Origin: Stegostoma tigrinum
Lineage: Eukaryota
Length of the DNA: 64,000 nucleotides
Assembly (NCBI RefSeq): GCF_030684315.1
Contig: NC_081356.1
Coordinates: 8,072,362-8,136,361 of the forward strand
Direction of reading: 5' to 3'
The translations under genes were made by a program, and so were the position numbers. Below are positions 1 to 64,000 of this stretch, piece after piece. Every line of letters starts with the position of its first letter. The stretch's first letter is position 1. The notes under the pieces were generated by a model. That model saw only the letters and a list, made by a program, of their open reading frames with translations. It did not search any database and was not told where the DNA came from.

Positions 1-1857
1 CACAAGGGTAACAGAAGTGGCGATTCATCTTTACAATTTTTGCTTTCTCAATTTAGATGCAGGACTGAACGATCATACATAAATGTGTGCTACATCAAGG
101 AAGAAGAAATTAAAATGGCTGTTTACTTATCACACAAAACAATGTTAGTGGAATGTGATCTTCATTTGCACTTTAGAAGCATTTACACATTGCTGCAGAT
201 CTGGGTTCTTGGTGTTGCATTAACAGATGGGACTGTACGACAACCTGAAAAATGTGTTATGCCATGGGACAAATATGCTACTTAATCTAATTCTTAGATC
301 ATACAAAAATCCCTTAGATTTCCTTACTCAGTACAAGTGTAGGTGGCAAGATTGAAACAACAAGGGCCAAGGAAGTGACACAAAGAGATCATTGTATTCA
401 CGTTACATTAAATGAAGTGCTATTAACCATAATGTTCTTACTAAAATTTACAAATGTTGTAATGATGTCATTGAAGCATAATGTTTCTCTCCACACTCAT
501 CAGAAAGACCATAAGACCATTTTAATCTGTTGTATGAACATCTTTTTAAACTCTTGAATTAAATGTTAATTTTAAAATTTGTTGATTTTTTATCATCCTT
601 AAGCAGATCCCAGTTTCAATTTCAGTTACAACTGATATTCAGTGTTACCAATTTCAGCATGTTGCAACTACAACGGACATTTTCACCAAGATCAGTGAAA
701 GGCAATCTAAAAAGCTGGCTTGGATACGCTGGACTTGATTTTGACTTACAGTAATTATTTACATGGAAAATAGAGAATCAGCAGCCTCTTGTACAACCAT
801 CTCAGTTGATGCCAAGAGAAATAAAAATTGACGGAAATTTAAAATGACTAGTGTAAGTTTTTTTTAAGACGACGTGGATGGAGTGTGGCTAAGGTTGGGA
901 TATGGCATTGAATCCAGATAACCCAAAACCAGAGAAGTATTGCTGAATTTCACAAGCTAATTGCTACAGTTTCATCCCTTTTTCAGAAGGTCACAGCTAA
1001 GGCTTACTGGTGATGGACTCTGGCAACTGGGAAGGTGAAGGATTGGTGGCAGGTGGATGTGTTGAGAAAAGAATAGGGGCTCTGGAAGTTAAGCCAGAAA
1101 GGGAGGAAGCTCAAGTACCATTGCAGATTTTCAGAGTCCTGGCATGGTCAGCGCTAAGCCTCAATCACTACCAAAATCTGAAGAATGTATCCTCATTTTA
1201 TGGCCCTGCCTTTCCAAAAAGTCTTATCGGTGGTCCCAAATTTGCTGTGGCTCAGATGAAAACAGCTGTAGTGGCTATATTGTTGGTGTCAGGTTTCACA
1301 AATTTGCTGATGGAACCCCTGCTCAACCTTTGCTTCTTCCTCCTTTGTATGCTTTCCCCTCACTGTCATTAGTTTTACACCTTCATAAAAATCTAGAGTT
1401 ATCCCATATTTGCTGATCTGCACCAAATACATGCTTTAGTATAAAAATAGTTTAGATTTTACCTGTCACTTGCAAAAGTTGTGTATTTCTGATTTGTTTG
1501 TTGCTAGTCTCCTCTCCTCATCTCACAAAAATGACTGGTGACATTGAAATTTCCAAACTAGCTTGCTGCTGGTAATTAGGATACTGCAAACTATCCAGTA
1601 ACATTTCATTAACTCATATTACGTTTGAGCACCACACTTTTGCTTTGTGTTTTTTTTTGCGTAGGCACTAATCGCCACAGGAGTTGTTCCTGCAGACTTT
1701 GGGGTCAGCAGGGGTCAGATCTGAGCCATCTGCAAAAGTGGCACTAGTAGTCAATCTGTGTCATAGAGATAGCATTCCCAGCAGCAATGAAAGTCACCTC
1801 CAGCCTCAACTGGCTTCTTTTGCTTAACAGGGGATTTTAAGCAGTTAATGTTTTAAA

Positions 1858-2180
1858 ACACAGTACAGAGATGGACACTTTGGCCCAATTCATCCATGTT
1901 GACCAGGTAGCCTAAATGAATCTAGACCCATTTGCCATCATTTGACCCATATTCTTCTAAACTCTTCCTAAACATGCACCACCCTTTGCATTAAAAAGTT
2001 GTCCCTTAGGTACCTTTTAAATCTTTCCCACTAAAATCTATGCCCTCTAAATTTGCAATCCCCTATCCTGGGAAAAAGACCTTGGCTATCCACATCTCCA
2101 TGCCCCTCATGATTTTCAAACCTCTGTAAGGTCAACCCTCATCCTCTGACACTCCAGACATGAAAGACTCAGCCTACTCC
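1858..2180 (-). mobile_element. CR1-type LINE 3' end fragment
   Basis: Reverse complement of the CR1 3' UTR/ORF2 end; similar to 5152-5412 (ctag(a/t)cccatttgcc...atgcc...cccttaggt). Confidence 0.7.
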
Positions 2181-2184
2181 ATTG

Positions 2185-2472
2185 GAGATGGTAAGATGCA
2201 GATGCTGGAGTCAGAGATAACCGTGTGGAGTGGGAGGAGCACAGCAGGCCAGGCAGCATCAGAGGAGCAGGAAAGTTGATGTTTTGGGTCAGAACCCTTC
2301 TTCAGGGATATGGACCAAATGCTGGCAAATGGGACTAGATTCATTTAGGATATCTGGTTGGCGTGGACAAATTAGGCCAATTTGTCTGTTTCTGAAGAAA
2401 GGTCCCAACGTGAAACGTCAACTTTCCTGCACCTCTGATAGTGTCTGGCCTGCTGTGTTCCTCCAGCTCCAT
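2185..2472. mobile_element. PLE terminal-repeat (family A) fold-back insertion with 85-bp CR1-derived spacer
   Basis: Inverted arms 2185-2305 and 2391-2472; TSD agcctactcc at 2171-2180 and 2473-2482; decayed hammerhead core ctgaagaa...gaaacgtc from 2392. Confidence 0.85.
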
Positions 2473-3317
2473 AGCCTACTCCTGCCCTCCCTTTGGCTCC
2501 TTCATGTACTGGCCAAACTTGTATCAAACAATCGGTGATACATCAGACTGGAATGGCTTCTTTATCATCATATAACAATATAATGTGGGTGCCCAAACAT
2601 CTCACTTTTGGCAGTTCCCAAAGTAAAGACGTCACTGATAGCAGATGTCATGTTGTCTTGTGGACTGTGATGTTGGTTTGTATCATTATGGTTGTAACAT
2701 TTGTGAAGAGTTTGAAAAATGTGAATATGGTCATGATATCAGGTGTAACATGAACGCATACATTGTTGGAGAATGGTCATGCAAGATAAGTGATGCAAGA
2801 ACATAAATGGCTAATACCTCAAGTGAACAGGTTGATCGATGATACTCCATGTGGTGGGAAAATCATCAGCCATTGGGATCAGTGGTAGCTGAGCAAGAAC
2901 AGAAATGGAATTGCCCTTTCCCGCCAATCAGGAAGAGATGAAAATTACCCCAGAACATCAGTGTATGTTGATCATAAACTGCATCACAGATGATTCTGAT
3001 GCTTTCTCATGAATGTCCGAACTCCAAGACTTCTAAAAGTTGTAACTGAATTTCAGTGACAGTTGAGGAATACTCCTTAAATCATGTTCTCAACCAGGAC
3101 TGCTGAGACGGACCATAAAGCCCCGCTCATGCCCCAGCTGAATTGATTCAATCAAGTACACACTGGGCTTTCAATCAGCTGGTCTGCATGGTTTGGTAGC
3201 AACGTACATAATGCATTTGCCCAGTAAATCAATAAGAACAATTTAAAATAGGCTTTGAAAAGTAGGACAACTCAATAGACCTGGTATAAAGGTGCAGTCC
3301 TCATCAATATTTATCTG

Positions 3318-4137
3318 GCAAGGTCTGGCAGATGGAGTACAATGTTGATAAGTGTGAGGTCATCCATTTTGGTAGGAATAACAGCAAAATGGACTCTGTT
3401 TTAAATGGTAAAAAATTGCAGCACGCTGCTGTGCAGAGGGACTTGGGTGTCCTTGTCCATGAATCACTAAAAGTAGGATTGCAGGTGCAGCAGGTGATGA
3501 AAAAGGCAAATGGAATTTTTTCTGCCATTGCTCGAGGGATGGAGTTTAAAAACAGGGAGGCCATGCTGCAGCTGTATAGGGTCCTGGTGAGGCCACACCC
3601 GGAGTACTGTGTGCAGTTTTGGTCTCCTTACCTGAGAAGAGATATACCAGCACTGGAGGGGTGCAGGGGAGATTCACTCGGTTGACCCCAGAGTTGAGAG
3701 GGTTGGATTATGAGGAGATACTGTGTAGACTGGTATTATACTCACTGAAATTCAGAAGAATGAGTGGAGATCTTATAGAAACACATAAGATTATGAAGGG
3801 AATAGATAAGGTGGAGGCAGAGAGGTTGTTTCCACTAGCAGGTGAAACTAGGACAAGGGGCCATCGCCTCAAAATAAAGGGAAGCAGATGTAGGACTGAG
3901 GTCAGGAGGAACTTCTTCACCCAAAGCGTTGTGAATCTGAGGAATTCCCCGCCCAGTGAAGTGGTTGAAAATACCTCGCTGAATGTGTTTAAGACAAGGC
4001 TAGATAAATTGTTGAACAGTAAAGGAATTAAGGGTTATGGTGAATGGGTGGGTAAGTGTCAAACAGATCAGCCATGATCTTATTAAATGGTGGGGCCGGA
4101 TGGCCTACTCCTGCTCCTAGTTCTTATGTTCTTATGT
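3318..4137 (+). mobile_element. CR1 LINE, 5'-truncated, frameshifted ORF2 C-terminus and 3' UTR
   Basis: ORFs 3332-3685 and 3619-4077 contain CR1 motifs (KCEVIHFG, QRDLGVLV, LYRVLVRPHPEYCVQFWSP, TRTRGH, RNFFTQ); ends in a (ttcttatg)n-type tail. Confidence 0.95.
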
Positions 4138-5151
4138 AAGTTATATAGAGTAATAAGCAGTTTCCCAACACTATTGGATTGAAATTTCGCCATTGCAAAT
4201 TCCAACAGTGGCCTCAGGCAAGTGAGAAGGGTGGTTAATTGCATCAGAAACAATGACATGTAATAGTGTAGAGGAAAACTGGTGATGCCCAGGGTAGCCA
4301 TGATAATTCAAGAAAAAATGCATAGTGTTGCCTATCTCTGACAGACAACATAGAGAGAGTTATAGCAGAGATACATAGAGCTCTATACAACTCAATTAAT
4401 TTATTAAGTAGTTAAACAAATAATACATGCTTTTAACAACTAGAGATGTCCCAATTACTGCCTTTCACTATATTAGGTTCTGTAACTAACCCCAAGCATT
4501 ATGACCCAGGAGACTTGACAGCTGGCCAGGCTGGAACTCTTCCCAACATCTTCACCATGCTTCCTGTTGTAGGGTATCTCTTGTAGTGTTATTCTCAAGA
4601 GTTCTGCTGAAATTGGGGGTTTCCAGGCAATTTTATTTTTAATATACAGTTCAGACCTGTCATGTTGACATTCCAACTTCCTTATTTGGAATTGCTTGTT
4701 CAATTCCAAGTGGTTTTACTATCCATAAATAACAATGATTGAAGCCCTTTGATTTCCACAAATCCCTCTCCCTTTTATAGTCTCAACCATAACTTAGCGT
4801 TCTGATTGCTTTTTTATGGCAGCTGGAATGCCATTCTGTTCATTCTTCCTAACTGTAGCTGGGTGTGGTAATTTTAGAGGCCAATTTTCTACAATATCTT
4901 CTGTCAAACTTGTTTCAGTCCACTGTAAAACCTCGTATCGATTCCCACACCCAAAAATAGGTCAGCAGATGAGACCTGCATTCTTTGAATGTGGCCTCAG
5001 GAAAGCCCTGTTGGCTCCATGCTCAGTTAAATATACTTTATGATTTTATGTTTAAGGGCATCCTGTTTGTAAAACTAGTCTAGATGTTGCTTAGGTGCAA
5101 CCATATTAGATGCCTCTAATTAAGCCAATCTTGCTGAAGGAACCACAAAGA

Positions 5152-5412
5152 CATAGTGTCATCGAGCTGTGCAGCATGGAAACAGACCCTTCCATCTAAC
5201 TTGTCCTTGCCAACCAGATATTCTAAAGAAATCTAGTCCCATTTGCCATCATTTTGTCCATGTCACTCTAAACCTTTCCTATTCATATGTCCATCAAGAT
5301 GCCTTTTAAATGTTGTGATTGTAGCAGCCTCTACCACTTCATCTGGCAGCTCATTGTATAAATGCATCACACTCTACATTCAAAAGATTGACCCTTAGGT
5401 CTCTTTTAAATC
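5152..5412 (-). mobile_element. CR1-type LINE 3' end fragment
   Basis: Similar to 1858-2180; typical CR1 3' UTR in reverse. Confidence 0.7.
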
Positions 5413-6779
5413 ACTTACGACTGTTTCAGAGATAGTGATATGCTTTAAAATTTTGACCTTTCTTGATATGGCAGAAGACGCCCTTCTGGGTTGTCAGAAG
5501 GTACTATTTACATCCCTGATATTGTAAGCTCTGGAGACGATCATCCAAATGGTGGTGAGGATAAAGTCAGATTTCTAGGCTCTGGTCTTAAATTCTTTGT
5601 GCTCGGTAGCTTGATGTTTAGTGTCATATTGTCAAACCAATTGCATGTAGGTTTAAAAATAGTATAAAGGAATCTGCCTGCACACGTTCCTAATTACACT
5701 GACAGAACTGAGACCTCCACAAGATGGTAGTCTAGTGATGAATTAATGCCCTGACAGTTCCAGGAATAATGAAAGAGGTTGATACACTTTTCTAAAATAC
5801 ACTCCTATTGCTTAATTCATAATTTGTATGACTGCTTCTTTTCAGCTGTTGACAGGCCAGTAGCTATTAGTTTATATATCTTACTGGTATTCCACATGCT
5901 AGTTGATTTCTCCACTTTCTTATGTGCCTTAATGCACCCATTGCACATAAAGATACACATGTGACACATTGTTATGCTCAATGTGCAGTATATGATGCAG
6001 ATCTCCGTCTGCATGTGTAATTTGGTATCGCTGAAGGAATTTAACATTGAAAATGTATGTGTATGAAATTCCCGAGCTGCATCAGCAAAGTCAACATAAG
6101 AGATGTAGTCTTTCACGTTTGGAATCCTGACAGGAAGCCTCACCCTCTGCCTGGCAATGTAAGCAAGTCATAGTGCTCTGCCTGTGGTTCCTGGCCATTA
6201 AAATTAATGATCAGATAGTTAGTATGAATAGACGCGCAATTTCCTGCTGTACACAGGCAGTAGGAGAGGCTCTAGCCAGCAGAATGAGCTCAGAAGATCA
6301 TTCCCAAGATAACAAACTTCATGATACAATATAGGAATGACAGCTTGTTACAATGCCCCTGGTAAATTCGTCAAACAAAATAACCAAATTTGCTGAACAA
6401 TTTCCCCAAGTGAAGAAATTCCCAAGAATATTCTACATTTTGTACATTTCAGTTTAACATGAACAGGATTCAATGTAAGTTAAACGTGTATTAACAGGCA
6501 AATGAGATGATAAATTTTACATTAATTAGTAAACAAGACTTTGTAAATGAGTCTTACAGGACTGCAATCATTCCCTGTCAGTTTGTATGATATTACATAT
6601 CCTAATCTTCCCAAAATATGCTGTTTCTTTGTAGTTATGCAGGTCAGGATCTTTACCCTATTACAGTCCTCACCTCCAGGTTTTACAGGCCCAACTATAA
6701 TCAGTGTAGCAAGTCTCTATAAACCTCTTTCCTTTAGTTCATAACAGTCCTTGTAATGTAGCTATTCCGAATTTATTTT

Positions 6780-8760
6780 CAGTCCCTTTACTGTTTGGCC
6801 ACTTCTGATAAATCACCCAGCTCTCTGTTGTTTCTAAGCTATTGACACAGCTTGTACTTGGCTAGATGACTGGTTTGCGATGCAGAGTGGTACCTTTGTA
6901 CCTCAGAGCTCTCAATCTCTCACCATTTAGATAAGTTTCATTTTTATTCTTCCTGCCATAACTCCCACATTTCCCACATGATGTGCTATTTCTCACGCAC
7001 GTAACCATTCCACATCTTTTTCTAGCTTTGTTCTGTCCCCTACCCAACCTGGAAAATTTGGTAGCCATATTTTCAGCCCCTTCATCAAAGTCATCATAAA
7101 TTGAAAATAGTTGAGGCCCCAGGAAAGATACCTATGACTCAGCAGTCTTTATGTCCTGAGTAGGACCCATTGACATTCACCCACAAAACGACCCACATAT
7201 TCCCTGCTTCCAGTTCACCAGCCAACCTTCTGCCCATGCCAACACTAGCATCTACACCATGGGCTAATATTTTCTACAACAAACTTTGATGTGGCACTTT
7301 ATCAAATGTGGAAATCTAAGTGGAGTATATCCGCCAGTTCCTGTTTTCCTCCCAACACTTCACTTCCTTAGAGAACTCCAATAGTTTTTAAACATTATTT
7401 CCCCTTCCCAAAACCATGTTGACTCTGCCTGATTACCTTGAACTTATCTAAGTACTCTGCTGCAATGTCTTTAAAAATAACATCCAGCATTTTCTTCATG
7501 ATAAATTGTTAAGCTAACTGACCTGTAGATTATTTTCTGCATCCCTCGCTTTTTTACAAAGGGGTCATACTTGCTATCTTCCAATCTAATGAGAAGTTTA
7601 CCTGAATTGCAAAAGTTTTGGAAAATTAAAACCAATGTATCCGTTATTTTAATAGCCACATTGATTAAGACCTAGAATGAAGTCCATTAGGATCCATGCA
7701 CTTAACAGCACACATCTCCAACTATTTAGTCAGTACCACTTCTCTGGTCATTGTCATTTTCCTGAGTTTCTCCCTCCCTTCCATTTCCTGTAATTTTTCC
7801 AAGTTTATTAATCCTTTTAGATTTTCTTTGCGGTTTTAAATATTCTTCCCAATTCTCTGACCTGCACAATGAATTTTTTTTTCAAATCGTTTGATACTTT
7901 CTTTTAACTTTTTTAGTTAATGATAAACAGTGGGTCTCTCTTTTTGAACTTTTTTTACAGGTTGAGGTGTTTTTTTATTTTGTATATTTTAAATTTGGTA
8001 TAAAATATTTCTTAAAGGTCAGCTGTTGTATCTGTTGACCTAATCTTTAACCTAGCTGTCTAATTCACTTTAGTTCATTCCTGCATCATGCCCTCATTAT
8101 CGCACCTATTTAAGCTTTTTAAAAAAAGAGTCCACAACGCTGTATTCTCTCTCTCAAACTGAATGCAAAATTAAATCATATTATAATCACTTGAGGTACC
8201 TTTACTGTAAGATCAATAATTAGCCCTATCTCATTGCACAATAAACAATTGAACATAGACTCTCTCTGAATGGCTCCATAACATGCTGTTCTCAGAAACT
8301 ATCCTAAAACATTATTGACTATCTTTGAACGTTTGACTTTTCCAGTCCAGATGCAGACCAAATCCTCCCATAATTTTGCTACGTCCTTCAGGCAAGCACC
8401 CATTATTTCTTCTTTAATACACCTCTTATCCATGTTGGTACTGTTATAGCTCTATACAAGATGCCCACACTATTTCCACGTCATCTCTTTTTAAACAAAG
8501 GCCATCCTTCTATATTGTCATATTTACTGAACAAAGACACCTTCCACCTTTTCCTAGCTTCTTGTTTTTTGTAAATATACTCTGCCCTTTAAAATTCAGG
8601 TGCCTATCCAAGTAATGCTACAGTCATGTCTCTGTAATGATTGTCAGATTGTTCTGATTTATTTCTGCTTGTGCTCAGATAATCTGTTTCTCTTTTGAAA
8701 TGATGTGCACATTCAAGTACAGAGCTTTCAGCTTTATCCTTTTATTCATTCACAGCGTCT
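6780..8760 (-). mobile_element. Old, degraded CR1 LINE ORF2 fragment
   Basis: Minus-strand peptides LVLIFQN...PFVKKRGMQKIIYRSVSLT (7471-7659) and YLNGERL (6862-7068) match CR1 RT-region motifs; boundaries approximate. Confidence 0.7.
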
Positions 8761-9535
8761 AGTTTTATCAATAAGTTTATTCTTAAATTTGTACTCTCCA
8801 TCCTTTCCAGTCATTGCCTATCAGTATTCCTAATGCAGAGCAATTGTCAATTAAAATTTTCAATTCTGTCTATGTTAGTTTTGTTGGGATTTCCACGTAA
8901 ACCTGACATTAACTTCAATCCATGTGACAGAGAGAATTTGTGGCCATCAGAATATCTGAGCCATGACCTTATTTTAGATATCAGTGTGTTACCAGATGAC
9001 ACAGAAATTACAAATGCTAGTACACTTGTTCATGAAAGCACGGTAAGCCTAACATTGTCTCAGTGAAAAGATGTCTTAAATATGGAATAAAATTAAGAAT
9101 CAATTGGGCAAATGTGTTACATCAAAGGAAAGCCAACATTCATTTGTAGGAGGCAAATTTGTGTTCAAATCATTTGATTGAGGTTTTGTTTTGGTGAATT
9201 AACAGAAAGGTTTGATGAGAGTAATGTGGCTTATGTGATGTAAATGAACTTCCAAAAGGCTTTTAATGAAATGACTTATAATGGGCTTCTCAGAACTAAT
9301 GGAGTTTAAGTAACAGTGACAACATAGATATGGAGTTGGTTGAGGGGCGGGAATGGTAAAAAAGTTAGTCATTGAGTCATACAGCATAGAAACAGGCCCT
9401 TTGGCCCATCATGTCTATGCCGGCCAATAAACACCAAACTATAATACTCCAATTTACCTGTAATTGGTCCAAAGCACACAATTCCCTGGCCTTTTTGAGT
9501 CTCTGCATCACAAAGTAGCTACCTAGCTAACTGAG

Positions 9536-9765
9536 CCGGGGCCAGTTAGCTCATTTGACTAGATGGCTGGTTTGTGATGCAGAGTGATGCTAACACTGTG
9601 GGTTCAATTCCTGCATCATCTGAGGTTACAAAGAAGAATCTCCATCTCAAACTTTCCTCTCACTTGAGGTGTAGTGACCCCAAATTTAAACCACCACAAT
9701 TGTCTCTTTCAAATGAGGGAGCAGTCCTATGGTCTGGAGAGGCTGTGGTGAGTTTACTAATGCCA
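9536..9765 (+). mobile_element. tRNA-derived SINE
   Basis: A-box-like ttagctcatttg and B-box gggttcaattcc followed by a non-tRNA body; related reverse fragment near 15420-15530. Confidence 0.65.
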
Positions 9766-10606
9766 TATAGATATGGTGACTGTATAATTTGAGAGTTGCT
9801 GCCAGACTCCTGCTGTAACTCCAACAGGAATCCAACTGAACATATTGGCCTAGGGAGAAGGCTTGTTAATTCATAAAGTATATAATATTTTGCAAATTAA
9901 TTTCCACAGAAGAGCCATTTTATCTCTCTTCCTTTCCTGAATCCTAAAGATAGGCAGTTGTTGATTTTTTGGGGGGCAAGCTGCCAAGATGTGTCCATAG
10001 GCATCAGCCCAGGCCCAGTGGCAGCAATTCTTTCTCAGAAGGTTGTGTATTCAAATTTTATTTTAAGGACTTCAGACTTAAATTTCAATTTGAGGTTGAG
10101 AGCCAATGCTTAGAGCCTGAACCTGTATTGTGTTTTGTCACTTATGGAAAATATTCTACAGTACAAATATTTAACTGAGCTTAAAAAGAGCTCAAAGCCC
10201 AATTCACTGCTCCAAGTGATCTTTGAAGACTGCAGATACCTGCAGAACATGAACAATGAAGACAGATGGCAGCAATGATAGGGCCTGTCATTTTCCAGCT
10301 GGAGAGAGATGGGATGAGGCAGAACGTTAGAGGATCAGGTGGATTATTTGGCAAAACGGTGGGCAAACCGTCAATTAGAAATTATTATAACTGACCTCAT
10401 ACAAAAAGGCCTGAGGCAAAAGGTTCTCCTCAAAAAAATATATAGAGTCTCTGCCCTGTGTGAAACTGATCGCTGTGCACAAGCACTAGAGGTCGTTCAA
10501 TGTTGGCGATTTGTGAATTAAAAATTCCCCAGATGATAAAAACCCCTGGCTATAAACTCAAAAGCTAGGCTCGCACTCTCATGTGGTACTGAAGCAGTTA
10601 ATGCCA

Positions 10607-10967
10607 GGCAATGGCCTCATGGTATTATCATTGGATTATTAATCCTGAGGCGCCAGTGATATCCTGGAGGCACAGGTTTGAATCTCGCCAAGGCAGATGG
10701 TGGCATTTGAATTCAATGAAAACAATCTGAATTAAGAGTCTAATGATGACCAAGAACCGATTGTTGATTGTTGGGGAAAAAAACCATCTGGCCCACTAAT
10801 GTCCTTCAGGGAAGGGAACTGCCGTCCATACACAGTCTGGCCTACATGTGACTCCAGACCCACAGCAATGTATTGGACTCCATAACTGCCTTCTGAATCA
10901 TTAGGAATGAGCAATAAATTCTGACCTAACCACTGATGTCCTCACCTCATGAATGCATAAAACAAAA
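10607..10967 (+). mobile_element. tRNA-derived SINE with LINE-derived tail
   Basis: tggcctcatggt ... ggtttgaatctc boxes; 3' tail gcaataaa...catgaatgcataaaacaaaaa resembles the end of the LINE at 27595-28320. Confidence 0.65.
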
Positions 10968-13879
10968 ATCCCTTTGAGATGAGATGGCAAACAGAGGTTG
11001 TGTTTGTCTTTGTAGCTGAGCACAAACTATATCGCAGGAGCATTAAATTACGAGCAGATGTGGTTGACCTGCTGCCTTGCTCAACATTTATTCTTCAACT
11101 ACTACCGTCAAGAAGTGATTTGCTATTATTGTATGTAATTTGCCTGCTGTATTTTCTAAATAACGTTTCCAAAATACATCATTGGCTATGAAACACATTG
11201 GGACATCAGATCGCAATTGAAAGTAAATAAACGTAAGTTCCTTCTCTCTTTCATCAAATCACATGTAAATGAGATTTCTTCCTACTGACTTAAAACTCCA
11301 GTGGGGTCAGCAGCTGAAGGCATGTGAGGCAAGAGGCAGTCATGTTCGGGGAGAGTAACTCGAAATGTTAGCAACTCAAGCATTAGTTTGGGAGGTGAAT
11401 CTTCCCTCAGTTCAAGACCTATGACCAGTGATAACCAAAATAATAGATTTAACCATTCTGGCATCTACGTTGTTATTAGCAAAGATTAAATGCTGCAGTA
11501 TTTGTTACACTGCTATTCTATTCCATTTGTAATCTGGAATCCAATTCAGTACAAATTGATGGGATGGCTGTTACTCTACTCTGATAGCTGTAAGGAGCCT
11601 AGGCTCAATGCTTCTGAGCAATCTAAAACATTTCACAGGGAGCACCAGCCCACAGCACAAAACTGCCCTTAATTCAGCACAAATTGCTAGTAAATTGGCT
11701 GTGTCAGTCAGAAAGCCCAAAAGGATATGTGTTGTGGGGATATCTGATAAATGCAGTAAAGGCCCCTCTGATAAAGAGCTGAAGCATATTATTAGAGGTA
11801 AATACATTGAATTCTATCCTGTAACTGACCTGTACTATACCTAGTATGTGAACATTTGATGTTATTATCTAGTGCAGAAAATAACGGTTTTATTTTTGAC
11901 ATCTGTCACTGTATGCAGAGCAAAATTAATTTGAATTATTTTAAATGTATTTTTACAGCTGAGGTTTCAGGCTTTTTGTCTCCTTATTGAACTGCAGGTG
12001 GAAGTGCAAAAAATTATATCAAACTTGATGCTTGGTGAGTAGCCTATGATAGTTTAATTTTAACAGTTTGAAAGTGGGAGTCACAATTTATAAGCAGGAT
12101 CAATATTTTAATTTAATCAGTTATATTCAAGGAGGATCAAGTAATGTGGCAAATAATTTGAAACTCATGGCTATCTGGAGACAAGGATACCTGAAAAATG
12201 CCACACTATGGCAATGCAGAGGACAGGAGCATTGCTGTGCAATGATTCTGATACCAGACATTTGCTCACAGGAGGAGTGAAAGCCATTGAAATGAGAATC
12301 TTTACCAAGGTAAACTTTCAAAAGCCTGTATTTAACAAATGTTATGGCTTAAGCATCTGAAATATAAACTTAACTTAAATTAGGTTAAGACCAGCAAATG
12401 GACAGATTTTAAAAGCTCCTATTGGGCAAAATATATATTAGGATGTTCTTCCTGAAGGCATAATGATGTGAGTGTTTGTGAATACAGGCAGTGTAGGAGC
12501 ACTGACATAGAAAATGGTGAGCATTTTTGAAAATGCAAATCACAGGAAACTGACAACACAACTTGTAGCTAGGGTGCAATTGGAAGCCAGGTAGTAATAG
12601 AACATTAGAAGATGTGTAAGGTGCTTATTACAGGCAATGGAAAGATTTTCAATCTCATGGTCAGACAAATGTGGAGCGTTTACCATTTGATTAGTGAATG
12701 ATGATTCACATGTCAACTCAGAGGACAACTTGATAGAGGACCACTGGTCCAAGGGCACAGATAAGGATCTCAATTAGGTAGCAGAGAGGAGATGCTAAAT
12801 GCACAATCTTCTGACTCTGCCAGGGAGCAGGGAGGAGACGAAATCCAACTTGTCAGAGACTATGTTAGAGCTCACTCTCTCTGTAGCTTCTGTTCCATGT
12901 CTCTGTGTTGTGCAGCACACCCAGAGGTAGCAGTTTTGTGCTGACAGGACCGTCATCCTCTTGTAGCAATTAGCTCTGACAAATCCAGGAACTCGCCAAG
13001 AGAACTCCGAAATCACTCAGGAAACGAAAATACAAACAATTACCTTACTTGTCCTTAGTTGGTTCCCAGCTCCAAGTAACGCATGGCCCATCTTGTAGAT
13101 TCATGATTGTTGGTTGCAGCATGAAAATGAAGACATTGCCTGCTTCTTCATTGCCAGGATTTGGGATCCTAGCCTCAATTCAGCCAGCTGAGCTGAGTGA
13201 AGCCAGGATATTAGATCTTCTGAGACATAGAGGGAATGTGCCTTTGAGTGTGTACTTCACATTCAGCAATGCTACATGAGCCACTGATGAGGTGGCTTCA
13301 TTCCACGGGACTCCCAAATTGAACCCTACTGAGCTCTATAGTGGTGCTATACAAGGCAATTTTTGAAACTGTACAGTACACGGTACACAGAATTCTGAAT
13401 TCACTGCTTGTATACATTGTGCATTGCACAGAGTAATGCCTAGCTACAGGCAACCATTATTAAATATCTTTCAATGCATCTTCCCGGCAGAGAGGGTAAA
13501 TTCACAAAATATACGCATTCAGCAGTGTGCTACAATTCACAAGAACAGCAATAGTTATTGTTGTTTCTACATTTTTAATTTTCTTGCATGCAGAATTGGA
13601 AAGATTTGAGAGCAACTTGCAAAGCTAACTAGAGCATGTAACAACATTGCTGTCATCCACAAACTGTAGAACATGTAGGTTTACTTGTAGTCAGTTTAAT
13701 TTTGGCATGAAGGTTGCTGTGGTTAAACAGCTCTCCATCTAGAATTTAATATTGACACTGCAGTGAAGTGAATAACCATTTGCCAGATGCATTTCAAACA
13801 TAGGGAGAGTTATAGCGCAAACCTGCCTGACCATGTCATGGGTTCTGAGTGCTCAGATCTCCTTTTTAAGATGGTAGCA

Positions 13880-14090
13880 GCCTTTAAAATGAGGGAATTG
13901 CAGGATTGTGAAGATGACTTTTGGACGTCCAAATCTGTAGAATGATCCACAGATCTTCGTGATTTACTGAAGCAAATGTCTTTGTTAAGTCTTTTGAATG
14001 AGGGCTCCTGGTATTGATCTCAACATTTTTCTTGGATTTGTCTGGTAACAAAAACCCAAAGCTCTCTTCGAAGCACAGCTGGATTGATAT
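13880..14090 (-). mobile_element. RTE-clade LINE reverse transcriptase relic
   Basis: Minus-strand peptides FVTRQIQEKC and DLTKTFASVNHEDLWIIL resemble the RTE motifs F.ARQ.QEKCRE and DLTKAFD.VNRE.LW.IL. Confidence 0.7.
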
Positions 14091-14679
14091 TAATGACTGG
14101 GAAGACCTCAGTACCAGTATGCTGGCATCTGTTCCAGATGCTGATAATGGGTTCACTAAGATTCATCATACTTTGTGTTGCAATGTTGCAGTGATGAAGT
14201 ACAGTACTAGCAGAGAAGGCGTGAGTAGGGGGCATATCCTGCATTCTGGATCTCACTTTACCATTTCCCTGGGATCCACTGACTCATTACAATTGATGGC
14301 CACAGGCAGGAGGGTCACTTTCTGAAACCTGGCTCTCATTACTCTCATCATTTGCAATTTTGGGCAAAAATGATCAGCCAGTGTTTATAATGGAGAAACA
14401 AAATCCTTTCAGTAAAAATCATTGGGCAGGCCTCATTGGCCAAATGTTTCTACATTTTCTGTCCGTTATTTCTTACCCAGAATAGGAAGAGCGATTTCCT
14501 TCTTAAAAGGCACCATTTAAATTTTCCATTTGTTTTTTCCTGGCTACTAGTTCGATCTCGCAGAAGAAGTGGAGCCTTCCAAAACTATAAATGCAATCGA
14601 ACAAACTGTAATCTTTGCTAACTACACCTGGGTTTCCACTTCTGCCAGAATAATTGTCAACGTTAAATATTTTTATAAG

Positions 14680-15000
14680 ACCATGAGAGATAGAAACAGC
14701 ACTATGTCCTTCAGCCCCTCAAGCCTGCTCTGCCATTCAATGAGAACACAGCTGTTGTGACATTTCTCACCTCCACTTTCCTGCATTTTCCCTGCAATCC
14801 TTGATTCCTCCACCGATCAAGAATCTATTTCAGCCTTAAATATATGCAGCAAATCTGCACCCCAAACCGCACAGCTGTCTGAAACAAGAAGTTCCAAATA
14901 AACACAACCCTTCGAGAGAAGAAATTCCTCCTCTTATGGTCTTATGGTCCTCACCTCAGTTTTAAATGGATGACCTTTATTCCGAGATATTGTCCTCTGA
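14680..15000 (-). mobile_element. CR1 3' end fragment
   Basis: Reverse CR1 3' UTR (cagccc...ctctgccattcaat...gagaagaaattcctcctc). Confidence 0.65.
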
Positions 15001-16903
15001 GCCATTTTTTAAAAATACAGAAATGGTATCATTTCCGAAAATAACTCCCTTCACCTCTTATCTTTCCAACTGCTGTTAGACTTTAGTACACTTAGCAAAC
15101 ATAGGTTGAACAGTTACTAAAAAAAAAGTGTAGATTCAAGATTTTGAATTTTGCAGTACTGAATCTTAATTAGAGAAACAATTAACGGCAGAATTTTAAG
15201 TGAATGCTGATAGATTGGGGATTTACTTCAATTAATTAAATCACCAGAGACTCTCCTAAGAAGTATTTTTTTGCAGATATTATGGTTTAACACACACAAT
15301 TTGTCATTTATCAGAATTTGGCCTCAACTCTCAAGCATAGATAGTCTTCTCCAGGTAGCCTCCTTAGTGATTTGAGACTAGCTGAACCAAGGCTGTGTTG
15401 TGGTTTTGCTGTAGGACATAGTCAGGACATAAGCAGCAAGTCCTGGCACAGTTGGGGGCAGGGATTGAATCCTGTGCTATTGGCATTACTATGACCAACT
15501 AACCAGCTGTGTAGCCACCTGGGTAAATTGCCCTGGAACAAGCTTACTCTGGATAAATTGACAGTGTTGCTGCTATCGTGAGTAGCCATTATAGGTATGC
15601 TAGAAATTTTCACTTAATACTCAGATTCTTGCTGCATGTGCATGACGTGCCATAGTGAAACCCCGCCAGCAGTATTTGGTCAAAATCTCAATTAATTGCC
15701 TTTTTGAATGTTTTACTTGTTTGCCCAACAGTGGTGCAAGGATTCCCTCAAGATGATTGTCTTCAAACTCAAGGGTTAAGCGTAGATGTGGACTGGATTA
15801 TGTCAAACTCCCGATCTGTTCGTATTTTTGGAGCCCATATCCTGTGCCTCCACCCATCTCTTGGCAGTTACGATTCTGCCTATTGAAGTAGTAAGAAACA
15901 GCAGGATACATCACTTTGAGGTCTAAATAATTTAGCCTATCTACATATTAAGATGCATCTGCAACAAAGTCAAACTGGATTTTGTGTGGAAGTGGAATGG
16001 GGCTCTGACTCAGAAATGAAAACCAAAGAAGAAAATGTGTAAAATCAGTCACCCATTGATCTGTGGTTTAAACTACCAATAAAAACAGAGCTGAGAATAA
16101 TTCAGGAAATTAATTTTAAAAATGCTGAACCACATATGACTCTTTCCAAATTAATTCACAGCTATCATATTGCTTAAAAACGACACTTTGTCTGTAGCTT
16201 GCAGCCTGTTAAATGACAACAGGCAAAGCATGTTTTAACTGTTGCCTTCATATTAAGGTTAATCAAAGGGAAATAAATATTGAAACACTTTTGCATACCC
16301 CTAATTGCATTGATAGCTCAACAATATACAACAGCTCTTTGGTTTTCCAAACATATTAATCCTTCCAGAGGATGATTTGTAATTTAACTAATGCAAAAGA
16401 ATGCAGTAGCATTTGTTTCAACTATTCAGGGACAATTTGCAAACAGAAACCACTCAGGCAGTATCAGAATGTCAAAGTGAAGAAATATCCAAGCACTGTC
16501 AAACTATCATTCTTAGATAATAAAATGTCACTCCCAAAAATTGCAGCTTGTTAATGTGTCTCAACTACATTTCTGCAGTGACATTTGGGTAATTGTTTCA
16601 CATTATACTTTCTGTTCTTTAGACATAGCATCAAACATTTTTCTCTTCATCTGTATTTTTTTTTCTTTAATTAACATTTTTGCTTTTCCAATATATTCAA
16701 GTATTTTCCATTTTCAAACAGTAATGTCTCCCTTTGACAGATTTCTTCATGTTTCATTTACATAATGAGTCATGCCGTGGTATAAACTAAAGTGCTGAGG
16801 GTTTCTTCGCCCACTGCTGACCGTCAGCGTTTGATGATGTGAATGGGATGAGGTTTTTTTTGCAGCTGCAGCACGCACATACAGGCTTTCAAAGGGGTGT
16901 AAT

Positions 16904-17138
16904 TGTGATGATTGTGATAAGGTAGCCAGGTGGACCTCACAGAACATGAGTTCCCCGACTGGAGATGTTAATCTAGTCCAGTCAGGGAATTCTGGCTGAC
17001 AGATAAGAATGGGAGTGTCAGTCATCCTGTTCATTCTAAGAGCTGGCTCTGAGGTAGCCAGACCAGTGTAAAGGACTCTCCATGTGTAAATAAAGCGCGA
17101 CTTGATGATAGGATGCCAGCCTCCGTCACGTTATTTTA
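16904..17138 (+). repeat. 5' LTR of Gypsy element
   Basis: Starts with tg; shares ctggctgacagataagaa, tgttaatct and aataaag with 20194-20418. Confidence 0.85.
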
Positions 17139-18360
17139 GTAGTGACAAGAGGAAATCACGCTCCTGAATAAACTTGTTCACAATTTACATCTATGGGTTG
17201 GGTAAGTATTTCTGCATCATGCCATTATTTGAGAAGCTTGACTCATCTGATCCTGCTGTTGAAGACTGAGCCCAATATGTGAAAAGAATATGCCTTTTTT
17301 TCAGGCAAAGGACATTGGAACAAATGAAAATCAGTGAGTAATTCTCCTGATAGCTTGTAGACATGCGGCTTTTTTGGTCATTAGGACATTATCTTTCCCT
17401 GAGGCACCAGATACTAAAACCTTTCAGGAGCTGACAGAGTAAGTGAAGGAATATTATGGTACCAAACATCCTCTAATTATGAGACACAATCGACTTTATT
17501 TGGCAATTCAAGAACCAGGGAAATTATGTCTGGATTTTTGACTATGCTGAGATGGCTAGCAGGGCCATGTGATTTTGGTTTAACCCCTAATGAGACACTG
17601 AGAGACCAGGTGGTATGTAGGATTCATGATGTAACTATGCATAAGTGCCTACTAGCTGAAGCCCAACTGGACTTCAGACAGGTACTACAACTAGCTTTAT
17701 CATTGGAAAATGCAGCAAGTGGAGCATATGCACTGCATAGTATGCTGATGGAAGTTGACACCCTCACCAGGCTGACCGAGCTTGGGAAAGGCCACCTGAG
17801 TGAAGACAATGCACTCAGGACATTGACTGAACAGAGGGATTCTAGGTCATCCACAGCAAAACCCCAAAACAAAGCCAAGCCTCGGCCAAATGGTGAAAAT
17901 TTCTTCAAGATCTGGGCAAGCAAGCCATTGTAGTTGGTGCCAGTGTGCTGGCTCAAGGTAGCAAAAGTGTCTGATTCGGCCTAAATAGAATAAGAGAACT
18001 CATAGGCCGGTATCCAAGAGAGCGCACACCTTGAAAAGCATCTGGTTTGGATTGGCTAAATTGCTTAGCAATGCCCAAATGAGAACCAATCAAAATAAGC
18101 GCCTCGTTAAATGGTCAGTTCTTTCTAATGGAGGTCGATACCAGTGTGACCATTTCAGTGATCGCAGAAACAGTCCTTAACAAAATTCACTCTGGGCTCT
18201 AACCCTTAAATTTGTACAAGGCCTTGGTTAGATTGAGAACATATTTCGGGGAATCTTAGCAGATTAAAGGGACAACTTTGGTTCCAGTCTCTTATGAGAA
18301 GAACCTAGTTCAATTACCTCTGACTGTGGTAAAGTGCTCAGGTTCAAGCTTGATGGGGGT

Positions 18361-18534
18361 GAAATAAAAACCAAAAGAACTGCGGATGTTGTAAATTAGG
18401 AACAAAAACAGAAAATACAGTGTGAATCTGTGAAGAAAACTCGGATTTAATGATTCAGGTCCAGTGACCCCTCTTCAGAACCACAGATGCTGCCAGACCT
18501 GTTGAACTATTCCAGTAATTTCTGTTTTTGTTCC
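18361..18534. mobile_element. PLE terminal-repeat (family B) insertion inside Gypsy
   Basis: ggtccagtgacccctcttcagaa (decayed hammerhead, minus strand) followed by an inverted arm cacagatgctgccagacctg...tctgtttttgttcc. Confidence 0.75.
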
Positions 18535-19195
18535 TCATTAGCCGTGCTAATGAGAAACTTTCTCTTTTCCTTTCAGACATTAAGACCCACAAGATTCAAC
18601 AATTCAGAGATACCCATGATCCTCTGGAACCTTCTTCCCCTCCCTAAAATGGTTTTAAATTTTCTGGACACACTTCCATACACACATGATAATGTCAGAC
18701 TTTGGACGCAGAAAGATATGGTCCTGGCAAAACGGAAACAGCTGGTGGTGATGGGTGAAGCCAAAGGGCCATCACAGCTAGAATTGAAACCTTTCTGGAC
18801 GGCATATTGTAATGGGGAGCAAGAGCGATCGTCCCAAACAAAGATCACCACCAGATACTGGCTCAACACCAGCAGGAACATCCAACGGTTTCCAAAATGA
18901 AGGTGTTGGCAAGAAGTTATGTCTGGTGGCCAGGACTGGATGCAGGCAAAGATGTATTGGTGGGTCAGTGCCCAGTGTGCCAACAAGGTCAAAAATTACA
19001 GCCAACAGCTCCCTCATGTTTGTGTGAGTGACTGGGTAAATCCTGAACTTGGTTACACATTGACTATGCAGGTCCCATCATGGGCTCGATGTTCTTGGTC
19101 ATTGTGAACATTCAGTAAAAGTGGCTAGACACGAATAAAGTTCATTCATCAAACAGGGGTATGACAAGAGAAAAACCATATGCATCTTTTGCACT

Positions 19196-19358
19196 ATAAG
19201 ATAATTAAATGTGAGGCTGGATGAACACAGCAGGCCAAGCAGCATCTCAGGAGCACAAAAGCTTTTGTGCTCCTGAGATGCTGCTTGGCCTGCTGTGTTC
19301 ATCCAGCCTCACATTTTATTATCTTGGATTCTCCAGCATCTGCAGTTCCCATTATCAC
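19196..19358. mobile_element. PLE terminal-repeat (family A, young) spacerless palindrome inside Gypsy integrase
   Basis: 64-bp arms 19198-19261 and 19262-19325, one mismatch, no spacer; tail to 19358; 15-bp TSD tgcatcttttgcact at 19181-19195 and 19359-19373. Confidence 0.95.
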
Positions 19359-20193
19359 TGCATCTTTTGCACTGTATGGATTCCGGAGAGTGTTAGTCAC
19401 AGATAATGAGCCAACGTTTACCAGCAGGGAATTTCCTAAATGTGAATAGTATTTGACATTTAAGCATTGTTCCATCATCCAATGATCTAGTGGAAAAAGC
19501 AGTCTAAACTTTGAAGGGAAGCTTAAAGAAACAGCCTGCAGCTTCACTAGGTACCAAACTGACACCAGTTCTGATTTGATTATAGGACCATCCCTCATGC
19601 AACCACAGGATAGCTCCAACAGAGTTACTAATTGGGAGAATACTCTATGCCAAATTAAATGTCATCCTTCTGCCCCTAGGGGAGAAGTTGAACTGGCAAT
19701 AGAAATATGAATGCTGGACAAAAGACTCTGCTAAACAAGAGAGACAGCTTACTTTAGGGACTAAGCTTGGTGTAGGAACCATGAAAATAGTCCTGCATGG
19801 GTAGGAGACATGGTTGGCATGGGGTCAGGTCAAGTGATGTATAAAGTTTGGGTAGGTGCGACTGTCCTGAACATGCACATGGACCATATGAAAGCTGCAA
19901 ACTCACAAATAGTGCCGGAACAAAATGCCTTTCCGAATGTTGCAGAACCTGTGTGTTCTCCTTCTCTGACAAGTGCTGTCAGAATCAGAGTTGGGCATAT
20001 CAGATGTTGCCACCTTGAGTCCTTTGCCATCTGAAGAAGGGAATGAATTTCTCCAAGGTGCTCTGGGTGCAACAGGCATGCTACTGTGTATTACATGCCA
20101 GCTGTTTCAGAAGCAATGTTGGAGGAGCCTGACTCAGTGCCAAGACGGCCCAGGAGAAGCTTAAAAAAAGTCCTCAGGCACAGAGGGGGAGAG

Positions 20194-20418
20194 ATGCACT
20201 GATTATAACAAGGTCCATCAGGCAGACCTTGTAGAATATGATTTCCCTGATTGGGGCTGTTAATCTGGACCAATTAGGGAGCTCTGGCTGACAGATAAGA
20301 ACAGGGGTACCAGAGGTTCTGATCACTCTGAGGAAGCTGGATCAGTGTTGAGGCCGCTCCACGTGTGAATAAAGGGAGAGTTGGTAATGGGTTACCCACC
20401 CTCTGTAGAGCTATTTCA
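20194..20418 (+). repeat. 3' LTR of Gypsy element
   Basis: tg...ca ends; follows the polypurine tract; diverged copy of 16904-17138. Confidence 0.85.
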
Positions 20419-21382
20419 GCATCAACAATTAAAAATGCATTTTTCTTGTTTAAATTCACACACGTTTCTTCCATTTGACATTTGTCTGACAATTACATAA
20501 ATGTATTACAACAGATGAATTTACTATCTGCCACACTTCTGAATTAACTTGACTTCACTGAAATTGTTGGCTGGACGTGTGATTTTTAATTTTTCTTTTA
20601 GAACATTTCATTTCAAAAGCAATTTTGCACTTTTTAAAAAAATGTGTTTTTGATTTATGGAATGTATCCATTCTTTGATACACTGCACATCTTAATTCCA
20701 AAACTGTATTAACCAAGGCGATTAATCTTAATGCTGAATTTTAATGAGTACTTTAGCTTCTAATGCTTGGTATCTCATTATAGTTTTTTTTTCCACAATA
20801 ATTGTGGGCTGTATCTACGTGGGTGAGGAAAACACCGATCTGCTGGAAAAGAGAAAATACATCTAAAATGCGAAAATCATATCGGGTTCTTTGTTTCTCT
20901 GTAGGATTCATAGTTTACTTTCAACAAACAAGTCGCGAGTTTTAACAGCACATTTTGTGATTGTCCAAATTTACCTGCCTCAGCTGGATAGATATTTAAC
21001 AGGTCTGAGACCTGCCACATGATGGAGCACCACATGAGCTGATCCATTTCAATAGGAGCAATAGCTGACACAATCTTGCTCGAACACACTTGAATCACGC
21101 TCCTTGCAATATCTCATCACAAAATGCCACTTATAACAGTGAGAGCAACATGTAGAGTTTGAACCAATCTCCCAGTCTAAGTTAACAGCAAATGGACAAC
21201 ATTAGCAATCTGCAAGTGAACGTTCTTTAAAAGCACAAAAGTCTTGAAACTTGAGCCATTCTGAACGAATGCCGAAAAAACCCATCTTTGCACACACTTC
21301 ACAAGGTGTGGATACAAATAGGCCTCTTGCCGCTCACTGGTGAGTTTCTTGTCCCACCATTGAAAAATTGCTTTCAGAAATG

Positions 21383-21504
21383 GAGATAACACAGTGTAGA
21401 GCTGGGTGAACACTACAGGCCAAGCAGCATCAGAGAAGCATGTTGATGTTTCGGGTCAGGACCCTTCTTCAGGAAATCCAGCATCCGCAGTTCTTGCTAT
21501 CTCT
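21383..21504. mobile_element. PLE terminal-repeat (family A) partial fold-back
   Basis: Arm ending gggtcaggacccttcttcag followed by the inverted tail tccagcatccgcagttcttgctatctct. Confidence 0.8.
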
Positions 21505-21651
21505 TTGCACAGTGTTGTGGCAATCTGAAAGTCTAGGCCGATTCTTTCCAGCCCCTAAACAATGTCAGTGTTGGTGAGTCAATTGGAAAAATAGGTGAGA
21601 TCAGCAGAAATAATATTCTCAACACTGAGAAAAAGAAGTCCATTTCTTAAA

Positions 21652-21847
21652 CAGATAGTGGGAATTGCCAATGCTGGAGGATCTGAGATAACAAGGTGTA
21701 GACCTGGATGAACGCAGCAGGCCAAGGCAGCACCAAAGGAGCAGGAAAGCTGATGTTTCAGGTCTGGACCCAAAACGTCAGCTTTCCTGCTCCTCTGATG
21801 CTGCTTGGCTTGCTGTGTTCATCCAGCTGTATGCCTTGATATCTACG
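21652..21847. mobile_element. PLE terminal-repeat (family A) fold-back
   Basis: Inverted arms hinged in hammerhead stem II (ggtctggacc, ~21765); TSD tttcttaaa at 21643-21651 and 21848-21856. Confidence 0.9.
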
Positions 21848-22252
21848 TTTCTTAAAGCAATTTTTCGACTGTGAGACAATAAACTCAACGGTGAGTGGCA
21901 AGAAGCCTATTTTTACCCTTTTGCATGCAATATCATGCAATTTTACCTAGCATAACCTTGTCAGTTTGCAGCTTTGTCTTTTCCCATTTGTCAGAGAGAA
22001 ATTAGACAGTGACAATTGCTGACATGAAAGTCAGAGACAGGATCTGACATCTCCAGCTTTCGGTCTGCTCCTCCCAGCCTCCTTTGCTATACAAGTGTCA
22101 ATCATGCACAAGCGTCATTGGCAAAAGTGATCACAGAAAAATATATCCTAATTTTAAAAAGCTACCAATCAAGTGAAGACTTTGTATCTTTGCCAATAAA
22201 ATAAACCATTTTATGAGATTCTGGGCTCTGTAGAAAACCTTATTATACACAA

Positions 22253-22458
22253 GGAGATAGCAAGAAGCACAGCTATAGGAGTCAGAGTCCGGACAGTGTG
22301 GAGCTGGAGGAATACAACGGTTCAGGCAGAATCAGAAGAGCAGGAAGGTCGACATTTCGGGTTTACACTCTTCCTCAAGACTCAGGAAACGCAAAACATT
22401 GACTTTATTCCTCCTCTGATGCTGCCTGACCTGTTCCTCCAGCTCCACACTGCATTGA
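22253..22458. mobile_element. Old PLE terminal-repeat (family A-like) fold-back
   Basis: Diverged inverted arms; TSD cttattataca at 22239-22249 and 22459-22469. Confidence 0.8.
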
Positions 22459-23084
22459 CTTATTATACAAAATGCTTTCAGATAGTTGGAGAATAAATAT
22501 TGACCGAGACACTAATGAGAAATCCGCCTGTTTTTTGAAAGTTATAGGGCATGTCTATTCTCACCTGTGATTTGAAAGATGACATCGCTGACTGTGTACT
22601 TCGTCAGTACTGAGTATCACCATTATGTAGGATCAACTCCCAGTGCAATTCAATTGAGGGTAGGCAGTTCAAGTTAATGCACACGTCCTTAAAGACTAAC
22701 CTTTTAAGGCTTGGCACAATTCTGTTTAGGCTGAGTTGTACCCCCAGAACATTAGGAGTATAAAACTGAATTCAGTATTTCAAATGAAGTCTTACAATGG
22801 CTATTCATGACAAAAGTATTATTTCCGCACTTACAAATGCTTACATTTTTGTGTTGAAAGCTAACATCCCAATTGTTTTCCTTGATCTTCTCTTGTTTAC
22901 TTGTTGAACTGTGTATATTGTCACCTAATGCTGAAATTCACAAGCTCAAGGACACTGATGCTGGGCCAGAGTGTGGGGTTTTTCTTGGAATGATTGATAT
23001 AACTGAGTGGCTTGCTAGGCTCTTGAAGGGATGCAGTTAAGAACCATAATTTCACTTGAGAATCATTGAGCCTTCATCACTTTC

Positions 23085-23346
23085 AGAAAAGGGGAAAACA
23101 TTTTAGGAGAAGTTTCTTCATCCAAAGAGTGGTGAGCCTATGAAATTCAGAAAGTGGTTGAGGACAAAACATAGTGCTTTCAAGAAGGAGGCAGATATGG
23201 TTCTTGTGGCTAAAGGGATTGAGGGATATGGGGAGATGGTGAGATTAGGATATTGATCTCGGTGATCGGCCATGGTCATAGTGTGTACTGGGCAAGGCTT
23301 GAGGGGCCAAATGGCCTTATTCTGTTCTTATCTTCTATGTTTCTAT
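23085..23346 (+). mobile_element. CR1 3' end fragment
   Basis: tttcttcatccaaagagtggtgag...aagggattgagggatatggg...tctatgtttctat tail. Confidence 0.75.
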
Positions 23347-25129
23347 ATTATTGCCACCAGATGCTGCTAGATTTCAGTCATTAAATCCTCGTTTAACTCC
23401 AATCTCCTATCTTGTATCATTTGCAAATATTCCTCTTTTGTCTTTCTTTGGTATGATCTCACATTTCCTTACATTGAACTCCAACTTCCATAATTACCCC
23501 ACCAGATTCCCCACAGTAAACTGAAATTTCCTAAACCTACATGCACTGGTTACAGTGTATCCTAACTTAGCATCATCAGCAAACTTTCATATAAAATTTA
23601 ATTTCTTCATCTTGTCACCCTTTGTGCTCTCCCCAGAAGCAGGGCCCTGATCAAGTTATCTACTGATGCTTCATCTTAAGCCATTTCCTGGGGCAGCTTC
23701 TGGTCATTAGTGGTTTGCCATTCCCTTTAAGTCCTGGGGACTGGGCAATGAGCAGGTACCCAGCTGGATTGGAAGTTGAACTGATAATGTGGCATCAACC
23801 TGAGCTGTATGCTAGACATCTAACTGGCCGGATATTTTTCATCTACGTTATGATATATGCAGTGAAAAGTCAAAGACCTACTAAAAATTCCCTGGGACAA
23901 ATCTTACTGTGTTGTGCCTGTCAGAGAAGATTACCCTGATATCCTACTCTCTGCTACTGATTTCCCATCCAATGTTAATTCCACAAGCTCTCCTCCAGTT
24001 CCATTTGTGAAGATTTTTGATCATAAAATCTTGTTTGGAACTCTGTTGACTGCCCCAGAAGGCAATACAGACAACATCTATTGATAACCTTTATCAAAAA
24101 TTTCAACAAGTATAGTCAGGCAGGAGGAAATTCATGTAGACTCGGTTTGGTCAGTTAACACCTGCACTCAGTCATTTTCTGACAAAACCTGCAACTTTGC
24201 CGCATTGACAAAAAACTGATAGGTTTTTTTCAATTTTATTAATCATAAAATGAATATTAAAAGTCACAAAATTAATTCATTATTAATAATATAGTTGCAT
24301 TTTATGCTGCATATTTAGGCAATGTTTATATAATATAAGCCAAGTATACCAAAATTGCTCAAAATCACATTAATGCCTGAAAAACTTTTTTATTGATTTG
24401 AACTTCTTTTCATTTTTCTGAGGTGACTACATTTTCAAAAATCTGGATTTGAGAGACTATTGATTTGATAGCCAAACATATTGTTAAATAGCAACAACTT
24501 GATTAAATATGCACACAAAACTGGCATGCGAAAGTTTGAAATGGCTTATTCCTGGGATAGAAAGACTTTCTTCAGACTGAACAATACATTGAGAAAACTT
24601 ACAGATATAGCCAGTTTCTACCTAATTAAACAGTGCCTTTGGGCATAGCAATGGTCAAGTTTGCTGGTTTCCTATAGTCAGATAGAGGAACGTTTCTTCT
24701 AGTGGTAATAAATCAAATGATGTGCAAAAAAAAGTTATTACTTTTTCACTATAAATGCTGGTGTTTTTATTAATAGAAAAACAAGATGAATAACTAATGC
24801 TGATAAAGATTGATGAAACAGTAAGATACTAAACCAGGCATGTTAGGAGACACTGAGCCAGAGTTTTAAAAAGCTAAAGATCAGGGGAGACAGAAATCAC
24901 ATGCCTGTAACATATTTTGTAATGTATTGTTGTGCATATTTATGACTTTTTTCTCAAATATGAACTATGATGATGTTCATAATCACATAAATAATTATAT
25001 TATTGGGAATAGGCCTCATTATGTTTGACAAAACAATGATCTGCAAAATGATTCTCAGGTGAGGACTGAAAGCATGAGCTCTAATATTAATTCTCCAAAC
25101 AGTAGTGTAGACATGTTAAAGAAATGAAA

Positions 25130-25293
25130 TGGAGGTGCTGCTGCTGGGCTGGGTGACCAAAGACAGAAGTCACCCAGCACCAGGTTATAGTCCTACAGGC
25201 TTGTTTGTGGTGATGAAGGAGCAGAACTTCAAAAGCTTGTAATTTTAAACAAGCCTGTAGGATTATAACCTGGTGTCATGTGATTTCTGACTT
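25130..25293. mobile_element. PLE terminal-repeat (family C) fold-back
   Basis: Arms caccaggttatagtcctacaggcttgttt / aaacaagcctgtaggattataacctggtg flank a decayed hammerhead tgatgaaggag...cttcaaaagctt; TSD tgttaaag(a/t)aatg at 25114-25126 and 25294-25306. Confidence 0.85.
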
Positions 25294-25684
25294 TGTTAAA
25301 GTAATGTTCAGGCAGCTTATTCTTGGAGATTTATTCTATTCTTTCAGGCCAGCATATACTTTACAAGTGTAGTTGCTGCCATTGTATAGATAAAAAATTG
25401 AAAGGTCATATTAGGATATCCTCTCATTCAAAGATCTATTTACTTTGTGGAGTGGCTCACTATTGAGGATACAGTGGCTATAAAGTAATGTAGGGTCTGA
25501 GATATCAAACGGAAAAGCTAATTTTTATTTGTTCTTCCACTGACAGTTATGGAAGTGTGGGTGAAACTGAGGAAAATCATATTCATCAGGGAAATAAGAC
25601 AGGGTAAATTGTGGGAGTCCAGTTCTGACAACGTTCTAATGGACTTCATCCTAGAGTATGAAAAGAAGAGGGTATAGCTAATGT

Positions 25685-25902
25685 CAGAGATAATGGGAAC
25701 TGCAGATGCTGGAGAATTCCAAGATAATAAAATGTGAGGCTGGATGAACACAGCAGGCCAAGCAGCATCTCAGGAGCACAAAAGCTGACGTTTCGGGCCT
25801 AGACCCTTCATCAGAGAGGTCTAGGCCTGAAACGTCAGCTTTTGTGCTCCTGAGATGCTGCTTGGCCTGCTGTGTTCATCCAGCCTCACATTTTATTATC
25901 TT
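25685..25902. mobile_element. PLE terminal-repeat (family A, young) fold-back
   Basis: Long arm 25685-25818 and short inverted arm ~25818-25904; 14-bp TSD ggtatagctaatgt at 25671-25684 and 25903-25916. Confidence 0.95.
25787..25814 (-). ncRNA. Minimal type I hammerhead ribozyme core (predicted)
   Basis: Minus strand reads CUGAUGA-A-GGG UCUAGG CCC-GAAA-CG-UC^AGCU. Helix III is reduced to palindromic ACGU, so it could only form in a dimer; helix I is weak. Activity is not demonstrated. Confidence 0.75.
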
Positions 25903-25939
25903 GGTATAGCTAATGTATTGGTTTTAAATTTCAAAACTT

Positions 25940-27110
25940 CTTTATTTCTCGGGAGGCCCCATTAGATTGGAAGATAACAAAGAACTACAGGTTAGATAGG
26001 TTGATATCTGTCATTGTGAAAATGTTCAAAGCTGTTACTAATGAAGTTGTTGCAGGGCAATTAGATATTTTCAAGGTATATAGGCAGATACACCATGTTT
26101 ATTTGAAAGAAAAATAATGTTTGACCAATCTTGGTGTTCTTTGAGGAAGTGTAACACTTAATATGGATAGAAGGGTGCAGGTGGATGTAGTGCACTTAGA
26201 TTCCAAGAAAGCATCTAATAAAGTGACACATCAAAGGTTACTGCAATAATAAAAGTTCATTATATGAAGGTAGCATACTAGTATGGATAGAAGTTTGGCT
26301 GGCCAACAGTAAACTGATACATGGGTCTCTCTCTAAGGATGGTAAGATATAGCAAACAGTGTGTCACAGGAATCAGTGCTGGAACCTTGACTGTTTACAA
26401 TTTAAAAAGCAATTACTTTAAGTGACTTAAATGAAGGGATAAAACTTATAGTTGCTAAATTTGCTTACAACATATAGATAGGCAAAAATGTTAGTTGTGA
26501 AGAGGAAGCAAAAAGGCAAAATAAAAAATAGATAGGTTAAATTACTGGGCAAAGATATGGCAAATGGAGCATAATGTAGGGTTGTCTATTCTGGCAGGAA
26601 GATTAAAAAAAATATATATTATCTAAGTGGTGAGAGATTGCAGAGCTGAGATATGGAGGGATCTAGGTGTGCTCTTGCAAGAATCACAAAGAGTTAGTAT
26701 GTAAATGCAGCAAGTAATCAGGAAAAATAATAGAATATTATCATATATCACAAGAGGAATTGATATAAAAATGAAGAATTTAAGTTTACACATTGTAGGG
26801 CACTTGGGAGACTGCATCTGGAGTATTGTGCACAATATTGATGATCTTATTTAAAGAAGGATGTAAATTCATGGAGGCAGTTCAGAGAAGTTTTATTCAA
26901 CTAGTAGCTGGAGTGGGTGTGTTGTCTTACAAAGAAAGTTGGACAGACCGTGCTTGTATCCGCTAGAGTTTAGAAGAGCTAAGAGGCCACTTGATTGAAT
27001 CATATAATGTCACAAGTGATCTTCCCAGGAAGATGAGGAGTGGATATTTTCTGTTAGGTGAGAATTATAGAACTAGAGGGCAATGTTTAAAAATCAGTGG
27101 TCACCCACTC
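25940..27110 (+). mobile_element. Degraded CR1 LINE ORF2
   Basis: RT-region motifs gtggatgtagtgcacttagattcc (VDVVHLD), gtgtcacaggaatcagtgctgg, gctaaatttgct, gatctaggtgtgct; many stop codons. Confidence 0.8.
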
Positions 27111-27244
27111 CTTTAGCCTCTAGATGCCACAATGTTCAGCACTATTCTTGTCAGCTAATATAGTGAAGCAAAAATGTTTATATACATCAAGTTCTGGATG
27201 ATATTCAGACTTGAGTTACTCAAAGGCAAGTAACATTTGTGCCA

Positions 27245-27584
27245 GAGATAATGGGAACTGCAGATGCTGGAGAATCCAAGATAACAAAGTGTGGAGCTGG
27301 ATGAACACAGCAGGCCAAGCAGCATCTTAGGACCACAAAAGCTGACGTTTCGGGCCAAGGCCCTTCATCAGAAAAGGGGGATGGGGAGACGATTCTGAAA
27401 TAAATAGGGAGAGAGGGGGAGACAGACCGAAGGTGGATAGAGGAGAAGATAGGTGCAGAGGCGGAGGTGGCTGAAAATCTGCTCGATGTCCAGTGTATGT
27501 GGCTGTGGTACCTGGTTTGCTTCAGGACGTGGTCGAGCAGTTTCAAGGCTGAAGAGACCACACGAGAGTTGCAGTGGGAGAGAG
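27245..27584 (-). mobile_element. Internally deleted PLE (family A terminal repeat plus ORF N-terminal pieces)
   Basis: Family A repeat 27245-27371; purine-rich UTR to ~27455 (shared with the 54623-54942 copy); then coding-like SLSHCNSRVVSSALKLLDHVLKQTRYHSHI and LDIEQIFSHLRL; TSD atttgtgcca at 27235-27244 and 27585-27594. Confidence 0.85.
27344..27371 (-). ncRNA. Minimal hammerhead ribozyme core (predicted)
   Basis: CUGAUGA-A-GGGC CUUG GCCC-GAAA-CG-UC; intact core with a stem II variant. Confidence 0.75.
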
Positions 27585-27594
27585 ATTTGTGCCA

Positions 27595-28320
27595 CACAAG
27601 TGCCTGGTAATGTTCATCTGCAAAAAAAGGGAGAATCTAATCATCACTCCTTGACATTCAATAGTATTACATTTAATCCTCTACTGTCGACATCTTATAA
27701 TTTACCAGTGACCAGAAAGTGAACTGGATCAGCCATATGAATACTATGGCTAAAAAACAAATCTGAGGCTAGGAATTCTGCAGCAGGTGTCTTACGTTCT
27801 GTCTCCCCAAAAGCCTTTCCAATATCTACCAGGTACAAATCAGGATGTGATGGAATATTCCCACTTATTTGGATGAGTGTAGTTCCTCCAATAATCAAGA
27901 ATATTTGTCCAGGACAACACAAGCCACTTTATTGTTCCCTCATCTAGACCATTGTTCAATATTTACTCACTTTACCACTGAAAGCACAGCCACAGCAGTG
28001 TACACCATCCACAAGATGCACTCATGACTTAACTCATTGAGACTTCTCTGACAGCTCCTTTCAAACTCATGACCTCTATCGGCTAGAAGCAAGGGCTGTA
28101 TATGGATAGGAGTGCCACCAGTTGCAAGTCCCTTCAAGCCATGCACCATTTCCTTTCCTTCAGTGTCACTCCCAAACAGCATTGTGAGAGTACCTGCACG
28201 AAAGGGGCTAGAGCAGTTCAAGAAGGCAGCTCACCACAATCTTCTCAGAAGCAATTAGCAATAAACATAATGCTGGCCCAGTCGATAAAGCCCACAACCT
28301 ATGATTGTATGAAAAAAAAA
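27595..28320 (+). mobile_element. LINE (CR1/L2 group) 3' portion with A-rich tail
   Basis: Homologous to the reverse copy at 32950-33860 (caggatgtgatggaata, tacaccatccacaagatgcac, gcagttcaagaa); ends tgtatgaaaaaaaaa. Confidence 0.7.
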
Positions 28321-29784
28321 CTGATCTAGCACAACTAACTTCCAATATTTTTCAATGTCATCAATGTCAAACCATTGTAAAGTGTGAATAAATTGAAAAG
28401 TAAAGATATCTTCCACAGATTTCCTGTGCCATGTATTTTCATTTGTTTTTGACATAGATTACATTTGTAGGCAAGCTGGGCTACATAGAGGGCCTCCTCA
28501 GCTATCTTGAAATTCCGTTTGAGATGACTTTGTGTGCTGGCCTTTCACTATTTTACTGTAATATCAATCATTTGTCTCCTACACAGCAAAGGAAATTAAC
28601 TGGGCTTTCATCTCATTGCCCCCCTGGGGAGAATTGCTACAGTGCAATGCCCGTTATATTTTTCTGCTTCTCCCAGTCACTATGCAATAGTAATTATTTG
28701 TGTCAACTTTTGAAAAAAAATACTTTGGCACAATACAGTGCTGCATAAATACATGTATTACTTTTGCATTTTGCTACGAGACTGTGTTGCTCCATGGTAG
28801 CACTGAGTTATAAGGGGATGGCTCCAGGGCTAACTCCAGACATTTTATTGGCTGAAAAGTGCTTTGGGCCAGAATGATATTATGAAAAGAAAATGTTTTA
28901 TTAATACATTTTTTCTTTCAATACAAGTTTGCAATGATTGATTGAGAAAGTTGACCTTCTGTACATGATTCTGTGCAATTATCATTTAATCCTCTAACAT
29001 GCCATCAGAGCAGTAACATGCTAATTTTGTTGGAACAGATTTAAGTATCACCAGGCAGATTGTTAACACTTCCCACTGGCCTGTCTGAAAGTGGGATGAT
29101 GGAGTGGGGGAATACTGTGAAGTTGTCAAAGTGGGCTTTACACAGTTCCCCACTCTCCCTCAATTTTGAGGCTACCTGGAAAATTCCAGGGGTCTCATGA
29201 TAAACTTTGATGGTGACCCTGGATTTTAGGTGGGAAATTTGAGATGGGCCAAAGCCCTCCACGATTACCTTTACATTTTGGCACCCCCTTTCTGAAGGTC
29301 TGCCCCCATCGGTGATTTCTGCAGAATTGGCTTCTCTACCCTTCTCTCCCCATCAGCCCTCTTTCCTGGGCTCGTCTCCTCTCCCCACAATCAGAAGCCC
29401 ACTTCTCATCACAGTTTATCTGATCCTGAACTCTGCGACTTTGAGCCTGGGGGGGGTGGCTGTTTGTATTTCCAGCCCAGCCATTGGTGCTGTTAGCATT
29501 GCTGAAACTCGAGATTGGCCAGCAGCTACTTCAGCTGGATTTTCGCTCAAGTAAAGGGTATCAAAACCATCTCCAGTTATTGAAGCTCCTGTCAATACTA
29601 AATGGGTGCAACTCTGCCAATATCACGACCGAGTCTTGGCGAGGGGAAACCCCAAATTCTAAAATTCCTGCCTATTGTTGTTCACGTGTGAGAAAACACC
29701 TTGTGAAATTTAGAATTGTGACTTTGGAAAAGTAATTTAGTGATAATGTTAGTGGATTAGTAATCCAGATGGTACATCGGGAGG

Positions 29785-30103
29785 TTAAAATAGTATCAGA
29801 GATAATGGGAACTGCAGATGCCGGAGAATTCCAAGACAACAAAATGTGAGGCTGGATGAACACAGCAGGCCAAGCAGCACCCCAGGAGCACAAAAGCTGA
29901 CGTCTCGGGCCCAGACCCTTCATCAGATGAAGGGTCTGGGCCCAAGACGTCAGCTTTTGTGCTAAAGTCTGATGAAGGGTCTGGGCCCGAGATGTCAGCT
30001 TTTGTGCACTCTGATGAAGGGTCTGGGCCCGAGACGTCAGCTTTTGTGCTCCTGGGGTGCTGCTTGGCCTGCTGTGTTCATCCAGCCTCACATTTTGTTG
30101 TCT
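29785..30103. mobile_element. PLE terminal-repeat (family A, young) fold-back with triplicated hammerhead core and A-to-G changes
   Basis: Long arm 29796-29924, hinge 29925, three tandem core units 29926-30049, short arm to ~30106; TSD tggtacatcgggagg at 29770-29784 and 30104-30118. Confidence 0.95.
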
Positions 30104-30379
30104 TGGTACATCGGGAGGCATGCATTCAAATCTCATGAGGATAGCTGGGGAGTTTTAAATTCAATTCAATAGTAAATCTGGAAGGAAATACAACAACTTT
30201 ACCTGGTATTGCTTATATGTGAGTCCAGACCCACACTCCTATAATGAACTCTTAACTATCCTCTTAAGTGGTTTAGCAGGTTACCAGGTTGGAACAAATC
30301 ACTGCAAAAAAGTTGAATAAGAATAAAACCAAACTCAACACCCAGAATTAACCTATTATCAGAATATGACATAGAAACA

Positions 30380-30479
30380 AGCTTTTGTGCTCCTAAGGTG
30401 CTGCTTGTCCTGCTGTGTTCATCCAGCCCCACACTTCATTATCTCGGATTCTCCAGCATCTGCAGTTCCCATTATCACT
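30380..30479 (+). mobile_element. PLE terminal-repeat (family A) single copy starting at the predicted ribozyme cleavage site
   Basis: Begins agcttttgtgctcc, i.e. directly after GUC^, and ends cccattatcact. Confidence 0.85.
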
Positions 30480-30825
30480 GCTGTATGCATGCCTGGGAGA
30501 GTCTCAAAGGATTAATACTTGACTGAAAACAACAAGCATCACCGACTGAAATGATACTGCGAAGACTTGGTGAGACTGAAAAGAAATAGCACATGGAAGA
30601 TAGACCCATGGCTAGGTCATCCCATCAATCTTGTAGTGGTACAGTTCTGCTTTTTATAGCACATAAAAAAGCTACACTGTTAAAAAAAGACCTCAGAAAT
30701 TCAATGAGTGGTTCAGGGGCATCACACTTATTGTTGAATGTATGCTTCGGTGAGTTACTGTCAACTTGTAGAAATGGCAAAAGTAGGCATTGTTTCTGTA
30801 TTCATCAAAACAGCAGAGTGCTGTT

Positions 30826-31181
30826 TAGAGCTGGAGGAACACAACAGGCCAGACAGAATCAGAGGAGCTGGAAAATTGATGTTTTGGGTCGGGACCCTTC
30901 TTCAGAAAATGGTTCTGTCTTCTGTGAGATGCTTCCTTTCAGTCTCACCAAGGCCTCGTGGTGTCATTACAGTAAGTGATGCTAATTGTTCTCAATCAAA
31001 TATTAATCCTTTGAGACACTTCCAGACTTGTATACAACAGTGCTTCTTTGACATTTTCTGAAGAAGGGTCCCGGCCCGAAATGTCAACTTTCCTGCTCCT
31101 CTGATGCTCCCTGGCCCACTGTGCTCCTCCAGCTCCACACTGTGTTATCTCTGACTCCAGAATCTGCAGTTCCTGCTATCT
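30826..31181. mobile_element. PLE terminal-repeat (family A) fold-back with 140-bp unrelated spacer
   Basis: Arms 30826-30911 and 31052-31181; core ctgaagaagggtcccggcccgaaatgtc at 31058-31085; imperfect TSD cagagtgctgttt (30814-30826) / cagagtactgctt (31182-31194). Confidence 0.9.
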
Positions 31182-32071
31182 CAGAGTACTGCTTGGGCAA
31201 GATTACTGAAGTCTAATGGTATTATATGAATTGTGTTAATCTTATACAAATCATGGGAGAAATCCACCTACGTCCACACTTGATGATAGTTCAGTTAAAC
31301 CATCCAAAAGCAGAGTTTTCACAAAACTCAACACAAGTAGTCATTCTGGAGAGTGCTATTGGCTGACCAGTCAACAATTACTTACCACATTTATAATCAC
31401 TTTGGACGATTTTGACTTAACAGTATTTTTTTGGGATTTGCACCTGCCCCAGAGATTTTCTAATGAGTTATGCCAAACCATTTGCAAGGTCTTTGCTAAG
31501 TCATATGCCATGCTCATGACATACTAATCTATTGGGCAATGTTTGAACAGCCGGCAGATTCATTCATTCATGAGTGGAGAACCCCACACATCACATCAGC
31601 GTGAATTCTCCAGAGAATCTATCTTTTTTGGCACACCGTGTTAACAGTGAAGGAATAACAGCTGGTCCTCAGAAGACTAATCTCATTACTGTATCATCCA
31701 CTTCAAGATTAGACCAGAAGCTTCAAAGGCTCTTTAGTATGGTGAATCTTTAACAAGATTTTTGCCTAACCAGTCAACTATTGCTGAAACTCCTTGAAGA
31801 CACAAAAATGGGATTGAAACCCTCATGAAGAAAATGTTTTTCGGAATGCTGAAGAAATGTTGATGTCCACATATGTCTTAGCACATTGTAATCCATCATT
31901 TCCAAGTCTTATAAAGTTGTTTCTATTGACCAGATACATAAATGCCCCAACCACATAAATACTTTGGCCTCAATGCAAGTCAGATACTGGGAATACTTTA
32001 ATGAGTAACTCATTTCCTGACAGCACAAAACCTGTTCACCACCTACAAAGACCAAGTCTGGAGTGTAATAA

Positions 32072-32262
32072 CGTCTGTGGAGAGACAGCAGAGTTATTGT
32101 TTCTGGCCTAGTGACGCTTCTTCAGGTCCTTTTTCTGGGTCACTGGACCCGAAACATTAACTCTGATTTCTGTCCACAGATGTTGTCAGACCTGCTGAAA
32201 CTTTCTAGCAAATTCTGTCTTTGTTTCAAATTTCCAGCATCCACAATTGTCTGTTTTGTTCC
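32072..32262. mobile_element. PLE terminal-repeat (family B) fold-back inside an old LINE
   Basis: Inverted arms around gggtcactggacccgaaacatt; TSD gagtgtaata (32061-32070) / gagtataata (32264-32273). Confidence 0.85.
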
Positions 32263-32949
32263 CGAGTATAATATTTTTACTCGTTAGACGAGTACAAATC
32301 CAGCAATGCTGTTGAGAAGATCTACGTACCAGTGTAAGATAATGCATGTTTTAGAACAATAAAGTTGTTGGAGTTGAAATGTTAGACATAAGACAAGTGG
32401 AAAACTAATCTGTGTTTCTTTTACAAGATCACTTTAGGAAGTGTGTAAGTTTAAACAATAGCTGATCCAGCTTTGGGCCTCTTACTGTAACCAGGAAGCT
32501 TGGAGAAAGAGCAATTATATCCATTAGCTCATACATTTTTCATGAGGGTGGCGAAATCAAAGTGTGGAATCTTGACAATGGTGCATCATTCCAAACAATG
32601 GAATTGAAAGCACGTACCACTTCTGCTCTTTTGGTTTGTACCAATTCCCACATGACTACAATTAAAATTTAATGCATTGGTGGTTTGCAGGAGAAAGTTG
32701 TGCAGTTCCACATTGGGAGATGTTTTCCGTCATTGAAACCTACTGTCAGCTAACAATACTGCAAGTGTGGCTGGATTTGTAAAAGTGTTCCGGTCAAATA
32801 GGCAGGTTCTGTGTCCGGAACAATGCTATTCCACTTGACTCCATGGTCGTTAATATAAGACATATTTGAGACCACAAAGGTAGTAGATGTTTACAAATTT
32901 AAATCTCACTTGTAAATAATTCACATTACATTGATCTTATTATATTCAC

Positions 32950-33860
32950 GCGTGCATCATTTTTTTCAGTTACAAGCTGCGTGTGCCACTGTCTGGGTCA
33001 GAGTTAGTTGCCTTAGAAAAGGTAGTGATGAGTTACTTTCTTGAACTGCAGCAGTCCATTTGGTACAGGTAATGTAGAATGACCCAGCAACACTGAAGGA
33101 AGAATGATATATTGATGAGTCACTGGATGGGGGTGGGGGGTTTGGAATTGGCAGTTGATAATGTTCCATGTTTATGCTGCTTTTTTTCTTTCTTGATGGT
33201 AATGGTCATGGGGCTGGAAGATGCAATCTGAAGATTTCTGGTGAATTTCTGCAGTGCATCTTATAGATAGTACACATACTGCTGCTGAATGTCAGTGGTG
33301 GAAGGAATGAATGTTTGTGGATGTGATGCCAGCCAAGCTTGCTGCTTTGTTCTGGATAGTGTTGACTTTCTTGCGTGTTGTTGGTAGTGCACACATCCCC
33401 AGGCAAATGGGGAGCATTCCATCACACTCCTCACTTGTGCGTTGTAGTTGGTGAACAGGCTTTAGGAAATCAGAAGGTGAGTTACTTGCTGCAAGATTCT
33501 TACCCCTGACCTTTGTACACACAATTCATATATGTTGGACCAGTTGAGTTTCTAGTCAATGGAAACCCCCAGGATATTGATGGTGAAGGATTCAGTGATG
33601 TTAATGCTATTGAATATTAAGGGGTGATTATTAGTTCCTCTCTTGTTGGAGATGGTCATTGCCTGGAACTTGTATGGTGTAAATGGTACTTGTGACTTGT
33701 CAGCCCAATTCGAGGTACTGTCTGCATCTTGTTGCATTTAGGTATGGGCTAGTTCAGTATGTGAGGAGTCATGAAGCAGTGGCACTGAACACCACATAAT
33801 CATACATAGGCATCCCACACCTGACTGAATGATGAAGACGACATCATTGATGAAGCAACG
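32950..33860 (-). mobile_element. LINE (CR1/L2 group) 3' portion
   Basis: Peptides MQQDADSTSNWADKSQVPFTPYKFQAMTISNKR and INILGVSID; reverse homolog of 27595-28320. Confidence 0.75.
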
Positions 33861-34782
33861 TTTAGTGACACTAACTTAACCAGTAAACCAAATGTGAGAC
33901 ATACCTCATAGATGCTACACATTGATGGTTATGGGGACATTCTCTTTATTGTTTATGAATAATTTTGTGTTTTTTGGTTCTGCATATGTTCAGTGCCATT
34001 CCTGCCATTCTGTGGTACATAGACTTGCAGGCTCAGTTGCTCCATTCTTCAATTCATCCAAAGATACATAATTCGTGATCCTTCTCAGCAAAGATACTTG
34101 AAATATTTTTGGTGAACTCAATGGCCTGTAAGAGCTTTGTCAGCCAATATCCCATATTGGACCCTCATTTGGATAGCACTGACTCTGCATTTTAGGTCCC
34201 TTAGTTTCTTTCCTTGATTGAATGTCCCCGCCAGCTTTATACCACATCCTGGATGCCTGGGCTATTCCTACTTCATTCTTCTATACCTTAGTCTCCACCC
34301 TCTGTCTCCCCATGGATCTTTCTACTATTCATATGCTCCTAATACTAGTCTCCATTTCTATCCCTCACCATTGACTTACACTTTTTAAAGCCAAATTTCC
34401 ATTCTGACATTTTTGAACTAGTGTTCAAAAGATTTGCATGCCTCATTGACTATCTTGGAGCAGGAAGTTATTTTCAAATATTTCATGCTTATGAGTGGTA
34501 TTTATAAAATGCAAATAAATCATACATATAAAATCATCACAGAAAGGCATAAGTTTGGACATATCATAAACACACTGCACACTTTATCTCTGCCTCTAGA
34601 TCTGCCATTGGGAAGTCAACATTTCTCATCCTGCCTAATTCAGACATCCTGCACAATGTATTTCCCACTTTTGTGGGCTGCATAAGCACAGTCCTCCAAA
34701 AGAATTGCGCTGAGGGTAAAACATAAGATTGTATTCACTAACACCCAACAAGATGCCCTTTAGCAGGAATATCTTCTCCAAG

Positions 34783-35105
34783 AGGCGCACAATGGCTCAC
34801 ATCACCAGGACCCAGGTTTGATTCCACCCTCGAGCGACTGTCTATGTGGAGTTTGCACATTCTCCCTGTGTCTGCATGGGTTTTATTTGTGTGCTCCAGT
34901 TTCCTTCCACAGTCCATGATGTGCAGGTTAGAGTGGATTGGCCGTGCTAAATTGGCCACAATGTCCAGGGATGTGCAGGCTGGGTGGGTTAGCCATGGGG
35001 AATGCAGACTTACAAGGATAGGGTGGGGAGGATGCTCTTTGGAGGGGCAGTGTAGACTCGATGGGCCAAAAGGCCTGCATCCACACTCTAGGGATTCTAT
35101 GATGA
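34783..35105 (+). mobile_element. HE1-like V-SINE
   Basis: tRNA-like head (ggtttgattcc), V-domain tgtggagtttgcacattctccc...ccagtttccttccacagtcc, CR1-type tail ending gattctatgat. Confidence 0.9.
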
Positions 35106-35496
35106 TTTCTATTCTCAGGTATAAATTTAAACAAAGAGTGACAAATGATGAATAGTGAAAGAAAAGAGCTCAGTTAACAAAATTGAAATGTTAAACTAAG
35201 AATTATTGTTTTAATTTGTAAAAGATCAGCTTGATACTGTGTATGCACATTTGGAAATAATTGGTAGTGAGCACGTGCAGTCCCAATTTGTCACTGGATT
35301 GTTGGAATCATCAAACATATCGAAAGCATAATTGGTTTTCATTTTTACTTTGGAGCATTCCAAAGCACGCCGTGTTGCCATAGAGATGGGTGATGTGAGT
35401 TAGAATGTTCATATGCTTAACTTAACTGAGAATTTCTTCTTGGGATCAAACAGAGGAAGCTGCATATTTGGTCCTGTGTAATCCACAACTCCCTGA

Positions 35497-35590
35497 GAAG
35501 GAGGAAGGCTCACTGAACTCAAAACGTGAACTCTGTTTTCTCTCCACAGAAGCTGCCAGATGTGCAGAGTTTCTCTAACAATTTGTTAGT
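35497..35590 (+). mobile_element. PLE terminal-repeat (family B) degraded single copy
   Basis: ggaaggctcactgaactcaaaacgtgaactctgttttctctccacagaagctgccaga. Confidence 0.65.
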
Positions 35591-35766
35591 TTTTTTAAAA
35601 AAACATATTAGTCAGGTCTACCTTTAAGCAGAAAAATGTTACTGTTATTGATTAAGGTGCATAATGAGATGGGGGCTTGTGTTCAGTTTGGAATTTGAGG
35701 GTGTGGGGAAAGATTTTTGAAAGTTTTGCCTGATTGAAGATCGAGGAGAAACTTGACAATTGTCCA

Positions 35767-36015
35767 TATAGAAACATAAAAACATAGAAGATAGGAGCAG
35801 TAGGAGGCCATTTGGCCCTTCCTGTGGTGAAGACATGTCACCTCATCCCTGTCCTAAATGGTTTACCCCAAATCCTCAGGCTGTGACCCCTGGTTCTGGA
35901 TACACCCACTATCGGGATCATCCTCCCTGCATCTACCCTGTCTAGTTCTGTTAGAATTTTTTTAAGTCCCTGTGTGATCCCCCCTCATTCGTCTGAACTC
36001 CAGTGAAAACAACCC
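35767..36015 (-). mobile_element. CR1 3' end fragment
   Basis: Reverse tail catagaaacataaaaacatagaag; homologous to the + strand copy at 54943-55273. Confidence 0.8.
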
Positions 36016-36032
36016 TATCCCAGTCACATAGA

Positions 36033-36216
36033 TTTAGAAATAGTGAGAACGGCTGATGCTGGAGAATCTGACACAGCAAGGTGTGGAGCTGGATGAACAC
36101 AACAGGCCAAGCTGCATCAGAGGAGCAGGAAAGCTGACGTTTCGGGTCTGGACCCTTCTTCACAAGTTCCTCTGATGCTGCTTAGCCTGCTGTGTTCATC
36201 CAGCTCTACACCTTGT
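36033..36216. mobile_element. PLE terminal-repeat (family A) fold-back
   Basis: Long arm to ~36162 and short inverted arm; 17-bp TSD tatcccagtcacataga at 36016-36032 and 36217-36233. Confidence 0.9.
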
Positions 36217-37442
36217 TATCCCAGTCACATAGAATCTTGTTACAGTAATGAACCAGGAGTTTATTTTTGGAAGGTTTTGAGAAGGCAGCTGGATAACTGC
36301 TGCAGTGAGACAAATAGCTGAGATTAGCACATCTGTGAGGTCTTTTAGGAAAAATTGGAGGGTCACTTGCGAGATTCGTAGAACGATAGTACATTGGAGA
36401 AAGCTGGAATGCTGAGAAGAATTCAAGTAAATTCCAGAGCCATGTAGCCTACTTTTTCAATGGTCCCTAAAGAAATGAATGAATCTTTAAAATTCTTAGA
36501 TTATGTAATGAAACTGGGGGAGGAGGGAAAGTAAAAAAAGTTTAGTCAGTTCACAGCCTAAGTAGTTATAAGCTAAACTGTCAAGTTAAGAGTTTATTCT
36601 GCTTAAATGTTTTTTTTGTCAAAATTATTTTTATCTACAAAGGTCCAATGGCATAGATCTATCAATTAATCAGAAGATCGTGATGTATTCGAGCCAAGGT
36701 AGGTCATTTGGCCCGTCGGGTCTGCCCCACCATTTGATCATGGCTGATATGTTTTTCAACCTCATTGTCCTGCCTTTTCCCTGTATCCCTCGATCACCAT
36801 ATTAAACAAGAACCTATCCATCGCTGTCTTAAATACTCTGTATCCCTGGGTCCCTGCAGTTTTCTGCAGCAATGAGTTCCGCAGATTAATTACCCTTTGG
36901 CTGAAGAAATTCCTGTTCATCTCAATTCTAAAGGGCCGTTCCTTCACTCTGAAGCTGTGCCCTTGGCTCCTAGTCTGCCCACCTAGTAGAAGTGCCTTCT
37001 CCATGTTCACTGCCTCAAAGCGTCTCAGTATTCTGTAATCTTCAATGAGATCCCCCTCATCCTTCTAAAGTCCATCAAGTACAGAGCCAGATTCCTCAAC
37101 TGCTCCTCATATGACAAGCCCTTCATTCCCAGGATCATTCCTATAAACTTCCTCTGGATATTCTCCAATGCCAGTACATCCTTCCTTAGATACAGGGCCC
37201 AAACTGCTCATAATATTCCAAATGCAGCCTGACCAGAGCATTGTACACTCTCAGTGGTACATTCCTGCTCTTGTATTCTAGCCCTTTTGAAATGAAAGCT
37301 GACAATGCATTTGCATTTCTAACTGTCAACTGACCCTACATGTTAATCTTAAGAGAATCCTGAACTAGGACTCCCAAGTACTTTTGCTCTGCAGATTTCC
37401 GAGACCTTTCACCCGTGGAAAATATTCTATTCTTTCTACCAA

Positions 37443-38781
37443 TTCAACAACCGTTGCATCTCCCTGGCGCAATGCTCATCCCTGGCACATTAAATAACAA
37501 GGATATCGCCGTCAGTTCCCCACATTTTAATGTTAGCTCTGCCTTCAACAGTATAGTTCCAACCTCCCCACACTCCAAACTCCGAAACGTAGGAGTCTGC
37601 TCTCCTGTCTGAACTGGATCCTCAATTTCTTGACCCACAGACCACAATCAATAAGGATAGGCGATCACACTCCTCCACGTTAATTCTCAATGCTGGTACC
37701 CCAGAAAGCTGGATACTCAGCCCCTTACTATACACCTTATACACTCATGACTGTGTGGCTAAATTCAGCTCTAACTCTGTTTACAAATTTGCTGATGACA
37801 CCACCTTAGTGAGTCGGATCTTAAACAATGTTGAGAGAGTGCAGGAAAGTTAGAGAGCTTAATGGTATGGTGTTAAGACAGCAATCTCTTCCTGAATGCC
37901 AGCAAAACGGACCAACTGCTCATCAACTTCAGGAAGCAGAGTGGCGGACACATCCCTGTTCAGTAAGAATCAGCAACAATCTGTCTTGGTCCATCCACAT
38001 TGTTGCTATGGTCAAGGAAGTACACCAACACCTCTAATCCCTCAGAAGGCTAAGGAAATCTGACATCTCCACAACGAATCTTACCAATTTGCATAGGAGC
38101 ACCACTGAAAACATCCTATCTGGATGCATCATCACAGCTTGGTATGACAACTGCTCTGCCCAAGACCACAAGTAATTACAGAGCTCAGTCCATCGTGCAA
38201 ACCGACCTTCTATCTATTGATAACAAGGTATGGAGCTGGAGGAACACAGCAGGCTAAGCAGCATCGTCGGAGCAGAAGGAGAAGGGTCTAGCCCCGAAGC
38301 GACAGGCTTCCTGCTCCTATGATGCTGCTTGGCCTGCTGTGTTCATCCAGCTCTATACCTTGTTGTCTCAGATTCTCCAGCATCTGCAGTTCCTACATTC
38401 TCCCTTCCGTCCATTGACTCTGTATATATTTCCCGCTGCTTTGAAAAAGCAGCCAACACAATCAGACATCTCCCACTCCAGTTATATTCTCTTCCACCCA
38501 CTTTTGTCAGACAGAAGATACAAATGTATGAAACACGTACCAACAGATTGAAGAACAGCTTCTTCCCCACTGTTATCAGGCTTTTGAATGGACCCCTCAT
38601 TTATCAAAGCTGATCATTCTTTGTACCTTCTCTGTGGGTGTAACACTATATCCTGCATTCTGTTTTATTACCCTGATGTACTTATGTAAGGCATGACTTA
38701 TCTTGATAGCGAGTAAAACAACACTTTTTTCTCTATCTCAACATATGTGACAATAATCAAATCAAGTTAAATTAAATCAAA
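37443..38781 (+). mobile_element. Rex1/Babar-type LINE, 5'-truncated
   Basis: SSAFNSIVP, WILNFLTHRPQS, YTHDCVAKFSSNSVYKFADDTTLV, RTNRLKNSFFPTVIRLLN; (aaatc)n-like tail 38754-38781. Confidence 0.85.
38219..38402. mobile_element. PLE terminal-repeat (family A) fold-back inside Rex1
   Basis: Inverted arms; decayed TSD ccttctatctattga (38206-38220) / ccttccgtccattga (38403-38417). Confidence 0.85.
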
Positions 38782-41700
38782 GTGCATAACTCACACTTTT
38801 CCACACTGTACTCTATCTGCCACTTCTTTTCCCACACTCCTAACCTGTCCAAGTCCTTCAGCAGCCTCTTTGCTTCCTCAATGACACCCATTCCTCCATT
38901 TATCTTTGCGTCATCTGCAAACTTAGCATCGACATCCTCAGTTCATTTGGCCAGATCATTACTGTAATCTGTGAATAGTTGTGATCCCAAAACCGACCCT
39001 TGCAGAACTCCATTTGCCATAGGCTGCCGTCCTGAAAACCCTTGATCTGCTAGAGAGTTTATCCATGCCAGTAACTTCTGCTATGACCATGCACTCTTAT
39101 CTTATTAAGAGGTGTTACATTAGCCATTTTACAGTCCTATTGGACCCTTGCTGAGTACAGTGATTACAGAAAGATCACCACTAGTGTCTCTACAATCTCC
39201 TTAGCTTTCAACTTCTGAACTGTGGGATGTAGTGGTCTGGGAGATCTATCCACCTTTGGACATTTCAGCTTCCTCTGAACCTTCTCCATGGCAATGACCA
39301 TGATACTCACTTCTGCCCTTCTACTCTCTTTTCTGGCATGCTATTGGTATCTTCCCCCTTGATGACTGATGCAGGTTTCCTGGACAGTTCGACCATGTTT
39401 ACTTTGATCTCTGTTACTTCTTCTCCAGCGGTTTGATGTCCACTTTTGCCTTTTCCTTACCTTTCCAATATTTGAAAGACTCTTGCAATCTGCTTTCATA
39501 TGGCTTGCCATCATATTTGATGTTCATCCCCCTTATTACGTTTGTAGTTCCCAATCCTCTCACTTCCCTTTAATCTTCACCACATTACATTCCTTTTGCC
39601 TTTACGTTATCCCTGACTTCCCTTGTCAGCCATGATTGCCTCATCATCCCCTTAGTGTGAATCTTCATCCTTGCAGAAATTTCTGCTGTGTCTCCTGAAT
39701 TACCCCCAGAAACGTCTGCCATTGGTGCTGCACAGTCCTCCCTGCTAGGGTCCCCTTCCAATCGTCTCTGGCCAGCTCCTCTCATGTGTCTTTGTAGTTA
39801 CCTTGACACAATTGTAATGCTATTACATCTCATTCCAGCTTCTCCCTCTCAAACTGCAGGGTCAATTCTATCGCACTGTTGCCACTTTGTTCCTTAAGGG
39901 TTCCGTTACCTTATGTTCCCTAACCAAGTTTGCCTCTTTACACATCACCAGATCCAGTATAGCCTGTTCCTTGGTGGGCTCTACACACAAGCTGCTCCAA
40001 AAATCCATCTGTTAGACATTCCATGAATTCCTTTTCTTAGATTCGCTACCAGCTTAATATTTCCAGTTCACCTGCATATTGAAGTCCCACACGATTTTTG
40101 CAATAATGCCATTCTGACACACCTTTTCTATCACCTGTTTCATTTTCTGCCTGCTATCCTGACCACCGCTTAGAGGCTTATAAATAACACCCATCAGGAT
40201 CTTCTTGTTTATCCTTTGAGGTTCCTCAACTCAACCCACACAGATTCTGTACCTCTTCTTACTCTATATTACTTCTGGCTATCAAGTTAAGTGAATTTCT
40301 TAATATCAAGGCAACCCCATCCCTTTTCCCATCTGTCTGCCCTCTTGGTAGGACACGTATCTTTCGATATTTCATTCCTAGCCTTGATACCCTTGTAGCC
40401 ATATCTCTGTGAGTCTGCATCATCGTACCTGCTACAAGCTCATTTACCTTGTTTCATGTACATGCATTTACGTATTACATCTTTAGCCTTGTGTTGACTT
40501 TCCCACTCTCATAGTTGTCCCCTTTTCTGTGGCACCTGATGATAGACTCCTGAGTTTTTCCATGCTCTCTGTCCCATTACTTGTTCGAGAAATATTAATA
40601 ACCTCTCCTGAACACTCCCCCCTTCACCTTTAACTTTTTACCATAATTTTCCCTGCAACTGCACTCACTCCCTAAACACAGTTCTAGTTATATGATTCAC
40701 CAGGACTCTGGTCCCAGCATGATTCAGGTGGAGCCTGTCCCATTGGAACGGCTCCCTCCTTCCCAAGAATTGGTGCCAGTGTCATGAGACTTTGAGCCCA
40801 TTTCTCCCACAACAATCTTTGAGCCATGCATTTACATTTTAATCTCATTGGCTGTGTATCAATTAGGTCATGGTTGAGGAGTAAGTCAGAAATTATTATC
40901 TTTTTGGTTCTGATTTTTAATTTAGCCCCTAGCCACTCATATTCCCTCAGCAGAACTTCTTTCTGCACATATCATTGGCACCCAAATGGACCACAACAAT
41001 TGGATCTTTCCCCTCTCGCTCCAGGTTCCTCTGAGGTGAGTTATCCTGAACCCGGGCACTGGGCAGGTAACACATCCAGTGAGTTTCTTGATTCTGCCTG
41101 AAAGAGAGCCAATTACAACTACATTTCTCTTTTCTCCTCCTTCTTGAATGCCCCCCTGAACAATACTGCTATGATCAGTTTGTTCATCCTCTCTACAGAC
41201 CCTGCTCTCATCCACACAGAGAGCAAAAATCACAAACCTGTCAGACAAACTCCCTCAGCCCCTTCTGGATCTCTCTCCCTGCTTAGCTCATAGTCACACT
41301 CTCCTGCCCCTGACCACTGACCGAATTTGAGGCAGTTCAGGGTTGTAACTGCCTCCTGAAACATTTCATTCAGGTAACTCTGCTCCTCCTCCCATGATTT
41401 TTCACAATCCCCAAAGCTCAGACTGTGAGCTTGAGTTCATCAAGCAGTTGTCACTGTGAACCACAATGGGGTCCACCAGCTCCTACATCATGTAGGCACA
41501 ACACATCGCCTGGCCCGGCATCTCTATTTTGTTTAATTTTTTCTTAATTTGATTGATTTTTTTATTTCCTACCTGTCTTTTAGTTTGTAACTTGCAAACA
41601 TTTCCCCTATTTACCTACTATCTGAAAGTAACCATAATTGATAGTCAAATTAGTAGCTGCTACCAACCAATTAACTTATGGTTTTCCTGTGATGTCACTA

Positions 41701-42017
41701 TTTCTTTTCTACTGGGCTCGAATCCTGGGCCTCGTTTTATCTTAGAGAAAGACTTTACAGGCTGTGAACCAAAAGAGCAAGCAGAAAGTACCTCTTTCTG
41801 TCCGCACCAAATTTTGAAGCTGCCTCTAAATTATCCAAGTGATCCAAACTACATTGTCAGTGGGGATGTGTCTCACTTGAGATGTGATTTTTCTTCCTGA
41901 CATGCACAGCTTATTAATCATTTTAGTGTGTTAGGATTCCTCTTTAAATGTTAATGGTCTCTAACACACACAAGTGGCTCAAGCCAATCCAAGATAAAGC
42001 AACTCACTTTATTGGCA

Positions 42018-42154
42018 ATAAAAATAGAAAGCTGCAGATACTGTAAATCAGTAACAAAAGCAGAAATAGCTGGTAAAGCTCAGTATGTCTGGCAGCATCT
42101 GTAAAGAGTAATCAGAGTTAATGTTTCTGGTCGAGTGACCCTTCGTCAGAGCTG
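42018..42154 (-). mobile_element. PLE terminal-repeat (family B) single copy
   Basis: Minus strand ctgacgaagggtcactcgaccagaaacattaactctg (hammerhead-like) plus family B body. Confidence 0.8.
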
Positions 42155-43202
42155 CACTTTAGGGGTACCCGATTTATCACTGAAATATTCACTCCCTGCA
42201 CCACTGACACATAGTTGCATCGGTGTGCCATATACATGATGCATTGCACAAACCTCCCAAGCTGTGACTTATGGTATCTTAGAAGAACAAGAACAGCAGG
42301 TGTATACATTCATTACCACCAGCAATTTCCTCTCCAAGCTATGGACAATCCTTCCTTGGAGCCAAAATTGTCATTCCTTCAACGTTGCTGAATCAAACCC
42401 TGAAACCTCTTCCATAATGGCACTCTGGATGCACGTATAACATATAGACACTGATTGTTGAAAGCTGTGATGCGTGGCCACCTTCACAAAGGATGAGCTA
42501 TAAGTACTAGCCTTGTCAATGATGCTCATATCATATGAATAAAGGAAAAAAATCCTCATTATAATGAATGCCAATGTTCTTTAAATGCCTTTGGTTCCAT
42601 TGCCTTTTCGTGCAAATAACATTTTACCTCCCAATTTAAAACAAGAAATTAAATTATGGTGTGAGTTTACTGTGTATTTGATCAATGGAATCTGATTTGA
42701 TTAATTATATTCACATTGAATGCCAATTGCTTTCTGTTAATTAAAGTGTAAATCTAATTGAACTGTTGAAACATTTGTAATAATGCCATATTTGAAAGCA
42801 TGCATGGTGTCATATGAGATACTAAGTATTACCCATTCACATTAATTAATATGTTCATGCCCTTGTGTAACTATAATACAAAACAACTTTCTGACATCGA
42901 TTTTTCTTGGTGAATATATTACCATTCCGTAATGTGCAGTTATATCTTTACTATATAATGAATATGGAAAGAACCTAATAAAATATTATTCTGAACAGTT
43001 ACCCTGAACTTCTTATTTCTTAAATTTAAAAATAAATTATTACTGAGACTTTGTACTTTTGAAAGTCTGTAATCCTGGACTTTTTAGTTCTTTCTTTTTC
43101 TATTTTTTTTCCAAAAATTTATATCCAAAAATCTGTATGATGGCTCTGCATGGCACCTTGTTAACTAGTCACTGTACTCATGTTAGTACATGCGACTATA
43201 AA

Positions 43203-43749
43203 GGTTCAGCCCCATGTGGAATATTGTGTCCAGTTCTGGTTGCCTCATTACAGGAAAGATGTGGAAGCATTGGAAAAGGTGCGGAGGAGATTTGCCAGGA
43301 TGTTGCCTGGAATGGAGGGAAGGTCTTACGAGGAAAGGTTGTGAGAGTGAGGGCTTTTCTCATTAGAATGACGAAGGATGAGAGGTGACTTGATAGAGGT
43401 GTACAAAATGATCAGAGGTATAGATAGAGTGGATAGCCAGAGACTGTTTCCTAGGGTAGAGGTAGCTATTACGAGGGGCCATACTTTTAAAGTGAGTGGA
43501 GGTAGATATAAGGGAGACTTCAGAGGTAGGTTCTTTCCTCAGAGAGTGGTAGGGGCATGGAATGCATTGCCAGAGAAGGTAGTGAAGTTGGCCTCATTAG
43601 GGACATTAAAGCAGCTATTAGATAGGCATACAGATGATAGCATAAGGTAGGGGTGGAGGTTAGATAGACCTTAGGTTTAGGATAAAAGTTCATCACAACA
43701 TTGTGGACCAAAGGGCCTGTACTGTGCTGTACAGTTCTAAGTTCTATGT
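43203..43749 (+). mobile_element. CR1 LINE 3' portion
   Basis: MRGDLIEVYKMIRGIDRVDSQRLFP...TRGH...FFPQRVVGAWNALP; tail ttctaagttctatgt. Confidence 0.95.
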
Positions 43750-44613
43750 AAAGCTAATTCAATTCAATTCAGCTCAAAATAACTAAGACATATTAAATAC
43801 GTAACTTCAGTTAAGAGGTGTTGATGCTCTGAAATAAATAGCTTTAAAATTTAGACAATGGTTGTGTTGTTGATTTAAATGAAATTTCCAGAATGTTTCA
43901 CAGAAGCATAATCAGAGAATAGATGTTGGTCTAAAATATAGGATTTTAGTTGTGGGAAATTTAAACACCCCAAGCTTTAAATCAGGTCTTAAGGGATCAG
44001 ATGAAAACTAAATGATACAGAGTCAGAGAATTCCAGATGACTGAGATGATAATGATTGTAACTGCAAGCAATTATAATGAAGGAAATGGAGTTGTACATG
44101 TTGATATACAATTTTACAGCAAAGCTTGAGATGTCGAAGAAGGCTCAGTTTTCTATGCAGGTACATCAATGCAGGGAGACAAGGAAGAAAACGAAGTGAA
44201 CCCAACTCATTCTGGTATTGTTATAGATCTGAACAAAAGATAATGACATGATGCACGACTGACTGGTCAAAACAAAGTGTCCTCATTTGAACATCAGTTA
44301 ATCCCACTCCTCAGCTGACACTATCAACCTGCCAAATTGTCTCATCTTATCTGAGCAAGCTAGCCGTTAATTAAGAGATAGAGCAACAAATTATTCCAGG
44401 TTTTAATATATAAATGTAAGAATATGTGATACTACAGAACTCATTACAAACTTTTAGGTAAATCAGAATGAATGTGTCTGAAAGGAAAAGGGAGGAAGGG
44501 ACGGTTTGAAATGAGTCACAAAATTGACATACAGTTCATCACGCTGTTACCTACATGGCTAACTTTTCTAATTTGTCAACATAAGCAATACATTGTAATA
44601 TATAAATGAAAAT

Positions 44614-46358
44614 TAGGTTGTCGGCTTGCTCGCCAAACTGGCTGGTTATCATACAGATGTTTCGTCACTATATTAGGTAACATCAGCAGTGCAGCTTCTG
44701 GAGAAGCAACATTGTTCTACTCCACATGGTAACTATAAGATCTGGTTTGTTGAATTGGATTGTGTCATTTCTGGTTCTGTTCTGCATGGATTTGTATCTG
44801 GGGTTTAATTTCACATTTGTTGATTGCACTATAGGTTGAAAACCAGGCCTCTAGGAATTCCCGTATGTGTCTATGATTGGTTTGAACTAGGATGGTCACT
44901 TTGTCCTAGTTAAATTGATGGCCTTCATGTTCCGAGTGCTCTGAGATGGGGGAAAGTTTGTTGTGTTGTTTTGCTACTTGCTGGTGTTTGTGTATCTTGA
45001 TGGCTAATTTCTGTCTTCAAATGGAAGTTGATTGTCGTCTTCTTCTTCTCTCAAAAATTTAATCCCGATGAAAACTTTGTTGATAAGATGGCGTGTCTCT
45101 TCTAACTTGCTGTGTTTAATTTTGACAAATGTGTTGTCGATGTATTGGATCCACAGTTTTGGCTGTATGATGGGGAGGGTAGTGCATTCCAGTCTTTGTA
45201 TGACCACCTCTGCAATAAGTCCTGAGATGAGTGACCCCATGGGTGTGCCATTGATTTGTTTGCACATTTGGCTGTTGAAGATGAAGTGTGTGGTGAGGCA
45301 TAGGCCCAGTAGTCTGAGATCCAAGACTGTGGGTCCAATACATGGACAAACACGTTTGTCATCATTAAATGCACCAACTTAGAAGAGGCACGCCATATTC
45401 ATCAACAACATTTTCACTGGGTTCAAACTCACAAGCGGAGAGGAAAACGCCAATCAACTTCTGGCCCTAGACATCACAGTAAAACAAATAACCAATGGGG
45501 AGTTCCAAATCACAGTACACAGGAAAGCAAACAACACTGACCAAATCCTCAATTTTCACAGCAATCACCCCAAACAAAGCTGTTTTAGGACATGATTCAA
45601 AAGAGCCGCAATGTACTACAACAAGCCAGAACTATATAGGAAGGAGGAATAGTGCCAACAATGGACATCCTAACAACTTCATTCACAAGTGCCTTCTAGG
45701 TAGATAACACCAAGACAACAAAGTACGCCCCAAAACATTGGCTACATTACCTGACATCAAGAACACATCAGAACTGACAAGGCTCCTGTGACCACGAGGA
45801 ATCATGGTACCACAAACCCACAGCTACACTATAATAAAGACTCACAAGGATCAACGACCCCATACCCTAGACATGCAGGATGAAGATAGTTTACAAAATA
45901 CCTTGCAATGCCTGCAACAAAGACTACATCGGCGAGACCAGAAGGAAACTAACCAGCAGGACACACAAATACCAGCTAACAGCAAAACAGCACGATGAAC
46001 TTACTCACATCACAGTGTACTTAGACAATGAAGGCCAAAAATTTAGCTTGGACAACATGACCATCTCAGCTCAAGCCAATCACAGACATGCAAGATAATT
46101 CCTAGTGGCCTGGTTTTCAACTCATAATGCAATCAACAAACATGTGGAATCAGACCTCACAAACAAAGCTGTGCAGAACAGAACCAAAAATGACACACCC
46201 CAACTTAACAGACTGAATCATATAAATTCCAAGCAGAGTAGAACAACATTGTTTCATCGGAAGTCCCACTGATCATGTTACTTAGCATGGTGACAAAACA
46301 TCTGAACAGCAACCAGCCAGCTCGGTGAGCAAGCCAACAATCTCAGCCACAACCTCAG
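44614..46358. mobile_element. Degenerate Penelope/Poseidon-type PLE with two oppositely oriented RT/GIY-YIG segments
   Basis: Minus segment 44614-45320 (KQINGTPMGSLISGLIAEVVIQRLE...WIQYIDNTFV); plus segment 45321-46358 (RT C-terminus, GIY-YIG IVYKIPCNACNKDYIGETRRKL); inverted terminal repeats; 13-bp TSD tataaatgaaaat at 44601-44613 and 46359-46371. Confidence 0.9.
46269..46302 (+). ncRNA. Decayed hammerhead motif in the Poseidon-type terminal repeat
   Basis: ctgatcatgttacttagcatggtgacaaaacatc; its mirror at 44656-44689 (minus) reads ctgctgatgttacctaatatagtgacgaaacatc; consensus CUGAUGA-U-GUUACC...GGUGAC-GAAAC. Confidence 0.65.
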
Positions 46359-46771
46359 TATAAATGAAAATAGAATACTTCAAACTCTGAAACTATAACT
46401 TTTATAATTTTTTTCTATGCAATACATTTTTTCTTTAATGTAAATCCTTTCAAACATGACACTTGGAAATCTAAATAGGAATGCCCCCCAGAATTGGGCA
46501 AGATGCACAACATTTCCAAAACTATTTGTAGTAGCATAGACAGAGATTGCCGGAAATGCTCAGTGGGTCTGGCGGCAACTGTGGAGATAATTTGCAGTCA
46601 GCATTTTGGGTCAAGTGACTGTTCCTCGGAGCCTAGTTGTAGTAATGCAGGCAATCCCCATGCTGTCTACTCATTTTGATGGTTGTGGTTTATAGCCCAG
46701 TCCTGAACATGTTGTTGACAGTGCCTGTATGTCTCAACGATCCCATATTTTTGTAAGATAGATATTACATG

Positions 46772-46864
46772 TAATAAAATGTGAGGCTGGATGAACACAG
46801 CAGGCCAAGCAGCATCTCAGGAGCACAAAAGCTGACGTTTCGGGCCTAGACCCTTCATCAGAGG
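46772..46864 (-). mobile_element. PLE terminal-repeat (family A, young) single tailless copy with intact hammerhead core (46834-46861)
   Basis: Identical to the matching part of the 25685-25818 arm; TSD attacatgta at 46764-46773 and 46865-46874. Confidence 0.95.
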
Positions 46865-47007
46865 ATTACATGTAGCTAGCTTGCACTAGTTAAATGCCAT
46901 CTTATATAGGATGGTAGTTAATGGATTATATTAATGAATAGATCTGTCATCAATAATGTCTGATTTCCAGTTATACTTTGCATTTGAAATAAGCCAACAT
47001 GGTTCTA

Positions 47008-47150
47008 GTAATAAAAAAAAACCAAGGGCTATGGGTGTTAGAAATCAAAAACACAAACAGAAAATGCTGGAAAAACTCAGCAGGTCTGGCAGCATTTGTG
47101 GACAGAAAGCAAAGGTAATGTTTTGGGTCCAGTGACTCTTCTTCAGAACT
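47008..47150 (-). mobile_element. PLE terminal-repeat (family B) single copy
   Basis: aaacagaaaatgctggaaaaactcagcaggtctggcagcat...gggtccagtgactcttcttcagaact. Confidence 0.8.
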
Positions 47151-50100
47151 GTAATAGTTCTGATAATAGCCTCTTTCATGCATATAGGACAGGTTGTGAA
47201 TAAAAGGCACCTGATCATCAGTAAGAAGATTGATGTACATCACTCTGAACAACCTCAATTTTACATCATCGCTCGTGCCTTTTAAAGGCAAAATGTAATC
47301 TGGCCTCAGCAGGGGTTAAAACAGTTTGGAGAAGTTTGAGAGATCTAGTAGAAGGATCAGGAATAATGTAACAGTACAGAGAGCATGCTCTGAAGTTAAT
47401 TGTTGCTGGTGGTTTTCGTGGAAGAGGTATTCAGGGAGAAAAAGAGGTTCACTTCCATCCAGAGAGAAGATCAGTGCTGAGAAGGCAGGCGGAGAATGCA
47501 TGCTGCTCAGTCAACGTCATCTCAAGCTGAGAATCATGATACTGTGCTGGCACATTTAATTATCCTGCATACCAAATCCTATCAAATGCACCACTAGCCT
47601 CACGCATGTGCCCCAGCCACCATATTCCCTCCAGCAGCCAACCAACAGTCAATGCCAACCATTACTCACACCTCTCATTCATATGCTTCATCTTACGTAG
47701 CAATGCTAGGAGCTGCACACTCACATCTCACAGCCCTCACACATTGCCAGCTGGTCAGGTGGGTAGACATTGCTGAAAGAGATTGCACTGATTTCTCCTC
47801 TTTCACAGAATGCATTATCCTATAAGAAGGGACATTAGCAGCTAACCAGCATGTGATAGGCATGACCATATATACTGAGGTGGTAGTGCTGGGAGTGATA
47901 GGAGTGAATGCCACTAAGGTTATGAAAGGCAGCTTAGGTCATCAATAGACATTGAATTAATATTCTTAGCCACTCTATGTAACCAGCATGCAATTTGGTG
48001 TGATTAAGCTACAGCATAACAAGATTGCATTTGTAAATACTATTACAAGAAGCTGATTTGCAGATGCATTTGAAACAAAGCAGATATGAGTGTATGCGAT
48101 GGACAAACCATTTGCAGTTAGGGTGTGGGGAACCATTTGCACAAACTTACAGGAGTATGTTACTGGAAGATATGTCAAATAGATTACCAAATTGCATTGA
48201 CCATTATTTGCGGTTCTGGAGTAAAATTGTATAAGATGACACTTTGTTTGCACAAGGGCAGAGTGCATTCGACACAACCCTGTGTGGAGTGTCCAAAATG
48301 CTCCTCCCTGTTGTTGTTGCTTGAATAAACAGCAACTTGTGTGAACTCTGCTGCCTGCTGAAATTTAGCCCTGGCCGGATTGTTCCTACAGGTTGTCATC
48401 AGTAGCATTGCTACAGTCATGGATGATGATGATATGTTACTGTCTAATGTATATTTTCAAATCTCAGTCCATGACGTCCGGCAATCTGGTATGGTGCACA
48501 ACCTGCACATGATGAAACCATGCACCATGTGTTTGTACCTGCCCCATACTGTCACTCCAACTCTTCCTTTGTTCAGTTATACCCAAGATGTTCAGGAAAA
48601 GCAGCTCAGATGGCCGTTTTTTCCCCAGTGAGATGCCTGGAGGGGGTGAAGACGGAGGATGAAGAAACATCATCATTTGATCTGATAAGTGCAGCCTTCA
48701 AAAGGCACACTAGCACAGTCCATATATTAAACAGCAGCACAGTATAGAGATAGGGTGTGCGTGTGATGAGTCACTGCGCATTCGAATGGGCTGCAGTCAG
48801 GCCAGAGGGCTTGACACTCATAGGTGGAGAGCACTTGCTGATGGATCCTTGTGCAGAGGATTCAGGTGAGAATATTGAAGGGGATGATGTGAAGAAATAC
48901 GTAGTGCATTGGCAGGCTTGCTGGAAAGTCTGCAGTCATTGCCAAATCTCATAAAGGAATCATTTGGCAAAGGGCATCACAGAGACCCTTGAATCCCAGG
49001 ATCTGAAACAAAACCAGAAAGTGCTTGAAATACAAAACGGGTCTAACAGCAGCTGCAGAGGAAAATAAATTTGATTCCTACTCCTGATTTTCTTATCTGT
49101 CAACTTCTGGCACAATTCCAGCCATTTTTGGGAGGCAAAATACAGCCTTATAGACTTAGATATTTACTGCACAGAAAGAAACCATTTGGCTCATTGTGTC
49201 TATACTAGTCAACAAAGATTTGACTATATTAAACTCACATTGCAGCTCTTGGTTCTCCTGTGACACTTTGAGTTTGTTAACCCAGCTTCACCATCATCTG
49301 TCTCTGCCTGGGACCTCTCCACTGTCACTACTCCCTTTAAGCTCACTTCCACAGCTCTTGAGTCTCCTACAGCTCCCCTGCCTGTCTGTCTGATTCTGGG
49401 ACCTCTCTTCAACTCCTTGTTGCTCAATCATTCAGGTGGCTAAAGGGAAAAAAATTATATCTGGCTGTTTGGGAAAAGCCTTTTCAATTACCATAGCACG
49501 TTGGTTTCTGTAGCTGGAATTTTGGGTACATTTTGCTATGTTATATGCCTGATATTACTTCAACATTTTCACATTTTACTGGAAGCTGGCAGATTTTGTT
49601 TGAAGAGTAGCAGTCCAGATGATTAGCATTTGCAACTTGTTACATATATTGGCTGAATGAATCTGAGATAAGCACAGTAAATTTTACAGGAAACACATTA
49701 ATTAAACAAAATACTAGTTATAACCCAAGCATACATTTAATTGTAATAGGAAACAATTTTGGAAAGCATTGTTTACTCAGCCTAATAATTAGACCCTTCA
49801 CACTGGTGATTAACATCATGCCATGTTTATTCCTATTATTTGTATTTCTTCACTTTCTCTATGATCGCCCCATAATTTTTTTATTATTTCATACAACGTA
49901 ATGATCATCATGATTTAATTTGACAAACACTAATACAAACTTTTGGGTTCTCTGCTGTTTCGCTTTCAGCTACTGTAAATTATTGGTGGCTCAATGACAG
50001 AATCTCTCAAATGCCTTTCCAGATGCACAGTTAACTCTGCTGACTGGTGTTGATCAATTATTAGACCTGAATTAATACCAAAATCATATTTTAATCACAT

Positions 50101-51399
50101 AGCTCGACAATAATAATGGTCTCGCCTATTCATTGCTGATCATGCCTGGGCTCTAGAATGAACAAGTAGGAAGAATTTATGCTGCACATTCCCATCTGTT
50201 CATTGCTGTTCTGTGATCAGGTTGACTGTAAGCTCTGCATGCTAAAACTGACAGCAGATTTAATGCAACTATAAATTTAAAATGAAATGAACAGCTGAAA
50301 GATGAAACAGTTTGGCCTCATTCTCTGCCTGTGGGTAACTATATGGTGTCCGCTGCCTCACTTGGCAATCTTCGCACAATAATTGATGGTACACAGTTAC
50401 CAATTCAAGGAAAGTACGCCAGTTCTATCTCAAACACAGCCAAGCTACTTTGCATGTATTAATATATAATTTGAATATATACTGGAGAGGAGATTTTATT
50501 TTGCATTTATTCAGAGTCTGTGCAAGATACACGGAACTTTAGGAAGAAAATCTATTGATACATCCACCTCACTGTCAAGCAGTTATGTTTCAAAAGTGCT
50601 GAGCAAATTTCAAGCCTTTAATGATTGAAATACATTTTAAAGCAAAAAATTTTAAAGTCCAGCAGTTTCATTAGCTTATGGCTTGCATTGGTGACATTTT
50701 GAATGAAACGTAGAAGCTTGATAAAGCACTCAACAAAGTTTCATAATTGACTCATGTCCTCAAGAAGTTGTCACAATGTTATGAATCCTTTCAGAGCAGC
50801 CTATTGTTAGAAACGGCCCCTCTGTCAAGCTTATAGTAAAAAAATAGAAAATGTAATAGCTTTGTGAATAACTTGATTTTGCCCAAAATCCTCAAAAGTC
50901 ACGGGAAAGTAACACGTACAGCCAGATCTTAAAGCTGTACAATCAATCCAGGAAAAAAAAGTAGGATACAGATCATATTCATGATCTGGGACTGTGGATA
51001 TGATAATATGGAATGAATTATATTCTCAAACTGGCAGAGCACAATGATGATGCTCACCCGTGAAAATTATGGACTTATTTCCATTTACTTCAATGAGTTA
51101 TTCCCAAACTATCTTACTTCCATGTTAATTATGTTTATTCTTAACCATTGACATTGCTACATTTTAACTCAATCTAAACAAATCAAGTGTTATTTCTTGC
51201 CTTTCGATTAGCCATAATAACTCATGGCTACATTTTTCTGCTTCCCCTCATAAGGCTCTGCCTGGTTTTCCCAAGGCAGTTAACCCCCTTGTTACTTAGA
51301 AGGCTTTGCTGCAGGTCTTAATATTTATCCATTATTCTTTGCAAGCTTTCAACCTGTCAACAAGAGAATGGTACAATTTCAAAGGTGGTACATGATGCA

Positions 51400-51870
51400 G
51401 AGGTGTCGGTGTTGGACTGAGGTGGACAAGGTCAGAAATCACACGACACCAGGTTACAGCCCAACAGGTTCATTTGAAAACACAAGCTTTTGGAGTCTTC
51501 AGGTGTTAGTGAGAGAGGGAGTACTTAACACAGAATTTAGAAGTAAAAAATCAAAGGGTCACACCACTGATGAGGATGTATTAAACAAACCTGAGATGCT
51601 GTTAAACATTTAATTGGGTAGAAGGTTTTAATTGATTAATATGCATACGTAAATTCCCAAATTCCTTTCAAGTCATGGTCCTGAGGGAATTAAAAGTTTT
51701 ATCAATGCAAAGAAGAGGTGACATTTTAGGTCAGACAGTGCATGTTAGATGTGAAGCCTTGTTTAGAATCTGTGTTTTGATATGGAGTCAGACTGGTTTT
51801 ATTTCTAAAGAAGGAATTTATAAAATGCCACATTGACTGGTTGTCTACCAATTGTGTGCTTTTTTTCATT
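51400..51870 (-). mobile_element. PLE family C terminal repeat with longer upstream region
   Basis: gtcagaaatcacacgacaccaggttacagcccaacagg matches the family C arms at 25130-25293; right boundary approximate. Confidence 0.65.
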
Positions 51871-51874
51871 TCCA

Positions 51875-52985
51875 TATGGAAATGAAATTAACTGAACCAT
51901 AAGCATTTTCTGATGGATAGTTTTTGTGTTTTAAACTTGATCACAGCATTAGGAGGTTAGCAGCACCCAGTGAACAAAAGTTGATTGACCATCTAGCTTA
52001 AAACAAACCTACAATTTTTTTAACAATTTAATTTCATAATCTCTTGAATAAATATATAGTGCAGGTAGAAATGACTTACATTGGCAATGAAAAACAAATG
52101 ATCGAATTACAGAAACACAAGTAGAGATTCCTGGGAAAGCTTAGCAGGCCTGGAAGCTTCTGTGAAGAGAAATCAGATTTAATGTTTTGGGTTTGATGAC
52201 ACTTCCTCAGAACACATTTATTTCTATGAATGCTGCTAGCACCCATGAAATAAAGCTTCTAGTTTTTGGAAAAGTTGGTTTCTACAGTGTTGGACCTGTG
52301 ATTTACCATATATAGAACAATGCATGGATGGACAAAGAAATTTTTCAAGAATGATTTTGTAATGATCTTGTACCTGCAGTGAAAGACCGTTTTAGAAATA
52401 TAGGCAAGCCTAAAGGCATTGACACTATTCAATTTTTAGACAATGCTTTTTAAATTGGAGTTAAAGAACTTTTTTTTTACCAATTTCCTGCCTCCCAATA
52501 TAACTTCATTAATTCAACCTTTGCACTATTTCATGTCAGGGAAATTTTTTGAGAAAGATAACCAATAGTGAAGGCACTATGCAGAATTTTCAATCTATCA
52601 TATGGCATAACTGATGCAATTTTTAATGCGGCCTATACTTGGAAATCAGTGAGAAAAGCAACATTGAGTAGGCCTTGGAGGAAATTGCTACCCAGTTCTA
52701 TGTTTGTGGAAAGTTCTTCTGATGAAGAAGATATTGAAGCATTTAATGCAAGACCTAGATCAAATACATTAACTGAAATTATGAGAATGGTGGATCATGC
52801 TTCTTCTGCGCATCCAATGATCAAACTTAGCAAATGAAAGACAGAAGGTTGGGTTGACAAAAATGCTGAAGTGGAACATGTTATTGGCAATGCAGAAACT
52901 ACGTAGAGAATTGTGAATCCTGAAAAGCGGTGACTAAATAAGACTCAGAAGAAGAGGATTTCACTGAGGAGGAGAAAATAACTCA
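51875..52985 (+). mobile_element. Tigger/pogo-type DNA transposon, transposase relic
   Basis: HEIKLLVFGK (~52245), NAWMDKEIFQE*FCNDLVPAVK, FLDNA and FLPPNITSLIQPL match pogo/Tigger DDE_1 motifs; interrupted by a family B PLE repeat. Confidence 0.85.
52088..52213 (-). mobile_element. PLE terminal-repeat (family B) single copy
   Basis: ctgggaaagcttagcaggcctgg...gttttgggtttgatgacacttcctcagaac. Confidence 0.7.
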
Positions 52986-52990
52986 GACTA

Positions 52991-53708
52991 ATAGGAAGGC
53001 AGAATACTGGTCAATGGAAAGATTCTTCGTAGTGTGGATGTGCAGAGGCATCTTGGTGTCCATGTACATAGATCCCTGAAAGTTGCCACCCTGGTTGATA
53101 GTGCTGTTAAGAAGGCTTACGGCGTGTTAGGGTTTACTGGTAGAGGGATTAAGTTCCAGCGACGTGATATCATGTTGCAACTGTACAAAACATTAGTGCG
53201 GCCTCATTTGGAATATTGCGTGCAGTTCTGTTCACCCCATTACAGGAAGGATGTGGAAACATTGGAAAAGGTGCAGAGGAGATTTACCAGGATGTAGCCT
53301 GGTCTGGAGCGCAGGCCCTATGAAGAAATGCTGACGGACTTGGGTCTGTTCTCATTGGAGAGAAGGAGGCTAAGAGGGGATTTAATAGAGACATACAAGA
53401 TGATCAGAGGATTAGGTAGGATAGACAGTGAGAGTCTTTTTCCGAGCTACAAATTGAGGGGTGATAGATTGAAGACAGATGTCAGAGGCAGGTTCTTTAC
53501 TCAGAGAGAGTGGTAAGGGCGTGGAATGCCCTGCCTGCCAATGTAGTGAACTCAGCCACATTAGGGGCATTTAAACAGTCCTTGGATAAGCATATAGGTG
53601 ATGATGGGATATAGTAGGGGGAGGGGCTTAGATTAGTTCACAGGTCGGCGCAACATCGAGGGCTGGAGGGCCTGTTCTGCGCTGTATTGTTCTATGTTCT
53701 GTGTTCTA
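52991..53708 (+). mobile_element. CR1 LINE 3' portion
   Basis: QRHLGVHVHRSLKV...LYKTLVRPHLEYCVQF; LFSLERRRLRGDLIETYK; tail ttctatgttctgtgttct. Confidence 0.95.
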
Positions 53709-53867
53709 ATGCTGCTCCATTTCTTTGATTCATTTGTTAGTATATCAAGAAGTGTATTGAGGTGGTGAGGAAAATGGCTGGCAGAAAGGAAACAAAGGGT
53801 AAAAATTAATGGATTTTTTAAAGAAAATTGACAGGCAGTAACTAGTGGGGTGCCACAGAGATCAGTA

Positions 53868-54155
53868 TAATAAAATCCCTAGAGTGTGGAAACAGGCCTT
53901 TTGGCTCAACAAGTCCACACTGAACCTCAGAGCATCCCATGCAAACTCATCCCCCTATAACGCACCTAATGTAGGGCAATTTATCGTAACCTGCACATCT
54001 TTAGACTGTGGGAGGAAACCAGAGCACCCTAAGGAAACACACGCAGACACGGGGAGAATGTGCAAACTCCACACAGAGTCACCTGAGGGTGGAATCAAAC
54101 CTGAGCCCCTGGTGCTGTGAGGCTGCAGTGTTAACCACTGAGCCACCGTGCCACC
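53868..54155 (-). mobile_element. HE1-like V-SINE
   Basis: Reverse complement of ggcacggtggctcagtggttaacactgcagcctcacagc...tgtgtggagtttgcacattctccccgtgtctgcg. Confidence 0.9.
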
Positions 54156-54622
54156 CCAAAGTACTGGGACCCCAGCTATTCACAATATGTATTAACGGTT
54201 TGGATGAGGAAACACAATGTAAAACCTCCAAGTTTGCAGATGATACCAAGTTGGGTAGGAGGGTGAACTGTGATGAGGATGCAGAGATCCTTCAGCATGA
54301 TTCAGACAGATTGGGTGAGAGGGCAAATCAATGGCAGATGCAGGATAATTTGGACTAATGTGAGTTTACTCAGCCTGGAAGCAAAAACAAGAAGGCAGAT
54401 TACTACCTGAATGGCTGTAAGTTGGGAGAGAGGAGTGTACAGTGGGACCTTGTTGTCCTTGTGCACCAGTTGCTGAAGGTAAGCATGCAGGTGGTGGTAA
54501 AGAAAGCAAATGGAATATTGGCTTTCCCTGCAAAAGGTTTTAAGTACAGAAGCAGGGATGTCTTGTTACAGTCGTACAGGGCATTTGGTGAGACCACACC
54601 TGGAGTATTGGGGAAGAGAGAG

Positions 54623-54942
54623 AGAGATAACGGGAACTGCAGATGCTGGAGAAACCGAGATAACAAAGTGTAGAGCTGGATGAACACAGCAGGTCAAGCA
54701 GCATCCTAGGAGCACAAAAGCTGACATTCCCGGGCCTAACCCCTTAATCGGAAAAGTAGGGTCGGGGGAGAGGGTTCTGAAATAAATAGGGAGAGAGGGA
54801 GAGGTGAATCAAAGATGGATAGAGGAGAAGATAGGTGGAGAGGAGACAGACAAGTTAAAGAGGCGGGGATGGAGCCTGTAGAGGTGAGTGTAGGTGGGGA
54901 GGTAGGGAAGGATAGGTCAGCCCAGGGAGGACGGACAGGTCA
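54623..54942 (-). mobile_element. PLE family A terminal repeat with ~190 bp purine-rich upstream UTR
   Basis: Tail and body like the 27245 copy; decayed hammerhead; no TSD seen; part of the host CR1 appears to be missing at this site. Confidence 0.85.
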
Positions 54943-55779
54943 AAATTCTAACAGAACTAGACAGGTTAGACGCAGGGAGGATGTTCTCGATGGTGAGTGT
55001 GTCCAGAACCAGGGGTCACAATATGAGGGTTCGGGGTAGACAATTTAGAATGGAGATGAGGACACATCTTTTCACCCAAAGAATGTTGAGCCTGTGGAAT
55101 TCATTCCCACAGGAAGTAGTTGATGCTAAAACATTGAATGTATTCAAGAGGTGATTACATATAGCACTTAGAGCAAATGGGATCAAAGGCTATGGGGAGA
55201 AAGCAGGATTAGGCTTCTGAGGTGAACCATGAGCCAAACGGTCTCTTCCTGCTCCCATCTTCTATGCATCTATGTTAAATTTGCCGAAAGGAAGTCTTGC
55301 TACTCTGCGCAAGAGGTTACGAAATTGCATATTTTGCTCTCTAATGAACACAATAAAGACAGAAGGCAAATTAACCAAGCATTCATGCAAAAAATGTCCA
55401 AACTTGTACTAAACCCTAGTTGCTATGTCTTCTACACATTTAGCAACAGTTGTAAGAAATCCCTCCTGAAATGTGTAGACTGTGTGAATTCAGAATTTAA
55501 TATGTGTTTTAATGTGAATTAGAATGCTAATTAGAATGATAAAAAAATGTATTCTTTATTTCTTGAGTATCTGCATATTTTATCACAATGTATGTTTTGA
55601 AAGTTTCTGCTAAATTATTGCACTGAATTCCATGCGTAAATGTAACTCTCTTTTAACGAGTATTTTTGATTAACTGCTCAGCACCACCTATTCCTTGGGC
55701 AAGTCAGATAATAAAGGCTTTACTTGTGCAAACAAATCTTTTGAGAAGACAATACATTCATAAAGAGTTGTTAAAATAT

Positions 55780-56342
55780 GGGACTTTTGGTTTTAGCAGA
55801 CGTAGGCATGGAGTACAAAAGCAAGAAAGTTGCATCAAAGCTTAATAAATTATCAACAAGGCCCCAGCAGAATATTGTGGGCAATTGTGAAGTACAGATA
55901 CAAGGCATGATGAGAAAAAGGGTACACGGTGGAGAATGGACCATTCTCCTTCGAATAGAAAAGAAAATGCTTAAGATAAGATTTAGTCGATATCTCCAAA
56001 ATTATGAATGGTTTTTATAGAGTAATTAAAGAAAAACTGTTTTCAGTGTAGAAGGGTCAGGAAATAGACAACATAGAATTAAGGTAACTTCCAAGAGAAC
56101 TAGATGCAAGATGACTAAAACATTTTTACATTGCAAGTTGCTTGATCCAGAATTGACTAAAACAATGGTAGGAACAGGTTCAATAATACCCGAACCCTGA
56201 AAATTGGATGAATGCTTCAAAGATAAGAGTTTTCTAGAGAAAGGGCAGTGAACAAATCTAATCATATATTCATTTAAAGAGTGAAAATAGGTGCAATGGG
56301 CTACATCATGCCCTTCTGTACAGGATTATTTTATGATTCTAT
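55780..56342 (+). mobile_element. Old CR1 3' portion
   Basis: ggcatggagtacaaaagcaag; tail ttttatgattctat; heavily decayed. Confidence 0.55.
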
Positions 56343-56562
56343 ATCTGCGCATATATAAAGTTCACAATCTCAAGCATATCAAATACAAAACGCTTTGTAA
56401 TAATGAGGATTATTCTGTTTACTGAGAAAAATTAAATTATAAAAGACATGCAATTGGGAAGTCCGAAAGAACCGCACCACCAATTCACTTCATTTGAAGT
56501 GTAAGTGAAAATCGCACAAAAACAATTTGAACAAATACCCATGTAGTTATTTTTTTGTGGTG

Positions 56563-56730
56563 ACAGAGACAGAAATTGCAGGAGAAACGCAAATGGGGAG
56601 ACAGCAGAGTTAACATTCTGAGTCCGGTGACTCTTCCTGAGTTTCTAAAACTCAGAGCTGCCCAAGGTTTCTCCAACAATTTCTGCATTTGTTTCAGATC
56701 TCCAGCATTTGTAGTTCTTTGTTTAGTTTT
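56563..56730. mobile_element. PLE terminal-repeat (family B) fold-back
   Basis: acagaaattgcaggagaaac...gagtccggtgactcttcctga followed by inverted gtttctccaacaatttctgc...tccagcatttgtagttc. Confidence 0.75.
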
Positions 56731-58317
56731 CGTGTGGCTTTGGAAACGGTGCTGAAGAATCAATGCCATGTGATCTTTTCCAATACACCTGAACACATGA
56801 TGGGGAATTGTCTTACCTAAAAGACAATGCCCCAGAAATTAGTTGAAGTGTGTATGATCTACAAGTGAGCATTTTAAATGTGAGGAGTAGCATTGGTATT
56901 AATAAAAGCAAGTGAAGAGTCATTGAGGGCTCATCTATTCCATCCGCGTGAACTCACATCAGGTTTTGTTCAAGAAACCGCTGGAGACTACCATTAAAAA
57001 AGGTACATTGATTGAAAAATACTCACCTGACTGTGATGTTGAGGGTTATAGAAGTGCTCTTTTAGTCTTTGTTGCAGAACTAATTGTCCTTGCTCGATCC
57101 TGGACAGCTCCCTGCCCTCCCAATCATCTTCCTTAATGCACATTTTGATTAATTCTCTCTGTCCTTTGTGTTTCCAGTGCAAATCAGGAGAATTGTTGGT
57201 TGAGTGGACTGATGTTCATTGATGCCTTGGTAGCAGCCTAACACTGGCATACCTGCAGTATGCATGATTGAAGTTGGAGGCCCAATATGGCGTGCACCTA
57301 GTCATTCTGCTGTGGATCTGTGTGAGCAAATTTCCATGTCTGACAATGCATTTCCTTATTATTTAAGTATCAGCATTAAAGATTTCTGATTAGTAAGTGG
57401 ATCAAAGGTTAAGGGGAGAAGGAAAGAGTATGAAGTTAGAAAACCTATCATCCATGATCAAGTGGCAGAATTGACCTGATGGGCTGAATGGCCTAATTCT
57501 GTTCCTATTTCTTGCGATCTTCTAGGCAATGTTATGGATATACACGTAAAAGAAAGAGCATTATATTGGAATAGAGCTTTATCACATGCTCAGAATCAAA
57601 ATACTTCCATGATGTAGTGAAACATGTTATTTGACACCTGCAGAAATGGATTGCCCCTTCATCTGCTTTTGCTGCTCTCAGTTAGAGAATAATTGAGATT
57701 GGGATATTGGAAGAACTTCCTGCTTTTACTTGAATTGAATTGAAACTTTTATATCCCTCATGCTAACTGAATAGAGCATTCATTACCTTATTGGAAATAA
57801 GACTTCAAAAGATGTGTCTCTTCTCAGTGTGGAATTGTTTCTGTTAGGATTCTGAGCTTACAAACAGAACTGCAGGGTAAAGCATTGCTTACAATTGCTT
57901 AACTGTATTTGACTTTAGGATTGGTCCATTTTACTATTTACAACATGATTATTTTCCTGTGATAATAGGCAGTAATTACTACCATTTAGTGTGGATTTGC
58001 AACTGTGCATGGGATACAAACACTAATTCTACATGTCGATCTAATTTAGAACCACACGTGAGACTATCATGTGCAGTACAACACCAGTGCAGTTTTCCTT
58101 GTCTAATTACAGTGTTAAGTCATCATTATGTTTTACATGAACTCCAGGCTATCAAAATATCTATGAATTCATGTAGGCAACAGAAAGACTTGAGAAACTG
58201 GTAATTGTCTCCTTCTTTCTGAAACCAGGGGAGGCTAAAGCAACTGCAACAACTATAGTAAATGAATAGAGAACAGTGTTGGAGCTTTCACAGTAATAGA
58301 GTGAACAAGGAAAGATA

Positions 58318-58952
58318 TGATAATGCTGTGGCTTTAAGAGGAACATTTTGTCCTGGTTTCTTTTAAGAGATAGATCAAATGATAGGTACTGAGCAGTCCA
58401 TGATAACGTGAACAGTTTGTGAGGCTTTAGGTTTTTTTAAAGTTGGAACAATAGAAGCAGCTTGGCTGGTTGTGGTCAGCTTTCATAGATCAGGGTTTCT
58501 AATTTATTTCAGCTTTTAGATTCAGCAGGAAGCTGCCAGAGTCTTGAAGAAACTCCAGCAGCTTTGCCTGTCGTGGTTACAGCTAGAAGCTAGGGTTTCT
58601 TTTCTTGCTGCGGCAATATACACAAGGAAATCTGATTTCTGAATTTGCCTTTTTGCCAAGGGTTGTGTTTATGAGATGTTACTATATTGGAGCAGTTATT
58701 TAATAATACTTACTATATCTATTATTTTGCTACGTTTTTCAATAGAGTTAAGTTGTTGTAAATTCTTCTTTCTTTTGTTGCATTTTAACTACAGTCTTCG
58801 AATAAATAGTGGTTTGCTTTAAGCCAAATAGTTTGATCATTCAAATTGCATCTGCAATACAGCTCTTTACATTTGGCTTTAAAATAAGAAAAAGTTAGGG
58901 TCTAAACTATCTTATTAAAATATTTTGAGGTGGTCTTGACTAGTCCATAACA
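58318..58952. mobile_element. Probable solo LTR
   Basis: ~630 bp block starting tg and ending ccataaca, with an internal aataaa; no TSD established. Confidence 0.4.
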
Positions 58953-59254
58953 AGGAGGATTCCAAAGCTGAATACCTTCATTCTTATGATAGAAATATTA
59001 TTGACCAGTAGGTTCAAACAACGATAATAAAGTGTGAGGAATTGTTGCTGTATATTATTCATTTATACTAGATCAGATTGGATAATAACCTTTGGCTCAG
59101 CCATCTAAAACAACCTTAAAACAAATCTAGCTCCCTCAACCAGATGAACCCTGATAGGTCTAGATTATTGCTTAGAGAATGACTTAGATCTGTTTTTACT
59201 CATTGTGAAACTCCTTTATATTTTTTATTTGCCTGCAGCAATTCATTTGACTGA

Positions 59255-60445
59255 ATCCACAGAATTGTTACACCATAGAAGGAAGTTATTTGAGCCCACC
59301 ATGTTTGAGCTGGTTCTCTGAAATAGCAATTCACCTAGTACTACTCCCTGGCCTTATATCTATACAATTCTTCCTTTTCAGGTAATAATCCAATTCGCTC
59401 TTGAATGTCTCAATTTAGCCAGCCTTTACCACTTTCTGAAGCAACAAATTCCAGATTCCAGCCACCTGGAATGTGAAAATAGTTTTTTCACCTATCGCCT
59501 TTTTTTAGTCAATTACCTTAAATCTTTATCCCCTTGTTCTCATTCCTTCCACCAATTAGAGCATTATTTTGCCATCAATTCCTTCAGGTCCTTCATAGCT
59601 TTGTGTGCCTCCATCACGTGTTCTCTCAACCCAGCCTTCTCCATGGAAAAAAGTTCTCACTTCTCTAATCTATCCAGGTCATTGAGATTTCTCATCTGGA
59701 ACTACTTTAGTGAATCATTTCTCTTTCTACATTTTTGCATTTTTCTTAAAATGCGGTGCCCAGATCCAGACACAATACTCCAATTGAGACCAAGCTAATG
59801 TCTTAAAACAAATTATCATAACATTCTTCCATTTATACTCTGTGCTTGTATTAATAAAGTATAGAAATCTTTATTAAGAGCTCTCTCAACCTGTCCTGCC
59901 ACCTTTAAAAATTCATGAATATATGCAACCAGGTCCCTATGCTTCCTAATGCCTTTAGAGCAGTTTCTTTATTTTGTGCTATCTCCCATATTCTTCCTAC
60001 TAAGGTGAATCTCTTTACACTTCTCTTGATTGTCTAGTACATGCACCCTCATATCACCAATCTGTCTACGTATTTTTGAAGATTCACTGTTGCTCACAGT
60101 TCACAATAATTTGAAGTTTCACATCATCAACAGATTTTGAAGTTGTGCCCTGTGCAACATGATCTGGGCAATTAATACTAATCTCAAAGGTGATCCATTT
60201 CAAATGTCCTTCTAGTTCAAAACAAATCCTTTAATCTGAACTCTCTGGTTCTCCCAAATCGCCAATTTCCTCCCTTTGTTGTTACTGTCTCTTTTATTCC
60301 ATCAGCTATAACTTTGACCCCTGTTCATTTAGTGCTAATTGGTCAAAACATCCTGAGAGTTCATGTGCACCACATCACAGCATTATTCCAATAAACCTTC
60401 CCTTAACTCATAAAAAAAACAGGCAATTTAGTTAAAAATGATATT
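59255..60445 (-). mobile_element. Old CR1 LINE ORF2/3' portion
   Basis: Reverse of CR1 motifs (ccagacacaatactccaattgag = LEYCV; tcatcaacagatttt = K.xDD); decayed. Confidence 0.65.
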
Positions 60446-61567
60446 TTTGCGTAAGATTCTTGTGGCACAGTGGTAGCAACCTTAGGTCAGACCTTGGGGG
60501 GGGGGGGGGGGGGCAGGTTTAAGTTCCACCAGCTCCAGAGGTGCATTTGGATAGGTTGATTAAAAAAAATGTCTAAGCTGATGCCCTATTTCATTTGTAT
60601 GTTACTCATAGCATTGATGCTTATAAATGTTTGCGTTTTGATTTAGGAGTTATCCAGTAATGAGAAAACAATAAAAGCAGCTCTTCTAAACCCCTACACC
60701 CTTATATTCAAATAGGACGAATCAATAAATGATGGAATATAAATGCAAATTAGATTGCCTTGTGTTGCCTTGATTTCAACAGCTAGATTGCTAGGGCTTC
60801 AGGGCTGGATGAGGCATATGGATCGCACATGGAACATTCCAACATAAATAGTCTCTGTATAAAATTACTATTTTACTCTCTGAGGATCTAAAAGCTGTTA
60901 GAAAAGATATGCGACCCTGATGTATACTTAACCTGTCTAGGTTGCATTTTACTATTTAGCAGTTTATGGCATCTTTTGATCATGTTTCCACAGAGAAGAT
61001 TGGTGTGAAGCTTAAATACAAAGGTTGCTGTGAATAATTCAACTTGAGTCTACTTTTTGAAAAGGAGTTGGAAATCTTACATTCTTAAGGTGCTAATGAA
61101 CAAACTTTGATGTTATTTTCTTAAAGATAGTAAACAATAAGTGTTAACTTTTCTTGATAATTGATCAAACCTCATACCTACTATATTGGGAACAAAGGTG
61201 TTTCACTGCAGATTGCCACAGTGAGCAAATATGCAAGATATGGACAAAAAAGTGTGCAAGGAGGCAGGCTTTTGAGAAAGTTTAGAAAATGGACAGTCAG
61301 AGAGAGGATACAAAATGGGCTAGATAGAGACTTAGATTTTATTATCACTTGCACTCAAGTTTAGAAGTACAGGAGTACAGTGAAAAGAGTATAATGTTGC
61401 TACACATGGTGCCATGTTGGGGGCAAAGGTACACAGGTATTAAAAGCTTAGATACAAGGTCGTAAAAGAAACAAAGTCTAAAAAGTTAAACATTACCTTT
61501 GTAGAGTATGTAAAAAAATAAGGATATAAGGTAAAAACGAAAAGAAATTTGAATGCCGTAAATCAGT

Positions 61568-61692
61568 ATCCAAAACAGAAAGTGCTAGAAAAGTGCTCTG
61601 ACGAAGGGTCACTCAACCCAAAATGTTAACTCTGATTTCTCTTCACAGATGCTGCCAGACCTCCTGAGCTCTTTCAGCAATTTCTGTTTCTG
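61568..61692. mobile_element. PLE terminal-repeat (family B) partial fold-back
   Basis: aaacagaaagtgctagaaaag then ctgacgaagggtcactcaacccaaaatgttaactctg...gcaatttctgttt. Confidence 0.75.
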
Positions 61693-62009
61693 TAAAAAAA
61701 AGTAATCGTTAACATTAAAATCGTCGTAATTTAAACCAGAAAACTAAAGGAATAAGGTTAAAATCAAAGTTATAAAGTTAAAAAGAATAAAGCTTGGCTA
61801 CAATATAAAAAGAGTTCCAAATCAGAAATCCAAGTTAAGGATGAATATCCACTGATAATATTTATAGAATCATTCAGAGGAAATTTGACGTAAACAAAAT
61901 GAACCTGATCTTAACAGTTGTTCTCTATATTCATTTGCCACAAAGCAGCTTAATGGCTGTCAAGCATTTTATTTCCTGGGAGTTGTGATCGGAAAGGCTA
62001 AATCATGGA

Positions 62010-62600
62010 AGCTGGCAGGGCAGGTTGAGATAAAATGGCATATAGGACCTTGACCTTTATAAATAGAATACAAAAGCAATTATGTTATGATGAAAAATTC
62101 ATAAAACACTGGGATTGCCTTAATTGGAGGATTGTGTCCAAAACAGAGATCTCAATTTAGTTGAGATAGGAAAGCTTCAGAGAGGATTCAACAAATGCTT
62201 ATGAGGATGGTTCTGGGTCTGACACCCTGGACAGTTACATGAATGATTTGAAGAAATTAGTATTTTTCTTAGAGGGGCATTGATAAAAGTATTCAAAGTC
62301 ATGAGCTGTCCGAATAGAGAGATTAAAAAAGTTGAAAACTATAGGACACAGGCATAAGGGGATTAGCAAAAAAACACTCATAGGTAACAGGAGGAAAATG
62401 TTTTAGCCAACAAATGGTTGCACCTGAGAATATACCCCCTCAGAGGGTGTTGAGGCAGATTCAGTCTACAGGGAAACATTTGCAGAGATTTGGAACAGTG
62501 GCAGCGGAGTATTACTATCTAAATTGCTCTTGCTGAAAACCAGGATGGAGCCTATTCGCTAAATGGCATTGTACTCCACTGTAACCAATGTATGATTTTA
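62010..62600 (+). mobile_element. Old CR1 3' portion
   Basis: atagaatacaaaagc, aattggaggattgtgtcc, tail tgtatgatttta; decayed. Confidence 0.5.
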
Positions 62601-62638
62601 AACAGCCATAGGTGTGAGCACAACCAGTTCATATGGGT

Positions 62639-62779
62639 TAACAAGGTGTACAGCTGGATGAACACAGCATGCCAGGCAGCATCAGAGGAGCACGAAAGCT
62701 GACGTTTCGGGTCGGGACCCTTCTTCAGAAATACAACTTGTTATCTCAGACTCCAGCATCAGCAGTTCTTACTATCTCT
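62639..62779. mobile_element. PLE terminal-repeat (family A) partial fold-back with intact hammerhead core (62701-62728, minus)
   Basis: Minus strand CUGAAGA-A-GGGU CCCG ACCC-GAAA-CG-UC; inverted tail; TSD tcatatgggt (62629-62638) / tcatttgggt (62784-62793). Confidence 0.9.
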
Positions 62780-64000
62780 AAACTCATTTGGGTACAGCTT
62801 TGATGCTATTTCTGATCATTCCTACAATTCTATTCAACTTTCGGTATTAGAATTAGGCCTCAAAAGTTACACAGCAAAAGCAGATCCTCAGCTAAAATAA
62901 GTAAATATTATTTATCTGGATCTTATTAAACAAATTTGCTTTGTAAACATTTTCAGTGAGTTTTCTAATGTCAAAACATGAATACTTAGATGTTAATTTT
63001 AGATGTAATGAATACTTGTCATGACGCAAGAAATCTGGAGCCATGATATCTGCTAATCAAATAGCGATATGCTTTAGATATTGGAAAGGAATTTTTGGAA
63101 AGAAGCAAATTTTCACTTCAGTTAACTGAACTGTTTGGATTAAATTTGCAAACCAATAACTAATGCTTTAAAATTGATTAAAATTGAGACAATTTTCAGA
63201 AGCTGCTGAGTATTTTTTTTCTCTAAAATGTGTTGCTAATGTGTAAAAATGATCAGTTGTAGCCACCTCCTCAATTTCAGTGGAGATTGATCAGTTAAAT
63301 AAACAGCCTGGGCTTTATCTGGGAGCTGGCCGTTATGGCCTAGCATTTAATTTTATCGGATTGTAACCTCGGGACATAACAAAAACATTCATTCTCTTGT
63401 GTACTCGACTGGCTATTACATGTGCTCAATCTCTCCGCTAGCCAACCATTTGGTGAGAAAAGAGGCGTGATAATAACCATTAAGTTGCTTTGTAGCAAAT
63501 GTGTATAGGGAGTAACTGTTTTGATCATATTCACTTAGTTCAAGTGGCTCCAATTTCCTCCAACTAATTGTACAAATATTAATAAAGATCTTGCATCTCA
63601 CTATTAATGGATATTGCATTTCCCTTGCATAATTGATTTTGAATGCCATTTGTATAGTATCTGTATTGTGGTTTTTAACTGGCACCATTCAACAAAATCA
63701 TGGCACATCACCTTTCTCAATCCTATCAGCCTATATTATGCTCTTCAGGTTTTATTCCCCAAAAATCTGTCAACCTCTACATTGTAGGTTATAGTTAATA
63801 ACTAAAACAGCAGCTGTTGGAGCTGGATATTTTCAACGGTTGACAACAATAAGTAAAGAAATGTCTCCTGACCTCTGACATAAATGCGAAAGTGTGAAAC
63901 AGTTTCTTTATGCAACAAATTGTTAAGGTCAGGAATAGGGTCTGCCTGAGAATGTGGTGGACGCAGTTCAATCAATGTATTCAAAATGAAGCTGGACTGT

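What the first reader, a model, noticed from the sequence alone, without database searches (positions are those of the whole stretch)
2185..62779. Swarm of hammerhead-bearing, fold-back Penelope mini-elements (retrozyme-like system)
Seen: about 24 insertions, mostly 90-350 bp, from three sequence families, most with a CUGANGA-N-stem-GAAA-(CG/GC)-UH core. Stem II differs but stays paired across copies: GGGC/GCCC (27344), GGGU/ACCC (62701), GGGUC/GACCC (family B, ~32140) and GUUACC/GGUGAC (46269 consensus). Many have 9-17 bp TSDs and inverted arms. They sit inside Gypsy, CR1, Rex1, Tigger and SINE copies, so they are a late layer. Established: PLE terminal repeats carry minimal hammerheads with a palindromic helix III thought to work as dimers, and an extra nucleotide after A9 is tolerated in some natural hammerheads. 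Inference: these are non-coding ribozyme-containing units mobilised by PLE RT/GIY-YIG at SINE-like density. Helix III is shrunk to ACGU/AGCU and helix I is weak, so activity is uncertain.
Basis: partly seen in the sequence, partly recalled or inferred. Interest (0 to 1): 0.75.

Follow-up and report, generated by a model that had tools for sequence, protein, structure and literature searches.

The report
Truncated Penelope retroelement ends, very dense
The window is peppered with short, often hairpin-shaped stubs left by Penelope-type jumping genes; their built-in ribozyme motif and fold-back layout are already described for this class, so the swarm is real but mostly ordinary.

Summary
"Most with a core" is overstated: 6 loci have an intact core and 12 are within one mismatch. 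They are best read as 5'-truncated ends of Penelope-like elements (PLEs). One locus still encodes PLE reverse transcriptase and endonuclease. Family A has two 3' ends 36 nt apart in public runs of three organisms, and many reads continue upstream. All 16 non-coding two-armed loci carry the long end on one arm only, the published "inverted repeat plus one-sided tail" layout. They fail the retrozyme test: no tandem units with intact ribozymes, and one young insertion has a mutated core. One regularity is unexplained: 12 of 26 family A arms stop within 5 nt of the ribozyme start, which leaves room for a discrete short RNA template. A coding parent for families A-C was not found. The scan reported the same pattern on other DNA (e1-7789271, e1-9866773).

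The parts
2181..2472 (.). A2.2: family A, two arms head-to-head (long end left, short right) with a LINE-type spacer 2308-2394; TSD 10 bp
18366..18540 (.). B18.4: family B, two arms (long left, short right), inside an LTR-retrotransposon remnant; no significant TSD
19196..19358 (.). A19.2: young fold-back, arms 65/66 identical, both starting at the predicted cleavage site; TSD 15 bp; interrupts an integrase frame
21383..21503 (.). A21.4: short arm with intact core plus tail-only arm; partly an inverted copy of A21.7 and its flank
21652..21847 (.). A21.7: fold-back centred on stem II; TSD 9 bp
22250..22458 (.). A22.3: older two-armed copy; TSD 11 bp
25127..25293 (.). C25.2: family C, two arms, core with 2 mismatches, AGCU helix III; TSD 13 bp (1 mismatch)
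25685..25902 (.). A25.7: young fold-back, arms 84/85 identical, intact core on the left arm; TSD 14 bp
27245..27584 (-). A27.3: long-end copy with intact core (C3 at 27371), about 90 nt of pyrimidine-rich upstream sequence and a second repeated piece 27490-27586; TSD 10 bp
29785..30103 (.). A29.8: young fold-back with four ribozyme units (42 bp tandem), all A14G; arms 94/94 identical; TSD 15 bp
30380..30477 (+). A30.4: single arm starting at the predicted cleavage site; no significant TSD
30824..31181 (.). A30.8: two arms around a spacer (30909-31042) that is an inverted copy of 30476-30609; weak TSD
32071..32263 (.). B32.1: family B, two arms; weak TSD
35495..35595 (+). B35.5: family B single arm, decayed core
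36033..36216 (.). A36.1: two arms; TSD 17 bp
38221..38402 (.). A38.2: two arms; decayed 15 bp TSD (3 mismatches); downstream of a LINE RT remnant
42016..42153 (-). B42.1: family B single long arm
44614..46358 (.). D44.6: coding PLE remnant, two inverted arms (about 77% alike over the shared 3' part) with RT, GIY-YIG-type endonuclease, ribozyme motif (C3 at 44689 and 46269) and 3' end; TSD 13 bp
46534..46632 (-). B46.6: family B single arm; TSD 12 bp (1 mismatch)
46774..46864 (-). A46.8: single short arm with intact core; TSD 10 bp
47035..47150 (-). B47.1: family B single arm
48997..49070 (-). B49.0: family B fragment without the ribozyme motif
51395..51505 (-). C51.4: family C single long arm, most of the core deleted
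52085..52214 (-). B52.1: family B single long arm
54623..54942 (-). A54.7: long-end copy with about 190 nt of pyrimidine-rich upstream sequence, decayed core, between LINE remnants
56557..56728 (.). B56.6: family B, two arms (short left, long right)
61530..61695 (.). B61.6: family B, two arms (long left, short right)
62639..62783 (.). A62.7: short arm with intact core plus tail-only arm; weak TSD

Best explanation
These are heavily 5'-truncated insertions of several endonuclease-bearing Penelope-like retroelement families. What remains of each is the 3' end of the pseudo-LTR: a minimal hammerhead plus a 60-100 nt extension. Likely route: (1) the PLE protein nicks both strands of a target 9-17 bp apart (shown: variable TSDs; the enzyme is inferred); (2) both nicked ends are extended on element RNA, one from a distal start (about +127 from C3) and one from a proximal start (about +92) (shown: two ends, always one of each; two priming events are inferred from PMC11167929, about 50% likely); (3) synthesis stops early, most often just past the hairpin that the ribozyme region forms (shown: pile-up and fold; the cause is inferred); (4) the two cDNAs join head-to-head at short palindromes or through captured DNA, and fill-in makes the TSD (inferred). 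The ribozyme motif is inherited from the parent's terminal repeat and then decays; it is not needed for the stub to insert.
For: D44.6 encodes PLE RT and endonuclease with the same ribozyme type, inverted arms and a 13 bp TSD. Family A has two 3' ends: 11 of 11 two-armed A loci pair one end at +81..98 with one at +125..141, and 4 of 4 B and 1 of 1 C loci have one long end. In run X1, loose ends fall at 27243 (1,568 contigs) and 27279/80/82 (3,418, 1,226, 704); X6 and X8 list 27279, and X8 also 27243. A27.3 and A54.7 continue upstream; 10,352 X21 reads link that upstream stretch to the ribozyme and 7,040 run on past 27461. A29.8 inserted with A14G in all four units, in line with ribozyme mutants not affecting insertion in vitro (PMC11167929). 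Inverted repeats, one-sided 30-40 bp tail, palindromic junctions and captured DNA are described PLE traits; dispersed single and opposite-strand minimal hammerheads are described as probable truncated PLEs.
Against: No coding parent was tied to A, B or C: the 27490-27586 piece found no protein relative, and D's 3' end is a different sequence. 5' ends are not smoothly spread: 12 of the 14 A arms that reach the ribozyme start stop within 5 nt of it (0.5-1.4 expected), more like a fixed end than random truncation. Three arms at two loci start exactly at the predicted cleavage site. The two D arms differ by only about 14 nt at their 3' ends (read), so the coding family does not itself show the 35 nt tail rule. 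No whole genome was available.
Confidence: 0.78

Rival explanations
1. Most copies come from a discrete RNA of about 130 nt that begins just before the hammerhead and ends in the tail: either a dedicated non-autonomous unit (a PLE-dependent SINE equivalent) or the 5' end of the element's mRNA, copied when RT starts at the ORF-start site and runs off.
For: 5' pile-up at -5..0 in 12 of 26 A arms; with one arm per locus and A21.4 dropped, 8 of 10 against 0.2-0.6 expected. Several B arms start at the same place. In X1, the 227 contigs with loose ends behind 27356 give a consensus that finishes the ribozyme and then loses agreement. RT starts internally near the ORF start in a lizard PLE (PMC11167929). 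Putatively non-autonomous PLEs exist in algae (PMC8557442).
Against: Longer copies share the same sequence. The region C3 to +30 folds as one hairpin (-7.9 to -13.1 kcal/mol against -1.5 to -3.8 for the hammerhead-compatible fold), which could stop RT there without any short RNA. In D. virilis the transcript starts 46 nt before a 75 nt intron (PMC2377424) whose end lies at helix I, so that element offers no precedent for a start at the ribozyme.
Confidence: 0.17
2. Same PLE origin, different geometry: one cDNA folds back and primes its own second arm, and the endonuclease trims one end, leaving the tail on one side only.
For: Young arms are near-identical and share private changes (A29.8 94/94, A25.7 84/85, A19.2 65/66). 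Junctions sit on palindromes (stem II, AGCT). Self-priming and endonuclease resolution were proposed in PMC3846280 and PMC8557442.
Against: Arms often start at different positions and can be separated by unrelated DNA (A2.2, A30.8) or reduced to the tail alone (A21.4, A62.7). In vitro, the two ends match two RT start sites and both target strands are extended.
Confidence: 0.4
3. A true non-LTR retrozyme system: tandem units with working hammerheads are cut to monomers, circularised and retrotransposed.
For: Type I cores are present. One 42 bp triple repeat exists. Three arms start at the cleavage site. Retrozymes were reported in one chondrichthyan genome and are tied to PLE terminal repeats (bioRxiv 10.64898/2026.07.22.740005).
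Against: No 150-450 bp head-to-tail units among the 6 TRF rows. Paired motifs are on opposite strands, so they cannot form the cis dimer on one transcript. The one tandem is A14G. Cores are the minimal PLE type, not the canonical type of retrozymes (PMC7229834). Copies include sequence on both sides of the cleavage site and end at two internal sites.
Confidence: 0.04
4. DNA-transposon MITEs with terminal inverted repeats that resemble a hammerhead by chance.
For: Short, hairpin-shaped, TSD-flanked.
Against: TSDs vary from 9 to 17 bp; the two ends differ by about 35 nt; 11 of 28 loci are single-armed; inner ends vary; the core is far above chance.
Confidence: 0.01

Closest known systems
Insertion units of endonuclease-bearing Penelope-like elements (Arkhipova et al. 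2013, PMC3846280; Craig et al. 2021, PMC8557442; passages read)
   Same: Strong 5' truncation, head-to-head inverted terminal repeats, a 30-40 bp tail usually at one end only, TSDs of about 8-10 bp, palindromes at the inverted junction, host DNA captured between repeats.
   Different: Here most units lack any coding part, TSDs reach 17 bp, density is one per 2.3 kb, and 5' ends pile up at the ribozyme start, which I did not see stated in the passages read.
Minimal hammerheads of metazoan PLEs (Cervera and De la Pena 2014, PMC4209133; main text read)
   Same: Helix III reduced to a palindrome, extra nucleotide after A9, weak helix I, several families per genome, mostly single motifs ascribed to truncated PLEs, some opposite-strand pairs 100-700 bp apart.
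   Different: Stem II here is 4-6 bp (7-8 bp in Schistosoma). Sharks are not named in the text read; supplements were not read. Copy numbers here look far above the 4,000-9,000 given for coelacanth and Xenopus, though not measured on an assembly.
Poseidon_Ac of Anolis (Frangieh et al. 2024, PMC11167929; main text read)
   Same: Two internal RT start sites that bracket the tail, downstream of the hammerhead; both target strands cut and extended; AT-rich targets; ribozyme cleavage not needed for insertion.
   Different: Their two starts lie 111-118 bp into the ORF; family A ends lie about 92 and 127 nt from C3. Clade of the A/B/C parents is unknown.
Non-LTR retrozymes (Cervera and De la Pena 2020, PMC7229834, passages; Li et al. 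2026, 10.64898/2026.07.22.740005, abstract to discussion)
   Same: Non-coding, type I hammerhead, related to PLE terminal repeats, dispersed monomers exist.
   Different: Defined by head-to-tail units with complete ribozymes and circular RNA; neither is seen here.

Membership tests
EN+ Penelope-like element insertion | PLE-type RT followed by a GIY-YIG endonuclease | tested here: met
   Family D only: RT 72% identical to P0001; RT, thumb and endonuclease regions match 832 aa P0006 in order; endonuclease region aligns to the GIY-YIG-bearing end of P0023 (E 5e-11, single comparison); Pfam GIY-YIG itself did not hit the decayed copy
EN+ Penelope-like element insertion | Families A, B, C physically linked to such a reading frame | tested here: inconclusive
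   Upstream extension shown for A; no protein match for the 27490-27586 piece; no genome
EN+ Penelope-like element insertion | Minimal type I hammerhead near the 3' end | tested here: met
   6 exact cores, 12 of 28 loci within one mismatch; chance 0.1 and 1.1 hits per shuffle
EN+ Penelope-like element insertion | Optional 30-40 bp tail, on one end of inverted units | tested here: met
   16 of 16 non-coding two-armed loci have one long end; two ends 36 nt apart in public runs; D ends differ by only about 14 nt
EN+ Penelope-like element insertion | Variable-length TSD and variable 5' truncation | tested here: met
   12 of 28 TSDs of 9-17 bp; A 5' ends from about -190 to +101, with a pile-up at -5..0
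Non-LTR retrozyme | At least two consecutive head-to-tail units, each with a complete hammerhead | tested here: not met
   One 42 bp x 2.9 array among 6 TRF rows, all units A14G; window only
Non-LTR retrozyme | Canonical type I hammerhead with helix I of about 6 bp and loop 1-loop 2 contacts | tested here: not met
   Helix I is 2 bp, 67% of cells paired; a competing hairpin is 6-10 kcal/mol more stable
Non-LTR retrozyme | Expressed as circular RNA and self-cleaving | not testable with these tools
   Needs stranded RNA reads and a cleavage assay
MITE | Fixed short TSD and symmetric terminal inverted repeats | tested here: not met
   TSD 9-17 bp; ends differ by about 35 nt
Described Dfam/Repbase family | Match to a curated consensus | not testable with these tools

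The most novel reading that the evidence does not exclude
Most of these stubs are full copies of a discrete RNA of about 130 nt, running from just before the hammerhead to the tail. A PLE protein dimer copies it from two different start sites onto the two nicked target strands. That would be a SINE-like, ribozyme-headed partner of PLEs reaching very high copy number in a vertebrate, and the strict long/short pairing would be an in vivo record of an asymmetric two-RT mechanism.
Probability: 0.17. Interest if true: 0.55.

Novelty: new member of a known kind. Interest (0 to 1): 0.22.

Why it matters
As it stands, it adds very abundant PLE families (about a tenth of this window) that repeat annotation could mislabel as MITEs or microRNA hairpins. 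The young, high-copy family is a convenient natural dataset for an open question, how PLEs form inverted units and one-sided tails. The long/short pairing and the 5' pile-up are countable predictions for the lizard PLE in vitro system. If a discrete short RNA is the template, it would be a new non-autonomous partner class for PLEs.

Tried and rejected
No whole genome is held, so no genome-wide consensus or copy count. Rfam at gathering thresholds gave 0 hits in the window; at E<=5 on 25000-32500, 16 hits, none a hammerhead, mostly microRNA models matching the hairpins. Monomer folds are not better than shuffles in 6 of 7 cases (z -1.0 to +0.7; family C -2.1). Searches for a coding parent of family A gave nothing: protein search (2 candidates, none significant), profile of 40 long PLE proteins over six frames (hits only in D), protein atlas (best 0.89, unrelated). 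Pattern scans: metagenomes 0 and 1 hit, the hit a chance match in GC-rich DNA; viral contigs 0. No RNA holder listed; X8 is only guessed to be RNA, so expression and cleavage were not tested. The loose-end table is not a ranked top list (a row with 6 contigs is shown, 1,259 rows are hidden), so I draw nothing from absent rows; its depths are not copy numbers, and X21 is bisulfite-converted. Rejected: the A2.2 spacer as a local copy (it matches 1866-1961 at 74/94 and 5179-5267 at 72/89); TSD calls at B56.6 and A21.4 (inside the element); the three +29 starts as proof of cleavage (two loci, one on a palindrome); my recollection that the D. virilis transcript starts at the ribozyme (one search shows otherwise). 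Look-ups of earlier findings by place and by sequence returned nothing.
Full report
1. What is there. Self-comparison and profile searches give 28 loci between 2181 and 62783, 6,623 bp in all, 10.3% of the window. Fifteen belong to family A, ten to family B (the A and B profiles find each other), two to family C and one to family D. Twenty-five are 90-350 bp. Boundaries were set by hand from alignments and TSDs. The host looks like a cartilaginous fish; that is recalled from the look of its repeats and from earlier scan notes, and no call shows it. Penelope-like elements are reported as expanded in whale shark introns (10.1101/443036, passages).

2. The ribozyme motif. A descriptor (CUGANGA, optional extra base, stem II of at least 4 bp, GAAA, two bases, UH) found 6 exact hits, all in family A, against 2 hits in 20 Markov shuffles; within one mismatch there were 18 hits, 15 of them in these families (12 loci), against a mean of 1.1. 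So the motif is real, but 16 of 28 loci have lost two or more core positions, the stem, or the whole motif; many changes fall at CpG sites, as neutral decay would give (read). In 23 aligned arms, stem II pairs in 87% of cells and the whole structure in 81%, against 6-48% when partners are slid; five pairs show a both-side change (2 of 500 shuffles), but in stem II each is a single sequence, and the copies are related. The pair U-A / U-G / C-G is the one convincing variable pair. Helix III is ACGU in A, B and D and AGCU in C; helix I is 2 bp. This is the minimal hammerhead that Cervera and De la Pena described for metazoan PLEs, including the extra base after A9, many families per genome, mostly single motifs ascribed to truncated PLEs, and opposite-strand pairs 100-700 bp apart (PMC4209133, parts 1-2 of 4; supplements not read, and they may list shark motifs). 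For three intact A copies the preferred monomer fold is a different hairpin that pairs the 5' core strand with the cleavage region (-7.9 to -13.1 kcal/mol against -1.5 to -3.8). Rfam did not detect the motif.

3. Target duplications and hosts. Thirteen of 28 loci reach a TSD score of 9 or more, against 0.66% of 756 mismatched boundary pairs. One is the element's own tail and was dropped, leaving 12, of 9-17 bp. Four more have weaker candidates. A19.2 duplicates the residues ASFAL in an LTR-retrotransposon integrase frame, which shows late insertion directly. A38.2 and A54.7 lie beside LINE RT remnants. Rex1, Tigger and SINE labels were not tested. A21.4 shares its short arm and at least 70 bp of flank with A21.7 in inverted orientation, so the number of independent events is at most 27.

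4. Family D is a coding PLE. 44614-46358 has a perfect 13 bp TSD and two inverted arms. The left arm has RT motifs (72% identical to P0001 over 94 residues) joined by a deletion to the endonuclease end; the right arm has the RT end, thumb and endonuclease, matching the 832 aa P0006 in order. The endonuclease stretch aligns with the GIY-YIG-bearing end of P0023, although Pfam's GIY-YIG model does not hit the decayed copy. Both arms end in a hammerhead motif and a short 3' extension. D shows the layout in a coding family, but its 3' end differs from A, B and C, so it is not their parent.

5. Family A is the end of something longer, with two 3' ends. A27.3 and A54.7 continue upstream into a shared pyrimidine-rich stretch. 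Laying four public runs on 27150-27640 at 80% likeness placed 171,324 contigs of X1; this is not a copy number. In X21, 10,352 reads link the upstream stretch to the ribozyme and 7,040 run on past 27461; the X6 loose end there matches the next stretch of A54.7 (28 of 30 letters, by eye). On the tail side, contigs leave into unrelated A/T-rich flank at two places 36 nt apart: 27243 (1,568) and 27279/80/82 (3,418, 1,226, 704) in X1; 27279/80 in X6; 27243 and 27279 in X8. In the window, 11 of 11 two-armed A loci pair an end at +81..98 with an end at +125..141 (C3 = +1); independent choice at 50% gives P = 0.0005. Four of 4 B loci and the C locus also have one long end. D does not fit cleanly (about 14 nt difference). 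This is the published PLE layout: inverted terminal repeats, a 30-40 bp tail often at only one end, palindromes at the junction, captured DNA (PMC3846280, PMC8557442, PMC8969392; passages). In vitro, a lizard PLE extends both target strands and starts RT at two internal sites that bracket the tail (PMC11167929, parts 1-2 of 4).

6. Not a retrozyme by the published tests. Retrozymes are head-to-tail units of 150-450 bp with complete, mostly canonical hammerheads, expressed as circles (PMC7229834, passages; bioRxiv 10.64898/2026.07.22.740005, parts 1-3 of 5; its supplements are closed and list the chondrichthyan families, which might overlap these). The only such array here is 42 bp x 2.9, and all four units of that insertion carry A14G; that A14 is essential is recalled knowledge. 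Its arms are 94/94 identical and its 15 bp TSD is perfect, so a template with a mutated core was mobilised recently. That agrees with ribozyme mutants leaving insertion unchanged in vitro.

7. What does not fit simple truncation. Of 26 A arms, 14 reach the ribozyme start and 12 of these stop at -5..0; a constant stop rate predicts 0.5-1.4. With one arm per locus and A21.4 dropped it is 8 of 10 against 0.2-0.6 (positions, partly set by hand, and for older subfamilies defined by the TSD or the abutting arm). Several B arms start at the same place. Three arms at two loci start at +29, the predicted cleavage site; one locus sits on a palindrome there, so this is weak. Both sites are the feet of the competing hairpin, which offers a structural cause; a short RNA starting there is the alternative. 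I did not see this pile-up stated in the texts read (searches), but I read several only in passages, and subscription papers, Repbase and Dfam were out of reach.

8. Verdict. Real and dense, but a new member of a known kind: truncated PLE ends in the known inverted, one-tailed form (confidence 0.78). The link of A, B and C to a coding parent is inferred, not shown. Two earlier notes of this scan reached the same reading on other DNA; I had stated this reading before seeing them, and they are not independent evidence. Interest 0.22; the short-template case has probability about 0.17 and would merit about 0.55.

Noticed in passing
window 27243-27289, public run X1: Hundreds of contigs join a long end directly to a short end on the opposite strand (tail-to-tail; listed rows of 85, 64, 39, 19, 16, 16, 15, 12, 12, 2 contigs). 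Could be insertion into the A/T-rich spot of an older copy's own tail, or concatenated cDNAs; symmetric junctions may be invisible in such contigs.
   Followed up: partly
30909-31042 versus 30476-30609: The spacer of A30.8 is an inverted copy (about 79%) of DNA 200-350 bp upstream, with a short match to the ribozyme start at the junction; A30.4 later inserted into the donor stretch. Looks like a locally templated insert.
   Followed up: partly
21310-21476 versus 21760-21918: A family A arm plus at least 70 bp of its flank is present twice in inverted orientation (about 81%): a local inverted duplication or transduction.
   Followed up: partly
44614-46358: The two arms of the coding PLE are only about 77% alike while the 13 bp TSD is perfect, which may mean two different RNA templates in one event, or two events.
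   Followed up: no
27490-27586: A second repeated piece inside A27.3, present in runs of three organisms at much lower depth than the tail; it reads as a short open frame but matched no protein.
   Followed up: partly
P0003 residues 358-379: A predicted eukaryotic protein ends in the antisense translation of the family A tail (86% to 2198-2263): probably a gene-model artefact, showing these repeats leak into protein sets.
   Followed up: no
17300-20200: Decayed LTR-retrotransposon remnant (protease-like and integrase zinc-finger hits, many stops) carrying B18.4 and A19.2.
   Followed up: partly
9501-9584: Unrelated 36 bp inverted repeat with a 12 nt loop, no ribozyme core.
   Followed up: no
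3290-4077, 7380-7586, 25929-26453, 36816-37386, 38787-39074, 43204-43623, 53010-53587, 54161-55184: Many decayed LINE reverse-transcriptase 3' fragments (tblastn with P0093).
   Followed up: no

Follow-up and report, generated by a model that had tools for sequence, protein, structure and literature searches.

Background

Insertions of endonuclease-bearing Penelope-like retroelements (PLEs) are described as 5′-truncated, joined to an inverted copy of the 5′ part and ended by a tail of 30–40 bp (PMC8557442). Palindromes at such inverted junctions have already been published together with the proposal that they arise by self-priming (PMC3846280). Metazoan PLEs carry minimal type I hammerhead ribozymes, which are characterized by CUGANGA and GAAA boxes, an extra base after A9, a G10.1–C11.1 pair, a palindromic ACGU replacing helix III and a helix I of 4–5 bp, and which cut weakly in vitro (PMC4209133); their in vivo role in animals has been called a mystery (PMC7761336). 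In the Poseidon element PAc of the green anole the hammerhead lies just upstream of two adjacent reverse transcription start sites bounding the tail in vitro, the PLE protein elongates the two target strands, and the ribozyme cuts in the presence of the protein. Its cleavage is dispensable in vitro (RNA with a cleavage-dead ribozyme inserts normally), and the RNA-seq data contain no reads ending at the cut (PMC11167929). Related strategies are known from other retrotransposons. In LINE-1 twin priming, two target-primed cDNAs copying adjacent parts of one RNA meet through short microhomology where the inversion is joined, and the target-site duplication is kept (PMC11702581), and in R2 the cut of the HDV-like ribozyme, which has been assayed, sets the full-length 5′ ends and shapes the genomic 5′ junctions, a precedent for reading a cut site from genomic DNA (PMC3774820).

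The window analysed here, a stretch of 64 kb, contains a palindromic copy (19181–19376) whose hinge coincides with the predicted cut of a hammerhead of this kind. A sequence-only reading had proposed that the template was a self-cleaved RNA whose cDNA snapped back to prime the second arm. Since the family has a very high copy number and its insertions are short and bounded by target-site duplications, cutting inside the cell is testable from the assembly alone.

Anatomy of the palindromic copy

Element coordinates are used throughout; they count from +0, the A that directly follows the predicted hammerhead cut in GUC^AGCU. The copy and its surroundings are composed as follows:

18813–19028, + strand: host sequence, a decayed LTR-retrotransposon pol remnant with an integrase zinc-binding domain (Pfam PF17921)
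19181–19198, + strand: left target-site duplication, exact over 15 bp and extending to 18 bp if one mismatch is allowed
19198–19263, element sense on the − strand: short arm, spanning +0 to +64/+65, with the sole arm mismatch
19260–19263, no strand assigned: AGCT hinge common to both arms, bases 1–4 after the predicted cut GUC^
19260–19360, + strand: long arm in element sense, +0 to +100, its final 2 nt overlapping the duplication
19326–19360, + strand: 35-nt tail on one arm only, the same tail as on copies 25685 and 29797
19359–19376, + strand: right target-site duplication

The PF17921 match adjoining the insertion has E=3e-08 and 34.1 bits, above the cut-off. Arm alignment confirmed the spacerless palindrome originally described: the inverted arms (19198–19261 and 19262–19325) measure 64 nt each, differ by one mismatch and meet with a spacer of 0 nt at caaaAGCTtttg (19261/19262). 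Folded as DNA, the hairpin reached a z of −21, and 0 of 200 shuffles were equally stable. Everything in the two arms lies 3′ of the predicted cut, and the AGCT formed by the first bases after GUC^ is common to both, in agreement with the earlier claims of a hinge on the cut and of a join via this self-complementary tetramer. The duplication had been given as 15 bp; these are exact, but the direct repeat 19181–19198/19359–19376 matches at 17/18 positions overall, so that an 18-bp duplication with one substitution is the likelier interpretation. Beyond the palindrome the right arm continues for the 35 nt of the tail. The copy is a real, young and ordinary 5′-truncated fold-back insertion of the PLE type, its apparent youth being read from one mismatch between the arms and one in the duplication.

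Relation to Penelope-like retroelements and to sibling copies

The family is likely Penelope-like, as claimed before and in agreement with its insertion anatomy. Copy 19181–19376 has an inverted, 5′-truncated copy adjoining its 5′ end, a tail within the range of 30–40 bp on one end only (35 nt; the 3′ end peaks of X1 and X17, two of the public runs described below, lie 36 nt apart), and a target-site duplication of variable length (18 bp here, 9–19 bp in siblings 21653, 25685, 29797, 36036 and 46772). With Penelope and Poseidon insertions it shares heavy 5′ truncation, the head-to-head inverted 5′-truncated copy, the one-ended tail, the target-site duplication and the junction palindrome (PMC8557442, PMC3846280, PMC2377424). 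Unlike them, it measures only about 160 bp, contains neither an ORF nor a ribozyme core and hinges on the predicted cut. Because none of the ORFs in the window connects the family with a PLE reverse transcriptase, membership rests on this anatomy. In a search for PLE reverse transcriptase or GIY-YIG frames, the longest stop-to-stop frame in the window was 171 aa, and a longer-protein search for a linked reverse transcriptase with a translated sibling passed 0 of 57 candidates, which is weak evidence. The repeat presumably resembles those of cartilaginous fishes; in viral, metagenome and GTDB contigs a 31-nt family pattern had 0 matches, and the 4 matches to a 21-nt pattern were dropped as chance matches of 21–27 nt.

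Other element classes were considered and rejected. MITEs and fold-back DNA transposons have fixed terminal inverted repeats and a fixed short duplication, whereas here the arms differ by the tail, the inner ends vary and the duplications range from 9 to 19 bp. A non-LTR retrozyme requires tandem units with a complete hammerhead, of which copy 19181–19376 has neither the tandem nor the core.

More than 20 related pieces of the family are present within the window, many of them fold-backs bounded by target-site duplications and composed of one short and one long arm; this inverted-copy arrangement recurs in 25685, 29797, 36036, 21653, 62639 and others. The siblings most relevant for the argument are:

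25685–25904, no strand assigned: young fold-back with an intact hammerhead motif, arms starting at about −33 and −19, 14-bp duplication
27243–27461, − strand: longer sibling with upstream sequence, the reference for read alignment
30380–30477, + strand: sibling without an inverted arm, starting exactly at +0, 5′ junction without microhomology
46772–46863, − strand: young solo sibling spanning −30 to about +61, with an intact hammerhead motif and a 10-bp duplication

The predicted hammerhead

Intact siblings (25779–25819, 46826–46866 and 27336–27376, all on the − strand) read CTGATGA..GAAACGTC^AGCTTTTGTG, with the layout CTGATGA-A-GGGTCTAGGCCC-GAAACGTC^AGC; both arms of copy 19181–19376 begin at AGCT. 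The motif occurs in the terminal repeat of the siblings and is absent from the palindromic copy. The siblings possess the minimal type I features of metazoan PLE hammerheads, namely the core boxes, the extra base after A9, G10.1–C11.1, the palindromic 15.2–16.2 segment in the place of helix III, and helix II (PMC4209133). In an alignment of 13 copies, whose relatedness weakens the shuffle control, helix II is paired in 98% of the cells and one of its pairs occurs as U-A, U-G and C-G. The predicted helix I comprises only about 2 bp, as in a D. virilis variant, versus 4–5 bp in minimal type I hammerheads (PMC4209133), and is paired in 81% of the cells, some rows of which hold flanking DNA there. 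Rfam gave 0 matches at the gathering score. The minimum-energy RNA fold pairs the segment from −28 to +1 (z 0.45, no better than shuffles), and this favoured fold is predicted to be an inactive hairpin.

Two 3′ ends and two probable primings

Four public runs were aligned on sibling 27230–27465, a reference with private changes: X1 (140,465 contigs), X8 (33,158, from a second organism), X14 (40,687 raw bisulfite reads carrying the same species label) and X17 (2,082 contigs). Among the best 24 of 985 rows of loose ends, the strongest with unrelated flanks are located at 27279/27280 (+64/+63), with 2910 and 1075 contigs in X1 and 1051 and 265 contigs in X8; a further loose end at 27243 (+100) comprises 1392 contigs in X1. 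The arms of copy 19181–19376 end at +64/65 and +100, the two main 3′ ends of the family, as do those of copies 25685 and 29797, and solo copy 46772 ends near +61 with a duplication of its own. As the arm ends correspond to the two main 3′ ends and the PLE protein extends both target strands (PMC11167929), the arms are likely separately primed first-strand cDNAs, begun on opposite target strands, and not one cDNA snapping back.

A similar motif, ATTATC(T), precedes each of the two main 3′ ends (element +56 to +67 and +89 to +100, corresponding to 19316–19327 and 19349–19360) and may specify the two reverse transcription start sites. Furthermore, X1 contains contigs, 41 in the top row, that join the tail end (+100, 27243) to an inverted short end (about +63, 27277–27288); these 3′-to-3′ junctions are the reverse of the usual arrangement.

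Positions of hinges and 5′ ends

The sequence-only reading would lead one to expect a sharp peak of hinges and 5′ ends at GUC^A. Hand curation of the window gave 25 further arm starts (both arms of copy 19181–19376 excluded, the 29797 insertion contributing four, and some stops of old copies possibly reflecting divergence from the reference). The interval from −26 to −35 holds 14 of them, another 2 are located far upstream and 9 elsewhere, including 1 at 0. The chance of at least one start at +0 among these 9 ends outside the main cluster is 10–20%. Short copies thus begin most often just before the CUGA core (e.g. 25817, 29919–29931, 29968, 30010, 46863, 36165, 62731, 31054 and 2305), and the only 5′-end peak among the rows listed is found at −31 (27374; 76 contigs in X8). 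The starts at −26 to −35 may represent a fixed 5′ end of uncut RNA, given either by the transcription start or by an exonuclease or reverse transcriptase stop at the ribozyme hairpin.

Hinge reads were taken from the best 15 of 199 joint rows, 7 of which derive from X14 and total 734 reads; each further joint row holds at most about 56 reads. At face value none of the listed X14 rows falls on AGCT, owing to the private changes of the reference and the bisulfite conversion of C. Hairpins resist bisulfite, on which the row assignment rests: a fully converted simulation produced two-arm alignments in 0 of 64 cases, and therefore a hairpin-protected model was used. With a guessed aligner score (match 1, mismatch −3) and C>T placed no more than 6 nt from the loop, a single simulated setting reproduces 7/7 listed X14 rows; other score settings shift some classes between rows, e.g. 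AGCT into 27327–27332. Under this setting the rows would be assigned as follows:

27332–27340: 71 reads from 54 start places, AGCT palindrome
27327–27332: 115 reads, hinge 0/+9 or +9/+10
27350–27354 (three rows): 437 reads, GGCC/CTAG loop of stem II or further upstream
27355/6–27375: 111 reads, type of copy 25685

By this simulation, 548 of the 734 listed reads (75%), among which library chimeras are possible, hinge at least 9 bases upstream of the cut, 71 (about 10%) would fit the AGCT hinge, and at most 186 (25%) would hinge at or after the cut. The 548 reads keep sequence 5′ of the cut and thus require uncut RNA. The expected peak is contradicted by the single start at the cut among 25 in the window and by the tenth or so of listed reads, and AGCT is not the dominant site but belongs to a set of several hinge classes within or near the hammerhead. 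Consequently, and contrary to the sequence-only reading, cleavage cannot explain inverted PLE ends in general; most copies of the window also retain sequence 5′ of the cut.

Further read data concern the immediate surroundings of the cut. The depth of first mates on the minus strand, a measure also shaped by alignment clipping, drops by 11% across the cut versus 36%, 46% and 78% further upstream, and one X17 contig starts at −1. The equally good palindrome ACGT (−5 to −2) has no row among those listed, for which reason AGCT may be mildly favoured. Logan contigs show almost no hinge rows; palindromes drop out of de Bruijn assemblies, so that few are expected. The −33/−19 hinge of 25685–25904, with a 2-nt GG overlap, appears to be recurrent according to the 111 listed reads assigned to it by simulation. 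The X14 fold-back reads appear largely unconverted and would mimic non-CpG methylation at these repeats.

Origin of the spacerless hinge

Two-primer synthesis with annealing on AGCT, irrespective of whether the template was cut, accounts very probably for copy 19181–19376. On balance we favour the version in which a 5′-truncated insertion of a likely PLE arose from two cDNAs joined on AGCT, a ribozyme cut not being needed. In this mechanistic scenario both nicked target strands would prime reverse transcription, one at +100 and one at +64 relative to the predicted cut. The self-complementary AGCT would then allow the resulting cDNAs to anneal and be joined head to head, which yields the spacerless hinge. 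The cDNAs might stop near 0 by pausing at the base of the predicted −28 to +1 RNA hairpin, or longer cDNAs might be trimmed after annealing. Accordingly, the copy is probably a mis-join of the ordinary kind over four bases; as a hint of ribozyme cutting in the cell it is weak at best. Against an uncut template stand the exactness of the hinge in both arms, the start of copy 30380 at +0 without microhomology, and the at most 186 of 734 listed reads (25%) that, by simulated assignment, could be cDNAs ending at the cut.

The two independent primings and the microhomology annealing that we infer resemble LINE-1 twin priming in the two target-primed cDNAs, the short-microhomology inversion junction and the retained duplication. 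In contrast to LINE-1, where adjacent parts of one RNA are copied, both cDNAs would copy the same stretch here, which generates a palindrome (PMC11702581). Likewise, the family is comparable to PAc with respect to the two adjacent start sites bounding the tail, the extension of both target strands and the hammerhead just upstream, a likeness of anatomy that does not imply assignment to Poseidon. Different from PAc, for which no RNA-seq reads ended at the cut, one other copy of the window and some reads fit such an end (PMC11167929).

The principal alternative also involves two primers but starts from hammerhead-cut RNA, the run-off cDNAs ending in AGCT-3′ and annealing like sticky ends, as a minority route beside the uncut one. 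We consider it possible but rather unlikely, and a ribozyme-cut template for this copy, taken by itself, remains doubtful. In its favour, besides the exact hinge and copy 30380, 71–186 of the 734 listed reads fit, by simulation, ends at or just after the cut, no ACGT row accompanies them among those listed, and the siblings conserve the minimal hammerhead features and helix II pairing. Moreover, the anole PLE hammerhead cuts in the presence of its protein (PMC11167929), and R2 ribozyme sites shape genomic 5′ junctions (PMC3774820), although the R2 cut sets full-length 5′ ends and the cut predicted here is a minority end at most. However, a sharp peak is missing, with 75% of the listed hinge reads (by simulation) and 14 of the 25 window ends upstream; helix I is short and the favoured predicted fold inactive; and minimal PLE hammerheads are weak in vitro (PMC4209133). 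Finally, the enzyme could be held up by the predicted RNA hairpin, whose end coincides with the predicted cut. A footprint of in vivo cleavage, as originally claimed, is therefore unproven, because AGCT microhomology and the hairpin ending at +1 give the same junction on uncut RNA.

A later deletion is improbable. A longer fold-back like 25685, in which the AGCT tetramers flank a 50-nt inner segment, would give exactly this hinge upon removal of the segment between them, and microhomology deletions have been reported in Penelope copies (PMC3846280). Yet the copy is young, with one mismatch each in arms and duplication, and the reads that fit the hinge by simulation start at 54 places in about 1% of one run, which suggests its recurrence at many loci. 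Moreover, a copy decaying towards a perfect palindrome would be moving in the less stable direction.

Very improbable is the snap-back proposed initially, in which a single cDNA from cut RNA folds on its terminal AGCT and primes the second arm. Self-priming has been put forward for palindromic PLE junctions (PMC3846280), and in a 45-nt model the 3′ base of a cDNA ending at the cut is paired in cis with P=0.59. A palindrome of 4 nt, however, is too short for a primer hairpin to close. When modelled in cis, such a cDNA folds as GCT:AGC around a loop of 6 nt, which would lead to a 0/+9 junction instead of a spacerless palindrome, and the second arm stops at the modal 3′ end of the family, the second of its main ends and also the end of solo copies.

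An assembly or library fold-back artefact hardly merits consideration: read chimeras can produce perfect palindromes, but the 18-bp duplication, the arm ends at the two 3′ ends of the family, the arm mismatch and the many similar siblings speak against it.

Implications for cleavage in the cell

Copy 19181–19376 alone does not settle whether minimal PLE hammerheads cut in cells. The present data indicate that cleavage is not the general route to inverted ends, in agreement with its dispensability in vitro and with the lack of anole RNA-seq reads ending there (PMC11167929). We tentatively raise the possibility, which we regard as less probable than its negation, that a tenth to a quarter of the family fold-backs derive from hammerhead-cut RNA, and that the class near −30 marks a second, fixed 5′ end of uncut RNA. 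If so, thousands of copies would document that the minimal hammerhead of a metazoan Penelope element cleaves in vivo, the −30 class would map the 5′ end of uncut RNA at the ribozyme edge, and one genome-wide end histogram would read both ends. In the openly accessible literature we found no published peak of genomic PLE ends at the cut; Fig. S2 of PMC11167929 may already show genomic 5′ ends close to it.

Further fold-backs of the window

The arms of the old fold-back 30824–31181, which has a 10-bp duplication, enclose a copy (79%) of the neighbouring 30476–30609 in inverted orientation. From its sequence, this fold-back is best read as a local DNA capture that preserves the empty site of the younger copy 30380, a site kept in the older inverted paralog 30909–31042 with 33/42 matches; comparison with this paralog is what reveals the lack of microhomology at the 5′ junction of copy 30380. 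In fold-back 29797–30106 three restarts of the short arm, each at about −29 and each re-entering near +10, follow one another with a 42-bp period. The pattern resembles repeated jumps between templates at the end of an RNA close to −30. The long arm of this fold-back extends 12 nt past the usual tail end, and similar letters beyond +100 occur in X17. The arms of the old fold-back 2181–2472 start at −28 and −31 and are separated by 84 bp of unrelated sequence.

Follow-up and report, generated by a model that had tools for sequence, protein, structure and literature searches.

Strand-pure clusters of A-to-G changes in a Penelope-like retrotransposon family of Stegostoma tigrinum

The insertion and its element family

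The window, a stretch of 64,000 nucleotides of Stegostoma tigrinum DNA, holds an insertion at 29785–30106 that is built of two inverted arms (143 and 97 bp) with two partial copies between them, and that is bounded by a 14-bp target-site duplication (Table 1). A preliminary description of this DNA had placed its start at 29796; we set it at about 29785, as the same 11-bp extension (29785–29795) is present in two other copies of the family, L095 and L157. The short copy contains no open reading frame. Its left junction is matched without differences by contigs of X1 and X3, two possibly non-independent runs whose contigs are equal in length and reach 29808, short of the first changed base.

Table 1. 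Features of the insertion and of two reference copies in the window.
Feature	Position	Strand	Remark
Left target-site duplication, 14 bp	29771..29784	+	Identical to 30105–30118
Long arm, Penelope-like element 3′ end (hammerhead-like motif and ‘tail’), all seven A>G	29785..29927	- (sense)	
Hammerhead-like core CUGAUGA - stem II - GAAAC GUC	29899..29926	-	Motif read from sequence; ViennaRNA predicts stem II
Internal partial sense copy 1	29926..29963	+	A>G at 29938, 29946; CpG-type change at 29944
Internal partial sense copy 2	29968..30007	+	A>G at 29983, 29991; CpG-type change at 29993
Short arm, without tail, mirroring 6/7 changes	30010..30106	+	97/97 positions equal to left arm
Right target-site duplication	30105..30118	+	2-bp overlap with arm end
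Unedited fold-back of the same subfamily, natural reference	25684..25905	-	
Unedited single-arm copy	46772..46863	-	Reference-identical over 92 bp

The family was counted by pattern matching of arm stretches across the 3.2-Gb genome, where a 35-base arm pattern has 95,562 matches. Many copies are inverted pairs, up to 1.5 kb long, and the arms end in two groups about 35 nt apart (positions 91–102 and 125–139). Longer copies have an open reading frame, on the same strand as the ribozyme motif, with a reverse transcriptase (RT) YIDD motif and a VVY-YIG-type (GIY-YIG-type) motif, both read by eye; a Pfam scan of this frame gave RVT_1 alone, whose E of 5e-5 falls short of the cut-off, with no match to a GIY-YIG family. 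In PAc, a Poseidon/Penelope element of Anolis, two internal start sites 30–40 nt apart give a ‘tail’, and both target strands are extended at insertion (PMC11167929, in the parts covered). The reading-frame motifs, the arm-end groups and the inverted pairs match this Penelope/Poseidon type, and the insertion at 29785 is, as judged from sequence, the 3′ end of a 5′-truncated Penelope-like retrotransposon. The longest copy seen, L157:2000–4260 (minus strand), has an open frame of 768 residues that runs from upstream of the RT into it and contains a short repeat rich in Thr, Pro and Ala. Older relatives, 70–88% identical, lie in the window at 2197–2467, 21384–22377, 30830–31182, 36036–36220, 38219–38405, 54623–54752 and 62653–62779; several are inverted pairs, and many of their cores read CUGAAGA.

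The core of a type I hammerhead consists of CUGANGA, stem II, GAAA and a GUH cleavage triplet. Hammerhead motifs are present in unedited copies, with stem II predicted by ViennaRNA, and Rfam gave no hammerhead match in the whole window at the gathering threshold or in 261 bases of L154 by E-value. At 19198–19360 and 30380–30480 of the window, three arms start exactly one base after GUC, the predicted hammerhead cleavage site. These arms may be copies of self-cleaved RNA; the start position is also a 4-bp palindrome.

One-type changes at the locus and across the genome

Compared with the reference fold-back (29796–29927 against 25684–25815), the long arm differs at seven sites over 132 bp, each a T>C when read on the plus strand and hence A>G on the sense strand. 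They lie at 29822, 29837, 29840, 29880, 29882, 29904 and 29912, exactly the sites given in the preliminary description and no others; the identity it had claimed between the copies at 46772 and 25685 likewise held (100% over 92 bp). Six of the changes recur in mirror image, as it had also said, at 30025, 30033, 30055, 30057, 30097 and 30100, because the right arm equals the left throughout. It had missed the two internal sense pieces, both of which carry the 29904 and 29912 changes, so that each of these is present four times. The 29822 change, in the tail, is present once and is changed in 0 of 33 other arms; it may be an ordinary mutation.

It is scarcely conceivable that the seven bases are sequencing or assembly errors. 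Among the contigs listed, none spans them, and same-type mismatch clusters can be artefacts, as the part of PMC2873906 covered describes for G-to-A in trace data. Against this, the opposite strand repeats six of the changes, two of them are found four times over, the target-site duplications and flanks are clean, and both strand classes of change, described below, are found at dozens of independent loci.

We searched the genome for similar clusters with a 34-base pattern in which all eight T's were replaced by C (sense) or all eight A's by G (antisense), allowing up to three mismatches. At least five of the eight A>G changes were carried by 84 matches in the sense class and by 30 in the antisense class. 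The control pattern with eight C>T had 0 matches, and the one with seven G>A had 6, each with as many mismatches as were allowed. The strand-specific excess of A>G clusters for which the preliminary description had proposed a check is therefore present; C>T and G>A clusters are absent or marginal in the family, those of the APOBEC type (sense-strand G>A) having 0 matches, and the changes at 29785 are A>G. That description had also weighed editing against equally frequent T>C clusters on the sense strand. Such clusters do occur, but they are fewer (30 versus 84), and they strengthen the case for editing because they represent A>G in antisense arms with the neighbour order of ADAR.

Twenty of the 84 sense matches lie on small contigs, and the three examined are amplified copies of two insertions. 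Allowing for amplification, mirrored arms and shared loci, we estimate about 85 independent edited insertions, roughly 0.1% of matches. Sequence was compared for 66 of the 84 sense rows and all 30 antisense rows; removal of 11 duplicate loci by hand, with a purity filter that some more diverged edited arms failed, gave 58 sense-edited and 37 antisense-edited arms. Long copies reach 80/109 A>G with one T>C (L170) and 67/111 A>G with no T>C (L097).

Some edited copies have their own architecture. L112, L189 and L190, and likewise L119 and L188, represent two hyper-edited insertions in amplified small-contig units, with 3–4 kb of flank that is 99.7–99.8% identical. L131:1396–1632 and 1741–2055 are tandem antisense-edited arms with different site sets, adjoined by an unedited sense arm. 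Both arms of the fold-back at L174:1889–2148 are sense-edited, with site sets that coincide only in part, a hint that the insertion drew on two RNA templates. At L138:1295–2271, an antisense-edited mirrored pair surrounds a palindromic centre, representing an edited arm that was duplicated in a second round.

Sites 16, 24 and 46 of the 29785 copy, of which only 46 falls outside the search anchor, are those most often changed in the 58 sense-edited arms (50/57, 53/58 and 50/58), and its sites 48 and 91 show moderate editing (11/58 and 14/53). Background change was taken from 30 loci unselected for editing, in which 25 of 3808 A positions were A>G, accounting for 25 of 323 substitutions. The probability of at least six A>G changes in 21 A's, calculated without the polymorphic 29840 site, is 4e-9 per copy and 4e-4 across the 95,562 matches. 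That polymorphism was one of two caveats raised earlier, and both hold: the G there occurs as a subfamily variant, and two of the seven sites have a 5′ G. On the 29785 copy's own backbone, G at the 29840 site is found at 3 of 93 loci unselected for editing versus 14 of 36 edited arms. CpG decay was considered as a source and ruled out, as one of the seven sites is in CpG context and the reference state is found in about 95,000 matches.

We then have to ask whether the seven changes mark a subfamily. A 44-base stretch with four of them has three matches genome-wide, namely both arms of the 29785 locus and one other locus. A check for recurrence of the haplotype, suggested in the preliminary description, thus finds the four-site core at only two loci in about 95,600 family matches, and their full sets differ: the second locus has six sites in common with the first, three further A>G changes and no change at 29822. 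With one change fixed in the pattern, 13 of the first 100 of 1119 matches carried further T>C and 6 carried at least three; with nothing fixed, any T>C was seen in 1 of the 100 matches listed (p = 0.001).

It is highly improbable that the 29785 copy simply belongs to a small sub-lineage rich in G, or that it accumulated seven ordinary mutations. The six sites common to the second locus would suit a sub-lineage, as would the known G variant at the 29840 site (26 of 128 arms) and one saturated site set common to 10 of the 58 sense-edited arms. The second locus, however, has its three extra changes and lacks 29822, and the shared saturated set is the outcome that full editing at the same sites would give. 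Site sets are otherwise nearly all distinct, with 45 in the 58 sense-edited arms and 37 in the 37 antisense-edited arms, and no other substitution type accompanies the changes; what the family holds is pure A>G clusters, not the common subfamily with mixed substitutions that the preliminary description had named as the contrary outcome. The chance expectation of 4e-4 genome-wide also speaks against accumulated mutations. The 29785 copy is a lightly edited, mirrored member of a genome-wide class that likely reflects editing by ADAR.

Neighbour preference and duplex limits

The 5′-neighbour order of ADAR1 is given as U=A>C>G in the part of PMC3113232 covered. Outside the search anchor, the antisense class changed 92/101 A's after U, 208/268 after A, 167/264 after C and 138/460 after G (91, 78, 63 and 30%). 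The corresponding counts for the sense class are 56/61 after A, 77/93 after U, 82/114 after G and 168/281 after C, with the class near saturation and one site giving 50 of the 82 changed 5′-G sites; upstream only, they are 20/32 for G and 150/194 for C. The neighbour preference that the preliminary description had proposed as a check is therefore followed by the antisense class, in the order U>A>C>G, while the sense class, to which the 29785 copy belongs, avoids 5′ G weakly.

Of 14 sense/antisense pairs listed, two were not partners and were dropped, leaving 12 adjacent fold-backs with both arms edited. In these, 187/376 and 111/222 paired A's were changed, compared with 4/81 and 0/32 unpaired ones (pooled, 298/598 and 4/113), a comparison in which ‘unpaired’ and ‘tail’ are confounded because every edited arm has few changes in its tail. 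In the antisense tail, 2 of 59 A's were changed where 32.6 were expected from context. Antisense sites adjoining the loop were changed in 0 of 40 cases, and in 40 of 54 when internal. ADAR disfavours A's near the 3′ end of a strand. A>G in both arms on one genomic strand was dropped as a lone test, since any sense/antisense pair gives this picture when inverted; what carries information is that two rare states occur together, and the duplex boundary.

One fold-back, L182, has a host-derived loop of 143 nt with 10 differences from its source, of which 2 are A>G; the arms on either side of it are edited at 13/28 and 9/15 sites. The loop (L182:1839–1981, with a duplicate in L183) is unique host DNA between element arms and originates from G000:C9:81945102–81945244, 93% identical, which suggests template switching onto host sequence. 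A search for the source fold-back found the loop's origin on C9, with the element arms absent there.

These limits bear on whether something other than ADAR made the A>G runs, be it another adenosine deaminase or misincorporation by the element's polymerase under skewed dNTP pools. Sense runs do approach saturation, with many 5′-G sites included, and the genome has several A_deamin genes (25 matches to PF02137 on 7 contigs). Polymerase error, however, would not stop at duplex ends or spare the L182 loop, and it gives no reason for the U>A>C>G order. We regard this explanation as very unlikely.

Another route would place the editing on DNA: while target-primed reverse transcription is under way, ADAR would deaminate new cDNA that is still paired with RNA. 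The DNA strand of RNA:DNA hybrids is a substrate for ADARs, with unchanged sequence preferences (PMC5389660, in the part covered), and the route would account for an asymmetry among the antisense-edited arms: of their partners, 14 are unedited or nearly so and 16 are edited, with 7 arms having no partner. Hairpin RNA explains the unedited partners only if one strand alone was edited, and the part of PMC6264153 covered held nothing usable on strand-exclusive editing. Arms with unedited partners fit editing of one strand, a switch onto edited antisense RNA, or cDNA deamination in the hybrid. As a general explanation, cDNA deamination predicts A>G in the antisense (cDNA) orientation only, yet the 29785 copy and the larger class (84) are sense-edited; strand excludes it for the 29785 locus, and it fails on opposite-sense edited arms within one fold-back and on the spared tail. 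In addition, 5 of 37 antisense-edited arms end at non-priming positions (40–74), against 3 of 122 comparison arms (p = 0.017); such ends are expected for the far end of a continuous cDNA and therefore favour an RNA template. We give cDNA deamination a very low probability.

Among the RNA data sets listed, none carries the insertion flank. Contigs of X17 and X18, which come from other samples, have no unique flank and may be RNA (their type is unrecorded), have G shares of 23 and 13% at site 24 and 16 and 30% at site 46, against 2% and 7% in the DNA-like X1 and X3. Excess G in X17/X18, measured on contigs only, was seen at 2 of 5 sense and 3 of 6 antisense sites compared, the other three of each showing none; it is a weak hint of editing in RNA.

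Proposed route and relation to known systems

We consider it very probable that the A>G runs come from ADAR-edited, double-stranded element RNA that was retrotransposed into germline DNA. Behind this stand insertion as inverted pairs, strand-pure A>G runs, and the stopping of these runs where pairing stops in fold-backs. The A_deamin matches in the genome also speak for it. The preliminary description had proposed that edited RNA was captured in the genome, and the rare haplotype, the pure clusters and the absent or marginal C>T and G>A clusters support it. Copies inserted as inverted pairs would be transcribed into long RNA duplexes, in which ADAR would deaminate A to inosine; the element's RT would then prime on a sense 3′ end and read inosine as G, and the product would integrate in the germline. 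At the 29785 locus, one lightly edited sense RNA likely supplied every one of the four pieces, either by priming anew or by copying of the first cDNA as a fold-back, and this would account for the mirrored changes. Three kinds of product would be expected: single edited arms (31 of the 58 sense arms), hairpins inserted whole whose two arms have distinct edited sites (16 of the 37 antisense arms), and mirrored pairs in which one edited RNA gave both arms (the 29785 locus, L178, L181, L184, L192 and L193).

The changes reach the ribozyme motif. As the preliminary description had stated, GAAA becomes GAGA, with the 29904 change altering its second A, which we take to be required for cleavage; the 29912 change sits in loop II. 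Its suggestion that the ribozyme was disabled is plausible for the 29785 copy, and no defence function is shown by it. Most sense-edited arms have far more ribozyme-core A's changed than this copy and still inserted. Disabling of the ribozyme is likely a by-product, because RNAs with most of their core A's changed still inserted, as hammerhead mutants of PAc do normally in vitro (PMC11167929, in the parts covered).

Long sense-edited copies also have a spared zone: in CA context, 137 of 186 A's were changed upstream and 4 of 51 at positions 49–87, which makes sense positions 49–87 a candidate RT-recognition region. We tentatively extend the reading as follows. Penelope fold-backs may feed a germline cycle in which each inverted pair provides ADAR with a substrate of its own, and the resulting hyper-edited hairpin RNA is mobilised again. 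The edited copies would then amount to an in vivo mutational scan, in which the ribozyme core tolerates near-total A>G and the unedited positions 49–87 mark an RNA element required by the RT. Editing of the antisense arm may free positions 49–87 from the duplex, with ADAR helping re-mobilisation.

Editing of A to I counts as non-heritable, and in integrated retroelements the known deaminase scars are APOBEC G>A. The edited loci would link RNA editing directly to germline DNA, a route taken by about 85 independent insertions within a single family. Such loci would keep a record through time of ADAR activity in germ cells or the early embryo. They would also indicate that fold-back copies, once transcribed, move again, and would delimit in vivo the parts of Penelope RNA needed for insertion. 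The screen, for A>G clusters against relatives on both strands, is simple and applicable to other genomes rich in Penelope-like elements. Full-text searches, a scope outside which lie most subscription journals and supplements, so that an earlier report is possible, brought up no account of retrotransposon copies in host DNA that bear ADAR editing. In the parts of each source covered, no editing was seen in ectopic LINE-1 RNA, and restriction of LINE-1 had no need of the deaminase domain (PMC5224506), and G alleles at edited sites were attributed to selection (PMC7186786). Of two retrozyme papers, again as far as covered, one mentions editing once and speculatively (PMC7229834) and the other makes no mention of it (10.64898/2026.07.22.740005).

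The Stegostoma family resembles PAc of Anolis in its frame with RT and GIY-YIG-type motifs, its hammerhead-like motif (PAc has a hammerhead in the pLTR) and its two starts giving a tail, and differs in that the parts of PMC11167929 covered report no RNA editing or hypermutated copies. Deaminase clusters of one substitution type in integrated copies are shared with APOBEC-edited LTR retrotransposons of vertebrates; those, as described in the parts covered of PMC4866542 and PMC2873906, are G>A, arise on single-stranded cDNA and affect one strand only, whereas the changes in the Penelope-like copies are A>G, occur on either strand, are limited by the duplex and belong to an element of non-LTR type. 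The filter of the APOBEC survey of LTR elements kept G>A and not A>G (PMC4866542, in the part covered). Hyper-editing of inverted repeats, as in Alu pairs and palindromic Xenopus transcripts (the latter in PMC2873906, part covered), likewise involves duplex RNA, dense A>G and depletion of 5′ G, but its edits are reported in RNA only. The avian retroviruses (Rous-associated virus as well as avian leukosis virus) also show ADAR hyper-editing of an element copied by reverse transcription, with A>G runs that include an inverted-repeat region where about 50% of the A's are changed (PMC12925331, in the part covered). There the runs are described from a few infectious isolates, whereas the Stegostoma family is an endogenous Penelope-like element with dozens of edited genomic copies.
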